Below are positions 1 through 64,000 of a DNA stretch of 64,000 bases, piece by piece. A program made the translations under genes and the position numbers. The DNA is from Patescibacteria group bacterium (lineage in GTDB: Bacteria > Patescibacteriota > JABMPQ01 > JAQVVF01). How positions within the stretch are numbered: the first letter of the stretch is position 1; every line of letters starts with the position of its first letter. Location of the stretch: assembly GCA_041662665.1 (NCBI GenBank), contig JBAZSC010000003.1, positions 4,603 to 68,602 of the forward strand, in the 5' to 3' direction. The notes beneath the pieces were generated by a model that saw nothing but the letters and a program-made list of their open reading frames with translations, ran no database searches and had not been told where the DNA came from.

Positions 1-369
1 AGAATCGGACCGGTGATTGTCGCTATGGCAGGACCTTTTTCCAATTTAGTGATGGTTGTAATTTTTGTTTTGCTATTAAAATTTGTTTATCCTTTAACTG
101 GATTGGGAGAGGGAAATGCTTTATTTGATTTCTTATACACTTTGATTTTGATTAATACATTGTTATTATCTTTCAATATAATTCCAATTCCGCCTTTGGA
201 TGGATCAAGAGTGTTATTTGCTTTGCTTCCGTCATCAGCAGAGAATATAAAAATGTTTTTGGATAAATATGGTTTCTTTATTCTGATTGGATTGTTATTA
301 GTTGGAGGTAGTTTATTTTCAAGATATTTCTATTGGGTGATCGGGATTGTTGATAAGTTTTTGGCATAG
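1..369 (+). CDS. C-terminal fragment of a site-2 protease family (M50-like) membrane metalloprotease; the 5' end lies outside the window
   Basis: Hydrophobic TM segments and the motif NIIPIPPLDGSRV, typical of the M50/S2P C-terminal region. The reading frame is open from base 1. Confidence 0.45.
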   Translation, partial: RIGPVIVAMAGPFSNLVMVVIFVLLLKFVYPLTGLGEGNALFDFLYTLILINTLLLSFNIIPIPPLDGSRVLFALLPSSAENIKMFLDKYGFFILIGLLLVGGSLFSRYFYWVIGIVDKFLA

Positions 370-502
370 ACTGTTTATGAGAAAACAGAAAATAGGAAAC
401 AGTACGACATCGAACTGTTTTCTGTTTACTATTTTCTGCTTTCTAAGAAGAAGCATTGACAATCAAATTTTTATTTGATATTCTTTATGTATTATAAAAA
501 CT

Positions 503-946
503 ATGCCAACTATCAATCAATTAGTTAAACGAAATAGAAAATCTGGAAAAAGAAAATCTAAAGCACCTGCATTGCAGAGGGATTTTAATAAAATCAAAAA
601 ACGATATGTTATGCTTGAAGAAGGAAATCCTTTCAAAAGAGGTGTTTGTACAAAAGTTACAACTACTACTCCAAAAAAACCAAACTCTGCTTTGAGAAAA
701 ATCGCTAGAGTTAGATTAACAAATGGTATGGAAGTTACTGCATATATTCCTGGAGAAGGACATAATTTGCAAGAGCACTCAATTGTTATAGTTCGTGGTG
801 GAAGAGTAAAAGATTTACCAGGTGTTAAATATCATATTGTTCGAGGAATTTTAGATACTGCTGGTGTTGAAGGCAGAATGCAACAAAGAAGTAAATACGG
901 TGCAAAGAAAAGTGCTGGAGGCAAGAAAAAAGAAGCAGCTAAATAA
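503..946 (+). CDS. rpsL: 30S ribosomal protein S12
   Basis: [13 protein letters not shown]... with [10 protein letters not shown] and [13 protein letters not shown]12 signatures. First gene of the str operon. Confidence 0.95.
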
Positions 947-954
947 TCTTAAAG

Positions 955-1078
955 AATTTCTAATTTTTAATTTCTAATTTCTAATAAATTTCCAATTTCT
1001 AATTTCTAATGAATAACTTGTTTGAAAATTAATTCATTAAAAATTTAATAAAAATTGAAAATTAGGAATTAGAAATTG
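955..1078. repeat. Palindromic intergenic element, family A, between rpsL and rpsG
   Basis: aatttctaatttctaat ... gtttgaaaattaattcattaaaaattt ... attaggaattagaaatt. Confidence 0.6.
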
Positions 1079-1088
1079 CAGTTAATTT

Positions 1089-1559
1089 ATGGCAAGACGC
1101 AAAAGACAATATAAAAGAGAATTAAAGCCAGATCCAAAATATGGTAATTTGGTTGTCTCGAAATTTATAAATAGCATAATGGAAAGAGGCAAAAAAGGTG
1201 CAGCTAGAAAAACAATTTATAATACATTAGGTTTTATTTCTACTAAATTAAAAAAAGATCCTATTGAAATTTTTGATTTAGCTTTGAAAAATGTAGCTCC
1301 AGATTTGGAAATCAAAGGTAGAAGAATTGGTGGCGCTAACTATCAGATTCCTTATGAAGTAAGAGGTGATAGAAAACAAACTTTAGCTTTTAGATGGATT
1401 ATTGAAGCTGCTAAAGCTAAAAAAGGTCAGCCAATGTCTATTAGATTAGCAACTGAAATAATTGATGCTTCAAAAAATCAAGGATCTGCTGTTAGAAAGA
1501 AAGAAGATTCTCATAGAATGGCAAGAGCAAACAAAGCTTTTGCACATTTTGCAAGATAA
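1089..1559 (+). CDS. rpsG: 30S ribosomal protein S7
   Basis: S7-like sequence (PDPKYGN..., ...TLAFRWI...) in the conserved position after rpsL. Confidence 0.93.
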   Translation: MARRKRQYKRELKPDPKYGNLVVSKFINSIMERGKKGAARKTIYNTLGFISTKLKKDPIEIFDLALKNVAPDLEIKGRRIGGANYQIPYEVRGDRKQTLAFRWIIEAAKAKKGQPMSIRLATEIIDASKNQGSAVRKKEDSHRMARANKAFAHFAR

Positions 1560-1570
1560 AAATACGAATA

Positions 1571-1634
1571 TCCACCTTCGTCCTGCCTTCGCTTCGGCTA
1601 TGGCAGACAAGCCTGCGGGACTTCGGTGGACAAG
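1571..1634. repeat. GC-rich hairpin repeat, family 'CCACCTTCG...CTTCGGTGGACAAG', copy a
   Basis: tccaccttcg...cttcggtggacaag directly after the rpsG stop. GC-rich island in an AT-rich genome; related copies at 6681, 32143, 49626, 57534 and 62075. Confidence 0.7.
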
Positions 1635-1707
1635 TACGAATAATGCAAATGATACGAATTGCGAATACTGCAAATTCGAAATTTATATCATTTGCATTAT
1701 TTTTTTT
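1634..1707 (+). terminator. Rho-independent terminator candidate after rpsG
   Basis: Inverted repeat aatgcaaatgata / tatcatttgcatt followed by a T8 run. Confidence 0.5.
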
Positions 1708-1835
1708 GTTTAATTTTTATTGTGCATAAGATTGTTGCACTATTTTTATTTAATGATATATTATATTTAACTAGACAGATGCAGGTCGACTGTCAATAAA
1801 CTATTTAAAACAAAATAATTAATTAACAAAAAATT

Positions 1836-2252
1836 ATGAAGAAAATTTTTGCTTTTCTTACAGTTTGCGCACTTACATTAGGAGCAAATATTGCTTTCGC
1901 GCAAAATGATTTAGATTTTAATTTTACAACAACATCAACATTGAATGAAAGCGATGCGGAAGCATTAGCAGGATTAGGAATGGGAATGGGTGTTTTTGGA
2001 ATCATTGTTGCTATCATTGGTGGATTAATTGGATTGTTTTTCTTGATCTTCTGGATTATGATGTTAGTTGATTGTATTAAAAGAGAATTCCCAAATAGAG
2101 GCGTATGGTTGGCTGTTTTGATTATTACATTCTTTATTGGATGGTCATGGTTAGCATCAATCTTATATTATTTCATGGTAAAGAAAAAAAATGTTGGAAC
2201 AATGAAAGGCGGATCTTCAACTCCTGCTGCTCCAGCTGCACCGAAACAATAG
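1836..2252 (+). CDS. Hypothetical secreted/membrane protein with signal peptide, two TM helices and an Ala/Pro-rich C-terminus
   Basis: N-terminal signal-like MKKIFAFLTVCALTLGANIAFA and hydrophobic segments. No recognisable family. Confidence 0.55.
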   Translation: MKKIFAFLTVCALTLGANIAFAQNDLDFNFTTTSTLNESDAEALAGLGMGMGVFGIIVAIIGGLIGLFFLIFWIMMLVDCIKREFPNRGVWLAVLIITFFIGWSWLASILYYFMVKKKNVGTMKGGSSTPAAPAAPKQ

Positions 2253-2282
2253 TCATGAGTTTATAGAATATTACATATTTGC

Positions 2283-2312
2283 AAGGCTCCAATTAATTTT
2301 GGAGCCTTTTGA
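2283..2312 (+). terminator. Rho-independent terminator
   Basis: ggctccaattaattttggagcc hairpin followed by a T run. Confidence 0.6.
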
Positions 2313-2563
2313 TTTTATAATGAAGTTATTGAGTTATAAAGTTATAAAGTCCATAAAGTTTATAAAGTCTGACGTGTTGGTTTTGCGGAGAGATTCTACC
2401 CCCCCATGGGAGGGGTTTCGTAGTTGATGATGAGGGCATGTTTTTATTGTAAATTGTTTACTACGAATCCCTATCTTGGAAAGGTTAGAGGGTTTGGGCT
2501 TGCAAGATTTTTATTTTTTGTTTATACTATTTTAGATTTCTTTGACTAGAAGAGGAGGAAGAA

Positions 2564-3154
2564 ATGAGCACTTTAAAAAATTTTATTTTTTTGTTTATTG
2601 GAGGGAGTTTGTGTTTTATGGGTTATACTTTTTTTGTGAGTAATTTGAACATATTCCAGAGAATAATAGGTTTTTTACTTCTAACAATTTTTGTATTTAT
2701 TTTTGTGAAAATAACAAGGTATGAATATAGAAGTTCGAATTTTGTTAAAAATGTGCAAACTTTTGTTACAGGGAAAAAGCATTTTTGGAATTATTGTGAA
2801 TGCCATAAAAATGAGATTAGTGAAACGGCAAAATTATTGTTTGTATCAAGTATAGTAATTGGAATTTTTGATTTGTTTCTTTCTTTGTATATTTCTATTA
2901 ACTATGACATTATTGATGGATTATTTTTCTTCTTTTTATGTATGTTAATTGTTATGATTTTTGGAGTAAGTGCTGAATATGTAAGAAGATCAGATCAGAA
3001 ATATGCACATTTGAAAGATGAGAATCAAAAATTGCTGAAGCGGAAAGCAATTATTAAAGTTATTCATATTAATCCTGTTCAAGCAGGTCCTAATTTTGGC
3101 AGATATTTTTCAATTCACAATAAAAGAAATGAAAAAGATTATGGTCCTAATTGA
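2564..3154 (+). CDS. Hypothetical integral membrane protein
   Basis: Multiple hydrophobic helices; no recognisable motif. Inserted between rpsG and fusA. Confidence 0.5.
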   Translation: MSTLKNFIFLFIGGSLCFMGYTFFVSNLNIFQRIIGFLLLTIFVFIFVKITRYEYRSSNFVKNVQTFVTGKKHFWNYCECHKNEISETAKLLFVSSIVIGIFDLFLSLYISINYDIIDGLFFFFLCMLIVMIFGVSAEYVRRSDQKYAHLKDENQKLLKRKAIIKVIHINPVQAGPNFGRYFSIHNKRNEKDYGPN

Positions 3155-3337
3155 AGTTCTTTGTCTAGACTGTATTATCAGTCTTTTTTTATGCCAAAAA
3201 TTTTACATAAATTTCTGACAAATTTGAAACGGATAACATAGATAGCTCTTGCAATAATTTTATTTTGTAGTTATAATACGAGCATTGAGTTGGACTTAAG
3301 TGTTTTTAATTTTTATTTAACTTTTTAATTTTTTAAC

Positions 3338-5452
3338 ATGCCTAGAGAGTATTCATTAGAGAAAACAAGGAATATCGGAATTATTGCTCACATTGATGCT
3401 GGTAAAACAACTATTACTGAGCGTATTTTATTTTTTACTGGAATTTCACACAAAATTGGTGAAGTACATGAAGGTGCTGCAATCATGGATTGGATGGAAC
3501 AAGAACAAGAAAGAGGAATTACAATTACTTCAGCAGCAACAACTTGTTTTTGGTCTCCAATTTGGAAAAAAGAACAAGATAAACATCGCATCAATATCAT
3601 TGATACTCCTGGACACGTTGATTTTACTGTAGAAGTTGAAAGATCGTTGCGTGTTTTGGATGGAGCTGTTGTTGTTTTTGACGGCAAGATGGGTGTTGAG
3701 CCTCAATCAGAAACTGTTTGGCATCAAGCTGATAAATACCATGTTCCTAGAATTTGTTTTTTGAATAAGATCAATTTAGTTGGTGGCGATTTTTATAGAA
3801 GTTTAGATTCAATTCATAGCAGACTATCAAAAAATGCTCATCCAGTGATGTTGCCAATTGGTTCTGGTGAAGATATAAAAGGTGCTGTCGATCTTATAAT
3901 GATGAAAGCATATTTTAATGTTGAAGGAAAAGAAGAAGGCATGGAATTATCTGAACCTTCAGAAATTCCTGCTGACATGAAAGAAAAATGCGAAAAATAT
4001 CGTGCAGAATTAATTGAAAAAATTGTTGAAGCAGATGACAAGTTAATGGAAAAATATTTAGAAGGAGCTGAATTGACTGAAGAAGAAATAAGAGCAGCTT
4101 TAAGAAAAGCGACTTTAACTGGTAAGTTTTTTCCAGTTTTGGGTGGTGATGGTAGAAAAGCAATTATTAAAAAAGTATTGGATTATGTTATTGATTGTTT
4201 GCCAAGTCCTTTGGATGTACCAGCAATAGTTGCTTTTGATCCAGAAGATGAAACAAAAAAAATAGAAAGAAAAGTTTCTGATACAGAACCATTTACGGCT
4301 TTGGCGTTTAAAGTTGCAACTGATCCATTTGTAGGAAAATTAGTTTATTTTAGAGTTTATGCTGGAACTTTGACAGCTGGTTCTTACATTTTGAATTCAT
4401 CAACTGACAATAAAGAAAGAGTTGGTAGAATTGTTCGTATGCATGCAAATAAAAGAGAAGAAGTAGAAGAAGTTTATGCTGGAGATATTGCAGCAATTGT
4501 TGGTTTGAAAGGAACAACTACTGGTGATACTTTATGTGATATGGAACATCCTGTAATGTTGGAAAAAATTACTTTTCCTGAACCAGTTATTTCTATTGCA
4601 ATTGAGCCAAAAACAAAAGCTGATCAAGAAAAAATGTCTATGGCTTTGCGTGCTTTGTCTGAAGAAGATCCAACATTTAAAGTTCATACAGACGAAGAAA
4701 CGATGCAAACAATTATTTCTGGTATGGGTGAATTGCACTTGGATGTTTTAGTTGATAGAATGAAAAGAGAATTTAAAGTTGAAGCTAATATTGGAAATCC
4801 TCAAGTTGCTTATAAAGAAACTATTTTGGGTACTGCTGAAGCTGAAGGAAAATATATTAGACAATCAGGAGGTCATGGACAATATGGACATGTATGGTTA
4901 AGACTAGAGCCAAATGAAAGAAATAAAGGCTTCGAATTTATTAACGAAATTAAAGGTGGCGTAATTCCTCAAGAATTTATTCCAGCTGTTGGCAAAGGTT
5001 GTAAAGAAGCTTTGACTGAAGGCGTTATTGCTTCCTATCCAGTAATTGATATTAAGGCAACATTATATGATGGATCTTTCCATGATGTTGATTCCTCTGA
5101 AGCTGCTTTCAAAATTGCTGCATCTATGGCAATGAAAGAAGGCGAGAGAAGAGCAAAACCAATTTTACTTGAACCAATAATGAAAATTGAAGCAATGATG
5201 CCAGCTGAATTTATGGGTGATATTGTTGGAGATTTAAATTCAAAAAGAGCTCAAATTCAAAATATGGAAGACAGAGATAATTTAAAAATTATTTCTGCTA
5301 TGGTTCCATTGGCTTCGATGTTTGGATATGTAACAACAATTAGATCTATTACTTCTGGTCGTGGAAATTTCGTGATGGAATTTGATCATTATGAACAAGT
5401 TCCAAAAAATGTTGAATTGCAAATAGTCGAGGGACGTGTTGGTAAAAAATAA
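3338..5452 (+). CDS. fusA: Elongation factor G
   Basis: GTPase motifs [17 protein letters not shown] and NKID-like, 704 aa, EF-G domains IV-V (GQYGHVWL...). Confidence 0.96.
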
Positions 5453-5600
5453 TTGTAAAATTAGTAAAATTGATAAAATTAATAATTGAGTTTGTTAGAT
5501 AAGTTAGATTTGTTAGATAAGTTAGATTTGTTAGACTAGTTATAAATTCTTTAGGTCAGAAAATAAATCGTAATTAGCAAATATAATTTAAAATAAAAAT

Positions 5601-6023
5601 ATGACAATCAATGTTTTAGATCCAAAAGAATTCCCATCAATTTTAAGATTGTTAAAATCTACTGGTGGAAAATATATTATTGTTGAAGATGGAAAACCTT
5701 CTTTTGCTTTGATGTCAATTTCTGAATACGAAAAGTTATTAAATGATAAAGAAAAGACTGAAAAAAATTCTTCAAGCAAAGCTTTGATTGATAAAATAAA
5801 TTCGGATATTGCTAATTGGAAATTAGAGAATGAAGAAGAGGATAATGATGAAGAAGAAGATTATTCAGAATATATCCCAAAGAAAAATTGGGTAGAAGAT
5901 AAGCAATGCATTGATTATGAAGCGCTAAAAGAAAATAGTCAGAAAAATGATTTAGTGAATGAAGATTTGAGCTATTATTATGATGTTGATGAAGAACAAG
6001 AAGACGAAAGATTTGATTTTTAA
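5601..6023 (+). CDS. Phd/YefM-like antitoxin-fold N-terminal domain fused to a long acidic (D/E-rich) C-terminal tail
   Basis: N-terminus KYIIVEDGKPSFALMSISEYEKLL resembles the Phd/YefM core (ItrrGkpvavlvs.eeyesL). C-terminal half is highly acidic. Confidence 0.45.
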   Translation: MTINVLDPKEFPSILRLLKSTGGKYIIVEDGKPSFALMSISEYEKLLNDKEKTEKNSSSKALIDKINSDIANWKLENEEEDNDEEEDYSEYIPKKNWVEDKQCIDYEALKENSQKNDLVNEDLSYYYDVDEEQEDERFDF

Positions 6024-6077
6024 TATTGCAGGATTAAGTTAAATTGGATAAAAAGGAAATTTTGTTTATATTTATGT

Positions 6078-6497
6078 ATGAGATCTCTTATTTTGCATGT
6101 TAATAAATTTTCTACAGAGATTATTGAAAAATCTAAACGACCAAAAGAAATTATTCCCGAAAATAAAAAATCTAAAGCAGAGGAAATGAAAAATTGTTTA
6201 GTCGTCTTTTTTTGTGTAGAACAGGGAGATAGTGAAAAACAATTAGATGATTTATATAAGGAAATTTTGAAAACAGCTGACGAAGTTAAAACGAAAAACC
6301 TAATGATTTCTCCTTTTGTTCATTTATCAAATAAGATTGCTAGGCCTGAAGTGGCAAAACAACTTTATGAACTGCTAATTGACAAATTTATTGACTTAGA
6401 TTTTGTAATTAAATCATCACATTTTGGTTATCACAAAAGTCTATTGCTTGATATCAAAGGGCATCCAGGATCATTTCGTTATAGAGAGTTTTATTAG
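6078..6497 (+). CDS. Hypothetical protein
   Basis: ORF only. No Doc (HxFxDGNKR) or RelE/YoeB motifs, so it is not an obvious toxin partner for the upstream Phd-like gene. Confidence 0.4.
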   Translation: MRSLILHVNKFSTEIIEKSKRPKEIIPENKKSKAEEMKNCLVVFFCVEQGDSEKQLDDLYKEILKTADEVKTKNLMISPFVHLSNKIARPEVAKQLYELLIDKFIDLDFVIKSSHFGYHKSLLLDIKGHPGSFRYREFY

Positions 6498-6680
6498 AGA
6501 TTTAAGATTTGTAGTTATTAACAAAAAGGTCTTGCTTTATATCAAAAATATTGTTATAATGCTTCTTGCAAAATAGATTTTGGTAAAAACTATTTCTTAT
6601 TTTTGCAAAATTTTTTTAGATTATTATAACGAAGAATTTATATTTGACATTATAATTTTTTGCGTATATAATTAAAATAA

Positions 6681-6715
6681 TCCTCCTTCGTCTTTCTAAG
6701 ACTTCGGAGGATAAG
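6681..6715. repeat. GC-rich hairpin repeat, copy b (tcctccttcg...acttcggaggataag)
   Basis: Same TTCG / CTTCGG-flanked inverted repeat architecture, about 30 nt upstream of tuf. Confidence 0.6.
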
Positions 6716-6741
6716 TAATTAAATAAATTAAAATTAAAAAA

Positions 6742-7935
6742 ATGGCAGAAAAATTTGACAGATCAAAACCACATTTAAACGTTGGAACAATTGGCCATGT
6801 TGATCATGGTAAAACTACTTTAACAGCAGCTATCTTGAAAGTTATCAATGCTACTGGTAAAGGCAAAGCTCAAGAGCGAACAGTTGACCAAATTGACTCA
6901 GCTCCAGAAGAGCGTGAGAGAGGTATTACTATCGCTACAGCTCACTGTGAATACGAAACAGAAAAAAGACACTATGCACACGTTGATTGCCCAGGACATG
7001 CTGATTATATTAAGAATATGATTACTGGCGCAGCTCAAATGGATGGTGCTATTTTGGTTGTTTCTGCTGCTGACGGACCAATGCCTCAAACAAGAGAACA
7101 TATTTTGTTAGCTCGCCAAGTTGGTGTACCAGCTATTGTTGTTTTCTTAAATAAGGTTGATCAAGTTGATGATCCAGAAATGGTTGCTTTAGTTGAAGAA
7201 GAAGTAAGAGAATTATTAAAAAAATATCAATTCCCTGGTGATGAGATTCCAATTGTAAAAGGTTCAGCTTTGAAAGCTTTGGAAGATCCAAATGGTGAAG
7301 CTGGAAAACCAATTTTGGAATTATTGGAAAAATTAGATTCATATATTCCTGAACCAAAAAGAGATGTTGACAAACCTTTATTGATGCCTATTGAAGATGT
7401 ATTTTCAATCGAAGGTCGTGGTACTGTTGTTACAGGCAGAATTGAAAGAGGTATGGTTAAAATTAATGATACAGTTGAAATTGTTGGTTTGAAACCTACT
7501 CAAAAAACTGTTGCAACAGGTATTGAAATGTTTAACAAATCTTTGGATGAAGGTAGAGCTGGTGATAATGCTGGTATTTTACTTCGTGGAACAAAGAAAG
7601 AAGATGTTGAAAGAGGACAAGTATTAGCAAAACCAGGTTCAATTACTCCTCATACTGAATTTGAAGCAGAAAGCTATATTTTGAAAAAAGAAGAAGGTGG
7701 AAGACATACTGCGTTCACAAATGGCTACAAACCACAATTTTATGTTAGAACTACTGATGTTACTGGTGAAGTAACATTGCCTGCTGGAACTGAAATGGTA
7801 ATGCCTGGCGATACTGTCAATGGAATGAAAGTTAAATTAGTTGCTCCAGTTGCTATGGAAGAAAAAATGAAATTCGCTATTCGTGAAGGTGGAAGAACTG
7901 TAGGTGCTGGTGTTGTAACAAAGATTATTAAATAA
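6742..7935 (+). CDS. tuf: Elongation factor Tu
   Basis: [25 protein letters not shown] motifs; 397 aa. Confidence 0.97.
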
Positions 7936-7948
7936 TTTATTTTAATGT

Positions 7949-7978
7949 AGGGTACAAAAATTTTTGTACCCTACTAAT
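7949..7978 (+). terminator. Rho-independent terminator after tuf
   Basis: Perfect hairpin gtagggtacaaaaatttttgtaccctac. Confidence 0.65.
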
Positions 7979-7992
7979 TATAATTAAGCCCT

Positions 7993-8340
7993 TTGATGAC
8001 AAAGACTAAGAATCAAGAAAAGAAAGAAGAGACATCTTCTCCAAGAATAAGAATCAAAATTAAGGCGTTTGATCATAAGATTATTGATCAATCAGCAGAG
8101 CAAATAATTGAAACTGCAAAAAGATCTGGTGCAGAGGTTATTGGCCCGATCCCACTTCCTACTGAAAAGCATAGGGATACTGTTTTGAAATCCACTTTTG
8201 TTCACAAAGATGCTCGTGAGCAATTTGAGATTAGGATCCACAAGAGATTGATTGATATTGTGAAGCCAACACCGAAGACGATTGAAGCTTTGTCGAACCT
8301 TAATTTACCAGCAGGAGTTGATGTAGAGATAAAGATGTAA
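7993..8340 (+). CDS. rpsJ: 30S ribosomal protein S10, with a short N-terminal extension
   Basis: [17 protein letters not shown]...[12 protein letters not shown]...[12 protein letters not shown] matches S10. Confidence 0.93.
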
Positions 8341-8651
8341 CCTTACTCGAATACTTTTTCGAATGATATGCTAATGTTTTTTCGAATGTTAGTGAATGTG
8401 TTTTTGAATAAGATTGAATAAATTTCCGAACCGAATGTTTGTGAACAGTCTTGTGAAGTTTTAAACATTTTTTGTTAACTATTTTTTAGATATAAAGTAG
8501 TATTTAGCAAATAAATAGGCGAGCGAATCGCTTTGGGTTTGTTAACCTAATTTTGTTGTAGTACACTAATGCTACACTAATAACGCTAATTAGACACTAA
8601 TTACTAATGGACACTAATTGTTGTTAATAATGGTTATTTAGATATTATTAT

Positions 8652-9263
8652 ATGAAATTCATTTTTGGCGAAAAAATTGGAATGAGTAGAATGTATAATG
8701 AAGGTAAGCTAGAAGCTGTTACCTTAGTTAAAATTGGTGATTGTTTTGTTACAAGGCTTTTAGATAGCAAAAAAGATGGTTATTCTGCAGTTCAGGTTGG
8801 TTACGATATAGTTAAAAAAGGCGATGGAAGAGTAAAAGGAGCTTTAAATAAGGCTGGAATTAAAGAGAATTTAAGTAATTTTGCCGAATTCAGAGGTGAT
8901 GGCTTGACTTCATTAAAAATAGGTGATAAAATTGATATTTCACAGTTCAAAAAAGGTGATTTATTGTCAATTTCCGGACTTTCAAAAGGTAAGGGTTTTG
9001 CAGGTGTTATGAAACGCCATGGTTTTCATGGTGCTCCACATTCTCATGGTCATAAACATGATATGAGAGCTCCTGGTTCTATTAACTCCGGTCATCCTCA
9101 ACATGTTATGAAAGGTAGAAGAATGGGTGGAAGAATGGGTGGAGAAAATGTAACTTTAAAGAATTCTTCAATTTTGGATATTAATTTAGATGAAAATGTA
9201 TTTGCTGTAAAAGGAGCTTTACCTGGTAAGATTGGCTCATGGTTAAAAATTTGTGGAAATTAA
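8652..9263 (+). CDS. rplC: 50S ribosomal protein L3
   Basis: L3-like (GEKIGMSRMY..., FKKGDLLSISGLSKGKGFAGVMKRHGF). Confidence 0.92.
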   Translation: MKFIFGEKIGMSRMYNEGKLEAVTLVKIGDCFVTRLLDSKKDGYSAVQVGYDIVKKGDGRVKGALNKAGIKENLSNFAEFRGDGLTSLKIGDKIDISQFKKGDLLSISGLSKGKGFAGVMKRHGFHGAPHSHGHKHDMRAPGSINSGHPQHVMKGRRMGGRMGGENVTLKNSSILDINLDENVFAVKGALPGKIGSWLKICGN

Positions 9264-9281
9264 AGATTATTTTGTTTATAT

Positions 9282-9893
9282 ATGTTAAAAGTTGATATAT
9301 TGAATAAAGAAGGAAAGACAGTCGGATCAACGGATTTAGATCCAAAGATTTTTGGTGTAGAAATTAAAACTTCAGTTGTTCATCGTGCTGTTATAGCTCA
9401 ATTGAGCAAGAAAGATGTAACTTCTAAATCAAAAGATCGAGCTGAAGTAAGAGGCGGCGGAATTAAGCCATGGAAGCAAAAAGGTACAGGACGTGCTCGT
9501 GTTGGTTCTATTCGTTCTCCATTATGGAAAGGCGGAGGTAAGACTTTTGGTCCTGTTGCAACAAAGAATGATGTTAAAAAGATTAACAAAAAAGAAAAAA
9601 GAAAAGCTTTACATATGGCGCTTTCTGATAAATTTAATTCAAAGAAATTGATTGTCATAGATGAATTGAAAATGGATGCAATTAAGACTAAAGAATTTGC
9701 AAAAATTTTAAAGAATATAAACGCTTACAAAAGTACTCTTGTAATGTTGAAGGAAAAGGATGAAAAGACAATGAAATCAATCAGAAATATTGCAAGTGTA
9801 AAACCTTTACTATCGAATTTATTGAATGTTTATGATGTTGTTAAGTATGATAAATTAGTTTTAGAAAAAGAAGCATTAAAGAATATTAAATAA
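9282..9893 (+). CDS. rplD: 50S ribosomal protein L4
   Basis: L4-like (KPWKQKGTGRARVGSIRSPLWKGGG); conserved S10-operon order. Confidence 0.92.
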   Translation: MLKVDILNKEGKTVGSTDLDPKIFGVEIKTSVVHRAVIAQLSKKDVTSKSKDRAEVRGGGIKPWKQKGTGRARVGSIRSPLWKGGGKTFGPVATKNDVKKINKKEKRKALHMALSDKFNSKKLIVIDELKMDAIKTKEFAKILKNINAYKSTLVMLKEKDEKTMKSIRNIASVKPLLSNLLNVYDVVKYDKLVLEKEALKNIK

Positions 9894-9972
9894 CGAGTAG
9901 CATGTAGAAAGTAGCAGGTAGAAAGCAGAACTTACTACTTACTACATTTTACTTTCTATTGGAAATAAATTT

Positions 9973-10377
9973 ATGGCGTTGCTAGATGTATTCAAAGGAA
10001 AGAAAAAAGATACTAAGAAAGAAACTTCAGCTAAGAAGAAAGATTTAGGAGTGAAAAAAGAAGTTAAATCAAAAAAAGCTGTAAATATTTATAGTGCTGC
10101 TCACAAGTTTTTATTGAAACCAGTAGTTTCAGAAAAAGGTGCAGATTTGAATATTTCTAATAAATATGTATTTCAAGTAAAGAGAGCTGCTTCTAAGAAA
10201 GAAATCGCAAGAGCAATTTTTGCAGTTTATGGTATTAAACCAATAAAAGTTAATGTCATAAATTTAGCTGGAAAATCAAGACGATATGGCAGAACAATTG
10301 GTCAAACATCTGATAAAAAGAAGGCTATAGTAACATTGCCAGCAGGAAAAAGTATTCAGATTTACGAAGGAGTATAA
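9973..10377 (+). CDS. rplW: 50S ribosomal protein L23, with a ~35-aa lysine-rich N-terminal extension
   Basis: C-terminal part matches L23 (LKPVVSEKG..., YVFQV...KKEI). Confidence 0.88.
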   Translation: MALLDVFKGKKKDTKKETSAKKKDLGVKKEVKSKKAVNIYSAAHKFLLKPVVSEKGADLNISNKYVFQVKRAASKKEIARAIFAVYGIKPIKVNVINLAGKSRRYGRTIGQTSDKKKAIVTLPAGKSIQIYEGV

Positions 10378-10478
10378 TAAATAATTTTCAATTACCAATT
10401 TTCAATTTTCAATTATTTTTTCGAAAATTGTAAAATGAAAATTTATTGAAAATTGATTATTGAAAATTTAATTTAAAT

Positions 10479-11309
10479 ATGCCAATTAAGACTTACAAAC
10501 CAGTAACACCATCAAGACGATATATCACGACCGTTGATTTTTCAATGTTAACTAAAAAAGAACCAGAAAAGGGTTTGATTGTTGCTTTGCAAAAACATAG
10601 TGGTAGAAATCATCGTGGTAAAATTACTGTTCGACATCGTGGTGGAGCAAGCAAGAGACAATACAGAATGATTGATTTTAGAAGATCAAATTATGATGTT
10701 GAAGGTGAAGTTAAAAGTTTAGAATATGATCCAAATAGATCTGCTTTTGTTGCATTAGTACAATATTCTGATGGTACAAAATCATATATTTTAGCTCAAG
10801 AAAATTTGAAAGTTGGAGATAAAGTTAAGAGTTCTTTGAAAAAACTTGAAGCAAATATTGGAAATAGATATCCTTTAAAATATATTCCTACAGGCACTTT
10901 TGTTTCAGAAGTTGAATTTGCGCCAAATAAAGGCGGACAAATGGTTAGAAGCGCTGGTTCTGCTGCACAGCTTTTAGCAATTGAAGGCAAGTTTGCTCAA
11001 TTGAAATTTCCTTCAGGAGAAGTAAGAAATATTTTGATTGATTCTTGTGCGACAGTTGGTAGAGTTAGCAACATTGATCATGGTAATGTTATGATTGGAA
11101 GCGCTGGAAGATCTAGAAAAATGGGAAGAAGACCAGAAGTAAGAGGTAAGGCGATGAATCCAAAAGATCATCCACATGGTGGTGGTGAAGGTAGAAATTC
11201 AATTGGTATGATTCATCCAAAGACAAGATGGGGCAAGCCAGCATTTGGTGTTAAGACTAGAAAACCTCATAAATTATCAGATAAGCTGATTTTAAGAAGA
11301 AGAAAATAA
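10479..11309 (+). CDS. rplB: 50S ribosomal protein L2
   Basis: L2 signatures GRNHRGKITVRHRGGA, HPHGGGEGR. Confidence 0.96.
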   Translation: MPIKTYKPVTPSRRYITTVDFSMLTKKEPEKGLIVALQKHSGRNHRGKITVRHRGGASKRQYRMIDFRRSNYDVEGEVKSLEYDPNRSAFVALVQYSDGTKSYILAQENLKVGDKVKSSLKKLEANIGNRYPLKYIPTGTFVSEVEFAPNKGGQMVRSAGSAAQLLAIEGKFAQLKFPSGEVRNILIDSCATVGRVSNIDHGNVMIGSAGRSRKMGRRPEVRGKAMNPKDHPHGGGEGRNSIGMIHPKTRWGKPAFGVKTRKPHKLSDKLILRRRK

Positions 11310-11336
11310 TTTACAAGATACTAAGTTATATATATT

Positions 11337-11687
11337 ATGTCACGAAGTCTAAAGAAAGGTTTGTGGTGCGATCCAAAACTTTTGAAGAAATTGAAGAAAT
11401 TGAGACAAGGAGATAAGACTATTATTAAGACATGGTCTAGATCTTCAACTATTTTTCCGGAAATGGTTGGTTTTACTATCGGAGTTCACAATGGAAAGGA
11501 ACATATTCCAGTTTTTGTTACAGAAGAAATGGTTGGACATAGACTTGGTGAATTTTCACCAACAAGAAGATTTGAAGTTCATGGTGGTAGAATTGCTAAG
11601 GAAGAAGCAGCAGCAGCTCAAGCAGCTGAATCACAAAAATTAGCAGCTGCACAAGAAGGTGGCGAAAAAAAGGAAGTTAAAGAATAA
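11337..11687 (+). CDS. rpsS: 30S ribosomal protein S19, with an Ala/Glu/Lys-rich C-terminal extension
   Basis: S19 core [47 protein letters not shown]. Confidence 0.93.
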
Positions 11688-11698
11688 TTATTTTAAAT

Positions 11699-12202
11699 AT
11701 GCCAGTTAAAGCAACATTAAGACATTTACATATTGCACCAAGAAAAGCGAAATTAGTTATTGATCTAATTCGTGGTTTGGATGTTATTGATGCTGAGAAT
11801 CAATTGAGATTTTTGAATAAGAAATCTTCTGATTTAGTTTTAAAATTATTATTGTCAGCTACGAGCAATGCAATCAATAATTTTAATATGGAAAAAGATA
11901 ATCTATTTATCTCTAAAACTTTTGTTAATGAAGCACCGACTTTGAAGAGATTTCGTCCTCGAGCTTTCGGCAGAGCTTATACAATTCGAAGAAGAACAAG
12001 CCATATTGAAATAGAATTAGAAGAAAAGATTAAAGGAAAGAAAGCTAAAAAGGTTAAAAAACAAGAAGTGAAAGCAGAAGAAAAGCAAGAAAAGAAAGTT
12101 AAGACAGAAAAGAAGTGGGGCAAAAATAATGATCAGAAACGAGGATTGTTTGGAAGAAAATCAGGCGGAGGAAACAAGATTTTTCAAAGAAAGGCTATGT
12201 AG
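11699..12202 (+). CDS. rplV: 50S ribosomal protein L22, with a ~60-aa lysine-rich C-terminal extension
   Basis: L22 core (RHLHIAPRKAKLVIDLIRG...RPRAFGRAYTIRRRTSHIEI). Confidence 0.9.
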   Translation: MPVKATLRHLHIAPRKAKLVIDLIRGLDVIDAENQLRFLNKKSSDLVLKLLLSATSNAINNFNMEKDNLFISKTFVNEAPTLKRFRPRAFGRAYTIRRRTSHIEIELEEKIKGKKAKKVKKQEVKAEEKQEKKVKTEKKWGKNNDQKRGLFGRKSGGGNKIFQRKAM

Positions 12203-12281
12203 AAGCTGATACACGCTGATTTCTAACGCTGATGTGTATTGATTTAAAAGTTAATAATTTATATATTTTTCAAGTAAACAT

Positions 12282-12923
12282 ATGGGACATAAAATTAGTC
12301 CAATTAGTTTCAGAATAGGTGGGTTACAGACTTGGTCATCGAAGTGGTTTTCAGATAATCAGAAATACAAGAATTATTTGATTAGTGATGTAAAATTAAG
12401 AAAGATGATTTTTGAAAGATTGAAAAATGCAGCTTTATCAATAGTTGAAATTGAAAGAACAGCACAATCAATAATTTTTACATTGCATTCTTCAAGACCT
12501 GGAATTATAATTGGTCGTGGTGGAACAGAAATTGAAGATATGAAAAAAGAAATTGCAAAGAGTGTTGGTTCTGGAATCAAGATTGATATTAATATTAAGG
12601 AAATAAGAGAACCAGAAGCTGATGCTGCAACAGTTGGCGTATTGATTGCAGAACAATTGGAAAAAAGAATTTCTTTTAGAAGAGTTATAAAAAGAGCTTT
12701 AGAGAGAACAATGCAGAATAGAAATGTTAAAGGTTGCAAAATTATGGTTGCTGGAAGATTGGATGGATCAGAAATGTCTAGACGCGAATGGGTTGCAGAA
12801 GGAAAATTACCTTTGCATACATTAAGAGCTAATATCGATTTTGCTAAAAGAGTAGCACAGACAACTATGGGTGCAATCGGAGTCAAGGTTTGGATTTATA
12901 AGGGTGAAGTTTTCCAGAAATAA
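12282..12923 (+). CDS. rpsC: 30S ribosomal protein S3
   Basis: KH-domain S3 sequence (GHKISPISFRIG..., IIGRGG), 213 aa. Confidence 0.94.
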   Translation: MGHKISPISFRIGGLQTWSSKWFSDNQKYKNYLISDVKLRKMIFERLKNAALSIVEIERTAQSIIFTLHSSRPGIIIGRGGTEIEDMKKEIAKSVGSGIKIDINIKEIREPEADAATVGVLIAEQLEKRISFRRVIKRALERTMQNRNVKGCKIMVAGRLDGSEMSRREWVAEGKLPLHTLRANIDFAKRVAQTTMGAIGVKVWIYKGEVFQK

Positions 12924-12948
12924 TTTTACATAACTTAATTTCGAATAT

Positions 12949-13356
12949 ATGTTAATGCCGAAAAAAGTAAAACATAGGAAATGGCAAAAAGGAAGCAATA
13001 AGAGAATTGAAGTTCGCGGAAGTCAATTAAGTTTTGGTATGTTTGGTTTGAAAGCTATGGAAGGAAAATGGCTGACAGCTAGACAAATTGAAGCATCAAG
13101 ACGTGCAATGACAAGATTTATTCAACGTGGTGGAAAAGTTTGGATTAGAATATTTCCTGATAAACCAGTAACTACAAAAGGAGCTGAAACTCCAATGGGT
13201 AAAGGCAAAGGTGCAGTTGATCATTTTGTTGTTTCTGTTGCGCCAGGAAAAATTTTGTTTGAAATGGATGGAGTTACGGAAAAAGTTGCTCGTGAAGCTT
13301 TGAGATTAGCAGCAAATAAATTGCCAGTTAAGACTAAATTTATAGTTGAGTTATAA
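12949..13356 (+). CDS. rplP: 50S ribosomal protein L16
   Basis: L16-like ([13 protein letters not shown]..., RMGKGKG). Confidence 0.93.
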
Positions 13357-13408
13357 GTTAGAGACGAAGCATTGCTTCGTCTGTACTAAAGTTTTAAAGT
13401 TTATAAAT

Positions 13409-13663
13409 ATGAAAGTTAAAGAAATTAGAGAAAAAAAGGATAAAGAGCTTGTAAAAATGTTGGCTGAAAAGAGAGAAAGCCTACGTGAAGTTAGATTTAA
13501 GATTGCTTCGAATCAGCATAAGAATGTAAAAGAGATTTCTTTATTTAAGAAAGATATTGCAAAAGTTTTAACAGTAATGAAAGAAAGATTATTGATAAGC
13601 GCTACAGATTTGACACAAATGAAAGACAAATCTCACACAGATACACAGATAAATGTTAAATAA
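13409..13663 (+). CDS. rpmC: 50S ribosomal protein L29; internal ATG start chosen over the longer ORF
   Basis: MKVKEIREKKDKELVKMLAEKRESLREVRFKIASNQ matches L29. The upstream part of the ORF overlaps rplP, so the start is set at 13409. Confidence 0.85.
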   Translation: MKVKEIREKKDKELVKMLAEKRESLREVRFKIASNQHKNVKEISLFKKDIAKVLTVMKERLLISATDLTQMKDKSHTDTQINVK

Positions 13664-13685
13664 ACTGATATTAAATTTAAATATT

Positions 13686-13949
13686 ATGGAAAAAAATTTA
13701 GATAAGAAAAAAATGCCACGCCAATTGAGAGGCACAGTTGTATCTGATAAGATGGATAAAACCATTGTTGTTGAAGTTGAAAGAATTAAGGCACACCCTA
13801 TTTATAAAAAAAGATACTATATTTCCTTGAAGGTAAAGGCTCATGATTTAGATAATAAAGCTAAAGTTGGCGATGTTGTATTGATTGAACAATGCAGACC
13901 AATTAGTTCAGATAAACATTATAGATTAAAGAAAATTATCAACAGTTAA
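13686..13949 (+). CDS. rpsQ: 30S ribosomal protein S17
   Basis: RQLRGTVVSDKMDKTIVVEVER...YKKRY...KVGDVVLIEQCRPIS. Confidence 0.9.
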   Translation: MEKNLDKKKMPRQLRGTVVSDKMDKTIVVEVERIKAHPIYKKRYYISLKVKAHDLDNKAKVGDVVLIEQCRPISSDKHYRLKKIINS

Positions 13950-14016
13950 CTTTTAACAATTAACAGTTAACAGACATAGTAGTTAATTGTTAAGAGTTAA
14001 GAGTTAAGAGTTAATT

Positions 14017-14382
14017 ATGATACAGACTCAAACAAAATTGAAAGTTGCTGATAACACCGGAGCAAAGATAATCCGTTGTATTAGAGTACACAGAGGATTT
14101 AAAAGAAGATACGCAAGAATTGGCGATACAATTACAGCTGTTGTATTAGATGCTATTCCTGGTGGAGTTGTGAAGAACAAAGAAGTAGTAAAAGCTGTTG
14201 TTGTTAGACAAAGTAAAGAATTGCGTCGAGAAGATGGAACATATATTAGATTTGATGAAAATGCTGCAGTTATTATTGAAGACAAAGAGCCAAGAGGTAC
14301 TAGAATTTTTGGTCCAGTAGCTCGTGAATTGAGAAAAGGTGATTTTACGAAAATTATTTCATTAGCTGTTGAGGTATTATAA
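14017..14382 (+). CDS. rplN: 50S ribosomal protein L14
   Basis: [17 protein letters not shown]...; 121 aa. Confidence 0.95.
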
Positions 14383-14406
14383 AGTAATTATTAATTAGGA
14401 AATCAA

Positions 14407-14715
14407 ATGACGATAAAGAAAGGCGACAATGTATTAGTAATATCTGGTAAAGACAAAGGCAAGGTTGGCAAGGTGCTTTCGGTTTTGCCAAAAAAAGGTA
14501 AAATTATTGTTGAGAATGTTAATAAGATGGCAAAGCATGCTAAATCAAAAAGGCAAGATAAGAAAGGTCAGAAAGTTCAAAAAGATATGCCGATTAATAT
14601 TTCTAATGTTTTGTTTAAATGCCCAAAATGTAATAAGGCTGTTAGAACTGGAGTGAAGATTGGTGAAGAAAAGAAAAAATTTAGAATTTGCAAGAAATGC
14701 AAGGAAACTATCTAA
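14407..14715 (+). CDS. rplX: 50S ribosomal protein L24 (KOW domain), with a C-terminal Cys4 zinc-ribbon-like tail
   Basis: IKKGDNVLVISGKDKGKVGKV KOW motif, plus CPKC...CKKC. Confidence 0.88.
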   Translation: MTIKKGDNVLVISGKDKGKVGKVLSVLPKKGKIIVENVNKMAKHAKSKRQDKKGQKVQKDMPINISNVLFKCPKCNKAVRTGVKIGEEKKKFRICKKCKETI

Positions 14716-14752
14716 GTTATAAAGTTAATAAAGTTTTTAAAGTTATAAAGTA

Positions 14753-15445
14753 ATGACAGAACTACAAAAAAAATATAATGAGAAGATTGTGCCTTTTATG
14801 AAGGAGAAGTTTGGTTACAAAAATGTTAATGAGATCCCAAAGGTTTCTAAGATCGTTTTGAATATTGGTGCAGGAAAGACCTTGAAAGATCCAAAATTAA
14901 TTGATATAATGATTGATAATCTGAAAAGAATCAGCGGGCAGGCTCCTGTTAAGACTCGTGCTGCAAAATCAATAGCTGGATTTGGTATTAAAGAAATGCA
15001 AGTAGTTGGTTTGGCTGTAACGATGCGTGGTGCTAGAATGTATGAATTTATGAATAAGTTTGTTAATGTTGCTTTGCCTCGATTTAGAGATTTTCAAGGA
15101 TTATCTCCAGAAGCTTTTGATGGAAGAGGAAACTATAATATCGGTATCAAAGAACAGATTGTGTTTCCAGAAATAAAAGCTGACGAAATCGAAAAAGTTC
15201 ATGGATTGGAAGTGACTATTTGTACAACTGCTAATACTGATGAAGAAGGATTAGAATTATTAAAGGCTTTCGGATTCTTGTTCAGAAAACGTGGTGAAAG
15301 AGCAAAAGAAGAAGAATTAAAAGAAGTTAGCAAAAAAGAAGCAGTTATGAAGAGATACGACGCAATGAAAAAGAAGCAAACAGTAGCTGGTTCAGCACCT
15401 GCTGTTAAAGCAAAACCAGCGGTTTCAAAAAAAGAATCTAAATAA
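14753..15445 (+). CDS. rplE: 50S ribosomal protein L5, with a ~45-aa Lys/Glu-rich C-terminal extension
   Basis: L5 core ([11 protein letters not shown]..., [10 protein letters not shown]). Confidence 0.93.
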
Positions 15446-15465
15446 ATATATTTTTAAATAATTTT

Positions 15466-15651
15466 ATGGCACGACTGGCATTAATCGCAAAAGCAAAAAA
15501 GAAACCTAAATATTCGACTCGTATTGTAAGACGATGTGAATTGTGCGGCCGAAAACATGGATATATGAGACGCTATGGAATGTGCAGAATTTGTTTTAGA
15601 GAGCTTGCTAGTAAAGGTGAAATTCCTGGAGTAAGAAAGGCATCATGGTAG
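15466..15651 (+). CDS. rpsZ: 30S ribosomal protein S14, zinc-binding type Z
   Basis: 61 aa with CELCGR...CRIC zinc ribbon. Confidence 0.93.
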
Positions 15652-15694
15652 TTTTAAAGTTATAAAGTTTTTAAAGTTATAAAGTACTAAACAT

Positions 15695-16081
15695 ATGGTA
15701 GATCCTATCGCAGACATGTTAACGCAAATTAGAAATGCACAGGCTGTAAAAAAGTCTGAAATTAGTTTACCTTTTTCAAAGGTAAAACTTGCACTTGCAA
15801 AGATTTTGAAAGAAGAAGGCTATATCGTTGATTTTGCAATTTTGGAAAAAAATAAATTCTTGAAAATTGTTTTGAAATATTTAGAAAATGGACAGCCGAT
15901 AATTCAGAAAATTGAGAGAAAAAGTACACCTGGACAAAGAATTTATGTTGGTAGTAAAGAGATTAAGAAGATTCTAGGTGGCTTGGGTACATCTATTGTT
16001 TCGACATCAATGGGTATTATGACAGGAAAAGCTGCTCGAAAAAGAAATCTAGGCGGAGAATTAATTTGTGAAATATTTTAA
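15695..16081 (+). CDS. rpsH: 30S ribosomal protein S8
   Basis: MVDPIADMLTQIRNA... S8 N-terminus. Confidence 0.94.
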   Translation: MVDPIADMLTQIRNAQAVKKSEISLPFSKVKLALAKILKEEGYIVDFAILEKNKFLKIVLKYLENGQPIIQKIERKSTPGQRIYVGSKEIKKILGGLGTSIVSTSMGIMTGKAARKRNLGGELICEIF

Positions 16082-16108
16082 TCGTAGCTAATTAACGCTA
16101 ATAACTAT

Positions 16109-16654
16109 ATGTCAAGAATTGGAAAATTGCCGATTCAAATTCCAGCTGGAGTTGAAGTAAAAATTGTTGATAATACTATTACTGTAAAAAAAGAAAAAAA
16201 TCAGTTACAGTTTTCTTTTAATCCAAAAGTTGATATTACTAGTGATGGTAAAGAAGTGAAAGTTGTAGTAAAAAAAGCAGTTAATCGAAATCTTTGGGGT
16301 GTTACGAGATCAATTATTAATAATATGATTATTGGAGTAACTACAGGATTTGAAAAGAAATTGGAAGTGGAAGGCGTTGGTTTTAATGTTCAAGTCAATG
16401 GTGATAAATTAGTCATGAAGTTAGGTTTTTCTCATCCGATTGAATATAAAGCACCAGAAGGTATTAAATTTGATGTCAAGAAAAATTTAATAACTGTTTC
16501 TGGAATTGATAAGCAATTAGTAGGTCAAGCTGCAGCTGAGATTAGAGAATTTAAGAAGCCTGAGCCATACAAAGGAAAAGGCATACATTATCTTGGTGAA
16601 CATATTATTAGAAAAGAAGGTAAAAAGGCTGTTGCTTCTGAAGGCGGTAAATAG
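16109..16654 (+). CDS. rplF: 50S ribosomal protein L6
   Basis: MSRIGKLPIQIPAGVEV...; 181 aa. Confidence 0.94.
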   Translation: MSRIGKLPIQIPAGVEVKIVDNTITVKKEKNQLQFSFNPKVDITSDGKEVKVVVKKAVNRNLWGVTRSIINNMIIGVTTGFEKKLEVEGVGFNVQVNGDKLVMKLGFSHPIEYKAPEGIKFDVKKNLITVSGIDKQLVGQAAAEIREFKKPEPYKGKGIHYLGEHIIRKEGKKAVASEGGK

Positions 16655-16710
16655 TGCCTCACTCGAATTAATTTTCGAATGAATGCGAATTAGTTTTCAA
16701 ATAGCGTGTA
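16655..16710. repeat. TCGAAT-rich repeat element (cactcgaattaattttcgaatgaatgcgaat)
   Basis: Shares the cactcgaattaattttcgaat core with copies at 44181 (inside recJ) and 45296. A looser copy lies at 8341-8447. Confidence 0.6.
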
Positions 16711-16735
16711 TAATTAATTAATTGTGGTTTAATAT

Positions 16736-17080
16736 ATGAATAAGAAATTACTTAGAACAAGAAGACATAAAAGAATAAGAGCGAGAATGAAAGGTTTTTC
16801 AACAAAGCCTAGATTAGCTGTATTTCGAAGTAATAAACATATTTATGCTCAATTAATTGATGATAATGCTGGTAAGACTTTATTGGCAGGAAAAGACTCT
16901 GAATTAAAGGATATGAAAAAGAAAAAAGGCGAAATAGCTTTTGAAGTTGGTAAATTGATTGCAAAGAAAGCGATAGAAAAAAATATTACAGAAGCTGTTT
17001 TTGATAGAGGTGGATATAAATATGCAGGACGTGTAAAATCGCTTGCGGATGGTGCAAGGAAAGGTGGACTCAAGTTCTAA
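16736..17080 (+). CDS. rplR: 50S ribosomal protein L18
   Basis: RLAVFRSNKHIYAQLIDD...; L18 family. Confidence 0.92.
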   Translation: MNKKLLRTRRHKRIRARMKGFSTKPRLAVFRSNKHIYAQLIDDNAGKTLLAGKDSELKDMKKKKGEIAFEVGKLIAKKAIEKNITEAVFDRGGYKYAGRVKSLADGARKGGLKF

Positions 17081-17149
17081 TAACAAAATTAGAAATAACA
17101 AAATAACTAAATTGCGAATTATAAATTACTTAATTACTGAATTAAATAA

Positions 17150-17746
17150 ATGGCTAGAAATAATAGAAAATTTGGAAGAGATAAAAATGAATTTGATCAA
17201 CAATTAGTTGATATTGCTAGAGTTACTAGAATTGTTGCTGGTGGACGTCGTTTTAGATTTAGAGCAACAATTGTTATGGGTAACAAAAAAGGTATGGTAG
17301 GTATGGGAATGGGTAAAGGCGGAGATGTATCAACTGCAATTGGAAAAGCAGTAGCTATTGCAAAGAAAAATATGATTAAAGTTTCTATTGTTGATAACAC
17401 TATTCCACACGAAGTTTGGGTAAAATATTGTGGTGCAAAAGTATTTTTGAAGCCTGCGAAAGCTGGTACTGGCGTTATTGCTGGCGGAGCTGTTCGTACA
17501 GTTATGGATTTAGCTGGTATCAGAAATATTACAGCAAAGCAATATGGTTCAAATAATACTCCGAATAATGCAATGGCAACTTTGATTGCTTTAAAAGGAT
17601 TGAGAAAACCGGAAGAGATTGCAGAAGCTAGAGGTAAAAAGGTTGAAGATTTAGTTGGCAAGAAACGTGAAGAAAAGAAGGTCGAGGTTAAAGAAGTAAA
17701 GAAAGTAGCTGAAGTTAAGAAACCGGTTAAAACTGTTAAAAAATAG
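17150..17746 (+). CDS. rpsE: 30S ribosomal protein S5, with a ~40-aa Lys/Glu/Val-rich C-terminal extension
   Basis: S5 core (RVTRIVAGGRRFRFRATIVMGN, GTGVIAGGAVR). Confidence 0.93.
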   Translation: MARNNRKFGRDKNEFDQQLVDIARVTRIVAGGRRFRFRATIVMGNKKGMVGMGMGKGGDVSTAIGKAVAIAKKNMIKVSIVDNTIPHEVWVKYCGAKVFLKPAKAGTGVIAGGAVRTVMDLAGIRNITAKQYGSNNTPNNAMATLIALKGLRKPEEIAEARGKKVEDLVGKKREEKKVEVKEVKKVAEVKKPVKTVKK

Positions 17747-17832
17747 ATATTAAGATATTTGAAATTAGATATTAGATATTAGGAGATTTGAAACCTAATT
17801 ACCTAATAAACTAATACAACTAATTAACTACG

Positions 17833-18339
17833 ATGAAATTATACGAATTAAAACCAGCAAAAGGATCTACAAAGAAAAGAAAGATTGTTGGACGTGGAAT
17901 TGGTTCAGGTCATGGAATTTTTTCTGGAAGAGGTTGCAAAGGTCAAAAGGCTAGATCAGGTTATAGCAGACGCCCAAGTTTTGAAGGCGGTAGAACTCCT
18001 TTGTATATGCAAATTCCTAAGAAAAGAGGATTCAAGAGTTTGTCAGATAAATGTGAAATTATTAATGTTTTAAATTTGGAAAAGAATTTCAAAGATAATG
18101 ATACTATTGATAAGAAAGCCATGTCTGAAGCTGGATTAATTAAATCTGCTAAGATGCAAGTAAAGATTTTAGGTGATGGTGATTTAAAGAAAAAATTGAA
18201 TGTTTCTGCTGATTATTTTTCAAAATCTGCAAAAGAAAAAATTGAAAAAGTCGGTGGCAGTATTAAAGTTATTGAAAAGAAAAAAATTAAGACTGTTAAA
18301 GATAAAAAGACTAGATTACAAAATAAAGTAAAAAAGTAA
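17833..18339 (+). CDS. rplO: 50S ribosomal protein L15, with a lysine-rich C-terminal extension
   Basis: MKLYELKPAKGS...GRGIGSGHG... L15 signature. It follows rpsE directly, with no L30 gene in between. Confidence 0.92.
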   Translation: MKLYELKPAKGSTKKRKIVGRGIGSGHGIFSGRGCKGQKARSGYSRRPSFEGGRTPLYMQIPKKRGFKSLSDKCEIINVLNLEKNFKDNDTIDKKAMSEAGLIKSAKMQVKILGDGDLKKKLNVSADYFSKSAKEKIEKVGGSIKVIEKKKIKTVKDKKTRLQNKVKK

Positions 18340-18453
18340 AATATTGAATATTAGATATTGAGATATTTGGAAATTCGGATATTAAAAAATCGACTAGTTA
18401 TGCAAGTTGAGTTGTAAGTTTTTAAATTTTTAGTTTTTTATATTTTTATACGC

Positions 18454-19734
18454 ATGTTTGAGAAGATAGCCCAAATTTTTAAAATAAAAGAACTACGAAA
18501 GAAAATTTTTTTCGCAGTTTCTCTTTTAATTGTGTTTAGACTTGCAGCTCATATTCCAGTTCCTGGTGTTGATGCAGCTGCATTAAAAAGTTTTTTTGAA
18601 GGCAATCAAATTTTTGGTTTATTAAACATGTTTACTGGTGGTGGCATGGAAAACTTTTCAATTGTTGCGATGGGCGTTGGTCCTTACATTACATCTTCGA
18701 TTATTATGCAGCTATTAGTGATGGTTGTTCCTGCTTTGGAAAAAATGCAAAAAGAAGAAGGTGAAGATGGCAGAAGAAAAATGAATCAAATCACTAGATG
18801 GTTAACAATTCCTTTAGCTGCTTTGCAATCTTATTCAATGATTGTGTTGTTACAAAAATCAGGTCAAAATATTTTAGGTGATTTGGATCCTTTTAAATTA
18901 GTAACAATGATTGTGACATTGACTGCTGGAACGATATTTTTGATGTGGTTAGGCGAATTGATAACTGAAAAAGGAATTGGAAATGGTGTTTCATTAATTA
19001 TCTTTGCTGGTATAGTTTCAGCAATACCTATGGCACTTCAGCAAACGTTTGTAAATTTTGAGCAATCGAAGGTAATTGAACTAGTTATTTTCGCAGTTGT
19101 AGCAGTTGTGGTTATTGCTGGTATTGTTTTTATAACAGAAGGACAAAGAAATATTCCTGTTAATTATGCGAGAAGAGTTCGAGGAATGAAAATGTATGGT
19201 GGAACATCTTCACATTTGCCATTGAAAGTTAATCAAGCTGGCGTTATTCCAATCATATTTGCGATGTCATTAATGTTGTTGCCAGGCATGATTGCTAACT
19301 TTTTGGTTAATGTAAATAATGCGATGGTTAAAGATATTGCACAGAATGTTGCTGATTTATTTAATAATAATTTGTTTTACGGCGCAATATATTTTGTAAT
19401 GGTTATTTTCTTTACTTATTTTTATACTGCAGTTACTTTTGATCCAAAACAAATTTCTGAACATTTGCAAAAACAAGGTGGATTTATTCCAGGAATTAGA
19501 CCTGGTACTCATACAAGAGAATATTTGAATAAGACGATGACTAGAATTACTTTAGCTGGTTCATTTTTCTTGGGCCTTGTTGCAGTTTTGCCTTTCATAA
19601 TGAAAGCAGCATTTGATGTGCCATCATTAGTAATTGGCGGTACTGGAATTTTGATTGTCGTAAGTGTTGTAATTGAAACTGTCAGACAAATTGAATCAGA
19701 AATGGTGATGAGAGACTATGAAAGCTTCTATTGA
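18454..19734 (+). CDS. secY: Preprotein translocase subunit SecY
   Basis: 426 aa, 10 TM helices, in the conserved position after rplO. Confidence 0.95.
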   Translation: MFEKIAQIFKIKELRKKIFFAVSLLIVFRLAAHIPVPGVDAAALKSFFEGNQIFGLLNMFTGGGMENFSIVAMGVGPYITSSIIMQLLVMVVPALEKMQKEEGEDGRRKMNQITRWLTIPLAALQSYSMIVLLQKSGQNILGDLDPFKLVTMIVTLTAGTIFLMWLGELITEKGIGNGVSLIIFAGIVSAIPMALQQTFVNFEQSKVIELVIFAVVAVVVIAGIVFITEGQRNIPVNYARRVRGMKMYGGTSSHLPLKVNQAGVIPIIFAMSLMLLPGMIANFLVNVNNAMVKDIAQNVADLFNNNLFYGAIYFVMVIFFTYFYTAVTFDPKQISEHLQKQGGFIPGIRPGTHTREYLNKTMTRITLAGSFFLGLVAVLPFIMKAAFDVPSLVIGGTGILIVVSVVIETVRQIESEMVMRDYESFY

Positions 19735-19811
19735 TTTCTCTAAATTAAAAATTTTGCAATCCAAAATTTTTAATCTCTAATACGACTAATGAATCTCTAA
19801 TATTTTTAAAT

Positions 19812-19838
19812 AATGAAGGTGGAAGCCTTCTTTTTTCT
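19812..19838 (+). terminator. Rho-independent terminator after secY
   Basis: tgaaggtggaagccttctttttt. Near-duplicate of the terminator at 20630. Confidence 0.55.
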
Positions 19839-19890
19839 TGTCTATTTTTTTTGGGAATGCTATATTAGAAGTGAAGTTAATTATAATTTT

Positions 19891-20223
19891 ATGAGTAAAC
19901 AAAAAAAGTTAAAAGAACTAGAAGTGATTACAAAAAGAATTGTTAAGAATTATGCTCCTGAAAAGATTATTCTTTTTGGATCGTATGCTTGGGGTAAGCC
20001 GACAGAAGACAGCGATTTTGATTTAATGATTATAAAAAAGAATAAAAAAAGTGGTAAGGAAGGATTTTTTGAGGAAAATATGAAAGTGAGAGATATAATT
20101 GATGGTGAATTAGCGATTGATGTTTTAATACATACGCCAGAAGAAATTAAAAAAAGGTTGGACATGGGGGATTTCTTTTATGACAATATAATAAAAAAGG
20201 GAAAATATCTTTATGAAAAGTGA
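19891..20223 (+). CDS. Nucleotidyltransferase-domain protein (minimal nucleotidyltransferase, MNT), antitoxin-type component
   Basis: LFGSYAWGKPTEDSDFDLMII matches the GS...D.D polymerase-beta-like NTase motif. Start moved to the internal ATG because the ORF's 5' part overlaps the secY terminator. Confidence 0.8.
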   Translation: MSKQKKLKELEVITKRIVKNYAPEKIILFGSYAWGKPTEDSDFDLMIIKKNKKSGKEGFFEENMKVRDIIDGELAIDVLIHTPEEIKKRLDMGDFFYDNIIKKGKYLYEK

Positions 20224-20614
20224 TAGGAAAGATAAAGAAAAATTATTTCCAGAATGGTTTAGAAAAGCTGAAGAAGATGAACTTTCGGCTAGAGATATTT
20301 TGAATGATCAGGAAGGAGCACCGAGTACGGTTTGTTTTCTGAGTCAACAAATTGCTGAAAAATGTTTGAAAGGATATTTGGTTTATAAGAAAAATGAATT
20401 TCCTAGGATTCATCTTTTGGATAAATTAATAAATTTATGTCGGGAGATTGATCGAAGTTTTGATGATATAATGAAAGAAGCTAAGTTTTTGAGTGATTTT
20501 TATGTTGCAACCCGTTATCCAGGTGATTTTCCTGATTTTGATTTTAAAGATGCAGAGAAGGCTTTTGAAGCAGCTTTAAAGATTAAGAATTTTGTTTTGA
20601 AAAGGATTAAATAA
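20213..20614 (+). CDS. HEPN-domain protein, partner of the MNT gene
   Basis: ATRYPGDFPD motif typical of HEPN domains paired with MNT genes; 11-nt overlap (ATGAAAAGTGA) with the upstream gene. Confidence 0.75.
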   Translation: MKSDRKDKEKLFPEWFRKAEEDELSARDILNDQEGAPSTVCFLSQQIAEKCLKGYLVYKKNEFPRIHLLDKLINLCREIDRSFDDIMKEAKFLSDFYVATRYPGDFPDFDFKDAEKAFEAALKIKNFVLKRIK

Positions 20615-20629
20615 TTTAGATAATAATAT

Positions 20630-20660
20630 ACTGAAGGTTTTAATACCTTCTTTTTTAAGA
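20630..20660 (+). terminator. Rho-independent terminator after the HEPN gene
   Basis: tgaaggttttaataccttctttttt. Confidence 0.55.
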
Positions 20661-20673
20661 ATAAGAATTTTTT

Positions 20674-21333
20674 ATGCAAAAACAATTATTGATATTATTT
20701 ATGGGACCATCTGGTTCTGGAAAAGGCACTCAAGCAAAAATGATTAGCAATGAATTTGGCTTTAATTATATTGAGATGGGCGGAATTTTGCGTTCAGAAG
20801 TAAAAAAACAGACTGATTTAGGCAAGGAAATTGATATAATTATTCATAAAGAAGGAAAATTGGTGCCTGATTTGATGGTTAAAGAGCTGATTAAAAAAGT
20901 ATTAATAGAAAATGATCATGAAAAAACGATTGTTTTAGATGGCTATCCAAGAACGAGCCAGCAAGTTTTTGATTTAGACGAAATTTTAAAAGCAATGGAT
21001 TTAAATAAAGAAATTGTTGTTTTTAATATTAAAATTTCTGATGAAGAGGCAATGAAAAGATTAACTCAAAGAAGGATTTGTGTAGGTTGTAAAAATGTTT
21101 TGCCTGCTGATTCAAAGGATTTAAATTGTCCAAAATGTGGTGGTAAATTAGAACATCGCAGCGATGATAATCCAGAAAAAATTCAAGAGAGATTAAAATG
21201 GGCTCATGAAAAAGTGGAGCCAGCAATTTTGGAATATAAGAAACGTGGAGTTTTGGAGGAAATTAATGGTGAGCGACCAATTGAGATTGTACATAAGGAT
21301 ATTGTTGGAAGGCTTAAAAATATATTATCATAG
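20674..21333 (+). CDS. adk: Adenylate kinase with a zinc-binding LID
   Basis: P-loop GPSGSGKGTQ and LID CVGC...CPKC. Confidence 0.94.
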   Translation: MQKQLLILFMGPSGSGKGTQAKMISNEFGFNYIEMGGILRSEVKKQTDLGKEIDIIIHKEGKLVPDLMVKELIKKVLIENDHEKTIVLDGYPRTSQQVFDLDEILKAMDLNKEIVVFNIKISDEEAMKRLTQRRICVGCKNVLPADSKDLNCPKCGGKLEHRSDDNPEKIQERLKWAHEKVEPAILEYKKRGVLEEINGERPIEIVHKDIVGRLKNILS

Positions 21334-21371
21334 TTTTTAAAGTTATAAAGTTATAAAGTTTTTAAAGTACT

Positions 21372-22127
21372 ATGTCTAAAATCATTATAAAGACAGACGA
21401 AGAAATTGAAATAATTCATGAAGGTGGAAGAAAGCTGGCTCGAATTATGGAAATTTTGAAAGATGAAATATCAAGACCTGGATATCTTACAAAAGGATTG
21501 GATGCTAGAATAAATTTGCTGTGCGAAAAATTTGGCGCTAAACCTGCTTTTATGGGATATCGAGGTTATCCGGCAACTGTTTGTCTGTCTTTGAATGATG
21601 AAATTGTACATTGTCCTCCTGGCGACAGAATAATTAAAGAAGGAGATTTGGTTAGTTTAGATTTTGGGTTGAGATATAAGAATTTATATACTGATAGCGC
21701 AATTAGTTTTGGTGTTGGAAAGATGACGCCTTTGGCTGAAAAATTAATTAAAGTTACTGAAGCTTCATTATATAAAGGTATTGATCAAGTGCGTCCTGAT
21801 GGGCATATCGGAGATATTGGACAAGCAGTTTCGCGATATGCTGAAGCTAATGGATTTTCCGTTGTGCGTGATTTGACTGGTCATGGTGTAGGAAAGGAAG
21901 TTCATGAGCCTCCACAAATTTTAAATTATGGCAGAGAAGGTGTAGGACCAATTATGAAAAAAGGAATGGTTTTGGCAATTGAACCTATGGTCAATGTCGG
22001 TGATTGGAGAATAAAGCAAGGTGTTAATGGCTGGTCAATTATGACTGCTGATGGAGAGTTGTCAGCGCACTTTGAACATACTGTTGCTGTTACTGAGGAT
22101 GGATATGAGATTTTAACTCAGCAATAA
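21372..22127 (+). CDS. map: Methionine aminopeptidase type I
   Basis: 251 aa; metal ligands in conserved contexts (DFG..., HGVG, EPMV). Confidence 0.93.
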   Translation: MSKIIIKTDEEIEIIHEGGRKLARIMEILKDEISRPGYLTKGLDARINLLCEKFGAKPAFMGYRGYPATVCLSLNDEIVHCPPGDRIIKEGDLVSLDFGLRYKNLYTDSAISFGVGKMTPLAEKLIKVTEASLYKGIDQVRPDGHIGDIGQAVSRYAEANGFSVVRDLTGHGVGKEVHEPPQILNYGREGVGPIMKKGMVLAIEPMVNVGDWRIKQGVNGWSIMTADGELSAHFEHTVAVTEDGYEILTQQ

Positions 22128-22260
22128 TTTTCAATTTCTAATTTCTAATTTTTATTAAATTATTAATGAATTAATTTCTAAACATCGACGATAAAAATAG
22201 GTTTGAAAATTAATGCATTAGAAATTCAATAGAAATTAGAAATTTAAAATTAGAAATTTT
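22128..22260. repeat. Palindromic intergenic element, family A (aatttctaatttctaat ... attagaaattagaaatt arms)
   Basis: Inverted terminal arms around an AT-rich core. Homologous copies at 955-1078 and 55341-55509. Confidence 0.65.
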
Positions 22261-22264
22261 AAGC

Positions 22265-22645
22265 ATGAATATTCTAGCAATAGATTTTGGCAGTAAACAC
22301 ATTGGTTTAGCAAAAGGTGATGATCAAAACAAAATAGCTTTGCCTTTTTTAAGTTTGGAAAATAATGGTTTAAATAAATTAATTAACGATTTAAAAGAAA
22401 TTGTTAAAAATGAAAATATAGAGGAGATTGTTGTTGGATTGCCATTAAATATGTCAGGACAAAAAACAGATCAAACTAAAAAGACTGAGTATTTTGCAGA
22501 AAGATTAGGTAAAGAAATTAATATCAAAATTATTCTTGAAGATGAAAGATTGACATCTTTTGGGGCTAAAAAATTAGGTAGTGATGTTGATGAGCATCAA
22601 TTGGCTGCAAGAGAGATTTTACAAGGATATTTGGATAAGAATTAG
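22265..22645 (+). CDS. ruvX: Holliday-junction resolvase-like protein YqgF/RuvX
   Basis: MNILAIDFGSKHIGLAKGD...VVGLPLNMSGQ... RuvX/YqgF pattern. Confidence 0.85.
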   Translation: MNILAIDFGSKHIGLAKGDDQNKIALPFLSLENNGLNKLINDLKEIVKNENIEEIVVGLPLNMSGQKTDQTKKTEYFAERLGKEINIKIILEDERLTSFGAKKLGSDVDEHQLAAREILQGYLDKN

Positions 22646-22649
22646 TTTT

Positions 22650-22717
22650 TTGTGGATAATATTTTATTCTAGACATGGTATACTTAGGTTATCTAAAGAT
22701 AGGATAATAAAACAAAA
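22650..22717 (+). promoter_or_regulatory. Conserved upstream region shared with the paralogous surface-protein gene at 45442
   Basis: ttttgtggataatattttattctagacatggtatacttaggttatctaaa is about 90% identical to 45372-45422; contains a TATACT -10-like hexamer. Confidence 0.55.
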
Positions 22718-25708
22718 ATGTTTTCGAAACGAGCAGGAAAAAATCAAGATCGAATTCTTGAAAAAGTAGGTTTTTTTAGTATTTCAAAATGCAAGATTCT
22801 TTTGAGTCTTTTTTTTGTTTTGGGAGTTTGTTTGTTTATGACGGTAAGGGTAAATGCCGCTTCGACTACATATTATGTTGATGCAACAGGTGGATTAGAT
22901 ACAAATAATGGGACTTCAGTTAGTACACCATGGAAGACAATAACTAAAGTAAATACTTCAATGGATTCTGCCACAATAAAAGCTGGTGATTTTGTTTATT
23001 TTAAACGAGGCGAAACTTTTACAGGATATTTAGATGTTGATGTTACTGGGACTGCTGGAAATATTTTGACTTTTGGCGCTTATGGAGATGGAAATAAGCC
23101 AATTATTAATGCAACTGGTAATAATCGTGCTATTGATGCAAGAACCAATATGTCTTATATAACTTACCAAGATTTAACTGTACAGAATGGAACCACCGAT
23201 CAATTTTTTATCTATGATAGTGCTACAAATATTACTATCAATAATGTAACTATTTCTGGCGGAGCTACAGGTATAAATATTATTACTGGTACTTTTGCTG
23301 ATATCTCTATTACTTCTACTGAAATATCGAATTATACCGGAACAGGAATAGCATTATATAGTGTAACTGGCGGCGGAACAAATATTACCATTGATGGAGT
23401 AACTGAAAATTCAGGTACTGGAACAAGAGGAATCTACATTAGCGCAGGAACATGGAATGGCATTGACATCCTAAATTCAGTATTCAGCAACCATAGTGCA
23501 CAAGGCATACAAACCGCATCATCAGTTGTAAATGATCTGACGATAACTGATGTTACTGCTTCAAGTAATAACGGATATGGTGTGTACTTGGGAGGGAGTG
23601 GTTCAAATTATGATATACATGGTTTGACTGCCAACTCCAATGGCTCTACTGCAGACTATGACGGATTATATCTAAATACTTCATCCAGTTCTTTAAGTAA
23701 TATTACTATTGAAGAAAGCGAATTTAACAGCAATGATGGAAATGGATTAGCATTCGCCAGTACCGGAAGCACTAGCTCCGTTTTATCTACAAACGCTTCA
23801 AGCAATGATGGTGATGGATTTAATATTCATAATGCTTGGACTGATTTAACATTTAATAATTGTATTGCAAATTCTAATGGCCTAGTCGGCCAGTCAGGCG
23901 CAGGCGATGGTTTTTCTTTTCACGAAACAAGTACTGGTACTATTAGAAATAGTATTGCTCAAGATAATATGAAATCATCAGTTGCAAATGTAGGAAGTGC
24001 TCAGGTTGTAATGTATAATAATCTTTTTTCTCATACAACTAATGGTACTCTTGCTCTTGTTTATTTGTCAGAAACAGGAACATATTCGCTATATAATAAT
24101 ACTATTTATAGTGCAGGGCATATAGGGTCTGGTCTGAACGTTGTTGGACCGACTCTAGATGTAAAAAATAACATAATTTATGGTTTCGATATTGGGTTTC
24201 AGAAAACTTCTGGTACTATTACTGAGGATTATAACGATGTATATGGCGCAACTACAGCCAATTTCAGTGGTCTTACTCCAGGCACTCATTCTCTTCAGCT
24301 TGATCCAAAATTAAATAATCCGCCAACTGATTTTTCTCTTCAGTCAGATTCTCCTGCAATTGATTCTGCCTACGATACAAGTATCACCACAGATTATGCC
24401 GGCAAGCAAAGATACGATGATCCAGACGTAGCAAACACCGGAGCAGGAGCAGTACCATATTATGATATGGGAGCTTATGAATATGTTCTTCCACCAGATC
24501 CAATATTTACATCATCATCTCATCCATCGCAATCATCTTGGTATTCAAATACAACAGTCAATATGTCATTGTCATCTAATGGATCTTCAACTACTAATTA
24601 CTATTATCTTGTCAATCAAAATGCAACACCAACTAAAGCAGAAGTCTTAGCTGGTACATTTGATGCTGACGGTATTTTTACAGTAACAATTTCATCTGAT
24701 GGTCAATGGTATATTCATACCATAGCTGTTAATTTAGATAATGATCCGTCAACAAACTACAGCAGCTATTTAGTCCAAATTGACACAGTACCTCCATCAA
24801 TTCCAGGTACTCCTTCAACATCTTCGTTAACAAACAACAACAAGCCAGAATGGACATGGACAGCATCAACAGATGCAACTTCAGGACTAGGTGATCCAGC
24901 TTACAATGTACAATGGTGTGATAATTCAAGCTTTATTGGTTGTGATTTAAATATCTCAACTTCAACAACAAATTCTTTTACTCATTCAATTGCTTTGGCT
25001 GATGGCACTTGGTATTTCAGAGTTCAAGCTATTGATAAAGCTGGAAATACTTCTGATTGGTCAGCTTCAGGTACTGATACAATTTTGACAGTTATTCCTT
25101 TTAACGAAAAAATTAATCTTAAAGATGCAGTTTTAAATCAAACCTATCAAAGCCAACAAAACAATGTAGATCTTCTTTTTTATCTTCTGCCAAAACAGAA
25201 AACAATCAAAGATTTATACATCAAATTAATTAGAAACAAGAAAAAACATCTAAATGGTTTCACAAAGAAAAACAGCTATCCAGGATATCTCAAGCTATTA
25301 TCAAACATCGGCACAGTCAAAAAAGCCTATCAGAAAAATGTTAACAAACATATTAATTTCAGAGTTTCAGTAAGATATTCAAAAACAAAATTAAACAAGA
25401 CGAATATTAAAGAAAAGAATCTAAGACTATTTATTAAAGATCGAGATGGAATATGGCGAGGGCCATACCGAATTTATCAAAACAAAACAACTCATACTCT
25501 AAAATTTAAGATTAGAAACTATTTAGTTAGACAGCCGAAAAACCCAATTCCAAATCCTTTAGATGTTAAGACTAAAAACAGACCATTTGCTCCAACATTT
25601 TACTTTAGAACATTAAAAAAGATTAAATTCGTAATTGCTGAGAAGAATGCCTTATCTAATTTAACTAATTTGGAAACATCGGATAGCCAAGATTTCTTTT
25701 TTGAATAA
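22718..25708 (+). CDS. Large secreted surface protein: leader, right-handed parallel beta-helix region, Ig/Fn3-like region, conserved basic C-terminal domain (~200 aa)
   Basis: 996 aa with a hydrophobic leader FFSISKCKILLSLFFVLGVCLF. Repeated N..T/G-rich beta-helix rungs (pectate-lyase-like). C-terminal 200 aa about 95% identical to the C-terminus of the 45442 gene. Confidence 0.8.
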   Translation: MFSKRAGKNQDRILEKVGFFSISKCKILLSLFFVLGVCLFMTVRVNAASTTYYVDATGGLDTNNGTSVSTPWKTITKVNTSMDSATIKAGDFVYFKRGETFTGYLDVDVTGTAGNILTFGAYGDGNKPIINATGNNRAIDARTNMSYITYQDLTVQNGTTDQFFIYDSATNITINNVTISGGATGINIITGTFADISITSTEISNYTGTGIALYSVTGGGTNITIDGVTENSGTGTRGIYISAGTWNGIDILNSVFSNHSAQGIQTASSVVNDLTITDVTASSNNGYGVYLGGSGSNYDIHGLTANSNGSTADYDGLYLNTSSSSLSNITIEESEFNSNDGNGLAFASTGSTSSVLSTNASSNDGDGFNIHNAWTDLTFNNCIANSNGLVGQSGAGDGFSFHETSTGTIRNSIAQDNMKSSVANVGSAQVVMYNNLFSHTTNGTLALVYLSETGTYSLYNNTIYSAGHIGSGLNVVGPTLDVKNNIIYGFDIGFQKTSGTITEDYNDVYGATTANFSGLTPGTHSLQLDPKLNNPPTDFSLQSDSPAIDSAYDTSITTDYAGKQRYDDPDVANTGAGAVPYYDMGAYEYVLPPDPIFTSSSHPSQSSWYSNTTVNMSLSSNGSSTTNYYYLVNQNATPTKAEVLAGTFDADGIFTVTISSDGQWYIHTIAVNLDNDPSTNYSSYLVQIDTVPPSIPGTPSTSSLTNNNKPEWTWTASTDATSGLGDPAYNVQWCDNSSFIGCDLNISTSTTNSFTHSIALADGTWYFRVQAIDKAGNTSDWSASGTDTILTVIPFNEKINLKDAVLNQTYQSQQNNVDLLFYLLPKQKTIKDLYIKLIRNKKKHLNGFTKKNSYPGYLKLLSNIGTVKKAYQKNVNKHINFRVSVRYSKTKLNKTNIKEKNLRLFIKDRDGIWRGPYRIYQNKTTHTLKFKIRNYLVRQPKNPIPNPLDVKTKNRPFAPTFYFRTLKKIKFVIAEKNALSNLTNLETSDSQDFFFE

Positions 25709-25728
25709 TAATTATATTAACAAAGCCC

Positions 25729-25768
25729 CTCTTGTATTTATTTGGGGCTTTTTGTTTTTTTGATAAAA
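25729..25768 (+). terminator. Rho-independent terminator
   Basis: aaagcccctcttgtatttatttggggcttttt plus a T run. Confidence 0.6.
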
Positions 25769-25886
25769 GTTTGTTATAATATGGCGTAGAAGCGGATTAA
25801 ACGCTGATACTAACGCTGATTCGAACGCTGAAATGAGAATTTGAGATGTAGATCTTTAATTGTTGATAATTTTTATATTTTTTTTA

Positions 25887-26624
25887 ATGATCATGAAACT
25901 TTCAGTAGTAATTCCGGCATACAATGAAGAAAAAAGAATAACAAAAACTTTAGAATCAGTTAATGAATATCTGACAAAACAGGATTTTGATTATGAGATT
26001 TTAGTTGTTGCTAATAATTGTACAGATAATACTGATAAAGTTGTTTTGGATTTGAAAAATAAAATCAAAAATTTAGAATTAATGGATATAGGCGCTGGAA
26101 TACCTGGGAAAGGTGGAGCAGTAAAAGTTGGTTTTTTGAAGGCACAAGGCGAGTACATTATGTTTATGGATGCGGATAATGCAACAAAAATTAATGAATT
26201 AGATCATTTTTGGAATTATTTTGATGAAGGTTATGATATTGTAATTGGTTCGCGTGATACTAAAGGATCAAAAGTTGTTGTTTCTCAAGCTTGGTACAAA
26301 GAATTAGCTGGAAAAATAGGTAATTTATTAATTCAAATTGTGGCCTTACCTGGAATTCATGATACTCAATGTGGATTTAAAATTTTTAAACAAAAAGTTG
26401 TAAAAGACGTTTTTCCAATACAAAAATTAGGTGGATGGGGATTTGATATTGAAATTTTAGCTTTAGCAAAGAAATTTGGTTATAAAATAAAAGAAGAACC
26501 TATTACTTGGTTTAATGCTGTTGGTAGTAAAGTAAGTATGGGTGATTATCTACATGTTTTTTCTGATTTATTTAAAGTTAGGTGGTGGTTGTGGACTGGA
26601 GTTTATAAAGTTAAAAAGTTATAA
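25887..26624 (+). CDS. Family 2 glycosyltransferase, polyprenyl-phosphate sugar synthase-like (DPM1/GtrB/ArnC type)
   Basis: VVIPAYNEE N-terminus, DAD motif (FMDADN), and QCGFK near the C-terminus, as in GT2 Dpm1-like enzymes. Confidence 0.85.
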   Translation: MIMKLSVVIPAYNEEKRITKTLESVNEYLTKQDFDYEILVVANNCTDNTDKVVLDLKNKIKNLELMDIGAGIPGKGGAVKVGFLKAQGEYIMFMDADNATKINELDHFWNYFDEGYDIVIGSRDTKGSKVVVSQAWYKELAGKIGNLLIQIVALPGIHDTQCGFKIFKQKVVKDVFPIQKLGGWGFDIEILALAKKFGYKIKEEPITWFNAVGSKVSMGDYLHVFSDLFKVRWWLWTGVYKVKKL

Positions 26625-26642
26625 AGTTCATAAAGTATTGCT

Positions 26643-27107
26643 ATGTTTCAAAGTTTTTCGCTGATGATTAAGGCGATTCTTATATCAATAGTTGGTGATA
26701 TTAAGATCGTTGTTCCTTTTTTTGCAGCACAAGGACAAATAGCTTGGTGGCAAGTATTATTCGCTTCTGTACTTGGTAATTCTATTTCTGCGATATTTTT
26801 GTTGACATTATTAGTTTTGCTGTCTGATTTTTTGAGACGTAAATTTTCTTTTTGGGATAAATTCTTTACAAACCTTTTTGAAAAAACAAAATTAAAACAT
26901 AAGAAAAATTTTGAAAAATGGGGCGTGTTAGCAGTTCTTTTAGCTGCAGCAATTCCTTTGCCTGGTTTTGGTGGATGGACTGCTGCTATTGTTTCATTTG
27001 TTTTTGGAATTAAATTTAAAAAAGCGGTATTGTTTATTATTTTAGGAATATTTTTGGAAGCTGTTATTATGACTCTTTTGAGTTTTGGGATTAAGAATAT
27101 ATTCTAG
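26643..27107 (+). CDS. Small 4-TM membrane protein, possibly of the small multidrug export-like (COG2426) family
   Basis: IPLPGFGGWTAAIVSFVFGIKFKKA resembles the P.PGTG.WTG motif of that family. Adjacent to the GT2 gene. Confidence 0.4.
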   Translation: MFQSFSLMIKAILISIVGDIKIVVPFFAAQGQIAWWQVLFASVLGNSISAIFLLTLLVLLSDFLRRKFSFWDKFFTNLFEKTKLKHKKNFEKWGVLAVLLAAAIPLPGFGGWTAAIVSFVFGIKFKKAVLFIILGIFLEAVIMTLLSFGIKNIF

Positions 27108-27225
27108 GTTTTGTGTGTTTAGATGTTTGTTAAGTTTAATTAGATTTTATTGTTTTAATAAGTTTTAACGCGGAAAAACGCAGAACTTAACGCGGAAAAT
27201 GCGGAATCGTAATAAATAATAATAT

Positions 27226-27987
27226 ATGCGAAATAAATTAATAGTTGGTAATTGGAAAATGAATTTGACTTTGGAGGAAGCTCGAAGGCTGACTTTGGAT
27301 ATTCGTCAAGGATTAACAAATTTGAGCGAAAAAGTTGAAGTTGCAGTTTGTCCATCATTTGTTCATTTAGCTAACGTTCATTATCAATTGCCATCAAGTA
27401 TAAAATTAGGATCGCAAAATGTTTTTTGGAAAAGTAATGGAGCATATACTGGCGAGATTTCTTGCGATCAACTTTTAGATTTGGGTTGTTCATATGTTAT
27501 TGTTGGTCATTCTGAAAGAAGAAAAAATTTAAGAGAAACTGATGATATGGTTAATGACAAAGTTTTAGAATGCATGCAAAAAGGATTAAAACCAATTATT
27601 TGTGTTGGTGAAACAAATGACGAAAAAGAAAAAAATATGACAGAAGAAAAAGTGACTCAACAAGTTGAATTAGCATTAGAAGGTGTGAAAAGCAAAGATG
27701 TTATAAATATTACAATTGCATATGAACCGATTTGGGCGATTGGTAATTCTAATCCAGCAGAGCCATCTGATGCACAAGCTGTAATTTCAAGAATAAGAGA
27801 TATCTTGAAAAATAATTATTCAGAAAAAGAATCAGAAATGATAAAAATTTTGTATGGAGGAAGTGTGAATCCACAAAATATTGCATCTTTTGTTTTGGAA
27901 AAAGATATTGATGGTGCTTTGGTTGGAGGAGCAAGTATCAAAGCAAATGAATTTGTGGGTATAGTCAAGCAAGTTTTAAAAATATAA
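27226..27987 (+). CDS. tpiA: Triosephosphate isomerase
   Basis: LIVGNWKMN, HSERR, AYEPIWAIG, GGSV motifs. Confidence 0.94.
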   Translation: MRNKLIVGNWKMNLTLEEARRLTLDIRQGLTNLSEKVEVAVCPSFVHLANVHYQLPSSIKLGSQNVFWKSNGAYTGEISCDQLLDLGCSYVIVGHSERRKNLRETDDMVNDKVLECMQKGLKPIICVGETNDEKEKNMTEEKVTQQVELALEGVKSKDVINITIAYEPIWAIGNSNPAEPSDAQAVISRIRDILKNNYSEKESEMIKILYGGSVNPQNIASFVLEKDIDGALVGGASIKANEFVGIVKQVLKI

Positions 27988-27998
27988 TAACTAATAAC

Positions 27999-28108
27999 CA
28001 AATCCCAAATTCCAAACAAATCCCAAATTACAAATTACAAAAATGACGATAGCTTGTAATTTGTGTTTTGTGGATTGTAATTTGTTTGGAATTTGGAGTT
28101 TGTAATTT
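27999..28108. repeat. Palindromic intergenic element, family B (caaatcccaaattccaaacaaat...acaaattacaaa / ttgtaatttgt...tttggaatttgg)
   Basis: Long imperfect inverted repeat between tpiA and fba. Copies at 38306-38428 and 59791-59900. Confidence 0.65.
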
Positions 28109-28110
28109 TT

Positions 28111-28950
28111 ATGTTAATTTCATCTCAGATCTTATTAAAAAAAGCCCAACAAGAGCATTATGCTGTTGGTGCTTTTAATACTTCAGATTTAGAAATTACA
28201 AAAGGAATTGTGAGCGCTTCTGAAGAGATGAATTCGCCAATTATTTTACAAACTTCTGAGGGAGAAATTGTGCATTCTGGCAAAGATATTTTTTTTAATG
28301 CAATGAAAATTTTTGCAGAAAAATCTAAAACTCCAATTAATTTAAATTTAGATCATGGAAAAAGTTTTGAAATGTGCAAATGGGCAGTTGATATTGGCTA
28401 TAATTCTGTAATGATTGATGGTTCAAAATTATCTTTAGACGAAAATATTAAATTAACAAAACAAGTAGTCGATTATGCTCATGAAAGAAGCGTTGTTGTT
28501 GAAGGCGAAATTGGTCTTGTGCCAACACCTGATAAAGGCGAAGAAGTAAAAATCTTAAAAGCTGATCCAAATGAATGTAAAAAATTTGTTGAAGAAACTG
28601 GTTTGGATTTTTTGGCTGTTGGGATTGGCAACGTGCATGGTGAGAACAAAGGAAAGCCAATTTTGGATTTTGAAAGATTAAGTGAAATTTGTAAAGTTGT
28701 TAGTATTCCTTTGGTTTTACATGGTGGTTCAGGAATTTCTGATTTGGATATTAAAAAAGCAATAAGTATGGGAATTTGTAAAATTAATGTTAATACTGAA
28801 CTCCGGCAAGCATTTGTAAAATCTTTGCGTGAATCTTTGGAAGATGAGGACGTGATCAAGCCTTATGATATTATGGAGCCAGTGGAAGATGTGATCAAAA
28901 AGGTTGTTGAGAAGAAGATCGAGATTTTTGGATCTAAAAATAAGATATAA
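28111..28950 (+). CDS. fba: Class II fructose-bisphosphate aldolase
   Basis: LLKKAQQEHYAVGAFN..., LDHG, VEGEIG, LHGGSG class II aldolase motifs. Confidence 0.88.
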   Translation: MLISSQILLKKAQQEHYAVGAFNTSDLEITKGIVSASEEMNSPIILQTSEGEIVHSGKDIFFNAMKIFAEKSKTPINLNLDHGKSFEMCKWAVDIGYNSVMIDGSKLSLDENIKLTKQVVDYAHERSVVVEGEIGLVPTPDKGEEVKILKADPNECKKFVEETGLDFLAVGIGNVHGENKGKPILDFERLSEICKVVSIPLVLHGGSGISDLDIKKAISMGICKINVNTELRQAFVKSLRESLEDEDVIKPYDIMEPVEDVIKKVVEKKIEIFGSKNKI

Positions 28951-28971
28951 AATTGCTCAAATAAAGTTAGT

Positions 28972-29976
28972 ATGTCTAAAACAAAATTTTTAGAATTAAT
29001 CAATTTTTTACAAAAAAACCATAAAGTTTATGGGCCTGTTTTGGATCTGGCAAGCAGATTATTAGTTCGCGAAATAAAAAATCCAGAAGATTTGGTTTTG
29101 AATGGCAGATTGACGCATTATTCTTTTAAAAATTTCTTTTTACCAGCTTGTGAATCTTTGTTTGATTATGATCATCAAAAATTAAAAGAGACAAATTATA
29201 GTTATAAAAAACAAGCAATTGTTGGAATGACAATATCTGATTTAAAAGCATTAGAATTGTATGATCAGGTTTTTGCTAAAGATCCATATTATCAAGAAAG
29301 AAGAAGACAGACTCTGGTGATTGGATATGGTTTGGCGGGCGAAAAAAGTTATTCAGAAGAATTAATTTATGAACAAAAATTTGAGGAAGATATATTAGAA
29401 CATGTTAAATTTGATGTCTTTCTCGAATTAGAATCTAATACGACTAATAAAATCTCTAATGACTTTTGTCACGTTTTTGCTGGATCTGTTGAAGGACAGA
29501 AAGTTTTGGATGGTTTTGGATATAAAGATTATAAAAATATAAAATATGTTGGGCCTATTAAGGAGAACGGTTTAGATAAGACAATGGTCGCTGTTTTTAA
29601 CAAGATGAAAAAGGGTTATGCAAAAAAGATTTGGGAAGATATTGGAAAAAGATGTATAGAATGCGGACAATGCACTTTGGTTTGTCCGACTTGCTATTGT
29701 TTCAGAATTGATGACGAACCAAGTTTAGATAAAGGTAAAGGTAAAAGAATAAGATGTTGGGATGCATGCATGTATCATGAATTTTCAGAAATTTCTGGTA
29801 AGACTAGATTATTGAAAAATACTGAACAGAGAATGTGGTTTTGGTTTTATCATAAATTTGTGAGAATCCCATTCAAATATAAAATACCAGGATGCGTGAA
29901 ATGTGGGCGATGTTCAAGAGTTTGTCCGGTCGATATTGATTTTATGAAGGTTTTGCAGGATGTATTAAAGAGTTAA
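28972..29976 (+). CDS. [NiFe] hydrogenase group 3b-type (sulfhydrogenase-like) beta subunit, 4Fe-4S dicluster protein
   Basis: Two ferredoxin-type motifs CIECGQCTLVCP and CVKCGRCSRVCP. Sits upstream of the FAD/NAD and small/large subunit genes. Confidence 0.7.
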   Translation: MSKTKFLELINFLQKNHKVYGPVLDLASRLLVREIKNPEDLVLNGRLTHYSFKNFFLPACESLFDYDHQKLKETNYSYKKQAIVGMTISDLKALELYDQVFAKDPYYQERRRQTLVIGYGLAGEKSYSEELIYEQKFEEDILEHVKFDVFLELESNTTNKISNDFCHVFAGSVEGQKVLDGFGYKDYKNIKYVGPIKENGLDKTMVAVFNKMKKGYAKKIWEDIGKRCIECGQCTLVCPTCYCFRIDDEPSLDKGKGKRIRCWDACMYHEFSEISGKTRLLKNTEQRMWFWFYHKFVRIPFKYKIPGCVKCGRCSRVCPVDIDFMKVLQDVLKS

Positions 29977-30076
29977 TCGTTGATTTATAAAATGCTTGTA
30001 ACCACAAAGGCACAGAAAATTTTAAGACACAAAAAATGTTAAATTTATTTAGTGTCTTCGTAGATTTTGTGTTTTA

Positions 30077-30943
30077 GTGGTTGCAATGGTTATATCAATT
30101 ATGCTAAATTCGTATAAAACAAAACTTGTAATTATAAAAAGAGTAATTAAAGAATCTTCTGATGTAAAAAGATTTGTTTTAGAATTTGAAAATAAAGTCG
30201 ATCAAGAAAATTTTGATTTTATTCCAGGACAATTTATTAAAGTCTCAGTTCCTGGATTATGCGATGCGCCGTTTACTTTTGGAACAAGCCCAAAAAACAA
30301 AGAAAATTTTGAAATTGCTGTACGAGGAGTCGGAAATTTAACTAATTTTTTGAATCGAATGCAAGTTGGTCAGAAATTAGGAATTAGAGGGCCGTATGGG
30401 AATGGATTTCCAATGGATATAATTAAAAAAAGAAATGTTTTGATTGTTTCTGGAGGTTGCGGATTTGTGCCTTTTAAATCAATTATTGAAGATTATTTAA
30501 TAGATAAAAAAAATTATCAAAGTAAATTCCAGATTTTTTATGGAGCAAGATCTTTTGATGATTTATTATTTAGAGATGATTTTGAAAAATGGGAAAATAA
30601 TGAAATTGAATTGAAATTAATGGTTGACAAGGGAGGCGATGCGATGTGCAAGGATTCGAAGTATAAATGCAATGTTGGTTTAGTGACAGATTTGATTAAA
30701 AATGAAAAATTGGTAGAAAAGCCAGTCGTTTTAGTATGTGGTCCACCAATTATGGTTAAGTTTGTGGTTATGGAATTAGATAAATTATCTATTCCTCATT
30801 CTGATATTTTTGTTTCGTTAGAGCGAAGAATGGAATGCGGAGTTGGAATTTGCGAGCATTGTGCAATCGGTCCTTATTATGTTTGTAAAGATGGACCAGT
30901 GTTTAGTTGGGATAAAATTGAATGGATTCCGGGAGTCGTGTAA
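30077..30943 (+). CDS. Hydrogenase gamma-like subunit: FAD/NAD(P)-binding oxidoreductase with C-terminal 2Fe-2S site (PyrK/HydG-like)
   Basis: Flavin reductase-like fold, with a C-terminal Cys cluster ECGVGICEHCAIG as in PyrK-type electron transfer subunits. Confidence 0.72.
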   Translation: MVAMVISIMLNSYKTKLVIIKRVIKESSDVKRFVLEFENKVDQENFDFIPGQFIKVSVPGLCDAPFTFGTSPKNKENFEIAVRGVGNLTNFLNRMQVGQKLGIRGPYGNGFPMDIIKKRNVLIVSGGCGFVPFKSIIEDYLIDKKNYQSKFQIFYGARSFDDLLFRDDFEKWENNEIELKLMVDKGGDAMCKDSKYKCNVGLVTDLIKNEKLVEKPVVLVCGPPIMVKFVVMELDKLSIPHSDIFVSLERRMECGVGICEHCAIGPYYVCKDGPVFSWDKIEWIPGVV

Positions 30944-31031
30944 AATTAGTAAAATTTATAAAATTAATAAAGCGAGTAATATTTATAAATTCGAAAATTA
31001 AGAAATTGAATATTATTTTAAATTTTTTAGC

Positions 31032-31247
31032 ATGTGCTTAGCGATTCCTGGAAAAATTGTTGATATAAATAAGGATGGATATTTGATTGATTATGAATCA
31101 AAGAAAGTTCAGGTTGCCAATTCTTTAATAAATAATGTAAAATTAGGTGATTGGGTAATTGTGCAAAATAGGTTTATAATTAATAGATTAGATATTCAAG
31201 ATAATGATTTGTTCTTTTCAAATCTCAAAGTAAAGGAGGAAAAGTGA
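31032..31247 (+). CDS. hypC: Hydrogenase maturation factor HypC/HybG family
   Basis: N-terminal MCLAIPGKIV (the HypC MC(L/I)(A/G)(I/V)P signature); 71 aa. Confidence 0.85.
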   Translation: MCLAIPGKIVDINKDGYLIDYESKKVQVANSLINNVKLGDWVIVQNRFIINRLDIQDNDLFFSNLKVKEEK

Positions 31248-31918
31248 TGAGCAGTAAAGAAGGATTGATTGAAGCAGCAAGATTTTCTTGGAATTGTCAG
31301 CCAGATAATAAAATGCTTTGTGATGGATTATATGGTTTTGTTCGTGGTAATGGCGGACATGATGTTGAATGGATTGAAAGGCAATTAAAGAATCTATATT
31401 CATATTTTTATTATCTTTTGATTGCAAGGCAGAATGGTATTTCTGATCCTTTTGATTTGAATGTTGTGCAGGCGCATTGGATTGGCAATGATTTGTTGAG
31501 AATTGTTAAACCTGAAGATGTAAAAAAATTACAGGCTACAGGAGAACTTAAGGCTTTGCCAAAAGAAAAAGAAATGATGATTTTATGGTTGCTGAATAAT
31601 CTAGTAAAATCAGGATCTTGTCCTCATCATAGTTTTCATGCAACTGTAAATGAAAAATTGAATCCAGATTTAATTCGTCAAGGAAAAAGATGTTTTGTTG
31701 AATGTGGCAAGGTAATAGAATTAGAAGATAATTATTTTATTGTTGATATTGATGGAAATACAAGAAAGTGTGGTTATGGTTTTTTGAAAGGTAAGATTCA
31801 AGTTGGCAATTTGGTTTTAATCCATTTGAATGAAGGTCGAAGGATTGCAGATTTGTATGAAAAAATGAGATTGGACGATTGGTCTGCTATCACAATGAGT
31901 TCTTTAAAATTGATTTAA
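31244..31918 (+). CDS. Hypothetical protein with a HypC-like OB-fold at its C-terminus; translationally coupled to hypC by an ATGA overlap
   Basis: C-terminal ...ECGKVIELEDNYFIVDIDGNTRKCGYGFLKGKIQVGNLVLIHLNEG parallels the HypC core (G.V..I......A.VDfgG..r.v....v...vGDyVLVHvG) but lacks the N-terminal Met-Cys. N-terminal 130 aa is novel and Cys/His-bearing. Confidence 0.4.
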   Translation: MMSSKEGLIEAARFSWNCQPDNKMLCDGLYGFVRGNGGHDVEWIERQLKNLYSYFYYLLIARQNGISDPFDLNVVQAHWIGNDLLRIVKPEDVKKLQATGELKALPKEKEMMILWLLNNLVKSGSCPHHSFHATVNEKLNPDLIRQGKRCFVECGKVIELEDNYFIVDIDGNTRKCGYGFLKGKIQVGNLVLIHLNEGRRIADLYEKMRLDDWSAITMSSLKLI

Positions 31919-31999
31919 TTCAGATTTCTGATCTTTAATCTTTCGATTAGAGATTTTTTACCTGCATTAAATATTTTGCGAAAATATTTTTAAATAAAA

Positions 32000-32794
32000 A
32001 TGGAACAACAAAAATTAAAAGTAGCGATGGTTTCTTTAACTTCCTGTGAAGGATGCTATTTTAGTTTGCTTGATTTGGGAAATGAATTTTTGGAAATCGC
32101 AGATAAAATTGATTTAGTTAAATTTAGATTACTTAAGGAAGACCCGCCTTCGCTCCTAGCGAATTCGGAGCTTCGGCGGGCAAAGGAAAAATATGATATA
32201 ACTTTTGTTGAAGGAAGTCCGATTTCAGAAGATAATTTTGATAAATTAATTGATTTAAGATTAAGGACGAAAAAAATGATAGTTTTGGGAGGATGTGCTC
32301 ATACTGGTGGAACGTATGCAATGCGAAATCATACAGACAAGAAAAAAGCCTGCAAATATGTTTATCCAAAAACGAATAAAAAAATTTTTAATCCTAATAT
32401 TTTAGAATTATCAAAAGTTGTACATATCGATGGGATTATTCCAACTTGTCCAGTTAATCCAAGAGAATTCGTAAGATTTATGTCTTTTGTTTTGAATAGT
32501 TTGACTTTTAAAATTACTGAGAGGCCAGTTTGTTATGAATGTCAGTTAGCGCAAACTTCTTGTTTATTAAAAATGGGATTGCCATGTTTTGGACCAATGG
32601 CTTTGGGTGGTTGCGATGCTCCTTGTCCTAGAGCAGGTATGCCATGCCAATTATGTCGTGGGCCAATGAAAGAAATACAATGGGATAATTTTGAAAAGAA
32701 AATGAAAGATATTATGGGAGCAAAAGTTTGGGAAAAAGATTATAATGAAATATTGGAAATTTTTAATGTTAAAGACAAGATAAGTGTTGAATAA
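32000..32794 (+). CDS. [NiFe] hydrogenase small (delta) subunit
   Basis: VAMVSLTSCEGCYFSLLD N-terminal proximal-cluster motif, plus C-terminal Cys motifs (CPVNP, CYEC, CDAPC, CQLC). Carries an in-frame GC-rich repeat insertion at 32143-32186. Confidence 0.82.
   Translation: MEQQKLKVAMVSLTSCEGCYFSLLDLGNEFLEIADKIDLVKFRLLKEDPPSLLANSELRRAKEKYDITFVEGSPISEDNFDKLIDLRLRTKKMIVLGGCAHTGGTYAMRNHTDKKKACKYVYPKTNKKIFNPNILELSKVVHIDGIIPTCPVNPREFVRFMSFVLNSLTFKITERPVCYECQLAQTSCLLKMGLPCFGPMALGGCDAPCPRAGMPCQLCRGPMKEIQWDNFEKKMKDIMGAKVWEKDYNEILEIFNVKDKISVE
32143..32186. repeat. GC-rich hairpin repeat, copy c, inserted in-frame within the hydrogenase small-subunit CDS
   Basis: cccgccttcgctcctagcgaattcggagcttcggcgggcaaagg, encoding DPPSLLANSELRRAKE. 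Same family as the 1571, 57534 and 62075 copies. Confidence 0.65.
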
Positions 32795-32903
32795 GTTAGA
32801 CTAGTTAGATTAGTTAGATTTGTTTCGGAAATTATGATATTCGGAAATTAACTACCCAACTTTTAGTTGGGGTTCGTCAAACTTTAGTTTGAAGTCGTAG
32901 ATA

Positions 32904-33269
32904 TTGGATATTAAGATATTAGAAATTAAATATTTTTTTATGGAAATAAAACAAGAAATTAAAAAATCAGAGGCCGTTAAAATTTTTGCTGAAAAAAATG
33001 GTGAGATTGTTGGAAGAGCATATTTATATTTGATAAAAAATGATTTGCATACAGAGCCTTATGGATTATTGGAAGATGTTTTTGTTTCGGAAAATCAAAG
33101 AGGAAAAGGTACAGGTACAAAATTAGTTCAAGCTGTAATTGAAGAAGCGAAAAAAAGAAAGTGTTATAAATTAATTGCAACAAGTAGAAAATCAAGAGAA
33201 CAAGTGCATCAATGGTATTTAAAATTAGGTTTTGAAGATTATGGATGTGAATTTAGAATAAATTTTTAA
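32904..33269 (+). CDS. GNAT family N-acetyltransferase
   Basis: QRGKGTGTKLVQAV acetyl-CoA-binding motif; about 110 aa. The start may be the internal ATG at 32940. Confidence 0.75.
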   Translation: MDIKILEIKYFFMEIKQEIKKSEAVKIFAEKNGEIVGRAYLYLIKNDLHTEPYGLLEDVFVSENQRGKGTGTKLVQAVIEEAKKRKCYKLIATSRKSREQVHQWYLKLGFEDYGCEFRINF

Positions 33270-33282
33270 TTTGTACTATTTT

Positions 33283-33392
33283 TGCCAAAAATTATTTTTC
33301 TTCAGTCTGCGGAACTCGCCTCGTTTCACTCGGCTCAGACAATCCTCGACTTCAGAAAAAAAATTTTTGGCAAAATAAATTTTTAATTTATT
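33283..33392. repeat. Palindromic element immediately upstream of the hydrogenase large-subunit gene
   Basis: Arms tttttgccaaaaatt / aatttttggcaaaa flank a GC-richer core cttcagtctgcggaactcgcctcgtttcactcggctcagacaatcctcgacttcag. Confidence 0.5.
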
Positions 33393-34700
33393 ATGTCAAA
33401 GAAAATAATAAAAATAAATCATCTAGCAAAAATGGAAGGGCATGCATCTTTTGAAGGTAGGATTTTGGCTGGAGAAATTTCAGAAGCGCATATTATTACA
33501 GAAGAAGGTGCAAGATTGATTGAAGGAACTTTAATTGGCAGACATTATTCTGAAGCGCCGACAATTACTTCTAGAATTTGCGGAATTTGTCCAATTGTTC
33601 ATCATCTAACTGCAGTTAAAGCTTTAGAGGAATGTTTTGAAGTTAAAGTTAGTTCTGAAGTTGTAATGTTACGCAAAATTTTGGAATTGGCGCAAATTAT
33701 TCATAGTCATGCTTTACATCTTTTCTTTTTGTCATTGCCGGACTTTTTGAATTATGATGATACAAAAAAAATGGCAGGCAGATATCCAAATGAAGCACAG
33801 ATGGCAATTGATATTCGAAAATGGGCAACTGATTTATGTTTGGCGATTGGAGGCAGAATTACTCATCCATTAACAAATATGGTTGGCGGATTTAGAAGAT
33901 GGCCAGAAGAAGAAAAATTAGAAAATTTCTTGGATGGATCTGGTGATATTTTAGAAATGGCATTGAAAATTGCTCAATTATTTAGAGATTTGGATTATCC
34001 AAAATTTGATAACTTGGGAAATTTTATTGCATTATCAAATGATAATGAATATGCAATATATGATGGTGAAGTTAAAGTTTGGGAAACAAAGAAAAATTTA
34101 GCTAAAAAAATATTTGGTAAAGAAATGAAAAATTACGAGGCTGTAAAATTTATAAAATTAATAAAAGAAGTTGAATTGCAAAACGAGATGGTTAAGCGAG
34201 TTAAATTTAAAAGAAAGCCATTTTTCTGCGGAGCATTAGCCCGAATAAATATTAATAAATATTTATTGAATGAAGAGGCATCAAAATTTTTGGAAACAAC
34301 AAATATTGATTTTCCTTCTAGCAACACTTTCTATAATGTTTTAGCACAGGCTGTTGAATTAATTCATTGTATTGAAGAAATTAGAAATTTATTACGAGAG
34401 CTAAAGAAAATAAATTGGTTGAATGCAAAAAATGCAAGTTTTAAAATAAAAGCAGGAAAAGGTGTTGGAGCAATTGAAGCTCCAAGAGGCACTTTGTATC
34501 ATTATTATGAAACTGATAAAGATGGATATATTAAAAATTGCAATATAATTACACCAACTGCTCAATTTTTAGCAAAGTTAGAAGATGATTTGGGTGTATT
34601 TCTTGGAGATATTAAAAATTTAACAGATCTGGAAAGAAGAAATAAAATAAAAATGATGATTAGAGCGTTTGATCCATGTATTTCTTGTGCGACACATTAA
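33393..34700 (+). CDS. [NiFe] hydrogenase large (alpha) subunit
   Basis: N-terminal RICGICPIVHH (RxCGxCxxxH) and C-terminal DPCISCATH (DPCxxCxxH) Ni-Fe ligand motifs; 435 aa. Confidence 0.9.
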   Translation: MSKKIIKINHLAKMEGHASFEGRILAGEISEAHIITEEGARLIEGTLIGRHYSEAPTITSRICGICPIVHHLTAVKALEECFEVKVSSEVVMLRKILELAQIIHSHALHLFFLSLPDFLNYDDTKKMAGRYPNEAQMAIDIRKWATDLCLAIGGRITHPLTNMVGGFRRWPEEEKLENFLDGSGDILEMALKIAQLFRDLDYPKFDNLGNFIALSNDNEYAIYDGEVKVWETKKNLAKKIFGKEMKNYEAVKFIKLIKEVELQNEMVKRVKFKRKPFFCGALARININKYLLNEEASKFLETTNIDFPSSNTFYNVLAQAVELIHCIEEIRNLLRELKKINWLNAKNASFKIKAGKGVGAIEAPRGTLYHYYETDKDGYIKNCNIITPTAQFLAKLEDDLGVFLGDIKNLTDLERRNKIKMMIRAFDPCISCATH

Positions 34701-34714
34701 TTAAATTAAAAAAT

Positions 34715-35047
34715 ATGAATAAAAATAAAAAAAATATTAGTACAGAAGGAAAAGAAATTTTAAGATTGCGTGATCTTTATAACTATTTACAAAAGCATCC
34801 AACTGACAAAGAAAATTTTTATAGCAGGATTCAGAATATGAAAAAAAAGTTAGACATTTTGGAGAAAAAGTTGAATGTTAAAGGTAAGATAATTATTTCA
34901 AAAAAAGAAAATAAGTCTTTAGAAGCAGCAATCAAAGCAGTTAAAAATAAAGGATTTGTTGATAATAAAAAAGAATTTGCTAAATTTTTGTATAATTGGC
35001 AATTATTTTTAGAGATGGAAAATAGAGTGAATAGTTTGGATAAGTAA
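34715..35047 (+). CDS. Hypothetical lysine-rich small protein
   Basis: ORF only. Confidence 0.35.
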   Translation: MNKNKKNISTEGKEILRLRDLYNYLQKHPTDKENFYSRIQNMKKKLDILEKKLNVKGKIIISKKENKSLEAAIKAVKNKGFVDNKKEFAKFLYNWQLFLEMENRVNSLDK

Positions 35048-35053
35048 AATATT

Positions 35054-35530
35054 TTGATTTTAAATAATATGAAAAAAGTTAGGGTAAAAAATAAGAAAAA
35101 TATTGGAATTGAAAAATTAGCTAAAGAAATGAGAGCTGGTTTTAAAGAAATGCATAAAGAGATGAATGCTAGTTTTAAGGAAATGCATGCTGGTTTTAAA
35201 GAAATGCATGCTAATTTTAAAGAGGTAGATAAAAGATTCTATGAGCTTTATGATTTTTTGCAAAAGCACATGGTGACTAAGGAAGAGCTTAATAATATTT
35301 TGAGTAATTATGCAACGAAGAAAGATTTACAGGAAGTTAAAAATGAGTTGATGAATACAATGGATAAAATTGTTGGTGATTATAATACTGATAAACAAGA
35401 GCATGTAACTTTTATTTTGCATTTAGACCGATTGGCAGAAATGGAAATTAAAATTGGCAAAATGGATAAAGAGATTAAAACAATTAAAAATATAATTTTT
35501 AAAGATGCACGATTTTCATGCAGCAGATAA
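35054..35530 (+). CDS. Hypothetical coiled-coil protein with tandem FKEMH repeats
   Basis: RAGFKEMHKEMNASFKEMHAGFKEMHANFKEV internal repeats. Confidence 0.4.
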   Translation: MILNNMKKVRVKNKKNIGIEKLAKEMRAGFKEMHKEMNASFKEMHAGFKEMHANFKEVDKRFYELYDFLQKHMVTKEELNNILSNYATKKDLQEVKNELMNTMDKIVGDYNTDKQEHVTFILHLDRLAEMEIKIGKMDKEIKTIKNIIFKDARFSCSR

Positions 35531-35762
35531 TATTTTAAAAACTGCTATAGAATATGCCAAAGAAAATAAGTTAAAAAAAGTTGATAAAATTAAGATTGAA
35601 TTAGGAAAATTTATTGAACATGGGCAAGAAATTTTGGCTGATAATTTAGAATTTAATATAAAAATGTTAGCAAAAGGGACGATTGCAGAAAATTGTGAAA
35701 TTGTTATTATAGAAAAACGAGGAGAAAATGGATATAGATTAGATGAAATTGAAGGAGAATAA
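35505..35762 (+). CDS. HypA-like (hydrogenase nickel insertion) N-terminal domain protein lacking the C-terminal zinc finger
   Basis: MHDFHAADNILKTAIEYAKENKLKKVDKIKIELGKF... follows the HypA N-domain pattern (MHE, IxIxxG, EILxxxxEF) but ends at 85 aa without CxxC...CxxC. Confidence 0.4.
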   Translation: MHDFHAADNILKTAIEYAKENKLKKVDKIKIELGKFIEHGQEILADNLEFNIKMLAKGTIAENCEIVIIEKRGENGYRLDEIEGE

Positions 35763-35807
35763 AATATTCGGATATTATGATATTACGGATATTAGATATT
35801 TAATTTT

Positions 35808-37025
35808 ATGAACAAAAAAACGATCAAAGATATTGATGTTAAAAATAAAATTGTTTTAGTGAGGGATGATTTTAATGTGCCAATTAAGGATAGAAAAATT
35901 TTGGATGATTTTAAGATTAGAAAAAGTCTTGATACGATTAATTATTTGATTAAACAAAATGCAAAAATTGTTTTAATGTCACATTTAGGAAAACCGAAAG
36001 GAAAGATAGTTGAGAATTTACGATTAAAACCGGTTGCTGAATGTCTAGCTGCAATGATGAATAAGAGAATTGTAACCACAAAAACACAAAAAACTGGTGA
36101 AGACTCAAAAAATGGTGTGATTTATTATTGTGATGATTGCATAGGCAATATTGTAAAGAAAACTATTAATGATGCAGATTTTGGCGATATTATTTTGTTG
36201 GAGAATGTTAGATTTTATCCAGAAGAAGAAAAAAATGATGTAGAATTTGCTAAAAAACTGGCGAGTTTAGGTGAGATATTTTGCGAAGATGGATTCGGAT
36301 CAGTACATCGGGGCCACGCCTCTGTTTCAGGAATTGCTAAATTTTTACCCGCTGTTGCTGGATTATTGCTGGAAAGAGAAGTCGATGTTTTGACAGAAGT
36401 TTTAGAAAAACCAGAACATCCATATCTAGTTATTTTAGGCGGAGCAAAAATTTCAACAAAATTAAATTTGATAAATAAATTAGCTAAACAAGCAGACAAG
36501 CTGTTGGTTGCTGGTGCTTTATCAAATACTATTTTTATGGCGAATGGCTTAAATGTTGGCGGTTCTCTTGTTGAAAAAGAAATGATTGATCAGATTAAAA
36601 CAACTGTTTTGAAAAATAATAATATTGATATACCAATTGATGTTGTAGTTGGAAAAGAAAATGGTGATAATGCGAGAATTGTTGATGTTGGAAATGGTAT
36701 AAGTAATGATGAATTTATTTATGATATTGGTCCAAAGACTATTGAATTGTTTAAAAGAAAAATTGATAAATCTAGTTTGGTTGTTTGGAATGGACCAATG
36801 GGAAAATTTGAAAATGAAAGATACGCAAAAGGAACATTTGAATTAGCAAAAGAATTAGTGAAGGTTAAAAAAGCTGTTGTTGGTGGAGGCGAGACTTCAA
36901 TGGCAATCAGAGAGTTAGGATTAGAAGATAAAATTTATCATTTATCAACTGGAGGTGGTGCTATGTTGGAATTTTTGGAAGGAAAAGAGATGCCAGGAAT
37001 AGAATGCTTGCAAGTTAAAAGTTAA
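35808..37025 (+). CDS. pgk: Phosphoglycerate kinase
   Basis: 405 aa PGK pattern (VLVRDDFNVP, ...GGGA...). Confidence 0.92.
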   Translation: MNKKTIKDIDVKNKIVLVRDDFNVPIKDRKILDDFKIRKSLDTINYLIKQNAKIVLMSHLGKPKGKIVENLRLKPVAECLAAMMNKRIVTTKTQKTGEDSKNGVIYYCDDCIGNIVKKTINDADFGDIILLENVRFYPEEEKNDVEFAKKLASLGEIFCEDGFGSVHRGHASVSGIAKFLPAVAGLLLEREVDVLTEVLEKPEHPYLVILGGAKISTKLNLINKLAKQADKLLVAGALSNTIFMANGLNVGGSLVEKEMIDQIKTTVLKNNNIDIPIDVVVGKENGDNARIVDVGNGISNDEFIYDIGPKTIELFKRKIDKSSLVVWNGPMGKFENERYAKGTFELAKELVKVKKAVVGGGETSMAIRELGLEDKIYHLSTGGGAMLEFLEGKEMPGIECLQVKS

Positions 37026-37058
37026 TAAAGTTTTTAAAGTATAAAGTAATAAATTTAT

Positions 37059-38300
37059 ATGAAGATAAACAAAATTAGAGCAAGAGAAATCCTTGATTCA
37101 AGAGGAGAGCCAACTGTAGAAGTGAAGGTCGATCTTGATGATGGAAAATTTGGAATAGCAAAAGTTCCTTCTGGTGCTTCAACAGGCGAGCATGAGGCTT
37201 TGGAATTAAGGGATAATGACAAAAAAAGATATGGAGGCAAAGGAGTAATGAGGGCATGTAAAAATGTTAATGATATTATTTCGGAAAGATTAGTTGGAAT
37301 GGATGTTTTTAAGCAAGAAAAAATCGATCGAACTTTGATAGCATTGGATGGAACTCCAAATAAATCAAAGTTAGGAGCAAACGCAATTCTTGGAGTGTCG
37401 TTGGCTTGTTGTGTTGCAGCAGCTAATTCTAAAGAAATAGAATTATATCAATATATTGGTGAAATTTTTGGGAATAATAATTTTGTTTTACCACAAGCAT
37501 ATTTTAATATCATTAATGGTGGAAAGCATGCTGATTCTGGATTGGATGTCCAAGAATTCATGATTGTGCCAAAAGCAATTAATTTTTTTGAAAAAGTAAG
37601 AGTTGGATCTGAAGTTTTTCATGCTTTGAAAGATATTTTGCAAAGAAGAGAATATTCAGTTGGTGTTGGAGATGAAGGTGGCTTTGCACCAAAATTAGAT
37701 AGCAATGAAGATGCGATTGAAACAATTTTGAGAGCAATTGAAGAAGCAGGATATAAACCAGGTGCTGATGTTAATATTGCATTGGATGTTGCTGCATCTT
37801 CTTTTTATAATAAAGAAAAAGGATATTGTTTGAATTCTGGTAAATGCATTGAGTCAGATCATTTAATAGCAATGTTTTCGGATTGGATTAGCAAATATCC
37901 AATAAAAATGATTGAAGATTTATTGGCTGAAGATGATTGGGAAGGTTGGAAGAAAGCTACAGAAAAATTAGGCGATAAAGTTCAAATTGTCGGCGATGAT
38001 TTATTTGTAACGAATATAGAAAGAGTGAAAAAAGGAATAAAAGAAAATTGCGCAAATTCTGTTTTGATAAAGCTAAATCAAATTGGAACTTTGACAGAAA
38101 CTTTTGAATGCATAAAATTAGCAAAATCAAAAGGATATGCAACAATGATTTCACATCGATCTGGTGAAACAATTGATACTTTTATTGCTGATCTTTGTGT
38201 TGGTACAAATTCCGCACAAATTAAATCTGGATCATTATCTCGTGGTGAAAGAGTATGCAAATATAATAGGTTGATGGAGATAGAGGAATTGTTGAAATAA
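37059..38300 (+). CDS. eno: Enolase
   Basis: [22 protein letters not shown]..., SHRSGETED-like, IKLNQIGT motifs. Confidence 0.95.
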
Positions 38301-38305
38301 TTAAA

Positions 38306-38428
38306 AATTACAAATCTCAAATTCCAAACAAAATCCAAATTACAAATTACAAAGTCGACGGTTTGTTTTTTGTGTTTTGTATATTGTAATTTGTTTGGGA
38401 TTTGGAATTTGTGATTTGGGATTTAATG
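38306..38428. repeat. Palindromic intergenic element, family B, between eno and gpmI
   Basis: caaatctcaaattccaaacaaaatccaaattacaaattacaaa ... ttgtaatttgtttgggatttggaatttgtgatttggg. Confidence 0.65.
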
Positions 38429-38437
38429 CAAAAACTA

Positions 38438-40017
38438 TGAATTACAAACAAGCAGTATTAATTATCCTAGATGGCTTTGGTATTGCGCCTCCAGGAAAAG
38501 GAAATTGTGCGACATTGGCGAAAATGCCATATTATAATTCTTTATTACAGAATTATACTCATACAGTAATAAAAGCTTCTGGCGAGGAAGTTGGTTTGCC
38601 TTGGGGTGATGTTGGAAATTCTGAAGTTGGACATGGTAATTTGGGAGCTGGCAGGATTTCTTATCAAAGCTTGCCATTAATAAATACAGCAATTTTAAAT
38701 AAATCCTTTTTTAAAAACGAAGCTTTGATGGGAGCAATTCATCATGTCAAGAAAAATAAAAGTTCGTTGCATATTATGGGATTGATTAGTGCTGGCGGAG
38801 TTCATTCACATATTGAGCATTTATTTGCTTTATTAAAATTAGCTAAGCAAAATAGAATCAAAAAAGTCTATATTCATTGTTTTATGGATGGACGAGATAT
38901 GCCAAAAGATTCTGGTTTAGATGCCGTAAAAAAAATTCAAAAAGAAACAAGCGGATTTTTTTCAGTAGGAAAAATTGCGACATTATCTGGTAGATTTTTT
39001 GCAATGGATCGAGATAATAATTGGGATAGAATTGAAAAGTCTTACAATACTATGACTGGAAATTGGAGCGTCGGAACGTCGGAACCAAAATTTTTTGCTG
39101 ATCCAATTAATGCCGTAGAGGATTCTTATGCTAATAAAATTTATGATGAGCAAATGGAGCCAATTGTAATTGGGACAAAGGAAAAACCAGTAGCAAAAAT
39201 TTCAAAAGGAGATGCTGTGATATTTTTTAATTTTAGAGCTGATCGAGCAAGACAGATGACCGAAGCTTTTGTCAGTGATAATTTTAAAGGTTTTAAGCGA
39301 GAAAAAATTGAGGATTTATTTTTCGTTTGTTTTACTGAATACGAAAAAGGATTATGTAAGAACATTGCATTTATGCAAAAAGAAACTCCAAATGGCTTGT
39401 CAGAAACCATTAGCAAGAATAATTTAAAACAATTTCATACAGCTGAAACAGAAAAATTTGCTCATGTAACTTTTTTCTTTAACTCTGGACGTGAAAAACC
39501 TTTTGCAGGCGAGGTACATAAAGTTGTTCCTTCTCCAAAAGTAAAATCTTATGACGAAAAACCAGAAATGTCGGCAGAAGGTGTGACAGTTGAAGCTATA
39601 AAAGCAATAAAAGAAAAATATAATTTTGTTTTGATAAATTTTGCAAATCCAGATATGGTTGGACATACTGGCAATATTATGGCAACAATAAAAGGATTAG
39701 AGCTTGTTGATACTTGTTTGAAAAAAATTATTCCAGAAGTTTTAAATAATAATGGAGTTGTTGTTTTAACAGCTGATCATGGAAATTGCGAGGAAAAAAT
39801 AAATTTGCAAAATGGTAGAATAGAAAAAGAGCATACTGCAAATCCAGTACCTTTGGTTTTGATTGGAAAAGGATTGGAGCGAAAGTCAGATAATATTGAT
39901 TTGAGTATTGAATCTTCAACTGGAGCGTTGGCTGATGTGGCGCCGACAATACTTTCTTTGCTTGGTTTAAAAAAGCCGGAAGAGATGACGGGATTGGATT
40001 TGACGAAAGTGATTTAG
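38438..40017 (+). CDS. gpmI: 2,3-bisphosphoglycerate-independent phosphoglycerate mutase
   Basis: iPGM motifs (ILDGFG, SEVGHGN, GRDxP, ADHGN). Start set at the internal ATG, because the longer ORF overlaps the family B repeat. Confidence 0.9.
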
Positions 40018-40169
40018 ATATTCGGAAATTCGGATATTAAGAAATTAGAAATTGGAAATTATTATTTAATTTAGTTCAGATATAAATTTCGTGGTAGCCT
40101 AAAATTAAAAAGTATAAATTACTTTCGAAAATAGATTCGAAAACATTAGAAAATTAATTTGAGTATTAT

Positions 40170-40736
40170 ATGAAAATAAAAATAGAAGTAAGTGCAAGGC
40201 ATATTCATTTGAGCCAAGAACATTTGGATCAACTTTTTGGAAAGGATTATAAATTAACAAAAAAACAAGGATTATCGCAAGAAGGTGAATTTGCTTGTGA
40301 AGAAACTTTGAAAGTTGTTGGACCAAAATTAGAAATTGATCATGTTAGAATAATCGGGCCAGTTAGACCAAGAACACAAATCGAAGTTTCAAAAACTGAT
40401 GGTTTTATGTTAGGCAATATTCCTCCATTAAGAATTTCTGGAGATGTAGTTGGATCAGCGCCAGTGAAATTAGTTGGGCCTAAGGGTTTTGTTGATTTAT
40501 TAGAAGGAATGATTATTGCAATGAGACATATTCATATATCGGAAGAACAGGCAGAAGGTTTAAAATTGAAGGATGGTCAAAGAGTTTCTATTTCTTGTTT
40601 TGGTGATAGAGGTCTGTTATTTAATAATGTTGTTGTTAGAGTTAATCCGAAATTTGATTTTTATTTACAGCTTGATACTGATGAGGCAAATGCTGCTGGT
40701 GTGGAAAATGGAGATGTCGGGGAATTGATTATTTAA
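40170..40736 (+). CDS. pduL: PduL-type phosphate acetyl/propionyltransferase (phosphotransacylase)
   Basis: Two tandem PduL repeats, each with a RHIH motif (SARHIHLS and AMRHIHIS). Confidence 0.8.
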   Translation: MKIKIEVSARHIHLSQEHLDQLFGKDYKLTKKQGLSQEGEFACEETLKVVGPKLEIDHVRIIGPVRPRTQIEVSKTDGFMLGNIPPLRISGDVVGSAPVKLVGPKGFVDLLEGMIIAMRHIHISEEQAEGLKLKDGQRVSISCFGDRGLLFNNVVVRVNPKFDFYLQLDTDEANAAGVENGDVGELII

Positions 40737-40744
40737 TTTCTACC

Positions 40745-40845
40745 CAGCTTTAGCTGGGGTATGTGCAACTTTAGTTGCAGTAGAAGTTTGATGAAAAAAT
40801 AAAGTTTTTCGAACCACAACTAAAGTTGGGTAGATGCTTAATAAA
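40745..40845. repeat. Tandem hairpin element (acccagctttagctggggt, gcaactttagttgc, caactaaagttggg)
   Basis: Hairpins built around a CTTTAG core. Related pair at 32838-32900 (acccaacttttagttggggt, caaactttagtttg). Confidence 0.5.
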
Positions 40846-40850
40846 TTTTT

Positions 40851-41549
40851 ATGCACGAACAAATTGGCGAAATAAGTCAAAAAGATATTATGGAATCAGG
40901 TGTTGAAAAAACTCCAGGTTTAGAAATTGCAAAAACCGAAGAATCAGAAGAAGCTGTAAAATTGTTAGACGAAATTGCAGGAGATATTGAGAATGATCTA
41001 AATATAAAAGCTGAAAGAATGATAATGCTTAGAGAAGCTTTGGGAAAATTGCGATTTAATTTTGGAGCGGAAGGCGAGACAATGACAGCTGAAGAATTAA
41101 AAAAAGTTCCTGATATGAAAGAAAATGTTGAGATTTATGAAGCTATGAAACGAGATTTTCATCTTGGTCGGGCAACACGAATTGATGAAGTTACTTATCT
41201 TACTCCAGGAATGGCAGAAGAAATAATCTTTGTTTATGATCCTGATGAAACTATGTCATTAATGAGTTTAAAAGTAATGACTGATAAACTAGCTGAAGTT
41301 TTGGGTAATGCAGAAGAAGTTAACATAAGGTTACCAAAATTAAATATTTTAACTGGAAAACAGTTGCGAAGTCTTTTGGCAAAAACTAATACTGTTAGTT
41401 TGCGGGGTTTGGATACCGTGCAGGTTGATGGAGATTTAGCGATAACTATAGACCAATGTGCTGGAAGAATTGTTATGGATGACAAGCAAATTGATAGGTT
41501 AAAAGAACTTTTTCCGAAGTTCGAATTTCGTAGAATTATGGGGCATTAA
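40851..41549 (+). CDS. Unknown-family protein, paralog 1 of a tandem pair
   Basis: 232 aa. Shared N-terminal motif (EISQKDIMESGxEKTPGLExAKT) and C-terminus (ELFPxxxFRxxMGH) with the gene at 41612. Confidence 0.6.
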   Translation: MHEQIGEISQKDIMESGVEKTPGLEIAKTEESEEAVKLLDEIAGDIENDLNIKAERMIMLREALGKLRFNFGAEGETMTAEELKKVPDMKENVEIYEAMKRDFHLGRATRIDEVTYLTPGMAEEIIFVYDPDETMSLMSLKVMTDKLAEVLGNAEEVNIRLPKLNILTGKQLRSLLAKTNTVSLRGLDTVQVDGDLAITIDQCAGRIVMDDKQIDRLKELFPKFEFRRIMGH

Positions 41550-41611
41550 TTAATAGACTGAAATTATATAACCTTTAGGTTAAAGCCAAGTAGAAATATT
41601 AAACATTTTTT

Positions 41612-42310
41612 ATGAAAGAACAATTTGGTGAAATAAGTCAAAAAGATATTATGGAATCAGGTGCTGAAAAGACACCTGGTTTAGAATTGGCAAAAACAAA
41701 AGAATTGGATGAAGTTGCAAGTCGAGCTGATGAAATTGCTGATGATTTAAAAAATGATCGAAATATAAAAGCTGAACAATTGATTGGATTAGAAGTGGCT
41801 TTGGGAAAATTGAAGGTTAATTTTGGCGCTGAAGGTGAGACTATGACAGTTGAAGAATTAAAAAAAGTTCCTGATGCAAAAGAAAATGCTAGACTTTATA
41901 GGATAATTGAAAATGCAGTTAAAGAAGGAAAGGCAATTGGGATGGAAGAAGTTACTTATCTTACTCCTGGTATAGCTAGAAAGTTAGTATCTGTTTTAGC
42001 GCCATATCAGATTGCGGATTTGTTAAATCTTAAAGTAATGACTGATGGAGTAGCTGAAGTTTTAGGTAAAGCAGAAAAAGTAAGTATAAGTTCAGCAGCA
42101 TTGGAAAAAATAACATGGAGACAATTGAATGCTTTGTTTGCAAAAACTAATACTGTTCATATGTGGGGTTTAGAAGTGGATAAAAATGATAGGAAATTAG
42201 CTAGAATTATTAATTTACATTCAGAACGAATGGTTATGAATGGTAGTCAAATTGATAAATTACATGAATTATTTCCAGATTTAAATTTTCGCGGACTTAT
42301 GGGCCATTAA
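41612..42310 (+). CDS. Unknown-family protein, paralog 2 of a tandem pair
   Basis: 232 aa, about 50% identical to 40851..41549 along the full length. Confidence 0.6.
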   Translation: MKEQFGEISQKDIMESGAEKTPGLELAKTKELDEVASRADEIADDLKNDRNIKAEQLIGLEVALGKLKVNFGAEGETMTVEELKKVPDAKENARLYRIIENAVKEGKAIGMEEVTYLTPGIARKLVSVLAPYQIADLLNLKVMTDGVAEVLGKAEKVSISSAALEKITWRQLNALFAKTNTVHMWGLEVDKNDRKLARIINLHSERMVMNGSQIDKLHELFPDLNFRGLMGH

Positions 42311-42323
42311 TTAAAGTTTTATT

Positions 42324-43400
42324 ATGCAAAAATATATACTAGTTATAAATTCAGGTTCAACTTCTTTAAAATACAAATTATTTTTAGAGACTGATTTAAA
42401 GATGATTAGATCTGGATATATTGAACACATTGGTGAAAGTGAAATTAAAGATCATGAGCAAGCTTTTGGAATAGTTTTGGAAGAAATCAAAGATTATAAA
42501 AATGATATTGTAAAAATTGGACATCGAGTTGTGCATGGAGGAACTAAGTTTGTAGAGCCAACAAAGATTGATGAAAACGTTTTGAAAGAATTAGAAGAAG
42601 TAAGTAAATTAGCGCCATTACATAATCCAGCAAATTTAATGGGAATTAAGGCATCTATGAAATTATTGCCAAATGTTTTAAATGTTGCTGTTTTCGATAC
42701 TGCTTTTCATCAAAGTATTCCAGAAAAAGCGTGGAGATATGCGATTGATGATAAATATTTTAAACAATATGGAGTGAGGCGATATGGATTTCATGGGATA
42801 TCACATGAATATGTTTGTGGACAAGTTAAAAGTCAAAAGTCTAAAGTCAAAAGTAACAATTCAAAATTAAAAATAATCTCCTGCCATCTTGGTGGTGGAT
42901 GTTCGGTTTGTGCTATTTCTGATGGCAAATCTGTTGATACTTCGATGGGATTTACGCCACTTGAGGGATTGGTGATGATGAGCAGATGTGGTGATATTGA
43001 TCCAGCAATAGTGACATATTTGCAGAAAAAAGAAAATTTAAGCGTTGATCAAATTGAAGAAATTTTGAATTTTAAATCTGGAATTTTTGCATTATGTGGT
43101 GAGACAAATTGGTTGAAAGTTTTGGAACGTGTTAAAGTTAATGATAGATTAGCAAAAATGGCTTTTGATATTTTTGTTTATAGAATAAAAAAATATATTG
43201 GTAGTTATTACGCAATTTTAGGCGGACTTGATGTTTTGGTTTTTACTGGATCAATTGGATCTGGAGATGCTTTAACTCGAGAGGCTGTTTGTGACGGTTT
43301 GCCATTTTTGGAAAATGTTGAAGTGACGGCGATTAAGACGGATGAGGAAATGATGATCTCTAGGAAAATTCTAAGCACTAAATTCGTTAAAAGCTTCTAA
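42324..43400 (+). CDS. ackA: Acetate kinase
   Basis: ILVINSGSTSLKYKLF N-terminus, HLGGG, and ASKHD-family fold. Small Lys/Ser-rich insertion (SQKSKVKSNNSKLK). Confidence 0.88.
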   Translation: MQKYILVINSGSTSLKYKLFLETDLKMIRSGYIEHIGESEIKDHEQAFGIVLEEIKDYKNDIVKIGHRVVHGGTKFVEPTKIDENVLKELEEVSKLAPLHNPANLMGIKASMKLLPNVLNVAVFDTAFHQSIPEKAWRYAIDDKYFKQYGVRRYGFHGISHEYVCGQVKSQKSKVKSNNSKLKIISCHLGGGCSVCAISDGKSVDTSMGFTPLEGLVMMSRCGDIDPAIVTYLQKKENLSVDQIEEILNFKSGIFALCGETNWLKVLERVKVNDRLAKMAFDIFVYRIKKYIGSYYAILGGLDVLVFTGSIGSGDALTREAVCDGLPFLENVEVTAIKTDEEMMISRKILSTKFVKSF

Positions 43401-43450
43401 GGTCGCTTTTAACTTCTAAGCAAATTCAAAGAACAAAAATATAAATATAC

Positions 43451-43550
43451 GAAGAGGCTCAGCCTTTTATTTAAATTGTTGGTTTGTGTTTTTAATAAAG
43501 TTGATTTTAAATGTAATTGCTTAGTTTTTTTAATAAAAGGCTGAGCCTCT
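43451..43550. repeat. Long-range inverted repeat directly upstream of recJ
   Basis: aagaggctcagccttttatttaaa ... ttaataaaaggctgagcctctt (about 19-bp stem, about 55-nt loop). Confidence 0.5.
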
Positions 43551-43557
43551 TAAGATT

Positions 43558-45293
43558 ATGCAAAGACTTTGGCAGGTAAAACAAAAAATAAGTGAAGATT
43601 TTATTAATAAATTTCCAGAATTTGATTCTGTGATTTTGCAATTGTTATTTAATAGAGGAATTGATAATCAGAAAAAGATTGATGAATTTTTTAATCCAGA
43701 TTATTCAAAAAATTTATTTGATCCATTTTTATTGAAAGATATGGATCGAGCGGTTGAAAGAATTTTTAAGGCATTAAAGAATAAAGAAAGAGTTGGAATT
43801 TTTGGTGACTATGATGCTGATGGCGTAACATCATCTGTTTTATTAACAGAATTATTTAAAAAAATTGGTTTGGCTGGGCAAGTTTATATTCCTGATCGAG
43901 TCTCTGAAGGCTATGGAATGAATAAGAAAGCAATTGATTGGCTAGCAAAAAAAGATATTAAATTGATTGTCAGTTGTGATTGTGGTGTTTCAAACAAGGA
44001 AGAAATTGATTATGCAAAAGAAAAATATGGAATTGATTGCGTAATTACTGATCACCATCATGTTCCTATAGATTTTGATAAAAAATATATTGTTGTTGAC
44101 TCAAAAAGAAAGGGTGATAAATATCCATATAAAGAGTTGGCGGGTGTTGGCGTTGTTTTTAAGCTGGCTCAGGCATTGATCACTCGAATTAATTTTCGAA
44201 TAAAAGCGAATGAATTTTCGAATGTTAAACTTGAAAATGGTTGGGAAAAGAGTTTGCTTGATTTAGTGACGATTGGCACGATTGCGGATTGTTCGCCGAT
44301 TATTTCGGAGAATAGAACATTGGTGAAATATGGATTAAATATTATAAAAGAGACTGAAAGAATTGGTTTGCAAAGTTTGATGCAAGTAGCTTGCGTTGAT
44401 CCAAAATTAATTAATAGCGACAGAATCGGTTTTGCAATTGCGCCAAGAATTAATTCAGCTGGCAGAATGGATCATGCTTCGGCATCGTATAAACTTTTGA
44501 TTACAGAAGATTTGGAAAAAGCAGTTTGGTTGTCTAAAAAAATCGATAAGACAAATTCAAGCCGGCAATCTTTGACAAGTAAATTAGTTGATGAGGCAAA
44601 AAAGAAAATTGGCGATGTCAAAGATCAAAAAGTATTAATGGCATCTGGTGGAAATGGCCTTTGGGCGTTGTAGGTATTGTGGCTGGCAGGATTTGTGAAG
44701 AATATAATCGGCCAACTTTGATTTGTGGTAAGGGCTTGATTGAATCTGTTGGATCAGCTAGAAGTATTCCTGCTTTTGATATTATTGACGCTATTTCTTC
44801 TTGTAAAAATTTGTTATTAGAATATGGCGGACATAAACAAGCAGCTGGCTTTTCTTTGAAAAATGAAAATTTTGAAAAATTTCATAAAAAATTAGAAAAA
44901 ATTGCAACAGAAAAAATAGATGAAAAAGATTTACAGCCAGTAATTGAAATTGACAGCGAAGTTGATTTTAAAGATGTGAATTGGAATTTGTATGAAAGAT
45001 TATTAGATTTTGAACCTCATGGAATTGGAAATCGAAAGCCGGTTTTTTTGGCAAAAGATATTCAAGTTATTAATGCTTATCCTGTTGGCAAAACAAAAAA
45101 GCATTTAAAAATGAAAATTAAGTCTAATTCCGATAGTCGGATTTTTGATGTGATTGGTTTTAATCATGGACATAGAGTAGAGGAGTTAAATAAAAAAGGT
45201 AAAATGGATATTGTTTTTAATTTGGATTGTAATGAATGGAATGGAGAAAAGATTTTGCAGTTGAGACTTGTTGATTTTAGGATTTCACTCTAA
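43558..45293 (+). pseudogene. recJ: Single-stranded-DNA exonuclease RecJ, split into two ORFs (43558..44673 and 44661..45293) by a frameshift near 44650-44662
   Basis: N-terminal ORF carries DHH motifs (GDYDADGVTS, ITDHHH). C-terminal ORF carries DHHA1 (GGHKQAAGF). The canonical ...WxPGVVGIVAGRI junction appears as WKWPLGVVGIVAGRI in the shifted frame. Could be a real pseudogene, a sequencing error or a slippage site. Confidence 0.7.
44181..44230. repeat. TCGAAT-rich repeat inserted in-frame within recJ
   Basis: cactcgaattaattttcgaataaaagcgaatgaattttcgaatg encodes ITRINFRIKANEFSN. Its 22-nt core aattttcgaataaaagcgaat recurs at 45296 just after the recJ stop. Confidence 0.65.
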
Positions 45294-45295
45294 TA

Positions 45296-45360
45296 AATTT
45301 TCGAATAAAAGCGAATTCATTAAAAAATTTCTATTCAAAATTTTTTAATTCGAATGATGT
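45296..45360. repeat. TCGAAT-rich repeat, intergenic copy
   Basis: aattttcgaataaaagcgaattcattaaaaaatttc...aattcgaatg. Confidence 0.6.
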
Positions 45361-45371
45361 TCCGATAACTT

Positions 45372-45441
45372 TTTGTGGATAATATTTTATTCTAGATATG
45401 GTATACTTAGATTATCTAAAATTGGTATAATTAAAACAAAT
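45372..45441 (+). promoter_or_regulatory. Conserved upstream region shared with the surface-protein gene at 22718
   Basis: ttttgtggataatattttattctagatatggtatacttagattatctaaa, about 90% identical to 22650-22700. Confidence 0.55.
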
Positions 45442-47856
45442 ATGTATTTTTTTAATACAAAAATAAACAAAAAAGTACGAGGGGGGGGGCTTAATGGAAA
45501 GGTAAAATTTTTTAGTATTTCAAAATACAAGATTCTTTTGAGTCTTTTTTTTGTTTTGGGGGTTTGTTTTTGTTTTGGTAAAATAACGTTTGCTTATCCA
45601 CCCTATACACCAAATTCTGATTTAGTTGTTGTGGGTCCTTATGATACTGCACCAACAAGTGGAGTAAAAAATATAGGTGATGGAGTAGGCGATGGAGTTG
45701 CTAAACGTTATTGGTTAAACGGCGGTCAAAAATACAGAATTCGGCAGAATGGAACCATTAGTAAAGCTAAGGTCTGGGTACCAAACTCTAATGGAACATT
45801 TACTTTTTTTCAAATTCAAATATGGAGACCAAATGGAACAAATTTTGATTTAGTAGGAGAATCGGAAAATTTTTATTCTTCAATTACAAAAAATCAAGTT
45901 AATGAGATCACTTTATCTTCTCCTATCTCCAATGTTCAAGAAGGAGATTATTATGGAATTGTAATTTCGATGAATGGTGATACTGGGTCAATGTATGCAA
46001 GAAGTGGTTTGACCGGAGTCAATCTATACTATACTTCGACGACGCCTAGTGATACTAATTATAATTGGTTGGCAAATTCTAAACTATCAGGATATGCTAT
46101 TCCACTAGAATTATATATGCAAGCGCCACAGGGTGTTTTTATCGGTGATTCTATTGTGGCTGGTCATCCTGCTAATTATAGTTTCTTAGAAACTACAGCA
46201 ACAACAGATATTAGTTCTACTATTGAGAAACAATTTAGTAATCTTACAGGATATACTTATCAAAATATGGGTATTGGTTCACAGACAACTTCTAACATAT
46301 CTGCTCGTTTTACCAATGATGCATTAAATTTAAAACCTAGATTTATAGTAGTTGAAGGAGGAGTAAATGATTTAGCTGGAAGTGTAGATAAGTCTGTTTT
46401 TATTGCAAATTGGACGAGCATGTTGGATGCGGTACAAGCAGATGATGATATAACAACAATAATAATTTTGAAAATCTTACCTTGGACAGATGGAACAAAT
46501 ATTCAAATGCAAACTAGAGATGATTGGAACGCATCATTAGTTACTTTGTCATCAGGATATTCAAAGGCTATAGTTGTTGATGCGAGTACTTATGTGGGGC
46601 AGTTTCGTGCAGGTGGTGATGTTGGAAATCTTTGGGATATACAACTCGCTTATGATGAGTCGGGAGTACATTTTAATCAAGCAGGAAATTCTCAAATAGC
46701 ACAAGCAATTGCCGATGCATTAGATAGTGATGCTCCAGTTACAACTGCTCTTCCATTAGGGGGAATATATAACAGTTTTAAAACAGTAACTTTATCTTGT
46801 GATGATGGTAGCGGACAAGGATGTAATAAAACATATTACACAATTGACGGGACAGATCCAACTACAAGCTCACCTGAATATACTGTTCCTCTAGATATTT
46901 CTTCTAATACTACTTTAAAATTCTTTTCAGTTGATGTTGTTGATAACCAAGAATCAGTAAAAACAGAAGTTTATGTTATTGACACAGAATCACCAGTAAC
47001 AACTGCTACTCCAGCTGGTGGAACATACGATAGCGTTCAAGTAGTTACTTTGACAACAGATGAAGCAGCAACAACATATTACACATTAGATGGCACAGAT
47101 CCAACAATTTTATCGTTAGTCTATTCTTTGCCAATCACAATTTCTGAAACATCAGTTCTTAAATTTTTTTCAGTTGATAATGTTGGAAATTCCGAAAGTG
47201 TAAAAACTGAAGAATATATTATTAATACTGAAGCTCCATTTATTCCTTTCATTGAAAAACTTAATTTAGAAAACGTAATTCTAAATCAAACCTATCAAAG
47301 TCAACAAAACAATGCAGATCTTCTTTTCTATCTTCTTCCTAAACAAAAAGTAATCAAAGATCTATATATTAAATTAATCAGAAACAAGAAGAAACACCTT
47401 AATGGTTTTACAAAAAAGAATAGTTATCCAGGTTATTTAAAACTATTATCAAATATTGGTACAGTAAAAAAAGCTTATCAAAAAAATGTTAATAAGCATA
47501 TTAATTTTAGAGTCTCTGTTAGATATTCTAAAACAAAATTAAACAAGACTAACATCAAAGAAAAGAATCTAAGATTATTTATTAAAGATCGAGATGGTAT
47601 TTGGCGAGGACCATACAGAATTTATCAAAACAAAACAACTCATACTCTAAAATTTAAGATTAGAAATTATTTAGTTAGACAACCGAAAAATCCTGTTCCA
47701 AATCCACTTGATGTCAAAACAAAAAATAGACCATTTGCGCCATCATTTTACTTTAGAACTTTGAAAAAGATTAAATTCGTAATTGCAGAGAAAAATACAT
47801 TATCTAAATTAACAAATTCTGAAACATCGGATAGCCAAGATTTTGATTTTGAATAA
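45442..47856 (+). CDS. Large secreted surface protein: leader, SGNH/GDSL hydrolase domain, two CHB_HEX_C-like (chitobiase/beta-hexosaminidase C-terminal-like) repeats, conserved basic C-terminal domain
   Basis: Leader FFSISKYKILLSLFFVLGVC matches the 22718 gene. GDSL block VFIGDSIVAG, block III GGVNDL and block V DESGVHFNQAG. Tandem ~80-aa repeats (YYTIDGTDPTTSS... / YYTLDGTDPT...). C-terminal 200 aa about 95% identical to the 22718 protein. G9 tract at 45481-45489. Confidence 0.8.
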   Translation: MYFFNTKINKKVRGGGLNGKVKFFSISKYKILLSLFFVLGVCFCFGKITFAYPPYTPNSDLVVVGPYDTAPTSGVKNIGDGVGDGVAKRYWLNGGQKYRIRQNGTISKAKVWVPNSNGTFTFFQIQIWRPNGTNFDLVGESENFYSSITKNQVNEITLSSPISNVQEGDYYGIVISMNGDTGSMYARSGLTGVNLYYTSTTPSDTNYNWLANSKLSGYAIPLELYMQAPQGVFIGDSIVAGHPANYSFLETTATTDISSTIEKQFSNLTGYTYQNMGIGSQTTSNISARFTNDALNLKPRFIVVEGGVNDLAGSVDKSVFIANWTSMLDAVQADDDITTIIILKILPWTDGTNIQMQTRDDWNASLVTLSSGYSKAIVVDASTYVGQFRAGGDVGNLWDIQLAYDESGVHFNQAGNSQIAQAIADALDSDAPVTTALPLGGIYNSFKTVTLSCDDGSGQGCNKTYYTIDGTDPTTSSPEYTVPLDISSNTTLKFFSVDVVDNQESVKTEVYVIDTESPVTTATPAGGTYDSVQVVTLTTDEAATTYYTLDGTDPTILSLVYSLPITISETSVLKFFSVDNVGNSESVKTEEYIINTEAPFIPFIEKLNLENVILNQTYQSQQNNADLLFYLLPKQKVIKDLYIKLIRNKKKHLNGFTKKNSYPGYLKLLSNIGTVKKAYQKNVNKHINFRVSVRYSKTKLNKTNIKEKNLRLFIKDRDGIWRGPYRIYQNKTTHTLKFKIRNYLVRQPKNPVPNPLDVKTKNRPFAPSFYFRTLKKIKFVIAEKNTLSKLTNSETSDSQDFDFE
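45481..45489 (+). repeat. Homopolymeric G9 tract inside the 5' coding region (codes RGGG)
   Basis: gggggggggc in a roughly 30% GC genome; absent from the paralog at 22718. Confidence 0.9.
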
Positions 47857-47865
47857 GAAATTAAG

Positions 47866-47900
47866 AATACTAAAACAGGCTAAAAAAATAGTCTGTTTTT
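47866..47900 (+). terminator. Rho-independent terminator candidate
   Basis: aaacaggctaaaaaaatagtctgttttttt. Confidence 0.45.
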
Positions 47901-47975
47901 TTATTGTTAAAATTGTTAAATTGTTTTATTGTTGATATATAGGAATATTTTTTGTGAATTATTTATTAAAATAAA

Positions 47976-48326
47976 ATGTTAACTAAAACAGATCTAAAAT
48001 CAATAGCTGGCTTGATAAATAAAAGCGCTAATGGTTTGGAAAAAAGACTAGATAAAAAGATTAATAATTTAGACAAAAAATTTGATAAAAAGTTTGATTC
48101 TTTTGCAATTATGGTTCAAAAAGGTTTTGAACATGTTGATAAAAGATTTGAAAACATCGAGCAAGATATTTCAGTAATGAAAACAAGTATTTCAAAAATA
48201 GAGACAGATGTTTCTGAAATGAAAATAAGACTTTCAAAAATAGAGACAGATATTTCTGAAATGAAAGAAGATATCGAATATTTGAAGCAAAAATTGATTG
48301 TAGTTGAAGAAAAATTGATTATTTAG
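47976..48326 (+). CDS. Hypothetical coiled-coil protein with an internal 30-nt tandem repeat
   Basis: SKIETDVSEMK / SKIETDISEMK repeat; direct DNA repeat at 48189-48265. Confidence 0.45.
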   Translation: MLTKTDLKSIAGLINKSANGLEKRLDKKINNLDKKFDKKFDSFAIMVQKGFEHVDKRFENIEQDISVMKTSISKIETDVSEMKIRLSKIETDISEMKEDIEYLKQKLIVVEEKLII

Positions 48327-48469
48327 AACAAAAAATTGGTGGATTATCAAAAGTTGAACAAGAAGATGTTGATGTTTTGGCTGTTGATTTAGAAAAATTA
48401 AAAGTTAAAGTACAAGATTTAAAAGTGCAGGTTCAAAATCAAAAAACATTAAGTTAATTATATTTTTTT

Positions 48470-48913
48470 ATGGCAACAACAGATTATATTGATAGTAAGA
48501 AAACTAAAGAATTAGATATTTATACTGATGGCGGATCCAGAGGAAATCCTGGCAATGCAGCAATTGGAGTGGTGATTTATAATTCTGATGGTTTGGCAGT
48601 TGAAAAAGTTTCTGAATATATTGGTGAAGCAACAAATAATCAAGCGGAATATAATGCGTTGATTGTTGGTTTGCAAGAAGCGCAGAATTATAAAGCAAAA
48701 TCTGTTCATTGTTATTTGGATAGTGAATTAGTTGTAAAACAGATGAAAGGACAGTACAAAGTTAAGAATGAAAATATGAAACCTTTATTTACAGTTGTCC
48801 AAGGATTAATTAAAAATTTTGAAAGTGTGAAATTTACGCATATTCCTCGCGAGAAAAATAAAGAAGCGGATCGTCTTGTTAATTTGGCATTGGATAAAGC
48901 AAAAAAAAGTTAG
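48470..48913 (+). CDS. rnhA: Ribonuclease HI
   Basis: LDIYTDGGSRGNPGNAAIGVVIY, NNQAEYNALIVGL, and DSELVVKQM with a C-terminal D: type 1 RNase H catalytic residues (D, E, D, D). Confidence 0.85.
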   Translation: MATTDYIDSKKTKELDIYTDGGSRGNPGNAAIGVVIYNSDGLAVEKVSEYIGEATNNQAEYNALIVGLQEAQNYKAKSVHCYLDSELVVKQMKGQYKVKNENMKPLFTVVQGLIKNFESVKFTHIPREKNKEADRLVNLALDKAKKS

Positions 48914-49016
48914 ACTAGTTAGATTTGTTAGACTGGTTAACAATCTGAAATCTGACATTGCTAAATTGTTTCATTGTTAAATTGTTTTTTGGCTTATTTG
49001 AGCTTATATAAATACA

Positions 49017-49045
49017 TTGACAAAAATGTATTTTTTTGTTATGTT
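49017..49045 (+). promoter_or_regulatory. Sigma70-like promoter for the RNase P RNA
   Basis: TTGACA (49017-49022), 17-nt spacer, TATGTT (49040-49045); about 6 nt upstream of the predicted P1 5' end. Confidence 0.5.
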
Positions 49046-49050
49046 GATAT

Positions 49051-49618
49051 GACTCAAGTAAGTTGAGTGATTGCTCTGTACATGGTTTGCAAAAATTATG
49101 TGCGGAGAGGAAAGTCCGGGCATCATTTGGAGGTTGGATGTGAGAAATGGGAAATGGGAAAAGAAAAATTCTCATTTTCTCATATCCCATATCCAACTTC
49201 CAATTTCGTGGTAGTTCCGAAATGGAACCAAGTATAAGAAATTGCTAACTGCTAATAGTTTATAGCTAATAGTTGATAGTTGTTTCGAAGCTAGGACCAG
49301 TGCCACAGAGACGTAAACTACCGGGGAACTAGTAACTAGGAAACTAGTAATTAGGGAACTGGAAAAGGTGAAAAGAGTGGTGTAAAAGACCACAGATTGT
49401 CATGGTGACATGGCAATGGGGTAAACTCTACCTGATGCAACCCAATATAAACTGGGGCATGAATTGTCAAGCAATTGACAATCCAGAGAGATAATCACTG
49501 AATCTCTAATTTGCACTAATTTAGCACAAATAGCACGAATAACTATTTGTGAAATTCGTGATAAATTTGTGCCTATTAGAGATTCTACAGAACCTGGCTT
49601 ATAGACTTACTTGAGTCA
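49051..49618 (+). ncRNA. rnpB: RNase P RNA (bacterial type A), unusually long at about 568 nt owing to AT-rich helix expansions
   Basis: P4 strands GAGGAAAGTCCGGGC (49087-49101) and ACAGAACCTGGCTTA (49588-49602). Conserved AAGGTGAAAAGAGTGGTGTAAAAGACCAC. 13-bp P1 pairing gactcaagtaagt / acttacttgagtc. Confidence 0.85.
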
Positions 49619-49625
49619 TTTTAAT

Positions 49626-49658
49626 CTGCCTACGTCTTGAGGGACTTCGGTAGACAAG
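49626..49658. repeat. GC-rich hairpin repeat, copy f, just 3' of rnpB
   Basis: tctgcctacgtcttgagggacttcggtagacaag. Confidence 0.55.
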
Positions 49659-49783
49659 AAGTTATAAACAACCCAACATGTTTTGTTGAGTTTTTTTTAT
49701 TTTTGGGTTAGAATAATGTTAGTAAACAGGAAACAGAAAACAGTATTTTCTATTTTCTATTTTTCATTAACTATTTTCTATAA

Positions 49784-51169
49784 ATGAAACGATCTGAATT
49801 ATTTTTTACTGCGGCATTAGTACCACTTGACTTTTTAATGTTATTATTGGCTGCTGTTTCAGCTTATTTTTTGAGATTCACTTCTTACTTTGTAGATCTT
49901 CGAGAAGTAAAATTTGATATGCCGTTTGCAAAATTTATAGTATTTGTTTCTATTATTGCTTTGGCTTGGTTAATAATTTTTGCCTTTTTGGGATTATATG
50001 ATGTAAAAAAGAAAAGAAGATTTGTTGATGATTTATATTTAGTTTTTGTTGCAGTTTCAACTGGCATGGCAGCAATATTTGCATATTTGTTTTTTTCACA
50101 AGAATTATTTGGGTCGCGTTTCATTGTTTTATTTGTATGGTTGTTCAGTATTGTCTATGTTGTTATTGCAAGACAATTTGTAAAAATTTTTCAAAAATGG
50201 CTTTATAGATTCAACATTGGCGTTCATCGAGTAGTTTTAGTTGGTCTTAATTCAATCAGTCAAAGCATAGTTAAATATTTAACCGAAAAAAAATATTCTG
50301 GCTATAAAGTGGTGGCAAGAATAAAAAGTTTTGATGAAACAGTTGAAGGAACATTGGAAAGAATTTCTCAACGAAAAGGCATTGATGAAATTATTCAGAT
50401 AGATCCAAAATTACCAAAAGGCCAAGTATTATCTTTGATTGATTTTGCTGATGAAAGAAAAATTGATTTTAAATATGCTCCAGATCTTTTTGGAACTCAA
50501 GCAACGAATATTGATGTTGAAACTTTTTATGGCGTACCGATTGTATATTTAAGGAGAACTCCTTTGGATGGATGGGGTAGAATTATAAAAAGAATAATTG
50601 ATTTTATTTTAGCATTAATTTTATTGATTATTTTATCGCCAATATTTTTTTTAGTCGCATTAATTATAAAAATTGATTCACGAGGTCCAGTGTTTGTGAG
50701 ATTGAAGCGTGTTAAAAAAGATGGAGAATTCTATATTTTTAAATTCAGGTCAATGGTTAAAAATGCGCATAAAATGAAAAAGGAATTATTAAAATATAGT
50801 GATAGAAAGGGTCCATTATTTAAGATGAAGGATGATCCTCGAGTTACCAGGGTTGGCAGAATTTTGAGAAAAACAAGAATTGATGAATTACCGCAATTGA
50901 TGAATGTTGTTTGCAATGAAATGAGCTTAATCGGTCCAAGACCGCATGAGCCACAAGAGGTTGAAAAATATACAAAACATCAAAGAAGAGTTTTGGAAAT
51001 AAAACCTGGAATGACTGGAATGGCTCAAGTTTCTGGAGCTTCAGATCTTAGTTTTAATGAAGAAGTTAGATTAGATACTTATTATATTGAAGATTGGTCA
51101 TTGTTATTAGATTTACAGATTTTTTTAAAAACAATTATTATTGTTATAACAATGCATGGAGCAGCGTAG
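49784..51169 (+). CDS. Polyprenyl-phosphate sugar phosphotransferase (bacterial sugar transferase family, WbaP/EpsB-like), initiating enzyme
   Basis: N-terminal TM bundle, then C-terminal catalytic domain with RPxxPxLxQL-type block ...DELPQLMNV... and LIGPRPH. Confidence 0.85.
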   Translation: MKRSELFFTAALVPLDFLMLLLAAVSAYFLRFTSYFVDLREVKFDMPFAKFIVFVSIIALAWLIIFAFLGLYDVKKKRRFVDDLYLVFVAVSTGMAAIFAYLFFSQELFGSRFIVLFVWLFSIVYVVIARQFVKIFQKWLYRFNIGVHRVVLVGLNSISQSIVKYLTEKKYSGYKVVARIKSFDETVEGTLERISQRKGIDEIIQIDPKLPKGQVLSLIDFADERKIDFKYAPDLFGTQATNIDVETFYGVPIVYLRRTPLDGWGRIIKRIIDFILALILLIILSPIFFLVALIIKIDSRGPVFVRLKRVKKDGEFYIFKFRSMVKNAHKMKKELLKYSDRKGPLFKMKDDPRVTRVGRILRKTRIDELPQLMNVVCNEMSLIGPRPHEPQEVEKYTKHQRRVLEIKPGMTGMAQVSGASDLSFNEEVRLDTYYIEDWSLLLDLQIFLKTIIIVITMHGAA

Positions 51170-51312
51170 TGCGAAATCCTGAATTCTAAATCCTAAACTC
51201 TAAACAAATCAAAAATCCAAATATTAAAATTCAAAGAGTTGGGTTTTGAAATTTAGGTTTTATGTTTTGAATTTATTTAGAATTTAGAGTTTAGAAATTA
51301 GAATTTTAATTT

Positions 51313-52437
51313 ATGAAGGTCGCTTTAGTACATGATTTTTTAAATCAAGTTGGTGGAGCTGAAAAAGTTTTGGAAATTTTTCATGAAATTTTTCCGAGAG
51401 CTCCTGTCTATACAATTACCTACGATGAAAAAGAAACTCGGGGTGTTTTTAAGCACTTAAATATTAAGACGTCTTTTATTCAACGTTTGCCTTTTGGTGT
51501 CAAACAATACAAATGGTATATTTCAATGATGCCGGCAGCAATTGAGCAATTTGATTTTTCTAAATATGATATTGTTTTATCTGATTGTTCTGCTTTTTCA
51601 AAAGGCGTGATTGTTCGACCAGAGACTTTGCATATTAGCTATGTTCATTCACCAACAAGATATCTTTGGAATGATACGCACAGCTATACTGAAGAAATAA
51701 AACAACCAGGTGTTATCAAAAAAATGTTGCCTTTAGTATTGCAAAAAATTAGGACTTGGGATCAATTGGCAGCTTTGAGAGTTGATAAAATGATTGCAAA
51801 TTCCAAAACTGTTTCAGAAAGAATTGAAAAATATTATAAAAGAAAAAGTGATATTATTTATCCGCCAGTTGAAACAGACAAATATTATATTTCTAATGAC
51901 ATTGATGATTATTTTTTGGTTGTCTCTAGACTTCGTCCATACAAGCGAGTTGATTTAGTTGTTGAAGCTTTTAATGCATTGCGTTTGCCTTTGAAAGTAA
52001 TCGGCACAGGAGAAGAATTAGAAACTTTAAAGAAAATGGCAAATGATAATATTGAATTTTTAGGTCCAGTTTCTGATAAAGAAAAAGCTTATTATCTTTC
52101 AAGATGCAAGGCGTTTATTCATCCGCAAGAAGAAGATTTTGGTATTACAGCTCTGGAAGCAATGGCATCTGGTAGACCAGTAATTGCTTATAAAAAAGGC
52201 GGAGCAGTGGAAACTGTAATTCCTGGTAAGAGCGGTATTCTATTTGAAGATCAATCGCCTTGGAGTTTAGTTGATGCAGTTCGTGATTTTGATTCGAAAA
52301 ATTTTAATCCAGAAGAAATTAGAAAAAGAGCTTTGGATTTTGATATTAAATTATTTAAAGATAGAATTGAAAAATATATTTTTGATTCTTATCGAGAATT
52401 TAAAGATAGCAGAGAAAATTATTATAAAATAAATTAA
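51313..52437 (+). CDS. Glycosyltransferase family 4
   Basis: GT4 E-x7-E region EDFGITALEAMASGRPVIA. Confidence 0.82.
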   Translation: MKVALVHDFLNQVGGAEKVLEIFHEIFPRAPVYTITYDEKETRGVFKHLNIKTSFIQRLPFGVKQYKWYISMMPAAIEQFDFSKYDIVLSDCSAFSKGVIVRPETLHISYVHSPTRYLWNDTHSYTEEIKQPGVIKKMLPLVLQKIRTWDQLAALRVDKMIANSKTVSERIEKYYKRKSDIIYPPVETDKYYISNDIDDYFLVVSRLRPYKRVDLVVEAFNALRLPLKVIGTGEELETLKKMANDNIEFLGPVSDKEKAYYLSRCKAFIHPQEEDFGITALEAMASGRPVIAYKKGGAVETVIPGKSGILFEDQSPWSLVDAVRDFDSKNFNPEEIRKRALDFDIKLFKDRIEKYIFDSYREFKDSRENYYKIN

Positions 52438-52446
52438 AAAATAATT

Positions 52447-53058
52447 ATGAATCCAAAGAATTATATTCAAGTAGTTTTAAGGCACAAATTTACAATAATT
52501 GCGTGTATTGTTTTGTGCGGTTTGGCAGCGTTGATTTATGCTTATGTAAAGCCTCAATCTTTTAGTTCAAATATTTCAATGTCTTTTCATAGAGTGAACA
52601 AAGAGGCAACAGTTGATTATCAATATGATAATTATTATGCTGGCAAGGCTGTAGAAATTGTTTCTAATACTGTTGCTGGATGGTTGCAAACTCCAAATAT
52701 TGTTCAGGAAATTTATACAACAGCAAATGTTACTCCTGATGATATTTATAAAGATGCAAAGAAATTTAAACCAAAACAAGTTTCTGCTCATCAAGTAGAA
52801 ATGAGATTAACTAATAAAAATAGGCAAGATTTGGAAAAATTATCAAAAGCAACTGTGTCTGTTATGAAAAATAAAGTTGCAAATTTGGAAGTAACAAATG
52901 AACAGAAAAATGCTTTTGATGTGATTTCTGAAGATCCAATAATTACAGAAGTAAAATATAGTCCATTAATGTTGACTTTGATTGGACTTGTGGCTGGATT
53001 ATTTGTGGGCATTGGATTAGCATTTTTGTGGGAGTATTTTAGAGATGAAAGTAACTAG
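52447..53058 (+). CDS. Short polysaccharide co-polymerase / chain-length determinant (Wzz-like) protein
   Basis: N-terminal TM, periplasmic-type middle, C-terminal TM with a G-rich helix (LIGLVAGLFVGIGLAFLWEYF). Located within the glycan locus. Confidence 0.5.
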   Translation: MNPKNYIQVVLRHKFTIIACIVLCGLAALIYAYVKPQSFSSNISMSFHRVNKEATVDYQYDNYYAGKAVEIVSNTVAGWLQTPNIVQEIYTTANVTPDDIYKDAKKFKPKQVSAHQVEMRLTNKNRQDLEKLSKATVSVMKNKVANLEVTNEQKNAFDVISEDPIITEVKYSPLMLTLIGLVAGLFVGIGLAFLWEYFRDESN

Positions 53059-53084
53059 TAATAAGTAACTAGTAACTGAATTTT

Positions 53085-54134
53085 ATGGAGAGATCTGTTG
53101 AGACTTCGCAATTTGCAGATATTAAAGAACCTGGAGAAGTAAAAGAAACTCCAGGTTTTGAATTTGAAAAAACAGAATATTCAGAACAGTTTGTTACAGA
53201 AGCAAATGAAATTGCAAAAGCAATAGAAAGAGACAAGCCAGTTTTGCTTGATCAAGTGTTGAAATTAAGAGAAGCATTAGAAAAAATGGTTGAATCAGAT
53301 CCAAAAGTTGAAGCAAAAAGATTGTTTGGCGAAGGATATATGGGACCAGATGAAATAGAAGCTCATTTTACAGTTCAAGATGAGAATGGAAATGTTGAAA
53401 AGTTATTTGAATATACTCCTGAAGAAAAAGAGAAGATCAATCAGATGTTGCGAGAGAAATTAGATGATCCGCAAATCAAAGATTTAATCAGAAGAACACC
53501 AAAAGAAGAATTGCGAGAAAAATTTCAGCTATTTCTTTTTCCTGATAAATTCAAAGATGGCATGCCGGTAACAATGAAAAGTTTGAATGAAAGATTTCAG
53601 CCTGAAATGACAAGACGAGGTTTAGGAAAATTGTTTGTCGGTGATGTTACTGAAAGTTGGTATGCTAAAGTTGAAGAGCCATTTTTTATTTCAGATTCAG
53701 CTAAAAAATTAGAATGGAAACTAGTTAGTCGTGGAAATATTGAAGGTTCATATAATCATGATGCTTTTGATGAAACTAGAATTTTGCGAGAATTTTTAAC
53801 AGTAAATAACTTAGCAACTACTGAAGAATTAGCCGAGGCTTGGAATGGAAAACTAGATGCTTTAAGACAGTTACAACTAACTGACGTGAAGGATGCAGCC
53901 AGACAATTATCAGAACTTAAAATTAACCAAAATTACAGAATGGATCCTTTGCAAGTGATATTCTTGCATGCAATGCAGAAAAGTTTTCTAGGAAATAATT
54001 ATACAAGAACCGCTAAGCTTTCATCAGATGGCCGCTTGGTTGATGTTGGTCGCTGTAGTGCTGGTGGTGCGGGAGTGCGTACTGCGTTTCTTGTTAATTT
54101 CAGTGGTATTTTGGGTGTTTCTTTTTCCATCTAA
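53085..54134 (+). CDS. Unknown-family protein, third member of the family at 40851/41612 (shared N-terminal ~80 aa, different C-terminal region)
   Basis: IKEPGEVKETPGFEFEKTEYSE...LKLREALEKM parallels IMESGVEKTPGLEIAKTEESE...IMLREALGKL. Confidence 0.5.
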   Translation: MERSVETSQFADIKEPGEVKETPGFEFEKTEYSEQFVTEANEIAKAIERDKPVLLDQVLKLREALEKMVESDPKVEAKRLFGEGYMGPDEIEAHFTVQDENGNVEKLFEYTPEEKEKINQMLREKLDDPQIKDLIRRTPKEELREKFQLFLFPDKFKDGMPVTMKSLNERFQPEMTRRGLGKLFVGDVTESWYAKVEEPFFISDSAKKLEWKLVSRGNIEGSYNHDAFDETRILREFLTVNNLATTEELAEAWNGKLDALRQLQLTDVKDAARQLSELKINQNYRMDPLQVIFLHAMQKSFLGNNYTRTAKLSSDGRLVDVGRCSAGGAGVRTAFLVNFSGILGVSFSI

Positions 54135-54146
54135 TTTTATTTAAGT

Positions 54147-55337
54147 ATGATAATCGGTATCGATATAAGATCATTAATGGAAGGGAAAAGAAGCGGAGTA
54201 CAGCAATATCTGATTAATTTAATGCGCAATTTGTTTGTTATAGATTCTAAAAATCAATACAAACTATTTTGTAATGCTTATAAAAAAAATAGTTTGGATG
54301 TCAGTGAATTTGAAAAATTTCCTAACGTCAAAGTTTGCAAATTTAATTATCCTAATAAGGTTTTGAATACTAGTTTCTGGTTGTTGAAATATCCAAAGAT
54401 CGATAGTTTGATCAAAGATTTGGATATTTTTTTTGCGCCAAATATTTTGTTTTCAGCCATTTCTCCTAATTGTAAATTTGTAACAACAATTCATGATTTG
54501 TCATTTGATTATTTTAGACGATTTTATTCAATGAAGCGGAGATTTTGGCATAATATTGTTGGACCGAAAAAAAAGATTAAGAAATCCGATGCTGTAATTT
54601 GTGTTTCGGAGTCGACGGCGAATGATTTGATTAATAAATATGGTGTTTCTAAAGATAAAGTGCATGTTGTATATTCGGGCATAGAGAATAGACAACAGGA
54701 AACAGAAAACAGGAAACTAGATATTAAAAATAAATATAATTTGTCGGATAATTTTGTGTTGTTTCTTGGAGCAATGGAGCCAAGGAAAAATATTGTGGGA
54801 TTGATTGAAGCCTTTGAGTTACTTAAAAAACAAGAAAACAATAAAACAAAAAAACAAACTGACTACAAATTACAAATAACAAATAATTTTCAAAATTTGA
54901 AACTTGTTGTTGCTGGTTCTTCTGGCTGGTTAGAAAAAAGAGTGAATAAAATTTATGAGCAAAGTAAATTTAAAAATGATATAATGTTTTTAGGATATGT
55001 TGATGAAAAAGATAAATCTGCTTTGTACAGTTTAGCAAAATTGTTTGTTTATCCGTCTTTTTATGAAGGATTTGGTTTTCCGCCCCTTGAAGCAATGGCT
55101 TGCAATTGTCCAGTTGTAACTTCTAATGTTGGATCATTATCTGAAGTTTGTGAAAAAGCAGCGATTTTAGTTGATCCATATAATGTTAATGAAATCTTTG
55201 AAGCAATGAAGCAAGGACTTTCTGATGAAAAGTTGCGTAAATATTTGATTGCTGAAGGGCAAAAACAAGTTGTTAAGTTTAATTGGCAGAATTGTGCGAG
55301 GGAGACGCTTAAGGTATTCGAAATGTTAAATAGTTGA
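54147..55337 (+). CDS. Glycosyltransferase family 4
   Basis: EGFGFPPLEAMACNCPVVTSNVGSLSEV. Confidence 0.82.
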   Translation: MIIGIDIRSLMEGKRSGVQQYLINLMRNLFVIDSKNQYKLFCNAYKKNSLDVSEFEKFPNVKVCKFNYPNKVLNTSFWLLKYPKIDSLIKDLDIFFAPNILFSAISPNCKFVTTIHDLSFDYFRRFYSMKRRFWHNIVGPKKKIKKSDAVICVSESTANDLINKYGVSKDKVHVVYSGIENRQQETENRKLDIKNKYNLSDNFVLFLGAMEPRKNIVGLIEAFELLKKQENNKTKKQTDYKLQITNNFQNLKLVVAGSSGWLEKRVNKIYEQSKFKNDIMFLGYVDEKDKSALYSLAKLFVYPSFYEGFGFPPLEAMACNCPVVTSNVGSLSEVCEKAAILVDPYNVNEIFEAMKQGLSDEKLRKYLIAEGQKQVVKFNWQNCARETLKVFEMLNS

Positions 55338-55340
55338 TGA

Positions 55341-55509
55341 ATTTTTAATTTTCAATTTCTAATTTCTATTAAATTTTTAATGCATTAATTTCTAAACGCT
55401 TTCGTCAAAGGTTTAAAAATTAGTTAATTAGAGTTAAAAGCGACATTAAGGAGCTTTTAACGGGTAGTAACCCTTTAATAGAAATTGAAAATTAGAAATT
55501 AGAAATTTT
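55341..55509. repeat. Palindromic intergenic element, family A, longest copy
   Basis: ttcaatttctaatttctat ... gaaattgaaaattagaaattagaaatttt. Contains the internal hairpin gttaaaagc...gcttttaac, which also occurs at 43385-43412. Confidence 0.65.
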
Positions 55510-55511
55510 CT

Positions 55512-56639
55512 ATGCGAATTGCAATTGACGCTCGTTTCTTTGGTCCCTTTGGAAAAGGCCTTGGGCGTTATACTGAAAAATTAATAAAATATTTAGAAAA
55601 AGTTGATCAGAAAAATGATTATACTATTTTTTTGCGTAAAGAAAATTTTGATTATTATATAGTTGAAAACAAAAATTTTAAAAAAGAATTGGCTGATTTT
55701 AAATGGTATACATTAAATGAGCAAAGAAATATGCCAAAAGTTTTGAAAAAAGGTAATTTTGATTTAGTCCATTTTCCGCATTTTAATGTTCCATTATTTT
55801 ATAAAGGCGATTTTGTAGTAACAATTCATGATTTGATTCTGCTTGATTTTCCAACAAAAAGAACAACTACGCTTGGACCGATAAAATATGCCTTAAAAAA
55901 TATGGCTTATAAAAAAGTTATTAGCTCTGCAGTTAAAAAAGCAAAAAAAGTAATAACAGTTTCCGAATATACTAAAAAAAGATTAATAGAGCATTTTGAT
56001 TTAGATGATGATAAAATTGTGGTAACATATGAAGCTTGCGAGAAAATTCATCCAGAAAAAGAAGTGATAAATAAAGATTTTTTAAGAATGCATAAGATTG
56101 AAAAGAATTATCTATTGTATGTTGGCAATGCATATCCGCATAAAAATCTTGAAAGATTATTGAAAGTTTTTAAAAATTTAAGAAAAGATAATTTTGATTA
56201 TCAGCTTGTTTTAGTTGGAAAAAATGATTATTTTTATCAAAGATTACAAGATTTAGCAAAAGAGTTAGGATTGCTAGATTCTAACCAAGTTGTTTTTTAT
56301 GGTTTTGCTAAAGATAGCGATCTTGCTACTTTATATCAAAATGCATCTTTATATGTTTTTCCATCTTTTATTGAGGGTTTTGGTTTGCCACCTCTTGAAG
56401 CAATGAGCTATGGTTTGCCAGTTGTAACTTCAAAAACTTCTTGTTTGCCAGAAATTTTGGGAGATGCAGCGCAATATTTTGATCCAAAAATAGAGAAAGA
56501 TATTGCTGATGTCATTTTAAATGTTATTAATGATAATATTTTAAAGGAAGAAATGAAGAGTAAGGGCTTAGAGCAAGTGAAAAAATATAGTTGGGAAAGA
56601 TGTGCAAAAGAAACGTTAGATGTGTACGAGAGTTTATAA
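55512..56639 (+). CDS. Glycosyltransferase family 4
   Basis: EGFGLPPLEAMSYGLPVVTSKTSCLPEI. Confidence 0.82.
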   Translation: MRIAIDARFFGPFGKGLGRYTEKLIKYLEKVDQKNDYTIFLRKENFDYYIVENKNFKKELADFKWYTLNEQRNMPKVLKKGNFDLVHFPHFNVPLFYKGDFVVTIHDLILLDFPTKRTTTLGPIKYALKNMAYKKVISSAVKKAKKVITVSEYTKKRLIEHFDLDDDKIVVTYEACEKIHPEKEVINKDFLRMHKIEKNYLLYVGNAYPHKNLERLLKVFKNLRKDNFDYQLVLVGKNDYFYQRLQDLAKELGLLDSNQVVFYGFAKDSDLATLYQNASLYVFPSFIEGFGLPPLEAMSYGLPVVTSKTSCLPEILGDAAQYFDPKIEKDIADVILNVINDNILKEEMKSKGLEQVKKYSWERCAKETLDVYESL

Positions 56640-56801
56640 AGTTATAAGGTTATAAAGTTGGAGCATTATTCATGCTCTATTTTTTTTGATAAAAATATGT
56701 TATTATAAATTCGCGAATAGACACAAATGAAGCACAAATTTCACTAATGAATATCTGTGTATTTGTGTGATTTGTGCTAGAATAGTGCAAATTCGAGATT
56801 C

Positions 56802-59780
56802 ATGATAAACAAAAACAAATTTAGAATTATTGGTGATGTAGCGGATTTTAATAATGGTCCGGCAGTTTTAGATTTGCGTGAAATTGGAAAAGCAAGAAAA
56901 CTTGAAGAAAAGCAGAGATTAGAGAAAGATTTGATTAATCTAAGATCATCGCAGAAAAACGCAGAAGCGAACGTAGAAAACGCAGAAGCGAACGCAGAAA
57001 ATGCGGAAACTAATGCGGAAAATGAGGAAGCTAACTTACTTGTTGATCAGGTAGGTGCAGAAAAAGCAGTAGAACAAATACAAATACAAGAATTACAGAA
57101 ACCTAAAGTTCAAGAAAAAAATGATGAGCAAATTTTAGTTCAGCATGAAGATCAAGTGAAGCCCGTTGTTTTACCTCAAGCAGAAATTGTTGCTAAACCG
57201 TTAGTGATTAAGGATGAAAAACCAAAAGTAAAAAAAATGTCTTTTAGCAAGAATTGGTTGCAAAGACAAGCAGAAAAGAAAAAAATAAGAAATGCAAAAA
57301 TAGCTGAGATTAAAAGAATAAAATTAGAAAAACAACAGAAAGAACAGGAATTAAAGAAAGCAAGAATTTTAGAACAGCAAAATATAAAATTAAAAAAAGA
57401 ATTAGAAAAAAGAGAAGCAAAAAAATTATGGCTTTTAGCAAAACAGGAAGCTAAACGTAAAAAGTTAGAGGAGAAAAAGGCATTACAAGAAAAAATATTA
57501 TTACAAAAACAACAACTAAAATTAAAAAAAGAATCCGCCTTCGCTCTTGCTAGAGCTACGGCGGACAAAGAAAGAATTTTGGAAAAGCAAAGATTGGAAT
57601 TAGAATTGAAAGCAAGACAGGAAGAATTGAGACTTAGAAAAATAGCCGAAAAGCAAGAATTAGAATTAAGATTGCAATTAGAACAACAAGAAAAAGAAGA
57701 GAGAAAATTAATTGAACAGCAAAGAAAAAGTTTTCAAGAACAGCAAAAACCAAAAGTTGATTATTTATTATTATTTAAAAATAGATTTGGCAAGAGTTTT
57801 AGATTCTCATTAATCTTTTTTGTTCTGGTTTGCGCTATTTTAATGTCTGGAATTAAGGGTTTAGATTTTTTTAGTTCTCAAGCAAAAAATACAAAATCAA
57901 AAATATTAAGCGATGCAATGGTTGCTTATCAATATATGGGATCAGCAACTAATTCAGCGACAAGCAAGGATTTTGAAATGGCATCTTATAAATTTGGCGT
58001 GGCTGGAGATAGATTTTTGAATGCGCAAAAAGATTTGAATCAATATGGCGAAGTTTTGACTTCAGTTCTAAAAATTATGCCTGGCGCATCAGCTGTTAGA
58101 TCAGGCGATAATTTGCTGTCAGCTGGCGCTAATTTATCACAAGCTGGAGAATATTTATCATCAGCAGTAACTCCTTTTAATGATTTAGGCAGTTTTATTA
58201 GCTTGCCTAGTGATGAAAATAGCAATAACCAAAAAACTACTTTAACAGAATTATTATCTGAAGCAACGAATAATTTGAATTTAGCAATTGGAAAATTAGA
58301 TGCTGCTAACTCAGATTTAAAGAATGTAAAAGTTTCTGATTTGCCTTCTGATGTAGCGCCAAAAATTGCAACAATTAAAGATAATTTGCCAACGATTAGT
58401 TCTGATTTAAAAACTTTGACTTCTTATTCTGATAATTTTTTGCAAATGCTTGGACATAAGGGCGCAAAAAGATATTTAGTATTATTTGAAAACAATAGGG
58501 AATTAAGACCTACTGGCGGATTTATGGGAACATATGCTTTAGTTGATATTGATTCTGGTAAGATAAAAAATATTAAAATAGAAGGTCCATATAATTTGGA
58601 TGGAAATTTAATGGAAAAAATAATTGCTCCAGAGCCATTACGATTGATTCAAGTTAAATTATTTTTGAGAGATTCTAATTGGTTTTTAGATTTTCCAATG
58701 TCAGCAAAAAAAGTAATGTCAATGTATGAAAAATCAGGCGGGCCTACAGTTGATGGCGTTTTTACAGTTACAGGTAATGTGATGGAAGCTTTGTTAGGAG
58801 TAACAGGCGAAATTGATATGCCAGAATATGGAACAGCAGTCAATGCTGATAATTTTTTTGATAAAACGCAGTTTGAAGTGGAATATGATTATGACAAACA
58901 AGAAAATGAACCAAAGAAATTTTTGGCAGATCTTTTTCCAGTATTCCTTGACAGATTGTCAAATTTAAGCAAGGATAAATGGTTGGAAACTGCAAATGTG
59001 ATGTATAAGATGCTTGATCAGAAAGATATTATGATGTATTTTAATGATGAAAAACTAGAAAATTTTGTAAAAGAATTTAATTGGACTGGCGAGATAAAGA
59101 ATCCAAGCAAAGATTATTTATCAACTGTTATAACAAATATTGGCGGAGGAAAAACAGATGATGTTATTGACCAAAATATTTTTCATGAAGCAGAAATTCA
59201 AGATGATGGTTCAGTGATTGATACAATAACAGTAACAAGAATTCATAATGGCGATCCAAATGATATGTGGACTAGTGTTAAGAATATGGCTTATATGAGA
59301 TTTTATGTTCCACTAGGAAGCGAGATGATTGAAGCTCGAGGTTTTGATAAAGAATTTTGGGGAGTTCTTCGACCGTTAGAAGAAGGTTCTAACCCTGATC
59401 CTTTGATTTCAAATATTGAAAATAATACAAAAGTTAATAATGAAAATGGAATTAGAATTATGGAAGAAGGCGGTAAGACTGTTTTTGCAAATTGGATTGG
59501 TATCGAATGTGGTCAAGCAAAAACAATGGTGATAAAATATAGATTACCTTTTAAAGTGCAAAAGACTGGTCAAGATGCAGCGACTTCTTATGCAATGTTT
59601 TTTCAAAAACAACCAGGTACAAAAGCGTTTGAAACAACAAGTATTTTGAAATATCCAATAGATTATTATGTTAATTGGAAATATTCTTCTGATAATATGT
59701 TGACTGAAGTTTCTGATGGATTGCAATATAGGACAAATTTGAATAAAGATAAAGCATATGCAGTGGTATTTGTGAAATAG
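56802..59780 (+). CDS. Large envelope protein: charged coiled-coil N-terminal region with oligopeptide repeats, one TM helix, and a large extracytoplasmic domain that appears DUF4012-like
   Basis: E/K/Q-rich 300 aa with NAEAN repeats; TM FRFSLIFFVLVCAILMSGI; then LVLFENNRELRPTGGFMGTYALVDID, resembling the DUF4012 N.E.R.TGGF.G signature (recalled from memory, not searched). Confidence 0.55.
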   Translation: MINKNKFRIIGDVADFNNGPAVLDLREIGKARKLEEKQRLEKDLINLRSSQKNAEANVENAEANAENAETNAENEEANLLVDQVGAEKAVEQIQIQELQKPKVQEKNDEQILVQHEDQVKPVVLPQAEIVAKPLVIKDEKPKVKKMSFSKNWLQRQAEKKKIRNAKIAEIKRIKLEKQQKEQELKKARILEQQNIKLKKELEKREAKKLWLLAKQEAKRKKLEEKKALQEKILLQKQQLKLKKESAFALARATADKERILEKQRLELELKARQEELRLRKIAEKQELELRLQLEQQEKEERKLIEQQRKSFQEQQKPKVDYLLLFKNRFGKSFRFSLIFFVLVCAILMSGIKGLDFFSSQAKNTKSKILSDAMVAYQYMGSATNSATSKDFEMASYKFGVAGDRFLNAQKDLNQYGEVLTSVLKIMPGASAVRSGDNLLSAGANLSQAGEYLSSAVTPFNDLGSFISLPSDENSNNQKTTLTELLSEATNNLNLAIGKLDAANSDLKNVKVSDLPSDVAPKIATIKDNLPTISSDLKTLTSYSDNFLQMLGHKGAKRYLVLFENNRELRPTGGFMGTYALVDIDSGKIKNIKIEGPYNLDGNLMEKIIAPEPLRLIQVKLFLRDSNWFLDFPMSAKKVMSMYEKSGGPTVDGVFTVTGNVMEALLGVTGEIDMPEYGTAVNADNFFDKTQFEVEYDYDKQENEPKKFLADLFPVFLDRLSNLSKDKWLETANVMYKMLDQKDIMMYFNDEKLENFVKEFNWTGEIKNPSKDYLSTVITNIGGGKTDDVIDQNIFHEAEIQDDGSVIDTITVTRIHNGDPNDMWTSVKNMAYMRFYVPLGSEMIEARGFDKEFWGVLRPLEEGSNPDPLISNIENNTKVNNENGIRIMEEGGKTVFANWIGIECGQAKTMVIKYRLPFKVQKTGQDAATSYAMFFQKQPGTKAFETTSILKYPIDYYVNWKYSSDNMLTEVSDGLQYRTNLNKDKAYAVVFVK
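57534..57570. repeat. GC-rich hairpin repeat, copy d, in-frame within the DUF4012-like CDS
   Basis: tccgccttcgctcttgctagagctacggcggacaaag, encoding SAFALARATADKE. Confidence 0.6.
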
Positions 59781-59790
59781 TTAGTAAAGC

Positions 59791-59900
59791 TACAAATTCC
59801 AAATTCCAAACAAATTACAAACCACAAGTCACAAACTTTTTGTTTTTGTAATTTGGGATTTGTAGTTTGTTTGGAATTTGGTGCTTGTAATTTGTAATTT
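59791..59900. repeat. Palindromic intergenic element, family B, between the DUF4012-like gene and murJ
   Basis: caaattccaaattccaaacaaattacaaaccacaag ... ttgtaatttgggatttgtagtttgtttggaatttggtg. Confidence 0.65.
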
Positions 59901-59902
59901 TT

Positions 59903-61450
59903 ATGAAATTGTTTGAAAAGTATAAAAAATATTTTATATCAGGCGCGTTGATTTTAGGTATCTCTTCTTTTTTATCGCGCTTTTTAGGTTTGGTTAGAGA
60001 TAGATTATTTGCTGAACAATTTGGTGCAGGCAGAGATTTGGATGCATATTATGCAGCATTTAGAATTCCAGATTTTATTTTTAATTTGTTGATTTTAGGC
60101 GCATTATCTTCGGCATTTATTCCAATTTTTGTTGATTATTTATCACAAAAAAAACAAAAAGAAGCATGGCATTTGGCTAATTCGTTACTGAATATTATTC
60201 TAGGAATTACGATTGTAATTTGCGCGATTATATTTATTTTTGCGCCTCATTTGATGTTTTTGATTGCGCCTGGATTTAGCGGATCTGAAAAAGAGTTAAC
60301 TGCACAATTAACTCGAATCATGCTTTTGTCGCCGATATTTTTTGGATTTTCGAATATCGCTGGTGCGATTTTAACTTCATATAAAAGATTCTTTTTTTAT
60401 GCTTTAGCTCCAATAATGTATAATTTAGGAATTATTTTTGGAGCTTGGTTTTTAGTTGATCCTTATGGTATAAAAGGAATAGCTTATGGTGTTGTAATTG
60501 GCGCATTTTTGCATTTTATTGTTCAACTGCCAAGTATTTATAAATTAGGTTATCGTTATAAATTCATTTTTGATTATACGCATAAGGGTGTTCAGAGAGT
60601 TGTAAATTTAATGATTCCATCAATTATGGGTCTTGCAATGACACAGATAAATCTTTGGGTAATTACAGTAATTGCATCATTAATTTCAGTCGGCAGTATT
60701 ACTATTTTTAATTTTGCGAGCAATTTGCAATATTTTCCAGTCGGAGTATTCGGAATATCAATTGGTCTTGCTGCTTTTCCAAAATTAGCTGAAGCAGTTT
60801 CGTTAAAAAAATCAATGTTGTTTAAAAATACTTTCTCTTTTGCATTTTCGAAAATTATGTTTTTTGTAATTCCAATTTCTGTTTTTATGCTGTTGATGCG
60901 CGCGCAAATTGTTAGGTTAGTTTTAGGTTCTGGAAAATTTGATTGGGAAGATACATATTTAACAGCGCAATCTTTAGGACTTTTTACTTTAAGTTTGTTT
61001 GCTCAAGCATTAATTCCTCTTTTAGTCAGGTCTTTTTATTCGATGCAAGATGCAAAGACTCCAGTTTTTATTAGTATAGTTTCAATGATAACAAATATTG
61101 CTGGCGGATTAATATTATCAAAATATTTTGGTGTATTAGGATTGGCTTTAGCGTTTTCTTTTGCAGCATTGATAAATATGTTATTATTGTTTGTAGTATT
61201 GAGATATCGGCTTGGTGATTTGGGAGATTCGGAAATTATAAAAAGTATTTTAAAGACTTCTTTTTTAACAATCATTTCTGGAATAGTTTGTTATTGTTTA
61301 TTAATTATTATGGCGAATTTTGTTGATATGGAAACATTTATTGGAATATTATTGCAAGCAAGCGTTGCATTTGTTGGAGGAGCAGGAGTATTTATTCTAT
61401 TAGCTTGGGTGTTCAAGTTTCGTGAACTAGGAATTGTAAAAAGTAACTAG
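59903..61450 (+). CDS. murJ: Lipid II flippase MurJ (MviN)
   Basis: N-terminal LSRFLGLVRDRLFAEQFGAGRDLDAYYAAFRIPDF MurJ signature; 14 TM helices; 515 aa. Confidence 0.88.
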   Translation: MKLFEKYKKYFISGALILGISSFLSRFLGLVRDRLFAEQFGAGRDLDAYYAAFRIPDFIFNLLILGALSSAFIPIFVDYLSQKKQKEAWHLANSLLNIILGITIVICAIIFIFAPHLMFLIAPGFSGSEKELTAQLTRIMLLSPIFFGFSNIAGAILTSYKRFFFYALAPIMYNLGIIFGAWFLVDPYGIKGIAYGVVIGAFLHFIVQLPSIYKLGYRYKFIFDYTHKGVQRVVNLMIPSIMGLAMTQINLWVITVIASLISVGSITIFNFASNLQYFPVGVFGISIGLAAFPKLAEAVSLKKSMLFKNTFSFAFSKIMFFVIPISVFMLLMRAQIVRLVLGSGKFDWEDTYLTAQSLGLFTLSLFAQALIPLLVRSFYSMQDAKTPVFISIVSMITNIAGGLILSKYFGVLGLALAFSFAALINMLLLFVVLRYRLGDLGDSEIIKSILKTSFLTIISGIVCYCLLIIMANFVDMETFIGILLQASVAFVGGAGVFILLAWVFKFRELGIVKSN

Positions 61451-61476
61451 GAATTTGTAACTAGTAACTAAAAATT

Positions 61477-62052
61477 ATGGATGAAATAATTTTGGCAACT
61501 GGCTCGCCATATAGACAACAGTTATTCAGTAATTTAGGATTGAATTTTCGTGCTGAAAAAAGTGATGTTGATGAGAATTTTTCTGATCGACCAAGTGATC
61601 CTAAAAAATTAGTTATAGAATTAGCAAAAAGAAAAGCTTTAACAATTGCCAAGAAAAATAAAACAGGAATTGTAATTGGATTTGATTCGATTGGATATGC
61701 ATCCGGAAAGATATTAGAAAAGCCAGTTTCAAGAAAAGATGCTTTTAAAATGTTAAAAAAACTTTCAGGAAGTTCATGGTATTTTGTGACTGGAATTTTT
61801 ATAATTAATATTGAAAAAAATAAAAGTTTGAAAAAAGTTGTTTCAACAAAAATATATTTTAGACAAATTTCTGATTTTGAAATAAATAAATATCTTGATC
61901 AAGATAAAAATTATTGTACTTATGCTTCTGGATTTAATGCTTCAAAATATTATAGTTCAACTTTTTGCGATCGAATTTCTGGAAGCTATAATAATTTATG
62001 CGGAGGTTTGCCTTTAGAAGTAATTATAAAGATGTTAGATAAAATAAAATAA
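61477..62052 (+). CDS. maf: Maf-like nucleoside triphosphate pyrophosphatase
   Basis: IILATGSPYRQQLFSNLGLNFRAEKSDVDE Maf N-terminal motif; 191 aa. Confidence 0.8.
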   Translation: MDEIILATGSPYRQQLFSNLGLNFRAEKSDVDENFSDRPSDPKKLVIELAKRKALTIAKKNKTGIVIGFDSIGYASGKILEKPVSRKDAFKMLKKLSGSSWYFVTGIFIINIEKNKSLKKVVSTKIYFRQISDFEINKYLDQDKNYCTYASGFNASKYYSSTFCDRISGSYNNLCGGLPLEVIIKMLDKIK

Positions 62053-62074
62053 ATTTTTATAAATAAATAAAACA

Positions 62075-62177
62075 TCCACCTTCGCTTCTGCGGAAGCTTC
62101 GGTGGACAAGTTCCGCCTTCGCTCTGAGGAGCTTCTGCCTTCGCTGAAGCTTCGGCAGACAAGTCGGCGGACAAAGG
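62075..62177. repeat. GC-rich hairpin repeat cluster, copy e: 2-3 tandem units immediately upstream of the 62187 gene
   Basis: tccaccttcgcttctgcggaagcttcggtggacaag, then ttccgccttcgctctgaggagcttctgccttcgctgaagcttcggcagacaag, then tcggcggacaaagg. Confidence 0.7.
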
Positions 62178-62186
62178 AAAACAAAA

Positions 62187-63746
62187 ATGCGAAAAAAAGT
62201 ATTATTGGGAGTTGTATTTTTTGCGAGCATGATTTTGGCTTTTCTAGGCTTTGCAAAAATGACATTGGCTTGGACAGATATTACTGGCGCAATATCTGGT
62301 TCATCGGTAACGGATTTGTTATATGCATCTGATGGATCAATTTATGCTAGTGGTACATATAATGATGGAGAGTTAGCAAAAGTATGGCGATACACAAATG
62401 GATCTTGGATAGATATAACTGGCGATATTGTTGGATCAGGAGTCCAAACTTTAATACAGACATCAGATGGATCAATTTATGCTGGCGGACAATATAATCT
62501 TTTTCATGCAAGAGTTTGGAAATATGCAAATGGCGTTTGGACTGATGTAACTAGTGATATTAGTGGATATATAATCAATTCTTTAATGTTGGCATCCGAT
62601 GGCTCGATTTATGCAGGTGGAACTATGACAGAAAATGGTTCTGATTTTTTTGCACGAGTTTGGAAATATTCAAATAATATTTGGAGCGATATAACAGGTA
62701 CTTTGACTGGAACGGAAATTTATTCTTTAAAACAATTTTTTGATGGTTCAATTTATGCTGGTGGTTATGATGTTGATAATGCAAAAGTATGGAAATATTC
62801 TGATAATAGTTGGAACGATATTTCTTCTAATTTAAGCGAAGGTTCAGTGTATACTTTAGCTCAAACAAAAAGTGGATTGATCTTTGCTGGCGGTAATTTT
62901 GATCTTGGTTCTGGACAATTTGGCGGTGTTTATAGGTATGATAATGGAATGTGGAATAATGCAGGTTTAATGACTAATATCGTTGGAGGTGTTTATGATT
63001 TACAAACATTGGGTGATATTGTTTACGTTGGAGGTTATGAACCTACAGATTCTGGCCATGAAGCGAAAATATGGACTTATTCTAATGGTGTTTGGAGTGG
63101 AGATGTTTTAGGGATATCTACAGATTATCATACAGATGTAAGATCTTTATTGTTTGCTTCTGACGGTTTATATGCTGGTGGCGACCAAGCTTCTTTGGCA
63201 AAAGTATGGACCCGCTCATATACAACAGAAGAATGGCGCTTGATTGAAGAGAATAATTTAGAAAATGGCGATGAAGTGACATTACTTCCAGAATTAAATA
63301 CTCAAACTATTTCTGGTCAAGATCTTATTCTTAATTTTACAAAGCTTCCAAACAAATTAACAAAAAATAGCGCGTATTATATGCAATGGCAAAGATTTAA
63401 TGCATATCCAAAAAAATGGAAGAATGTTAAAAAGACTGCTTTAAAAAGATATTGGAAGTTAACTACGAATTTGAATAAATACAAAGCTAAAAAATCTTCA
63501 CAGAAATTTAAAGTAAAAGTGACTTTCAAATATACTAAAAAATTATTTAATGCTTTAAAAAAGAAAAATTCATTAGCTACAAAATCAAATTTGACTTTGA
63601 AGTATAGAAATAAAAAAACTTCTTGGAAAACTGTGACTTCTGTTTTTACTGATGCAAAATTAGTTAAAAAGAATAAGAAAATGATTGTAAAATATTTTAC
63701 TCATTTTCCTAAAAAGACAAACTATTTTGCAATTGGATTGAAATAG
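62187..63746 (+). CDS. Secreted repeat protein (about 8 copies of a ~45-aa WxDITG...SDGSIYAGG unit, beta-propeller-like) with a lysine-rich basic C-terminal domain
   Basis: Signal peptide VFFASMILAFLGFA; recurring DGSIYA(G/S)G and (V/A)W(K/R)Y motifs; C-terminal 130 aa K-rich. Confidence 0.7.
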   Translation: MRKKVLLGVVFFASMILAFLGFAKMTLAWTDITGAISGSSVTDLLYASDGSIYASGTYNDGELAKVWRYTNGSWIDITGDIVGSGVQTLIQTSDGSIYAGGQYNLFHARVWKYANGVWTDVTSDISGYIINSLMLASDGSIYAGGTMTENGSDFFARVWKYSNNIWSDITGTLTGTEIYSLKQFFDGSIYAGGYDVDNAKVWKYSDNSWNDISSNLSEGSVYTLAQTKSGLIFAGGNFDLGSGQFGGVYRYDNGMWNNAGLMTNIVGGVYDLQTLGDIVYVGGYEPTDSGHEAKIWTYSNGVWSGDVLGISTDYHTDVRSLLFASDGLYAGGDQASLAKVWTRSYTTEEWRLIEENNLENGDEVTLLPELNTQTISGQDLILNFTKLPNKLTKNSAYYMQWQRFNAYPKKWKNVKKTALKRYWKLTTNLNKYKAKKSSQKFKVKVTFKYTKKLFNALKKKNSLATKSNLTLKYRNKKTSWKTVTSVFTDAKLVKKNKKMIVKYFTHFPKKTNYFAIGLK

Positions 63747-63763
63747 AGTCGTTGATAATGCTA

Positions 63764-63797
63764 AGCCGTAAATAATTTCGTTTACGGCTTTTTTAAT
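63764..63797 (+). terminator. Rho-independent terminator
   Basis: aagccgtaaataatttcgtttacggctttttt. Confidence 0.6.
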
Positions 63798-63839
63798 TTA
63801 TGTCATAATATATTTAATATTATTTATTAAAAACAAAAA

Positions 63840-64000
63840 TGAAAAAATTATTATTTGGACTTGTTTTTTGTGCAAGCCTAGCAATCAGTTGTATTGGTTT
63901 TGCTAAGACAACTCTAGCTTGGACAGATATAACAGGTAGTTTGAATGGGACAGAAATTAGCGATTTAGTACAGGCAACTGATGGATCAATTTATGCGTGT
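63840..64000 (+). CDS. N-terminal part of a tandem paralog of the 62187 repeat protein; continues beyond the window
   Basis: MKKLLFGLVFCASLAISCIGFAKTTLAWTDITGSLNGTEISDLVQATDGSIYAC parallels the 62187 N-terminus. Confidence 0.65.

Follow-up and report, generated by a model that had tools for sequence, protein, structure and literature searches.

Two genes with shared ends and unrelated central parts

We analysed a 64-kb stretch of DNA from an uncultured Patescibacteria genome (the window, to which all coordinates refer). Two large genes, gene A (22718-25708) and gene B (45442-47856), had been predicted in it at coordinates that proved correct. Each has a conserved upstream block, a leader, a central part (the passenger) and a basic C-terminal domain (the tail).

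22647-22698, + strand: conserved upstream block of gene A, with the extended -10-like element TGGTATACT at 22676-22684
22718-22858, + strand: gene A leader, with a long N-region, the hydrophobic core FFSISKCKILLSLFFVLGVCLF and then VNA↓AS
22859-25099, + strand: gene A passenger, with a right-handed beta-helix, a choice-of-anchor Q segment and an Ig-like (Big_13) region; acidic
25100-25708, + strand: basic C-terminal domain of gene A, 202 aa and the stop codon (family profile hmmsearch, 2.8e-98)
45370-45421, + strand: conserved upstream block of gene B, containing TGGTATACT at 45399-45407
45442-45594, + strand: gene B leader, MYFFNTKINKKVRGGGLNGKVKFFSISKYKILLSLFFVLGVCFCFGKITFA↓YP, from the translation
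45481-45489, + strand: G9 homopolymer in the coding region of the gene B leader, codons GGG GGG GGG
45595-47247, + strand: gene B passenger, with an N-terminal domain, an SGNH/GDSL esterase and two CHB_HEX_C/Fn3_assoc repeats; acidic
47248-47856, + strand: basic C-terminal domain of gene B, 202 aa and the stop codon (family profile hmmsearch, 3.1e-97)

The original prediction described an upstream block of ~50 nt and ~90% identity. We found 49 of 52 positions (94%) to be identical between 22647-22698 and 45370-45421, and identity falls to 25% just 5' of this block. Its 38-nt core occurs as two exact copies in the window, whereas none is expected from shuffles, and within the window TGGTATACT is found solely in these two blocks. 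We infer that the upstream blocks are the promoters of genes A and B. Nothing pointed to an RNA structure in the conserved 5' region: folding z-scores were about -1, and Rfam gave no match. Each gene is followed by a separate terminator-like hairpin. The genomic neighbours are housekeeping genes, and thus no dedicated machinery lies nearby; the downstream genes encode a GT2 glycosyltransferase and a small coiled-coil ORF, and no immunity-like gene was found downstream of either gene.

Both leaders carry the predicted segment KV(G/K)FFSISK(C/Y)KILLSLFFVLGVC. It lies in a 75-nt block that is 90.7% identical between the genes (22759-22833 and 45495-45569), whereas the stretch from the start codon to this block has just 35% identity and contains indels. 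In gene A, VNA↓AS is likely a signal peptidase I site. The N-terminus of the gene B protein is 82% identical to that of the paralog P0006 across 55 residues. The FSISKY segment presumably resembles a YSIRK-type signal peptide, but we dropped this reading because no Pfam or NCBIfam model matched: YSIRK signal models gave no matches at E values up to 10 when four leaders were compared with Pfam and three with NCBIfam. A lipoprotein reading of the leader cysteine was dropped by inspection, since LGVC is not a canonical lipobox and the paralog P0004 lacks the cysteine.

Pfam searches bore out the prediction that the central parts are unrelated, with a beta-helix and an Ig-like region in gene A and a GDSL esterase and two CHB_HEX_C repeats in gene B. 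The gene A passenger matches Beta_helix (9e-17) and, at residues 688-782, Big_13 with 25.6 bits, which is under the 27-bit cut-off of that model. It also matches the NCBIfam model choice_anch_Q (29.6 bits, cut-off 25). Choice-of-anchor domains are a class found N-terminal to alternative C-terminal anchors. The gene B passenger matches Lipase_GDSL_2 (8e-17, residues 233-416) and, over two stretches, CHB_HEX_C_1 (7e-36). Net charge is -46 (pI 4.05) for the passenger of gene A and -32 (pI 4.17) for that of gene B.

The C-terminal domain is conserved, basic and matches no named family

The tail, predicted to span ~200 residues at about 95% identity, comprises 202 residues with 93% identity in protein and 85% in DNA. 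Homology between the two tails starts at ~25089 and ~47237 and stops a few bases past the stop codon. An ungapped alignment of 211 residues has 191 identical amino acids and 538 identical nucleotides out of 633. The differences fall 21, 9 and 65 times at the first, second and third codon positions, a third-position excess that had been noted before. The Nei-Gojobori (NG86) method gave a dS of 0.88, a dN of 0.058 and a dN/dS of 0.066 over these 211 residues, and a dS of 0.92 and a dN/dS of 0.045 over the 202-residue domain proper. The tail is under strong purifying selection and is much better conserved than the passengers.

These values bear on the possibility that the shared ends have no common function and arose by segmental duplication or gene conversion between paralogs, which we regard as very improbable. 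With a dS of ~0.9 and a dN/dS of ~0.05 the tail is not a recent copy; a recent segmental duplication would show a dS near 0, and for the C-terminal domain this origin is refuted. The same pattern of selection appears in two other genomes, and unrelated MAGs retain the domain at 43-75% identity among members. At the 5' ends, the blocks resemble each other more closely than expected from neutral divergence: of the codons for identical residues, 2 of 21 differ between genes A and B in the leader, but 61 of 187 do so in the tail (p 0.04, Fisher test). Because of this and the sharp homology edges, some conversion at the 5' end is possible.

The tail has a net charge of +30 (pI 10.31) in gene A and +29 (pI 10.26) in gene B. 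In all 20 members examined, it ranges from +15 to +45, with a pI of 9.75-10.6, compared with a median pI of 8.6 for 51 ORFs of the window. High lysine content is in part a general trait of AT-rich genomes, and this partly counts against taking the charge as evidence for retention at the cell surface.

We modelled the tail with AlphaFold2, using 12 diverse sequences (an earlier input of 4 sequences gave an unusable model, pLDDT 45.6, and was replaced). The tail is predicted with confidence to be an autonomous, strongly basic beta-sandwich of ~190-200 residues (pLDDT 78.7, pTM 0.78). A Foldseek search with this model found no significant match in PDB or BFVD, and a profile search of PDB sequences returned just two integrase matches (E 0.36 and 1.7).

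The tail had been said to match no family that could be named, and we likewise found no relevant match in Pfam or NCBIfam. The window tail gave no Pfam matches at E values up to 0.1. A Pfam-A hmmscan of the 12 aligned members at E up to 1 gave five unrelated matches, each to a single member (best 0.0025). There was no significant match to the Pfam wall-binding models LysM, SLH, GW, CW_binding_1/2, SH3b and WxL.

Like the T9SS CTD, PEP-CTERM and LPXTG signals, the tail is one C-terminal element common to many unrelated secreted proteins. It could be a sorting signal for a dedicated export or attachment machinery, later removed or covalently processed, and the strictly C-terminal position and the choice-of-anchor Q segment upstream of the gene A tail fit this idea. 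We nevertheless consider it improbable. None of the 12 members had a relevant match to the NCBIfam models for T9SS CTD, PEP-CTERM, LPXTG and related sorting signals, and Pfam sorting domains were likewise unmatched. The two window tails end in ...ETSDSQDFFFE and ...ETSDSQDFDFE, which are acidic and have no hydrophobic stretch, and an LPXTG/PEP-CTERM-type ending (short motif, hydrophobic helix and basic tail) is absent from both. An extreme C-terminal (D/N)x(F/I)FE, kept in three subfamilies, would suit a sorting signal, but it is absent from several others. Unlike the known signals, the tail lacks both a transmembrane helix and any sortase or exosortase motif, is far larger at 200 residues, and also exists as a standalone protein. 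Conserved accessory genes were not found nearby.

The predicted fold may be a ZU5-like sandwich, and another reading is that the tail is a ZU5/GAIN/FIIND-like autoproteolytic module that would be cut at F↓S-P into two non-covalently associated fragments. As in ZU5, FIIND and GAIN domains, an aromatic-small-Pro motif directly precedes a long C-terminal strand: in the model, NR[PTS][FY][AS]P follows a variable low-confidence loop and stands directly before a long beta strand, and Ser occupies +1 in roughly half of the family (F-S-P). ZU5 domains occur in bacterial surface proteins with lipases and glycohydrolases (Zhang et al., PMC3482391), much as the tail occurs in secreted multidomain proteins with lipase-type and glycan-active enzymes, and processing of this kind has been proposed for the ZU5 domains of large bacterial surface proteins (PMC3482391). 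Autoproteolysis nonetheless appears highly unlikely to us. All five window-genome paralogs, genes A and B among them, have Ala at +1 (RPF-A-P), where the ZU5 superfamily has a Ser, Thr or Cys nucleophile (HF↓S, SF↓S, HL↓T), and the change S297A, at the presumed equivalent position, abolishes cleavage of CARD8 (PMC3210808). The member P0012 lacks the motif altogether. Sequence identity to the ZU5 superfamily is just 3-11%, and neither Pfam scans of the tail nor Foldseek returned a ZU5 match. The tail is also extremely basic and strictly C-terminal, whereas the ZU5 domain of bacterial toxins is described as N-terminal (PMC3482391). If the similarity in fold reflected common descent, the tail would add a bacterial extracellular branch to the superfamily. 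The proposed F↓S-P site sits just before the long penultimate strand.

A rare family whose members exchange passengers

The similarity extends beyond genes A and B: a profile search identified 18 real clusters with the tail among 1.84 billion representatives. The window genome has five paralogs, and three other MAGs also carry multiple copies. We count at least five tail-bearing proteins in the window genome and at least seven in a related MAG. As judged from these searches, the family is small, rare, undescribed and restricted to a handful of Patescibacteria genomes. It was found in only 4 of 185,579 species genomes, which limits how important it can be in general.

In all 18 clusters the tail either forms the extreme C-terminus of a protein of 589-1317 residues, behind a signal peptide and variable passengers, or is a standalone protein of 228 residues with its own signal peptide (P0001/P0002). 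The passengers across the family comprise beta-helix, GDSL, Rax2-like beta-propeller, PSII_BNR and FG-GAP domains, and most members have a CHB_HEX_C domain directly before the tail. In eleven non-identical same-genome pairs from three genomes, the dN/dS of the tail is 0.045-0.18 and the dS is 0.48-1.04; a twelfth pair (L009/L010) is identical. One genome (JAQVVF01) encodes four divergent tail subtypes. Among the five window-genome paralogs, the tails of all compared pairs have an identity of ~92% or higher.

Cassette-like exchange of the central domains had been suggested, and mosaic paralogs support it. Identity among the gene B protein, P0004 and P0005 rises from 31-41% in the N domain to 55-69% in the GDSL domain, 64-72% in CHB and 92-93% in the tail. 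P0006 has the gene B leader and a GDSL domain together with a 590-residue segment resembling the one in gene A, a single CHB_HEX_C domain and the shared tail. Passengers are shuffled among paralogs that retain the same ends. Mosaic paralogs, sharp homology boundaries and conserved ends also characterize polymorphic toxins and other cases of cassette exchange; unlike polymorphic toxins, the present proteins have the reversed polarity, with a constant C-terminus and a variable centre, and no immunity-like gene. A scan of metagenomes for the DNA of P0004-P0006 recovered just three short loci.

A DGR was dropped as an explanation, as tblastn found no RT or Avd in the window; a match at 36723-36893 is phosphoglycerate kinase, by chance. 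The gene for P0001 (locus L001) lies directly behind an Avd-TR-RT cassette, but the TR beside it has no match to the tail-domain gene. No RT was found at the other family loci, and a DGR adjoins L001 only. The sole long repeat in the window region is the A/B pair.

A putative module for surface retention

We propose that the tail is a non-covalent surface-retention module, a reading to which we assign a probability of about 0.5 and in which both the ligand and the retention are deduced from position, charge and architecture. Genes A and B would each be a single-gene unit under its own promoter, with the product exported by Sec through the shared long leader. Ig-like or CHB_HEX_C spacers would hold outward an acidic passenger, namely an esterase or beta-helix enzyme in these two proteins and a beta-propeller in relatives. 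The cationic tail would bind non-covalently to an anionic envelope polymer, most likely of the cell's own wall or membrane surface, and the passenger would therefore stay on display at the cell. The choice-of-anchor Q segment ahead of the gene A tail fits this reading.

GW modules bind LTA. Monoderm bacteria are known to have C-terminal modules that bind the wall non-covalently, several of which are basic and attach to anionic wall polymers (PMC5817068). The proteins described here share with those carrying GW modules (Listeria InlB/Ami), Lactobacillus S-layer basic regions, SLH, CWB2 and LysM the order of signal peptide, passenger and C-terminal module, in our case a putative retention module, and the reuse of that module behind different passengers in one genome. 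Unlike those modules, the tail consists of one unit of ~200 residues instead of a series of short repeats, has no sequence match to them, may by its model adopt a ZU5-like sandwich in place of an SH3-like or SLH fold, and has a distribution limited to the few Patescibacteria genomes above. The tail thus appears to be a new domain family in a known, here putative, role. Several points count against retention: the standalone secreted forms P0001/P0002 are odd for a pure anchor, the four divergent subtypes in JAQVVF01 fit poorly with a single shared ligand, no known wall-binding family matches, and homology provides no link to any ligand.

The first two of these points would be easier to understand if the tail bound the envelope of a host bacterium and brought esterases, lyase-like enzymes and adhesins of the propeller type to its surface. 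A standalone secreted form is more readily seen as a binding protein than as an anchor, and several divergent subtypes coexist within one genome. This serious but unlikely alternative, in which the tail would resemble the cell-wall-binding domains of endolysins and bacteriocins, draws on the same evidence of charge and architecture as retention. The passengers, which comprise polysaccharide- or ester-modifying enzymes and propellers resembling adhesins, also fit it. Host-recognition modules usually diversify, whereas the tails of the window-genome paralogs are closely similar in the pairs compared. Cultivated Patescibacteria are episymbionts (PMC11623550), which is in its favour; the window genome, however, is a MAG without a known host, and binding to self and binding to a host are computationally indistinguishable.

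The leader of gene B adds a possible element of regulation. Apart from its G9 tract, no run of G or C in the 64 kb reaches a length of 8, and G6, G7 and G8 runs are absent from the window, and the peptide RGGGL is kept in P0004, P0005 and P0006. A homopolymeric tract in the 5' coding region is a criterion for phase-variable loci, and purely as a hypothesis the G9 tract might be a site of phase variation. We also considered a Patescibacteria-specific display system that would combine a ZU5/GAIN-like cationic tether for a shuffled set of enzymes and adhesins, self-cleavage at F↓SP in Ser-type members, and slippage in the poly-G leader to switch individual paralogs on and off. This combination is a long shot; if true, it would equip an epibiont of tiny genome with a contingency repertoire for interacting with its host.

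Patescibacteria live attached to other microbes, and the organization of their surface is largely unexplained. The tail marks a set of secreted proteins in this small-genomed group, and these are leading candidates for a role at the envelope or in contact with a host. It also provides a compact, well-conserved handle for finding such proteins, through an HMM that can be built from the family alignment.

A probable distant relative in the same window

The beta-propeller protein encoded from 62187 had been suggested to end in a distant relative of the tail, as had its neighbour, whose reading frame extends past the end of the window.

63237-63746, + strand: basic C-terminal part of the beta-propeller protein encoded from 62187, probably distantly related to the tail domain

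We found statistical support for this claim, although it is not conclusive. A word-index search for homologs of this region returned none. Comparison with the 12-sequence profile by hhalign gave an E value of 0.0015 over 106 columns, at a probability of just 17%, and hmmsearch with the family profile gave an E value of 0.0014 among 235 window ORFs. The score of 10.0 bits exceeds those of all 5000 composition-preserving shuffles (maximum 5.8). The region is therefore probably a distant relative of the shared tail, as far as profile comparison can indicate. The protein also shows the same split in charge as those of genes A and B, with -20 (pI 4.17) in its N-terminal part and +33 (pI 10.36) in its C-terminal part.

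Genes A and B are homologous at both ends only

Pairwise BLASTN identified exactly two homologous regions between the secreted-protein genes A and B, a 3′ block of 628 nt with 86% identity and a 5′ block of ~200 nt with 80% identity and indels. Alignment split the 5′ region into three parts: a non-coding core, a diverged N-region and a leader block.

Gene A: 22718-25708, 996 aa
Gene B: 45442-47856, 804 aa counted from the ATG
Non-coding core: 22647-22698 (A) and 45370-45421 (B), 52 nt, 94% identical
Leader block: 75 nt, coding for KV(G/K)FFSISK(C/Y)KILLSLFFVLGVC, 90.7% identical between A and B

The start codon and N-region between the core and the leader block share 35% identity, with indels, and directly outside the conserved 5′ blocks identity drops to 25-27%. 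The non-coding core includes TGGTATACT, which looks like a candidate extended -10 element. Both this motif and a 38-nt core occur in the window only at the two sites upstream of A and B (0 expected from shuffles for the 38-nt core). The 3′ homology begins at the domain boundary (~25089 in A, ~47237 in B) and ends a few bases past the stop codon, and a separate hairpin and T-run then follow in each gene. The encoded basic C-terminal domain (the tail) is identical at 191 of 211 residues (211 ungapped codons). The upstream block of about 50 nt, the FFSISK leader and the near-identical C-terminal domain named in the original prediction were all recovered.

Divergence and selection at the two ends

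The 95 nucleotide differences in the 211 tail codons are distributed 21/9/65 by codon position and, as had been proposed, fall mainly at third positions. NG86 estimates were dS 0.88 and dN/dS 0.066 over the 211 codons, and dS 0.92 and dN/dS 0.045 for the 202-residue domain proper. Because dS is 0.88-0.92 and not near 0, the tail is not a recent copy, as originally argued, and the alternative of a duplication without function is refuted. The same signature recurs in other genomes: the 11 non-identical same-genome tail pairs tested, from three genomes, have dS 0.48-1.04 and dN/dS 0.045-0.18 (the twelfth, L009/L010, is identical).

Of the codons for identical residues, 2 of 21 differ in the leader and 61 of 187 do so in the tail (Fisher p 0.04); the 5′ end is therefore under nucleotide-level constraint or else was homogenised more recently. 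A structured RNA at the conserved 5′ end was considered and rejected (folding z ~ -1, no Rfam match).

Paralogs with exchanged central parts

The passengers, the protein parts between leader and tail, differ as predicted in Pfam and NCBIfam scans. That of A matches Pfam Beta_helix, with a Big_13 (Ig-like) match slightly under the Pfam cut-off and a choice-of-anchor Q segment over the NCBIfam cut-off, and that of B contains a GDSL esterase and two CHB_HEX_C/Fn3_assoc domains. Exact look-up placed A, B and three further proteins (P0004, P0005 and P0006) under NCBI accessions MFA6296xxx, "Patescibacteria group bacterium", which brings the paralogs in the window's genome to at least five. All five are mosaics. 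B, P0004 and P0005 are collinear, with identities of 31-41% in the N-terminal domain, 55-69% in GDSL, 64-72% in CHB_HEX_C and 92-93% in the tail, the highest of all parts. P0006 joins A-like and B-like parts: a leader resembling that of B (82% over 55 residues) is followed by GDSL, a 590-residue A-like segment (47.5%), one CHB_HEX_C and the tail. The FFSISK/KILLSLFF leader and the peptide KVRGGGLNGKVK are each present in four of the five. These mosaics with a common leader and tail support the view that the ends stay constant and the centres are exchangeable.

A narrowly distributed domain family

Pfam and NCBIfam scans of the window tail and of each of 12 diverse members returned no tail match, in agreement with the original remark that the tail fits no family that could be named, and a profile search of PDB sequences with the tail gave no meaningful match. 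A word-index search matched only two proteins, the 228-residue standalone members P0001 and P0002 of one Patescibacteria MAG. An exhaustive HMMER profile search detected 18 real clusters in 1.84 billion cluster representatives, so the similarity is not confined to A and B. In all 18, the domain either forms the extreme C-terminal part of a protein of 589-1317 residues that bears an N-terminal signal peptide, or stands alone. Passengers comprise beta-helix, GDSL, Rax2-like and PSII_BNR-like beta-propellers, FG-GAP repeats and, by eye from sequences without a Pfam match, "PHISYYD"-repeat proteins; a CHB_HEX_C domain almost always immediately precedes the tail.

Carriers are 4 of 185,579 species-representative genomes: a Patescibacteria MAG (seven matched loci), two MAGs labelled Saccharibacteria and an unclassified MAG (four matched loci). 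JGI metagenomes yielded three loci only. We consider the tail a C-terminal domain family that has not been described before and has a very narrow distribution, probably with a familiar job. Matched-locus counts understate copies per genome because some loci in other MAGs hold tandem arrays (L013: 43-567, 2095-2619, 4108-4662; L007: 114-674, 2336-2857; L010: 1563-2117, 6010-6525), with three domain copies inside 4.7 kb on JAUWOX010000022.1.

In GCA_028699085.1, P0001 (L001 1-2800) immediately follows a diversity-generating retroelement with Avd (107-481), a template repeat (TR) rich in Asn (~640-835) and an RT whose end is at 2063. Positions 1-11 of L001 match 11 nt at the end of the TR, a hint that the target gene is beyond the contig end. 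L002 (1-170) matches L001 over its first 127 nt and then, without Avd, TR or RT, runs straight into P0002, a difference that looks like an assembly-graph branch or strain variant.

Surface retention as the best reading of the tail

Tails are extremely basic in 20 of 20 members examined (net +15 to +45, pI 9.75-10.6). Passengers are strongly acidic in both A (net -46, pI 4.05) and B (net -32, pI 4.17), and 51 window ORFs have a median pI of 8.6. AlphaFold2 modelled the tail with confidence as an all-beta sandwich (pLDDT 78.7, pTM 0.78, 12-sequence alignment) in which a variable loop (residues 151-161) has low confidence and the acidic end is floppy. Foldseek found nothing significant against PDB and viral models. 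We read the model as a possible resemblance to the ZU5 class at the level of fold, and not as evidence of homology.

The best reading is that the tail is a non-covalent surface-retention module. The common leader would direct Sec export, the acidic passenger would be displayed on Ig-like or CHB_HEX_C spacers, and the cationic C-terminal sandwich would hold non-covalently to an anionic envelope polymer. Such action would resemble that of retention modules of the GW, S-layer and SLH types in monoderm bacteria (PMC5817068); the tail belongs to none of these families. The main rival, that the tail binds a host surface, is computationally inseparable from self-retention. Several features make a cleavable sorting signal unlikely: the tail is large, has no hydrophobic anchor and also exists as standalone copies, and accessory genes are absent (the neighbours are RuvX, GT2 glycosyltransferase, TIM, RecJ and RNase H). 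The original observation is confirmed, and its interpretation as a functional module supported.

Zhang et al. reported ZU5 domains from large bacterial surface proteins with lipases and glycohydrolases (PMC3482391). A conserved family motif, NR[PTS][FY][AS]P[TA]FYF, sits between the variable loop and the long penultimate strand and directly adjoins both. Ser occupies the corresponding position in about half of the family, and autoproteolysis by the tail in these members is a low-probability lead. Ala is present instead in each of the five paralogs of the window's genome, and the motif is missing from one family member; cleavage therefore cannot be the family's conserved function and, by analogy, is excluded in the window genes.

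A probable distant relative in the window

The beta-propeller protein at 62187 shows the charge inversion seen in A and B, from -20 (pI 4.17) in its N part to +33 (pI 10.36) in its C-terminal 170 residues, and the basic part follows the propeller, as in several family members. By hmmsearch of 235 window ORFs, it ranked third behind A and B (E 0.0014), and its 10.0 bits exceeded the maximum of 5.8 in 5000 composition-preserving shuffles. With hhalign, the C-terminal part aligned to the family profile over 106 columns (E 0.0015) at a probability of 17%. The proposed distant relationship is probable but unproven. The downstream ORF (63800-64000), cut by the window end, has the same DGSIYA-type propeller repeats (copy at 63919-63996).

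Other features of the window

A G9 homopolymer (45481-45489) in the 5′ coding part of gene B, past the start codon and ahead of the signal-peptide core, is the sole G or C run of ≥8 in the 64 kb, where G6-G8 runs are absent. It is a candidate slipped-strand phase-variation tract; the RGGGL that it encodes is kept in three paralogs. Directly upstream of B, RecJ appears to be split into two overlapping ORFs, 43558-44673 (DHH) and 44661-45293 (DHHA1 and RecJ_OB), which may reflect a frameshift, pseudogene or sequencing error. GC skew is -0.07 at 24001-26000 and +0.04 at 46001-48000, versus the usual +0.2 to +0.4; these 2-kb bins contain the tail-coding segments, and Lys, Asn, Gln and Thr-rich codon content is probably the cause.

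A bacterial class A RNase P RNA (49055-49617, 137.9 bits) is 563 nt long, compared with 367 positions in the model, and therefore has large insertions. Two adjacent 232-aa paralogs (40851-41549, 41612-42310) have DNA blocks in common that are 83-84% identical and spaced 761 nt apart, with a third, more distant copy near 53143 (about 53085-54134). An intergenic repeat family occupies four sites (27999-28108, 38311-38417, 51187-51299, 59793-59893), each copy with a CAAATCCCAAATTCCAAAC-type arm and a GTTTGGAATTTGG-type arm that looks complementary to it, an arrangement suggestive of long, AT-rich intergenic hairpins. Short tandem repeats of the GTTAGAT type occur separately at 5475-5550, 32785-32824 and 48899-48947.

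Follow-up and report, generated by a model that had tools for sequence, protein, structure and literature searches.

The window, by which we mean the whole 64,000-nucleotide (64 kb) stretch of DNA that was analyzed, carries at positions 27226-40017 a set of [NiFe] hydrogenase genes placed among genes of glycolysis. Identification from the ORF list with Pfam and NCBIfam confirmed that all the genes named by a previous sequence-only reading are present, on the + strand and in the order it gave: tpiA, fba, β, γ, hypC, DUF6390, δ, GNAT, α, two small ORFs, HypA, pgk, eno and gpmI; downstream of gpmI lie pduL and then ackA, and every window gene described below is on the + strand. For comparison we used 80 non-redundant Patescibacteria loci, with upstream counts taken from the 52 loci having at least 6 kb upstream, downstream counts from 59 loci, and counts across both flanks from 43 loci. 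Close relatives show the same gene order, the core order is found in dozens of distant Patescibacteria loci, and the γ-hypC-DUF6390-δ stretch was found again in two independent assemblies; because of this recurrence, the arrangement is not a product of chance. The δ-α-HypA core is near-universal among the 80 loci, β/γ (25/52), HypC (33/52), DUF6390 (16/52) and EamA (17/52) are more scattered upstream, and hypC and DUF6390 stand between γ and δ in many lineages.

Archaeal 3b structural genes are contiguous, with the hyp genes elsewhere, whereas the window interleaves its subunit genes with accessory and unrelated genes. The sequence-only reading had called this interleaving atypical, which holds only relative to archaeal and model-organism operons; within the CPR clade the layout is normal, as was noted in part by Jaffe et al., 2020 (PMC7304191). 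Judged by their distribution, the interleaved genes fall into two apparent classes, clade-wide accessory genes and lineage-specific insertions.

Hydrogenase subunits and their relatives

The β subunit (28972..29976) is an Fe-S protein of the AsrA/ShyB kind (Fer4_22, E 1e-28; full-length ShyB match, 110.8 bits), and the γ subunit (30077..30943, exact start uncertain) is a ShyC/AsrB-like protein for FAD, NAD(P) and a 2Fe-2S cluster, with NAD_binding_1, FAD_binding_6 and DHODB_Fe-S_bind domains and scores of 221.9 bits to PRK08345 and 200.8 bits to ShyC. The small subunit δ (32000..32794, 264 aa) matches Oxidored_q6 and, at about 110 bits, ShyD/HydD. The large subunit α (33393..34700, 435 aa, NiFeSe_Hases) contains RICGICPIVH and ends in DPCISCATH with the stop codon directly after it, and its metal motifs were invariant across 15 aligned homologues. 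The 3b type proposed from the sequence was borne out by the NCBIfam ranking of α (ShyA 244 bits and HydA 217, above VhuA 168 and FrhA 124) and by the ShyB/ShyC (AsrA/AsrB-like) kind of β and γ. Against solved structures, the top two matches of α were P. furiosus SHI α (194 bits) and T. kodakarensis HyhL (184), followed by MvhA (172), FrhA (142) and HoxH (140 bits). The P. furiosus sulfhydrogenases I/II (SHI/II) and T. kodakarensis Hyh (PDB 9e15, 9nez, 5yxy) share the four subunits and the metal motifs, and gave the top sequence matches for all four window subunits. However, α reaches only 194 bits against SHI, and the subunit scores all fall far under the NCBIfam equivalog cut-offs (e.g., 244 against 700 for ShyA), so that the enzyme is a distant relative of the characterized 3b hydrogenases. 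In close relatives within the same large-subunit clade NuoE/F/G-like subunits replace β/γ, and the clade is therefore not uniformly '3b' in architecture.

The large subunit terminates as DPCxxCA[TV]H-stop in 80/80 non-redundant loci. The archaeal α runs 4 residues past the final histidine (aligned to 424 of 428), whereas the CPR α, which has no C-terminal extension, ends at it. Since the protein stops at the final metal-site histidine, no maturation endopeptidase is needed.

Enzymes of this kind have been described as CPR 3b 'hyd1', with β/γ and hypC nearby (Jaffe et al., 2020, BMC Biol, PMC7304191). The window agrees with that description in several respects: its large subunit shares 44-93% identity with many Patescibacteria sequences, its small subunit is full-length at 264 aa, a hypC-like family lies close by, and its β/γ genes are co-located but, as PMC7304191 notes, do not directly precede that of the small subunit. 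Absent from PMC7304191, and thus additions to the hyd1 description, are DUF6390, the zinc-less HypA, the extension-less α, the HypC lacking His51, the alternating maturation modules and the glycolytic embedding. The enzyme itself is already known; the novelty is in conserved helper genes unlike the textbook machinery of hydrogenase assembly. Taken together, we consider it probable that the locus encodes a cytoplasmic αβγδ heterotetramer, a [NiFe] hydrogenase of group-3b type from the Patescibacteria 'hyd1' clade, in a long same-strand fermentation gene array, with helpers that are clade-wide and with the GNAT and small ORFs as insertions.

HypC, the DUF6390 protein and cofactor maturation

The stand-alone HypC chaperone (31032..31247, 71 aa, PF01455, E 6.5e-14) begins with MCLAIPGK and has the fold signature and Cys2 of the Fe(CN)2CO chaperones HypC, HybG, HupF and HoxL, but unlike them it lacks His51, which is replaced in the alignment by Gln. 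This residue follows the gene content of the locus: His51 is present at 12/12 loci with hypD/hypE and at 0/~37 loci without them, the window among these. The roles of C2 and H51 in HypC and of the zinc domain in HypA are treated in PMC12134894.

The adjacent DUF6390 protein (31247..31918, PF19927) starts at ATG 31247, which overlaps the hypC stop (TGATG) with an AAGGAGG site upstream, and is on this evidence predicted to be translationally coupled to hypC. It consists of a helical N-domain (residues 1-145), which contains conserved Cys and His residues and gave no match in a fold search of solved structures, and a HypC-fold C-domain (150-202), in which residues 155-196 match HupF_HypC below threshold. 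The sequence-only reading had described a HypC-like fusion, and this proved real: profile-profile comparison with hhalign gave a probability of 97.3% (E 2.5e-11), and fold matches of the AlphaFold model (pLDDT 94.4) in the PDB were to HypC structures only (TM 0.74-0.90). The alignment pairs C2 and H51 of E. coli HypC with C150 and H194 of the window protein, so the C-domain resembles the HypC/HybG/HupF/HoxL chaperones in fold and in both residues, but differs from them in that its cysteine is internal, after a helical domain of 145 residues. Within the family (n=70), C150, H129 and H194 are invariant and conservation of C18, H128 and H132 reaches at least 90%. The gene is a conserved member of the cluster rather than an unrelated neighbor, being found at 16/52 loci in several clades of the large-subunit tree, and 2 further loci were recovered by starting from the protein itself. 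From sequence and model, we infer that DUF6390 may serve the iron half of the cofactor as a carrier or scaffold of the HypC type.

No hypB, hypD, hypE or hypF was found within the 64 kb window, and for the other loci lacking them the absence of hypD/E/F/B covers +/-10 kb around the locus. HypD/hypE occurred together with DUF6390 or HydE/HydG at 0/38 loci (Fisher p 2e-5, uncorrected for phylogeny), and the three module types, hypD/hypE, DUF6390 and HydE/HydG, alternate among large subunits that are 71-90% identical. L007, a relative at 90% identity, has between γ and DUF6390 a HypC::HydE fusion gene scoring 280.7 to HydE against an equivalog cut-off of 254.6, and the next gene scores 612.7 to HydG against a cut-off of 312. 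These relatives' genes thus pass the cut-offs for the radical-SAM maturases of [FeFe] hydrogenases but, unlike those, are located within [NiFe] hydrogenase loci, with HydE fused to HypC. HydE/HydG maturases are absent from the window itself, and no HydA motif was seen in 80 loci with the HypC::HydE fusion.

These patterns suggest that maturation in this lineage probably follows a variant pathway that departs from the textbook one. A serious competitor, which we rate at only slightly below an even chance, is that maturation is ordinary, with canonical hypD, hypE and hypF (plus hypB) elsewhere in the genome; DUF6390 would then be one more HypC paralogue, specific to its enzyme in the way of HybG, HoxL or HupF, and would help to deliver an Fe(CN)2CO group made by the conventional route. 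At 14/52 loci there is no maturation module at all within 6-10 kb, so maturation genes can lie unlinked elsewhere in the genome; some Patescibacteria clearly have hypC-hypD-hypE and a HypF fragment; extended extra HypC paralogues are known (PMC12134894); and the search covered 64 kb of a contig of ~211 kb. Against ordinary maturation stand the loss of His51 from the stand-alone HypC exactly where hypD/hypE are absent, the swapping of hypD/hypE, DUF6390 and HydE/HydG at one position among close relatives, and the finding of hypD/E/F at 0/80 metagenome loci that hold the HypC::HydE fusion.

Glycolytic and acetate neighborhood

Upstream of the hydrogenase genes are tpiA (27226..27987; triose-phosphate isomerase), an ORF whose L001 orthologue occupies the same place (PF00121 TIM), and fba (class II fructose-bisphosphate aldolase; probable ATG, 28111..28950; L001 orthologue 279 aa, PF01116). 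Downstream are pgk (35808..37025) and eno (37059..38300), both ORFs with orthologues in relatives, and gpmI (38437..40017, probable ATG 38437), followed by the acetate branch, i.e., a pduL-type phosphate acyltransferase (40170..40736, PTAC, E 2e-69) and the ackA ORF (42324..43400), after which there is a terminator-like site. The glycolytic embedding seen in the earlier reading is conserved, with a glycolytic gene at 40/43 loci with both flanks; among downstream genes Pgk was found at 24/59 loci and GAPDH at 25/59, and GAPDH, the presumed source of NAD(P)H, was not found in the 64 kb window.

Longer ORFs for fba and gpmI begin within a palindromic repeat, and the likelier starts of the two genes are ATG 28111 and 38437. 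Copies of this element that are ~80% alike lie at 27999-28102, 38305-38418 and 59791-59893; the first (tpiA|fba; hairpin -42 kcal/mol, z -8.2) and second (eno|gpmI; -41.1 kcal/mol, z -6.1) are unstranded intergenic elements, and these two long AT-rich hairpins could split the array into separate transcripts. In the scanned array only two + strand terminator-like sites were seen, at 43452-43468 after ackA and at 38516-38529 inside gpmI.

By homology to the P. furiosus and T. kodakarensis enzymes, γ would take electrons from NAD(P)H via FAD and its 2Fe-2S cluster, the Fe-S clusters of β and δ would carry them to the [NiFe] site in α, and this site would reduce protons to H2 in a reversible reaction. 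For the CPR hydrogenase, the direction of the reaction (toward H2 or away from it) and the specificity for the cofactor are likewise presumed by analogy. H2 formation would recycle the reduced nucleotides of glycolysis while PduL and AckA yield acetate and ATP. It is unlikely, though worth weighing, that the enzyme mainly reduces polysulfide as a sulfhydrogenase, or takes up H2 to make NADPH, and is not chiefly a vent for fermentative H2: β and γ are homologous to the anaerobic sulfite reductase proteins AsrA/AsrB, and all three roles are listed for CPR 3b enzymes (PMC7304191, PMC5220378), but the conserved neighbors are glycolytic genes, pyruvate:ferredoxin oxidoreductase and acetate-branch genes rather than genes for sulfur metabolism or anabolism.

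Nickel insertion and the genes around the large subunit

The mini-HypA (35505..35762, 85 aa, PF01155 above threshold) is like HypA in its N-terminal Met-His-Asp/Glu nickel motif, here MHD, and its α/β nickel-binding domain, but unlike HypA it has no zinc-finger domain with the two CxxC. Among Patescibacteria, 61/61 HypA proteins begin with MHD, measure 84-96 aa and lack any CxxC, and no hypB was found nearby. The zinc-less mini-HypA would serve nickel insertion. We regard as improbable a role on this nickel side for DUF6390, in which its conserved Cys and His residues would bind Ni and replace the missing HypB/SlyD while the adjacent EamA imports nickel or a nickel chelate. HypB was not found in the window, and a search of the first 85 loci with one HypB sequence motif did not find it either; the HypA zinc domain is missing everywhere. 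EamA accompanies DUF6390 at 12/16 loci and appears translationally coupled to it, 1-4 nt gene overlaps joining EamA-DUF6390-δ-α at L087. However, the window holds DUF6390 without EamA; EamA looks like a DMT transporter of amino acids or carboxylates rather than any known nickel transporter; the homologous domain is that of HypC, a carrier of the iron group; and DUF6390 alternates with HypD/HypE, on the iron-ligand side, whereas HypA occurs with all modules.

The small GNAT acetyltransferase between δ and α (32904..33269, Acetyltransf_1, E 9e-18; probable start near 32940, ~109 aa) is a generic, N-terminally truncated protein in which the N-terminal third of the fold is missing. The idea that it is a functional partner acetylating a hydrogenase subunit or regulator, in line with the suggestion of the sequence-only reading, is very improbable: its acetyl-CoA motif, RGKGTG, is intact and its position is shared by the three closest lineages (window, L001/L006, L007), but it is found at 3/52 loci and is confined to relatives whose α is at least 89% identical, its top matches are generic small-molecule GNATs, and many unrelated genes occupy the junction elsewhere. 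Because the GNAT is lineage-restricted and the junction holds unrelated genes, it and the two small ORFs after α are incidental; by this comparison they are apparent lineage-specific insertions for which no link to the enzyme can be demonstrated. The first small ORF (34676..35047, 123 aa), without a family match, was seen only in the window, and the second (35054..35530, 158 aa), a coiled-coil protein with 7-residue KEMHxxF repeats and likewise without a family match, only in the window and L007. At the δ/α junction, other, unrelated ORFs are present at 48/72 loci, and include a matrixin-like protease (18 times), a PD-(D/E)XK GxxExxY protein, other families and 34 singletons.

The hydrogenase in its glycolytic surroundings

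Every gene in the window (GC about 31%) is on the + strand, with a ribosomal-protein operon upstream, a layout usual in Patescibacteria. Across 27226-40017 the ORFs were exactly those listed by the sequence-only reading, and Pfam and NCBIfam searches confirmed the hydrogenase genes as beta (Fer4_22; ShyB/AsrA-like), gamma (FAD, NAD and DHODB-type 2Fe-2S domains; ShyC/AsrB-like) and delta (32000-32794; Oxidored_q6; ShyD/HydD-like), with alpha (33393-34700) assigned to NiFeSe_Hases by Pfam. The upstream flank holds tpiA and fba, and the downstream flank pgk, eno, gpmI, the gene for a PduL-type phosphotransacylase, two 232-aa paralogues, ackA and recJ. GAPDH was not found in the 64-kb window by family clustering or Pfam, and no Rfam family was present within 25000-45000. 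Promoter- and terminator-like sites occurred at or below shuffled expectation and are therefore uninformative on operon limits.

Alpha carries RICGICPIVH as its N-terminal RxCGxCxxxH motif and DPCISCATH as its C-terminal DPCxxCxxH motif, and the columns of both are invariant in 15 homologues. Searched against NCBIfam, it scored highest with the 3b sulfhydrogenase models ShyA (244 bits) and HydA (217), followed by VhuA (3c, 168) and FrhA (3a, 124); against PDB chains the order was Pyrococcus furiosus SHI alpha (194 bits), Thermococcus kodakarensis HyhL (184), MvhA (172), FrhA (142) and HoxH (140). The margin of 3b over other groups is modest and every score is far under the equivalog cut-offs, so the hydrogenase of the window is a distant relative of the 3b references. 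As in the tetrameric 3b gene set, beta is an AsrA-like Fe-S protein and gamma an AsrB-like FAD/NAD(P) protein, and the earlier group 3b-type call holds, both because alpha is nearest to 3b references and because its ShyB/ShyC-like partners give the 3b architecture. By sequence, the locus holds a complete four-subunit set of 3b type with its metal motifs intact. By comparison with characterised homologues, NAD(P)H would be oxidised at gamma and electrons would pass via beta and delta to the [NiFe] site, where H2 would be released, reversibly.

Alpha homologues in the protein database number in the thousands, and the named ones are nearly all from Patescibacteria (CPR). A CPR-specific clade, 'hyd1', related to 3b yet distinct, has been described by Jaffe et al. 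2020 (PMC7304191), who found beta and gamma co-located, in some cases 'not immediately upstream' of the small subunit, and a family resembling hypC close by; in other papers on CPR, 3b hydrogenases count as a common feature of the genomes (PMC5220378). Since alpha falls in the hyd1 clade, the enzyme as such, and its presence in CPR, are already known. The novelty lies in a non-canonical accessory set and in the alternation of three maturation modules, which comparison of loci exposed.

For this comparison, 80 loci, one genome per species, were collected via an alpha alignment, together with loci around individual homologues, and their ORFs were called and clustered into families. Of the 52 non-redundant loci whose upstream flank is 6 kb or more, 50 have delta, 25 beta/gamma, 33 HypC, 17 an EamA-family transporter, 16 the DUF6390 protein and 3 the GNAT acetyltransferase; of the 59 with 5 kb or more downstream, 45 have HypA, 24 pgk and 25 GAPDH. 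The association of hydrogenase and glycolysis that had been noticed in the window is conserved, with at least one glycolytic gene in 40 of the 43 loci having both flanks. In one 54%-identical relative, pyruvate:ferredoxin oxidoreductase lies directly upstream of beta and pentose-phosphate genes lie downstream. Embedding among central fermentation genes is thus clade-wide. The order tpiA-fba-beta-gamma...delta-GNAT-alpha...HypA-pgk-eno-gpmI-pduL-ackA is shared by the three nearest relatives (alpha 89-90% identical), which vary in the gamma-delta interval and after alpha. That the hydrogenase is built into a glycolysis/acetate array in most Patescibacteria examined gives direct genomic support for H2 as the main redox vent.

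Accessory proteins and the alpha C-terminus

All 80 non-redundant alpha proteins terminate at DPCxxCA[TV]H, directly followed by the stop codon, whereas archaeal 3b alpha chains extend 4 residues beyond this His. An alpha chain that stops at His has no C-terminal extension for a maturation endopeptidase to cut, which fits the finding of none in the window. The downstream HypA (mini-HypA, 35505-35762, 85 aa) matched the HypA nickel domain (PF01155) at 36.7 bits against a cut-off of 28.9 and starts with MHD, a nickel-binding motif of the MHE type; all 61 HypA copies share this start, are 84-96 aa long and have no CxxC motif. The zinc domain with its pair of CxxC motifs, a domain listed as part of HypA in the review PMC12134894, is thus absent from HypA across the clade. 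With a single HypB sequence motif, no hypB turned up in any of the first 85 loci.

The stand-alone HypC of the window (31032-31247), which scored 52 bits with PF01455 (cut-off 28.5), conforms to the small OB-fold type of about 70-90 aa. It starts with MCLAIPGK, giving the N-terminal Met-Cys, and has Gln at the position of His51 (WVIVQNRF; E. coli numbering). HypC C2 and H51, with HypD C41, are the proposed iron ligands, and exchange of these residues abolishes activity (PMC12134894). Cys2 is kept in every stand-alone HypC. His51 follows the presence of hypD/hypE: it was found in 12 of the 12 loci with these genes and in none of the loci without them, which comprise 21 with DUF6390 (including the window), 7 with a HypC::HydE fusion and 9 that are module-free.

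The DUF6390 protein (31247-31918), which had been described as a HypC-like fusion, is a conserved cluster member rather than a chance neighbour, as its presence in nearly a third of the loci with sufficient upstream sequence attests. Its ATG overlaps the hypC stop codon and is preceded by an AAGGAGG site, and in another Patescibacteria locus, L087, the genes from EamA through DUF6390 and delta to alpha overlap one another by 1-4 nt. An AlphaFold model built from a 70-sequence alignment (mean pLDDT 94.4) comprises a helical domain (residues 1-145), a five-strand barrel (150-202) and a terminal helix. Searched with Foldseek, the barrel retrieved from the PDB only HypC structures (including 2z1c and 3vyt; TM 0.74-0.90), and the N-domain, modelled separately (pLDDT 90.9), had no PDB match (best E 1.8). 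Besides a sub-threshold HypC match at the C-terminus, comparison of the HypC and DUF6390 profiles by hhalign gave a probability of 97.3% (E 2.5e-11) and paired C150 of the window protein with E. coli HypC Cys2 and H194 with His51. C150, H129 and H194 are invariant among the 70 members, and C18, H128 and H132 are at least 90% conserved. In HypC/HupF the Cys becomes N-terminal after removal of Met, whereas in DUF6390 it is residue 150 of 223-224 and follows the helical domain. The family comprises at least 1112 clusters in the protein database, of which the named ones belong to CPR groups, and no mention of it was found in the literature searched. Sequence comparison shows HypC, DUF6390 and mini-HypA as a conserved accessory trio, and the glycolytic and acetate-branch context as conserved too.

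Two further families, which occupy the DUF6390 position in some loci, were compared with DUF6390. The f59 family (about 220-240 aa, between hypC and delta in L031, L034, L042, L054 and L068) has a GxxVLVH motif as in HypC and aligned with the DUF6390 N-domain at an hhalign probability of 41% (E 3e-4), weak hints that it may be a very divergent DUF6390 relative. The f71 family found no support as such a relative (hhalign 5%). Separately, at L088:8761-13630 a hypC-EamA-DUF6390 trio lies beside an opposite-strand 'hyd2'-type hydrogenase (small subunit 164 aa, large subunit 439 aa), and this locus adjoins glpX, fba and pgk.

Alternating maturation modules between gamma and delta

Three modules occupy the same interval, from gamma (or fba) to delta. 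Module A is hypC-hypD-hypE with an opposite-strand gene whose 387-aa product matches HypF in the C-terminal, Kae1-like half only, and module B is hypC-EamA-DUF6390. Module C is a HypC domain fused to a radical-SAM protein scoring over the HydE equivalog cut-off (280.7 against 254.6), with a second gene over the HydG cut-off (612.7 against 312). The 52 loci with enough upstream sequence divided into 15 with A, 15 with B, 7 with C, 1 with B and C, and 14 with none, and A was never found with B or C (Fisher p 2e-5 in a test that ignores relatedness). When mapped on a neighbour-joining tree of alpha, the module states were interleaved among close relatives: L033 (B) and L050 (C) have alpha proteins 84% identical, L020 (B) and L067 (A) 75%, L021 (B) and L029 (A) 76%, and the window (B lacking EamA) and L007 (C with DUF6390) 90%. 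Functionally equivalent modules would be expected to replace one another in this way, at one position and among close relatives, but the pattern stops short of proof. The 14 loci with no module nearby may rely on unlinked maturation genes. In the window itself, which makes up 64 kb of a roughly 211-kb contig, no hypB/D/E/F, hydE/G or endopeptidase gene was found by motif scans, phmmer with Patescibacteria HypD and HypE, Pfam searches of the remaining non-ribosomal ORFs, and clustering against the HydE/HydG, HypF-fragment and GAPDH families.

Loci of a Moranbacteria type (L024-L026, L030, L036, L062, L079 and others), which belong to the same alpha clade at about 46% identity, have NuoE/NuoF/NuoG-like genes in place of beta/gamma; they also hold hypC-hypD-hypE with the 387-aa protein matching only the Kae1-like half of HypF, and GAPDH lies directly downstream of HypA.

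HypC::HydE followed by HydG is located at L007:5309-7967 in the window's close relative, and also occurs in L050, L060, L061, L064, L069, L075, L082 and the metagenome loci L092-L171. The latter came from a metagenome scan with the fusion protein, which yielded 80 further loci, all matching from residue 1 of the HypC domain, with HydG alongside in 42 and [NiFe] alpha/delta in 31; the typical order is beta-gamma-HypC::HydE-HydG-delta-alpha-HypA. None of these 80 loci held hypD/E/F, DUF6390 or an ORF bearing the H-cluster motifs of [FeFe]-hydrogenases. Nothing relevant on a HypC-HydE fusion, or on HydG or HydE in Patescibacteria, was found in the literature searched. These results suggest that the CO/CN chemistry of the [FeFe] type has been recruited to [NiFe] maturation.

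Taking protein anatomy together with gene displacement, we propose with moderate confidence that DUF6390 serves as carrier or scaffold for the iron-ligand half of the cofactor, that mini-HypA inserts nickel, and that maturation of alpha needs no proteolysis. That maturation with DUF6390 and mini-HypA proceeds without HypD/E/F is speculative. More broadly, it is conceivable, though on balance doubtful, that many Patescibacteria assemble the [NiFe] site without HypD, HypE or HypF, with interchangeable modules at the same position supplying the iron half of the cofactor. Module A would then be the canonical hypC-hypD-hypE with a half-size HypF; module B, hypC-(EamA)-DUF6390 as in the window, would use DUF6390 as a single-chain HypC-type scaffold; and in module C, HypC::HydE and HydG would borrow the tyrosine-derived CO/CN chemistry of [FeFe] maturation. 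If this were true, then, with HypA lacking its zinc domain and with neither HypB nor an endopeptidase, no known [NiFe] maturation system would be more reduced. True replacement of HypD/E/F, whether by DUF6390 or by the HypC::HydE and HydG of relatives, would bear on how the CO ligand arises under anoxic conditions, a question that the review (PMC12134894) counts as unresolved, and would offer a smaller gene set for making [NiFe] hydrogenases in other hosts.

Insertions and repeated elements in the gene array

The GNAT gene (32904-33269) between delta and alpha had been suggested as a possible hydrogenase partner. The protein is a recognisable acetyltransferase (PF00583, E 9e-18; acetyl-CoA motif RGKGTG) that is without the N-terminal third of the fold, aligning to residues 55-147 of 150-aa GNATs, and its top matches are generic small-molecule acetyltransferases. 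Its family is confined to the window and its closest lineages, L001/L006 (L002 being a duplicate) and L007. On synteny and this generic, truncated nature it was rejected as a partner: related genomes speak for an unrelated neighbour, and the suggestion is not supported.

The delta/alpha junction (32795-33392 in the window) is a recurrent insertion site among 72 Patescibacteria loci. With delta upstream of alpha, the two genes are directly adjacent in 24 of the 72 and separated by 1-6 ORFs in the other 48. The insertions include a matrixin-like membrane metalloprotease (18 loci), a PD-(D/E)XK GxxExxY protein (6), several function-unknown families and 34 singletons; four-helix-bundle proteins of the rRNA-intervening-sequence kind are scattered across the loci.

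The two small ORFs after alpha were likewise rejected as cluster members. The 123-aa ORF was found in the window only, and the 158-aa ORF, a coiled coil of 7-residue repeats (KEMHxxF; 21-nt tandem repeats), is common only to the window and L007; L001 has neither, and neither matched a family or defence system. The GNAT gene and both small ORFs are best read as lineage-specific insertions in a porous gene array. The GC minimum of the window (25%, 34001-36000) spans both orphan ORFs.

Elsewhere in the array, the two 232-aa paralogues between pduL and ackA (40851-42310) have no family match and also occur in L007, and the same interval in L001 holds a DNA methylase and an unknown gene instead. 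RecJ (43558-45293) is represented by two overlapping ORFs of 371 and 210 aa, compared with a single 569-aa gene in L001, possibly through a frameshift or an assembly error. A toxin-antitoxin-like nucleotidyltransferase/HEPN pair (19813-20614) lies between secY and adk, inside the ribosomal-protein gene array.

Palindromic elements of about 100 nt, about 80% alike, lie between same-strand genes at 27999-28102 (tpiA/fba), 38305-38418 (eno/gpmI) and 59791-59893 (DUF4012/murJ), with a divergent copy at about 51193-51287. They fold as long hairpins (-41 to -43.5 kcal/mol, z -6 to -8), end in a T-run and are missing from the relatives L001 and L007. Miniature mobile elements are one possibility, terminators or stabilisers of transcripts another.

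Follow-up and report, generated by a model that had tools for sequence, protein, structure and literature searches.

Dispersed intergenic hairpin elements with arms of seven-nucleotide units: three copies in a Patescibacteria genome and their relatives across phyla

The Correia or nemis elements of Neisseria are palindromic intergenic MITEs of about 100-150 bp, restricted to the genus, with 26-bp terminal inverted repeats, a TA duplication and an IHF site; they are co-transcribed with the flanking genes, their RNA hairpins being cut by RNase III and mRNA stability being altered. On plasmid pSM19035, the omega operators and centromere are made of contiguous 7-bp WATCACW units, direct and inverted, with an orientation preference, 7-10 heptads lying upstream of three promoters in this plasmid-specific system; omega binds these heptads and prefers converging over diverging pairs. 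Among extragenic palindromes, REPINs are long hairpins formed from two inverted units (PMC3116915), and known bacterial MITEs are in their overwhelming majority genus-specific (PMC11602168). Heptameric intergenic repeats include the cyanobacterial STRRs, the Xanthomonas (GGGAATC)n arrays, of which 70 out of 186 are inverted pairs able to form stem-loops, and the Nostoc GGGGA(C/T)T repeats (Rehm 2015, PMC4692102), and STRRs also occur inside RNase P RNA (Vioque 1997). Work on the heptameric TAACTGA repeats notes that CspB binds one protein per heptamer, and proposes S1, Csp or CsrA for other heptamer repeats (MacGregor 2015, PMC4679880).

In the 64,000-nucleotide stretch of Patescibacteria DNA analysed here (the window), three copies of a palindromic element had been predicted, each filling the gap between a stop codon and the next start. 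Both the places and the gap filling are borne out: the copies, of about 115-125 nt each, occupy the tpiA|fba, eno|gpmI and DUF4012|murJ gaps (Table 1), the flanking genes being confirmed with Pfam, and they begin 0-7 nt past the stop codon and leave 2-13 nt to the start codon that follows. Identity to copy 1 amounts to 82-88% for copy 2 and to 72-76% for copy 3. RNA folding likewise recovers the long imperfect hairpins that had been proposed, with minimum free energies of -42.0, -41.1 and -44.1 kcal/mol and z-scores of -7.1, -6.5 and -7.7 for copies 1 to 3, none of 200 shuffles folding equally well. Each copy is an AU-rich hairpin of roughly 45-50 bp; the antisense strands fold nearly as well, the hairpins being significant on both strands, and the slightly higher stability of the sense strand is confounded by G+T skew.

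Table 1. Hairpin elements of the window, with arm limits refined by a profile HMM built from foreign arms.
Feature	Position	Strand	Support	Units or sequence	Context
Copy 1	27992-28108				tpiA stop 27985-27987; fba ATG 28111
Copy 1 5' arm	27992-28040	+	HMM E 8.8e-9; 3+4 CAA anchors at period 7	(AATAACC) AAATCCC AAATTCC AAAC AAATCCC AAATTAC AAATTAC AAA	begins 5 nt past tpiA stop
Copy 1 loop and centre	28041-28060	+	fold	AATGACGATAGCTTG...	
Copy 1 3' arm	28061-28108	+	HMM E 7.1e-8	GNNNTTT units + GTTT	last base 2 nt short of fba ATG
Copy 2	38300-38423				eno stop 38298-38300; gpmI ATG 38437
Copy 2 5' arm	38300-38353	+	HMM E 6.9e-9	AAATTAC AAATCTC AAATTCC AAAC AAAATCC AAATTAC AAATTAC AAA	begins at eno stop
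Copy 2 loop	38354-38370	+	fold	GTCGACGGTTTG...	
Copy 2 3' arm	38371-38423	+	HMM E 4.9e-6		
Copy 3	59787-59899				DUF4012 stop 59778-59780; murJ ATG 59903
Copy 3 5' arm	59787-59834	+	HMM E 1.5e-7	AAGCTAC AAATTCC AAATTCC AAAC AAATTAC AAACCAC AAGTCAC AAA	begins 7 nt past DUF4012 stop
Copy 3 loop	59835-59845	+	fold	CTTTTTGTTTT	
Copy 3 3' arm	59846-59899	+	HMM E 1.5e-10		last base 3 nt short of murJ ATG
Diverged T-variant hairpin	51182-51305	+	z -5.2	TAAATCC TAAACTC TAAAC AAATC... / ...TTTAGAATTTAGAGTTTAGAA	between sugar transferase and GT1 gene
Related CAATTTT-word hairpin	10389-10462				

What the original prediction had missed is that the arms are arrays of 7-nt units and that the family is the local instance of a cross-phylum class. 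The copies are not simple palindromes: the 5' arm reads (AAANNCC)x3, AAAC, (AAANNNC)x4 and is matched by a complementary 3' arm of GNNNTTT units, an architecture of blocks of 3+4 units at period 7 that is kept in all three copies. The element is a non-coding dispersed repeat of about 120 nt whose arms are convergent arrays, and its AAAC/GTTT punctuation, sharp ends (AAAT.. at the start, ..ATTT at the finish) and 3-4-unit blocks mark a design.

The elements also mislead gene callers. As predicted, the mechanical ORF start of gpmI, a TTG at 38377, falls within the 3' arm of copy 2, and that of fba, a TTG at 28093, lies inside the 3' arm of copy 1. These TTG starts are false and the true starts are the ATGs listed in Table 1: from its ATG, the fba product has 279 aa and 100% identity to a database protein, and the gpmI domain begins at residue 4 according to Pfam. 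RNA genes, such as that of RNase P RNA, are inflated by such elements as well.

Given a window of 31% GC with repetitive intergenic DNA, the likeness of the copies could be thought to arise by chance between AT-rich low-complexity spacers. Nevertheless, all five exact occurrences of the 15-mer CAAATTCCAAACAAA in the window lie within the three copies, and an HMM made without window sequences gives the six arms E-values between 1.5e-10 and 4.9e-6, the next match having E = 1.3; it is because of these two results that the similarity is not put down to AT-rich low complexity, a source further refuted by the fold z-scores. The element was, in addition, found identical in two other samples, and the probability of a chance likeness is negligible. 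At gathering score, Rfam matches only RNase P RNA in the window and nothing at the copies, and in E-value mode it returns only miRNA-precursor hairpins, far below threshold.

The hairpins had also been offered as terminators or attenuators, and this function did not hold up. The stems are mismatched, AU-rich and 45-50 bp long, the terminator scan calls nothing there, and the short GC-rich stem with a U-tract at an operon end that characterises the intrinsic terminator class is not found at the copies. Terminator function is unlikely because canonical terminators, with an ordinary GC stem and T-run, are used elsewhere in the window and because the copies sit inside operons, at conserved junctions with no room for a new promoter (the murJ junction measures 13-18 nt in relatives). 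In favour of the function, the hairpin stands immediately 3' of a stop codon, TTTTT follows copies 1 and 3, and convergent genes flank 12 of the 54 foreign elements that could be classified. On the other hand, a T-run is missing after copy 2, and hairpins of the same style are found between ribosomal-protein genes and within the gene for RNase P RNA, where transcription has to pass through them. That the copies are intrinsic terminators, bidirectional or not, or attenuators is very improbable.

We tentatively favour another reading, in which the element would be a dispersed, constrained and co-transcribed repeat acting like REP or Correia elements rather than as a terminator. It would have spread as DNA into the very short spaces that separate genes and, because it lies inside operons, would be transcribed within the polycistronic mRNA, where its arms would form the imperfect AU-rich hairpin of about 45-50 bp. 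This hairpin may then act in a REP/BIME- or Correia (nemis)-like manner, as a barrier to 3'-to-5' exonucleases and/or an RNase III entry site, and the relative stability of the neighbouring cistrons would be set by it. Co-transcription, cleavage and stabilisation are all inferred, and a putative processing site, one of the roles originally listed, is a possible function of the copies.

With REP, BIME and REPIN sequences, the elements share a dispersed extragenic palindromic nature, hairpins (here predicted) in mRNA or single-stranded DNA, a position within and after operons, lineage-specific families, persistence at orthologous sites and the lack of a visible target-site duplication. They differ from REP sequences in lacking a GTAG or CGTC head, in having AU-rich arms of 7-nt units instead of a 20-40-bp GC-rich palindrome, and in following one grammar across phyla, REP sequences being bound to their lineages; the loci around the elements showed no RAYT gene (64 kb of the source genome being covered). 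Correia/nemis elements serve as the working model, although neither their 26-bp terminal inverted repeats, their TA duplication, their IHF site nor their genus restriction is seen here. The resemblance to heptameric repeats lies in tandem 7-nt units located in intergenic DNA near stops and starts, in a preference for about four units (here, blocks of 3+4), in a cross-phylum distribution and in an ATTCC/GGAAT core common to the units, and, as for STRRs, word-periodic hairpins are present inside RNase P RNA here too. In contrast to such repeats, however, the units here are assembled into a discrete element of fixed length that carries AAAC punctuation, ends sharply and keeps a strict A/C-first polarity, the Xanthomonas inverted pairs being apparently G-first by their description. 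The published units CCCCAAT, TTGGTCA, CAACAGT, GGGAATC and TAACTGA are not those used here (AAATTCC, AAATTAC, AAATCCC and others), and the 3' arms mostly lack the four G3 runs of a G-quadruplex. The omega system, for its part, is no dispersed chromosomal repeat, and no omega-like gene was identified here. Integron attC sites were also rejected, as GTTTGGA misfits GTTRRRY (R''/R' being RYYYAAC ... GTTRRRY) and the flanks are syntenic housekeeping genes.

Beyond the window, a scan of GTDB genomes finds the pattern at at least 120 loci in many phyla, the grammar, the blocks and the sharp ends being shared by Patescibacteria, Bacteroidota, Omnitrophota, Planctomycetota, Acidobacteriota, Aminicenantes and others, and an HMM of 93 foreign arms, the window being left out, recovers exactly its six arms. 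As far as the literature was searched, no description of this class was found. The unit and block architecture is kept in 61 clean foreign elements, in which a boundary placed exactly 21 nt upstream of the core separates an information content of 0.1 bit outside from one of 1.0 bit inside. Polarity is fixed, the A/C-rich arm always coming first, on either strand: no genuine G-first pair was found among the period-7 arrays of the loci, and of the 28 matches to the mirror pattern in the metagenome collection about one is genuine. Arms met singly are no more than one half of a palindrome. By crude ORF calls, the gaps that hold the 54 classifiable foreign elements are tandem, convergent and divergent in the ratio 34:12:8, promoter regions being thus not clearly avoided.

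The suggestion that the copies form another MITE family is supported in the sense of a MITE-like element. The DUF4012|murJ gap holds an element in the window (122 nt) and in the relative L127 (119 nt) but is reduced to 18 nt in L128 and to 13 nt in L129, the flanking protein ends being conserved between occupied and empty junctions, which amounts to a presence/absence polymorphism at an orthologous site; in other genomes, those of Aminicenantes, Acidobacteriota and Bacteroidales, there are families of several nearly identical copies with defined ends, the copies of the window being 72-88% alike; and the arms are terminal inverted repeats, that is, inverted arrays with a sharp outer boundary. 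One could accordingly imagine a purely selfish MITE- or REPIN-like element devoid of host function, whose hairpin and arrays would be transposase recognition features and whose copies would be retained for doing no harm between genes. In its favour, elements have been gained, lost and replaced at many junctions when relatives are compared; further arguments are change in whole-unit steps (in Dadabacteria, an indel of 14 nt, or two units, is the main difference between orthologues) and the strict polarity expected of terminal inverted repeats. Nevertheless, neither target-site duplication nor conserved flank or direct repeat is visible in the anchored profile, the occupied/empty junction or the multi-copy alignments, although a mobile element that makes no duplication is conceivable; no recurrent or linked transposase, and no autonomous IS with the same ends, was found near true elements in the 120 loci listed (8 kb each); and viral contigs, phages and plasmids gave zero matches to the pattern. 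In addition, the class is not genus-specific as the known MITEs are, and the element is conserved to a much greater degree than synonymous sites. The selfish explanation is on the whole unlikely.

This conservation was measured at one locus in one species pair, L123 and L125, in which the element differs at 3 of 147 sites (2%) compared with 42 of 253 four-fold sites (16.6%; binomial p = 1e-8), and thus evolves about eight times more slowly than four-fold synonymous sites in this sister pair. Homogenisation cannot explain it, since paralogous copies are only about 80% alike, and as the adjacent 150-nt stretches of coding sequence show 12 and 11 differences, the higher conservation of the element argues that such elements are not filler. 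All relatives examined carry an element in the tpiA|fba gap, as the window does; in L123, L124 and L125 it is built from other units on an unchanged architecture. The unit 'dialect' clusters by genome, the L125/L127 lineage using AAGAAAC at both tpiA|fba and DUF4012|murJ, and the window using AAATTCC at both.

Evolutionary support for the base pairing itself is weak. At variable unit positions, arms of the same element are no more complementary than arms of different elements; in global alignment they are slightly more so (0.23 versus 0.18); within the window, the complementarity of arms across copies (81-87%) equals that within copies (78-82%); and all three L123/L125 substitutions break pairs. 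It is possible, if rather doubtful, that the oriented heptamer and not the pairing is what is conserved, the arrays being coated by a widely conserved factor reading about 7 nt per subunit, with hairpin potential as a by-product of the convergent arrangement; candidates would be a cold-shock-domain protein on the U/G-rich RNA arm or a ribbon-helix-helix protein on double-stranded DNA heptads, as for omega on pSM19035. Such protein-binding arrays would suit the unit grammar, block size and polarity conserved across phyla, the uncorrelated variable positions of the two arms, the sequence-level constraint between L123 and L125 and the autocorrelation of the whole window's intergenic DNA at lags 7, 14 and 21, and AATCACA, a word used in the elements, fits the omega heptad WATCACW. 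Nevertheless, the analysis yielded no candidate protein, the 120 loci listed have no protein family repeatedly placed beside the elements, and units as variable as AAATTCC, AAGCACC, AAGAAAC and AATAACC are hard to reconcile with one sequence-specific reader.

The shared grammar, 3-4-unit blocks, AAAC punctuation and strict polarity could conceivably, though with a good deal of doubt, reflect a conserved trans-acting reader or maintenance machinery, which may take the form of a protein whose subunits each bind one unit of the RNA or DNA, or of an undescribed copying enzyme. If so, the elements would not be junk peculiar to single lineages but the cis-sites of an uncharacterised system, post-transcriptional or chromosomal, that is widespread among mostly uncultivated bacteria. 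Because the same design is met in many phyla, almost always in MAGs, a common overlooked layer of operon architecture or genome maintenance is suggested, one that would be invisible in model organisms. The elements also give a testable handle on the over-representation of heptameric repeats in bacterial intergenic DNA.

Related hairpins are present elsewhere in the window (Table 1). The T-variant, which was missed by the foreign-arm HMM, keeps the architecture of the copies, except that each unit reads CT in place of CC and the opposite arm AG in place of GG, and resembles the map|ruvX elements of the relatives L123 and L124. About 11% of the window, in what is a small streamlined Patescibacteria genome, is intergenic and dominated by 7-nt-periodic hairpins.

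The three palindromic elements fill the junctions tpiA|fba, eno|gpmI and DUF4012|murJ, where the original prediction had placed them with the same sequences; both the positions and the identities of the flanking genes (Pfam) are confirmed. Only 0-7 nt separate them from the upstream stop codon, and 2-13 nt from the ATG that follows. Copies 2 and 3 are 82-88% and 72-76% identical to copy 1, respectively, and RNA folding bears out the long imperfect hairpins that had been proposed, none of 200 shuffles being as stable as any of them (energies and z scores in the table), while the reverse strands fold nearly as well. The mechanically called start of gpmI (TTG 38377) does fall inside copy 2, in its 3' arm, the true start being ATG 38437, and the same holds for fba, whose mechanical start (TTG 28093) lies within the 3' arm of copy 1, ahead of the true ATG 28111. 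A diverged fourth hairpin is also present.

In all three copies, the 5' arm carries CAA at period 7, in a three-unit block, a 4-nt step (AAAC) and a four-unit block, with TTG and GTTT as their mirror-image counterparts in the 3' arm. The arms are thus unit arrays and not arbitrary palindromes. More generally, in this window of 31% GC, in which every gene lies on the same strand, nearly all of the 46 gaps of at least 40 nt (6847 nt, 10.7% of the window) contain a hairpin or an array of 7-9-nt words. Intergenic DNA displays a strong 7-nt periodicity, with an autocorrelation of 0.375 at lag 7, 0.359 at lag 14 and 0.337 at lag 21, versus about 0.31, whereas coding DNA is autocorrelated at lag 3 only. 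Other intergenic words, arranged in direct arrays or in hairpins, include AGTTATAA, GTTAGAT, CGAAT, ACGCTGAT, TTAACAG and GTAGAAA.

Scanning GTDB species genomes with the pattern AAATTCCAAACAAA-N40-70-TTTGTTTGG yielded at least 120 loci and, among the matches listed, about 80 belong with the present elements in kind. Their hosts, among these matches, comprise Patescibacteria (Gottesman-, Buchanan-, Morani-, Falkow- and 'Saccharibacteria'), Bacteroidales, Omnitrophota, Planctomycetota, Acidobacteriota, Aminicenantes, Bdellovibrionales, Nitrospirota, WOR-3, KSB1, Dadabacteria, Desulfobacterota and gammaproteobacterial MAGs. The loci from Nostocales and other cyanobacteria (L022, L025, L055, L057, L083, L086, L104 and L108) were rejected as coincidental, since the pattern there matches a conserved non-periodic stretch of IS200/IS605-type TnpB/TnpA regions, and a handful of other matches are coincidental as well. 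When 61 clean elements are anchored on their core, three more AA(A/G)NNCC units appear upstream before conservation is abruptly lost at -21/-22, with an information content of 1.0 bit inside this limit and 0.1 bit beyond it, and three further units follow AAAC downstream; boundaries were taken from these anchored profiles, the outermost-pair limits given by RNAfold being too noisy and therefore dropped. Such a sharp edge, together with the unit blocks, makes this a discrete element of fixed design. When 93 foreign arms, those of the window being left out, are used to build a profile HMM, it retrieves from the window only the six arms of the three copies (E 1.5e-10 to 4.9e-6). Several genomes harbor near-identical multi-copy sets in which the loop is conserved and the number of outer units varies, and the main difference between two Dadabacteria orthologues is a 14-nt, that is two-unit, indel.

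The A/C-rich arm invariably comes first and the G/T-rich one second and, the element being palindromic, this order is true on both strands. Among period-7 arrays of the fetched loci lying outside the ascertainment, eight or nine pairs have the same order and none is a genuine mirror. The exact mirror pattern gave just 28 matches, which are chance or junctions of abutting elements of the usual order, only about one of them (L152) being genuine, although this count comes from a metagenome collection and is not like-for-like with the lower bound of 120 loci from the GTDB scan. Based on crude ORF calls, foreign elements occupy tandem, convergent and divergent gaps in a ratio of 34:12:8. All-against-all clustering of the 2160 ORFs of 120 loci revealed no recurrent neighbour gene, and the only transposases were those of the coincidental IS200/IS605 loci. 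Neither Rfam, at gathering or E-value thresholds, nor IMG/VR, INPHARED and PLSDB, where the BLAST low-complexity filter may mask some matches, returned a relevant hit, and searching the available papers by sequence string turned up none in which the elements are printed. By concept, nothing came closer than papers on heptamers, STRRs, REPINs and MITEs: the nearest counterparts described are heptameric repeats in Xanthomonas and Nostoc, which prefer four units and include inverted pairs (PMC4692102), TAACTGA repeats (PMC4679880), REPINs (PMC3116915) and the cyanobacterial STRRs, some of which are reported to lie inside RNase P RNA (Vioque 1997, through a citing paper). As 97.4% of MITEs are genus-specific in a survey of 183,232 genomes (PMC11602168), a design shared across phyla is unusual.

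Two other samples contain the tpiA|fba element in identical form, and syntenic relatives whose fba protein is 83-86% identical carry there a 146-147-nt hairpin of the same architecture made of other units (AATAATC AAGAAAC AAGATAC AAAC AAATTAA...); eno|gpmI and map|ruvX are also occupied, by a different word family. Many other junctions are filled by an element in some genome while another has just 3-20 nt there. At DUF4012|murJ, where the flanking protein ends are kept throughout, relative L127 (MurJ 89% identical) has an element of the AAGAAAC dialect, common to its lineage's tpiA|fba element, whereas the gap is only 18 and 13 nt in L128 and L129 (MurJ 78% identical). Operon junctions thus gain elements, and a copy is closer to the others of its genome than to the one at the orthologous position. 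The anchored profile, the DUF4012|murJ comparison and the multi-copy alignments show no target-site duplication. The two short gaps are themselves small palindromes (L128 1098-1115, GAAATA..TATTTC; L129 1604-1616, AGTAAT.TAG.ATTACT), which might serve the long elements as seeds or targets.

Such gains would suit purely selfish elements, the second rival explanation and considered improbable, next to which stands the low divergence of the tpiA|fba element. Between relatives L123 and L125, its 147 nt show 3 differences (2.0%), against 42 of 253 four-fold degenerate sites in the flanking genes (16.6%; binomial p = 1e-8) and 12 and 11 differences in the 150 coding nt on either side. Since paralogous copies in this lineage are only about 80% identical, homogenisation by gene conversion cannot account for this, and purifying selection is the simpler reading for this single locus and pair.

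At variable unit positions, the two arms of an element complement each other no better than they do the arms of different elements, a global alignment gives them a marginal advantage, and in the window cross-copy and same-copy complementarity are equal. Covariation was discarded as support for structure, the CC-to-CT and GG-to-AG changes being dialect-wide and the arms lacking unit-by-unit covariation. The sense strand differs little from the antisense strand in stability, and a G·U versus A·C asymmetry test for selection on the sense-strand RNA gave a weak signal (p = 0.03), which G+T skew confounds and which was left out of account. Base pairing itself thus has little evolutionary support, and the conserved entity, judged from these comparisons, is a convergent array of oriented units. 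Direct reading of the 7-nt units by a factor, the main rival explanation, fits this picture but is rather unlikely; the same array gives a hairpin of about -40 kcal/mol in any transcript.

A terminator role, raised by the original prediction, is unlikely. [quoted passage not shown] This favours, though tentatively, co-transcribed, constrained, REP/Correia-like intercistronic hairpins, which in a polycistronic transcript could hold up exonucleases or be a site for RNase III. As for a promoter in the 3' arm, the best candidate (TTGGAA-18-TAATTT) agrees, by eye, at about 7 of 12 positions and was not called by the scan; a Rho-loading site, Chi-like arrays, an integron attC and a G-quadruplex were also set aside, partly for poor fit.

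Coordinates of the elements and of other features in the window
Feature	Position	Details
Copy 1, tpiA|fba	27992-28108	-42.0 kcal/mol; z -7.1
Copy 2, eno|gpmI	38300-38423	-41.1 kcal/mol; z -6.5
Copy 3, DUF4012|murJ	59787-59899	-44.1 kcal/mol; z -7.7
Diverged fourth hairpin	51182-51305	
Ordinary terminators	2283, 3167, 20633, 47872, 56659, 63763	GC stem and T-run
CAATTTT / AAAATTG hairpin	10389-10462	C-first
AATTTCT / AGAAATT long hairpins	947-1088, 22128-22264, 55338-55511	arm complementarity 81-90%
GC-rich hairpin family, gaps	1571-1634, 6682-6715, 49620-49658, 62075-62110, 62113-62175	
GC-rich hairpin family, apparently within two coding regions	32144-32190, 57535-57575	
RNase P RNA	49055-49617	class A, 137.9 bits; 563 nt vs 367-nt model
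RNase P RNA insertion 1		144 nt in place of 15 model positions
RNase P RNA insertion 2		about 22 nt, P12-like loop; AACTAGT AACTAGG AAACTAGT AATTAGG
RNase P RNA insertion 3		about 71 nt, close to 3' end
300-nt repeat	25089-25388, 47237-47536	83% identity; within ORFs of 996 and 827 aa
232-aa paralogues	40851-41549, 41612-42310	tandem pair
S14-like ORF	15467-15652	61 residues; resembles zinc-ribbon ribosomal protein S14

Further repeats accompany these elements. The CAATTTT / AAAATTG hairpin separates two genes of a ribosomal-protein operon, and the family of words to which it belongs also occupies eno|gpmI in L123. In L123 and L124, the orthologous map|ruvX junction is taken up by an element of AAATTCT units in place of the AATTTCT family; the difference of one base per unit suggests a concerted change of all units. 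The excess length of the RNase P RNA consists of word-periodic hairpin insertions, which parallel the STRR insertions reported for the cyanobacterial RNA. A GC-rich family, 'NCC(G/A)CCTTCG ... CTTCGG(C/T)GGACAAG', sometimes nested, is separate from the three copies, and one of its sites immediately follows the RNase P RNA on the 3' side. The 300-nt repeat and the tandem paralogues look like gene-family duplications without relation to the hairpins. Finally, the apparent gap at 15446-15694 is not empty, as it holds the S14-like ORF, which is below the 80-aa ORF cut-off.

Follow-up and report, generated by a model that had tools for sequence, protein, structure and literature searches.

The hydrogenase operon and its DUF6390 gene

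The window, a 64,000-nucleotide stretch of contig JBAZSC010000003.1 from a Patescibacteria group bacterium, carries a [NiFe]-hydrogenase operon in which a gene of the DUF6390 family lies between hypC and the small-subunit gene. The features of the operon are:

28972..29976, + strand: hydrogenase beta-like subunit, Fer4_22, with a 4Fe-4S dicluster (Pfam)
30077..30943, + strand: hydrogenase gamma-like subunit, FAD/NAD-binding, with a DHODB Fe-S domain (Pfam)
31032..31247, + strand: hypC, 71 aa, beginning MCLAIPGK (Pfam HupF_HypC, 52.3 bits)
31233..31238, + strand: AGGAGG ribosome-binding site, read from the sequence, inside the 3′ end of hypC and 8 nt before ATG 31247
31247..31918, + strand: DUF6390 family gene, ORF of 223 aa (224 aa from an alternative GTG at 31244)
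32000..32794, + strand: [NiFe]-hydrogenase small (delta) subunit (Pfam Oxidored_q6, 60.3 bits)
32904..33269, + strand: GNAT acetyltransferase (NCBIfam GNAT-type matches)
33393..34700, + strand: [NiFe]-hydrogenase large subunit, 435 aa (Pfam NiFeSe_Hases, 114 bits)
35505..35762, + strand: short HypA, 85 aa (Pfam HypA, 36.7 bits, profile positions 1–68 of 112)

The hydrogenase is group-3b-like. Its large subunit carries the motifs RICGIC and DPCISCATH and terminates at His, without a C-terminal extension. The GNAT gene occupies the same position between small- and large-subunit genes in four further loci of the CPR lineage (L001, L004, L006 and L012), and two coiled-coil ORFs separate the large-subunit gene from the short hypA. 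The HypA protein keeps the MHD motif at its N-terminus and is missing the zinc-finger CxxC motifs; HypC has Gln45 in place of the canonical His51. Neither HydG nor HydE is encoded in the window. The hydrogenase genes are embedded in glycolysis genes.

A preliminary description of this DNA had proposed, at 31244–31918, a novel protein with a HypC-like C-terminus lacking the Met-Cys start, translationally coupled to hypC and possibly serving as a second chaperone or as an adaptor in the role of HypD. That observation was essentially right, with several factual corrections, and its interpretation is partly supported. The ORF is real: database homologues reach E-values down to 1e-150, which rules out a chance ORF, and an identical 223-aa protein is present in NCBI, JGI, ENA and Logan under the name 'DUF6390 family protein [Patescibacteria group bacterium]'. 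Because the 223-aa database copy and the N-termini of homologues agree, seven close ones (40–73% identity) sharing MSxxEGLIEAARFSW, translation is predicted to start at ATG 31247, the likely start codon. The gene is translationally coupled to hypC, as had been described along with co-expression, although not through the ATGA overlap given there: the junction reads GTGATG, and the hypC stop TGA (31245–31247) shares one base with ATG 31247, the alternative GTG 31244 giving a GTGA overlap with the same stop. Start–stop overlaps between the two genes occur in the window and in L006, L008 and L091, and measure 4–8 nt in related loci.

Neither the protein nor its N-terminal 130 aa proved to be novel, as both belong to PF19927 (DUF6390), an already catalogued, uncharacterised family. 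The window protein scores 45.4 bits against the Pfam model (E=9.3e-12; gathering threshold 25), with only profile positions 37–166 of 244 aligned, whereas in a typical Chloroflexota member positions 4–240 are covered, a span that takes in the helical as well as the HypC-like part. Distant members were nevertheless matched over positions 1–222 by a profile built from the close relatives, so that homology is full-length. The window protein is thus a member, but of a divergent, small CPR subgroup (eight close relatives) in which a loop cysteine, usually found in a YCG motif, has moved to Cys17. A few members carry the JGI label 'hydrogenase maturation factor'. The papers searched contained no mention of DUF6390, and searches on HypC with Patescibacteria, on HydG or HydE with NiFe in CPR, and on hypD, hypE or hypF with Patescibacteria returned nothing relevant.

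A HypC-type domain behind a helical domain

The protein was modelled with AlphaFold2 from eight close homologues (pLDDT 91.3, pTM 0.89). The model and the alignments divide it into two parts:

31247..31687, + strand: N-terminal all-helical domain, aa 1–147, nine helices in the model (aa 4–144)
31295–31297, + strand: codon of loop Cys17, in the N-terminal domain
31625–31627 and 31628–31630, + strand: codons of His127 and His128, PHH motif of the N-terminal domain
31688..31915, + strand: C-terminal HypC-type OB-fold plus helix, five strands (aa 151–201) and a helix (aa 203–220) in the model
31691–31693, + strand: codon of Cys149, aligned with HypC Cys2
31823–31825, + strand: codon of His193, aligned with HypC His51

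In a Foldseek search against the PDB, the top eight matches were all HypC (2z1c, 3vyt, 3vys, 3vyr, 3vyu and 2ot2), with TM scores normalised to the target of 0.59–0.89 and, for 3vyt, an rmsd of 1.4 Å over 53 residues. Other OB-fold proteins ranked lower in the same search. A profile of 34 C-terminal domains found the same group among PDB sequences (2z1c, E=3e-7; 3vyr, 5e-7; 3d3r, 2.5e-3; 2ot2, 4.5e-3), and hhalign of these C-domains against the linked HypCs gave 98% probability (E=1.9e-13). The HypC-like OB-fold of the preliminary description is thereby borne out, two of the checks it had suggested, structure prediction and profile comparison, giving HypC similarity. Judged by these profiles and the predicted fold, the C-terminus is a true HypC homologue, far above chance. 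Profile and hhalign alignments pair RCFVECGKVI of DUF6390 without gaps with MCLAIPGKIV of HypC, setting Cys149 against Cys2 and His193 against the 'VIVHTG' histidine of Thermococcus kodakarensis HypC, equivalent to Escherichia coli His51. In HypC, Cys2 is an essential iron ligand (PMC12134894), and His51 adjoins it and is needed for efficient HypC–HypD interaction (PMC9002611).

DUF6390 therefore has much in common with the HypC/HybG/HupF proteins (PF01455, TIGR00074; 2z1c, 2ot2, 3vyr): an OB-fold β-barrel followed by a C-terminal helix, a cysteine where strand 1 begins, a histidine in a 'V-x-x-H-x-G' strand, and a place in hydrogenase operons. It lies outside the strict HypC family, whose cysteine is free at the N-terminus, whereas in DUF6390 the homologous residue is internal, at position 149, behind a helical domain of 147 residues. 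The Met-Cys start had been called lacking; its cysteine is in fact present and invariant, without being N-terminal. The family score also falls short, Pfam HupF_HypC (PF01455) matching aa 155–196 with 22.4 bits (E=1.4e-4) against a cut-off of 28.5, and TIGR00074 gave no match to the window protein. Moreover, a separate small HypC is present alongside DUF6390 and coupled to it.

Across ~470 aligned members, His128 of the PHHxFH motif and Cys149 are conserved in 100% and His193 in 99%, and these three are the only potential metal ligands conserved at 99–100%. A cysteine within the loop at aa 10–34 is present in 467 of 468 members, in the YCG motif in 87%. The helical domain also bears an AHWIGN motif, and its core residues Ile59, Ala76, Trp78 and Gly80 are 99% conserved. 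Of the Cys/His clusters noted earlier, this leaves Cys17 (or the loop cysteine), His127/His128 and Cys149 as conserved, but not Cys25, Cys125 and Cys153, which show no conservation across the ~470 members.

DUF6390 is not a HypD homologue. Profile comparison of the helical domain with PDB sequences, which include HypD chains, found no relative (best E=0.18); Foldseek found nothing significant for its fold in the PDB, and no HypD chain was among the 50 matches listed. The HypD features of PF01924 (CGxHxH, GPGCPVC, GFETT, PxHVS and the C-terminal [4Fe-4S] cysteines) do not occur in the DUF6390 ORF. A HypD remnant in the helical domain was considered and ruled out, as there are no HypD motifs and no fold match.

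Genomic context and distribution of the family

DUF6390 forms a large family. An exhaustive profile search gave 517 clusters at 50% identity, most of them 220–260 aa long and matched end to end, word-indexed protein searches returned 1,655 and 2,541 proteins, and a scan of GTDB species representatives, with an alignment of a 19-sequence subset as query, found at least 575 DUF6390-encoding loci. All 80 loci that were retrieved come from metagenome-assembled genomes, and their hosts are Patescibacteria, Dormibacterota, Acidimicrobiia, DPANN-type archaea and Chloroflexota (Chloroflexia, Thermomicrobiales, Ktedonobacterales and Limnocylindria). Short paralogues of ~170 aa retain the helical domain together with a minimal C...H-x-G hairpin, and one protein (P0018) is a natural fusion of HypC and DUF6390 in which both Pfam matches exceed threshold.

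Linkage of the gene to hypC and to [NiFe] structural genes is tight and ancient. Small- and large-subunit genes stand beside DUF6390 in all 12 loci labelled with Pfam. In a wider survey, in which HMMs from seed proteins were run against all stop-to-stop ORFs of 91 loci (87 non-redundant), a [NiFe] large-subunit gene was found within 10 kb in 67 of the 87; in the full set of 91, with redundant loci counted, 69 have such a gene, at a median distance of 1.4 kb. On the same strand just upstream, hypC precedes DUF6390 in 56 of 87 loci, either directly (20) or in the order hypC-EamA-DUF6390 (36); an EamA-family permease gene is directly upstream in 51 of the 87. These counts agree with the part in hydrogenase maturation that had been suggested for the protein. 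Accessory genes, counted over all 91 loci including redundant ones, encode a HycI-type protease (32), HypA (22), NifU-Rieske (14) and HypB (8).

The linked enzymes vary, from group-3b-like four-subunit hydrogenases through minimal two-subunit enzymes of CPR to group-1h-like enzymes of Chloroflexota, and what stays constant beside DUF6390 is thus the accessory set, hypC most of all. In the Chloroflexota group-1h-like operons the order is SSU, LSU, NifU-Rieske, DUF5947, DUF6084, HycI, DUF6893, HypA, HypB, HypC, DUF6390, after which come either unrelated genes or a peptide/nickel-type ABC transporter. In CPR loci, HypA is truncated and HypB is missing. The soil Chloroflexota enzymes include the group-1h type, which is likely to oxidise atmospheric H2.

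Reviews hold that all [NiFe]-hydrogenases need HypA–F and that HypC–HypD is the only known assembly site of Fe(CN)2CO (PMC12134894). We searched for HypD, HypE and HypF with E. coli sequences that were validated as probes against the PDB (HypD to 2z1d, 5.5e-79; HypE to 2i6r, 4.7e-210; HypF to 3tsq, E reported as 0, 1534 bits). In 1.54 Mb, comprising the window and 92 related loci (±10 kb per locus), no phmmer match to any of the three was better than E=0.17, and the HypD signature GPGCPVC had no match in the scanned loci. The earlier statement that hypD is missing from the window thus stands, and none of the 92 related loci encodes HypD, HypE or HypF within ±10 kb. Within the same distance DUF6390 is found clustered with hypA, hypB, hypC and hycI and never with hypD, hypE or hypF, and it fills the slot after hypC where hypD is usually found.

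The linked HypCs are themselves altered. The equivalent of His51 is kept in only 4 of 64, the others having Ala (20), Gln (11), Asp (9), Tyr (8) and further residues. Such a loss would be in keeping with a HypC that has given up docking on HypD; the evidence is circumstantial, since hypDEF may lie elsewhere in the genomes. Between the hypC and hypD of Thermomicrobium roseum, a group-1h organism that also has hypE and hypF, stands trd_1868, a 'HypC homolog' (PMC6776052 supplement). Should trd_1868 prove to be a DUF6390 protein, HypDEF and the family would occur together; the 120 best relatives of a Thermomicrobiales member included no T. roseum protein.

Possible functions in [NiFe]-hydrogenase maturation

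DUF6390 is very probably a HypC-derived [NiFe]-hydrogenase maturation factor. As to its place in maturation, we lean towards a two-domain accessory, composed of the helical domain and the HypC-type OB-fold, that would hold the iron group and might take over from HypD. The mechanism by which it might substitute for HypD is a more tentative proposal, which we judge less likely than not. Cys17, His128, Cys149 and His193 could form a putative Cys2His2-type site at the domain interface, and this site might hold iron, either as an atom or as completed Fe(CN)2CO, by analogy with HypC Cys2 and HypD Cys41, which are thought to bind Fe(CN)2CO (PMC12134894). Because the helical domain is attached directly ahead of Cys149, it would sit on that face of the OB-fold to which HypD binds in HypC. 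HypC, translated together with DUF6390 and with its free N-terminal Cys kept and its His51 lost, would then receive the iron group from its partner and pass it into the apo-large subunit, such that DUF6390 would be the scaffold partner of HypC instead of HypD in these lineages.

The likeness to the HypC–HypD scaffold (3vyr, 3vys) would be one of analogy only. There, an OB-fold Cys and a Cys of the partner domain hold the iron, and hypD normally follows hypC as the DUF6390 gene does here. However, DUF6390 has no sequence, motif or fold likeness to HypD, which is a separate 370-aa protein with [4Fe-4S] ligands, whereas DUF6390 is without these ligands and has its partner fused in cis. That the helical domain has neither HypD similarity nor a [4Fe-4S] motif counts against a HypD substitute, and the domain would offer nothing equivalent to the redox and ATPase chemistry of HypD. 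HypC is believed to require a cysteine at a free N-terminus for its function, and the internal Cys149 may act differently from it.

It is also conceivable, if rather unlikely, that DUF6390 is a second, enzyme-specific HypC-type chaperone for the apo-large subunit, like HybG, HoxL or HupF, and that a canonical HypCDEF set encoded elsewhere makes Fe(CN)2CO. The true HypC homology with both Cys and His kept would suit such a chaperone; organisms often have extra enzyme-dedicated HypC paralogues (PMC9002611), some have their hyp genes scattered, and the T. roseum 'HypC homolog' stands beside hypD. Yet the cysteine is internal and the helical domain would cover the partner face of HypC, a small HypC is already encoded alongside in 56 of 87 loci, the linked HypCs are without the HypD-docking histidine, and the zero count for hypD, hypE and hypF within 10 kb in 92 related loci was obtained despite the presence there of hypA, hypB, hypC and hycI. 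A plain metal-ion chaperone, either donating iron to HypC or handling Ni or Zn to offset the HypA without zinc finger and the missing HypB of CPR, seems improbable to us. The conserved Cys/His/Cys/His set does resemble a simple metal site, CPR loci do lack HypB and encode a truncated HypA, and an EamA-family permease gene often lies between hypC and DUF6390; however, the conserved residues are exactly those of the HypC iron group, and Chloroflexota loci have DUF6390 together with a full-length HypA (114 aa), HypB and a nickel-type ABC transporter. A replacement of HypA or HypB by DUF6390 was ruled out because Chloroflexota loci carry all three.

We consider it very improbable that DUF6390 has no part in maturation and instead serves the hydrogenase as a regulatory or structural partner, reusing the OB-fold. 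OB-folds are versatile, and the function of DUF6390 is predicted from sequence and a model; but its linkage follows hypC, hycI and hypA across enzyme types and not one type of structural subunit, the specific Cys and His of HypC are invariant, and HypC–DUF6390 fusions exist. Even on a conservative reading, a large family without assigned function is now given a testable one. If DUF6390 does replace HypD, there would be a second, simpler assembly of the [NiFe] cofactor, which would explain hydrogenase maturation in tiny-genome CPR, DPANN and abundant soil Chloroflexota, and allow hydrogenases to be produced heterologously from fewer genes.

Going beyond the scaffold role, DUF6390, a His-less HypC and often EamA might make up a route to Fe(CN)2CO free of HypD, HypE and HypF in Patescibacteria, DPANN and soil Chloroflexota, with CO and CN supplied in some CPR by a HydG and HypC-HydE module borrowed from the [FeFe] system; we regard this wider scheme as speculative and its truth as doubtful. 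It draws on the closest homologue of the window protein (73% identity), encoded on a 654-kb contig (CAZNOH010000001.1) of a MAG labelled Candidatus Saccharibacteria. Two additional genes stand in the operon there between those of the gamma subunit and DUF6390. One encodes a HypC-HydE fusion (TIGR03956, 280.7 bits, cut-off 254.6; HypC, 51.6, cut-off 48) with the N-terminus MCLTMPGK and a CENNCSYC motif, and the other a full HydG (TIGR03955, 612.7 bits, cut-off 312) in which the CX3CX2C and the C-terminal CX2CX22C motifs are both present. The product of HydG is the Fe-CO-CN synthon of [FeFe]-hydrogenases, and the presence of this gene, linked to the fusion, in a [NiFe] operon suggests a source of CO and CN without HypE or HypF in that lineage. 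A metagenome scan with this HydG found a HypC-HydE-scoring gene adjoining HydG in L094, L097, L098, L099 and L102, the fusion being checked with Pfam in L097 only, and a contig-truncated copy beside HydG in L096. In L094, a [NiFe] small-subunit gene directly follows the HypC-HydE/HydG pair.

HypC proteins and a permease beside DUF6390

The histidine of HypC that corresponds to E. coli His51 is otherwise highly conserved. Across the 64 HypC ORFs adjoining DUF6390 (loci L004-L090), the Met-Cys start was kept in all and the His51-equivalent residue in only four, with Ala, Gln, Asp or Tyr as its replacement; the hypC of the window (31032-31247) encodes Gln45 at this position. In contrast, the HypC-like domain of DUF6390 itself retains the equivalent histidine (His193) in 99% of about 470 members. 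In 51 of 87 non-redundant loci, the gene directly upstream of DUF6390 encodes an EamA-family (DMT) permease and usually separates DUF6390 from hypC; the window does not have this permease gene. The family also includes short paralogues of about 170 aa, in which the helical domain is followed by a minimal Cys...His hairpin. Their genes sometimes stand in tandem with that of the long form, and in the representative P0018, a protein of 240 aa, HypC and a short DUF6390 are naturally fused.

EamA-family permease gene, examples: L007 7073-7999; L004 6991-7887
Short DUF6390 paralogues: L004 7892-8398; L012 9386-9892; proteins P0010, P0012 and P0018

Putative maturation genes in related loci

HydG and HydE are radical-SAM maturases belonging to [FeFe]-hydrogenase. 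In L001, the locus of the closest homologue, which comes from a MAG labelled Saccharibacteria, both are encoded within a group-3b-like [NiFe] operon.

L001 (= L011) 7221-9879: HypC-HydE fusion gene and complete HydG, immediately ahead of DUF6390

HydG is also adjoined by a HypC-HydE-like gene on independent metagenome contigs (L094, L096, L097, L098, L099 and L102); outside L001, these genes were checked against Pfam in L097 only, and the L096 copy is truncated. In L094, a [NiFe] small-subunit gene directly follows the pair. These arrangements suggest that a [NiFe] enzyme may receive CO/CN from a HydG-type source.

On the 3' side of DUF6390, 25 loci, mostly Patescibacteria, carry a conserved gene whose product of about 130 aa has no match in Pfam or NCBIfam.

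Protein of about 130 aa: L007 8729-9139; L009 8786-9163; L010 8742-9113

Profile-profile comparison with HycI-type proteins (hhalign 81%, E=1.2e-5) suggests that it may be a very divergent maturation endopeptidase of this type.

The hydrogenase operon of the window

32904-33269: GNAT-family acetyltransferase gene, between small- and large-subunit genes
33393-34700: [NiFe] large subunit
35054-35530: 158-aa coiled-coil ORF, between large subunit and hypA
35505-35762: HypA, 85 aa only

The large subunit has the His of DPCISCATH as its very last residue and would therefore not need C-terminal cleavage, in keeping with the lack of a protease gene in the window; HypB is likewise absent there. HypA keeps the Ni-binding MHD motif at its N-terminus and is missing the Zn-finger CxxC motifs. 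The acetyltransferase gene is also conserved, at the same position, in the versions of this CPR hydrogenase operon in L001, L004, L006 and L012. The coiled-coil ORF contains a Met/His-containing repeat, FKEMH x4 (GFKEMHKEMNASFKEMHAGFKEMHANFKEV), and sister loci have unrelated small ORFs in its place. The operon lies within a series of genes for glycolysis and fermentation (27226-43400: triose-phosphate isomerase, fructose-bisphosphate aldolase, PGK, enolase, phosphoglycerate mutase, PTA-like, acetate kinase), an arrangement kept in L001, L004 and L006.
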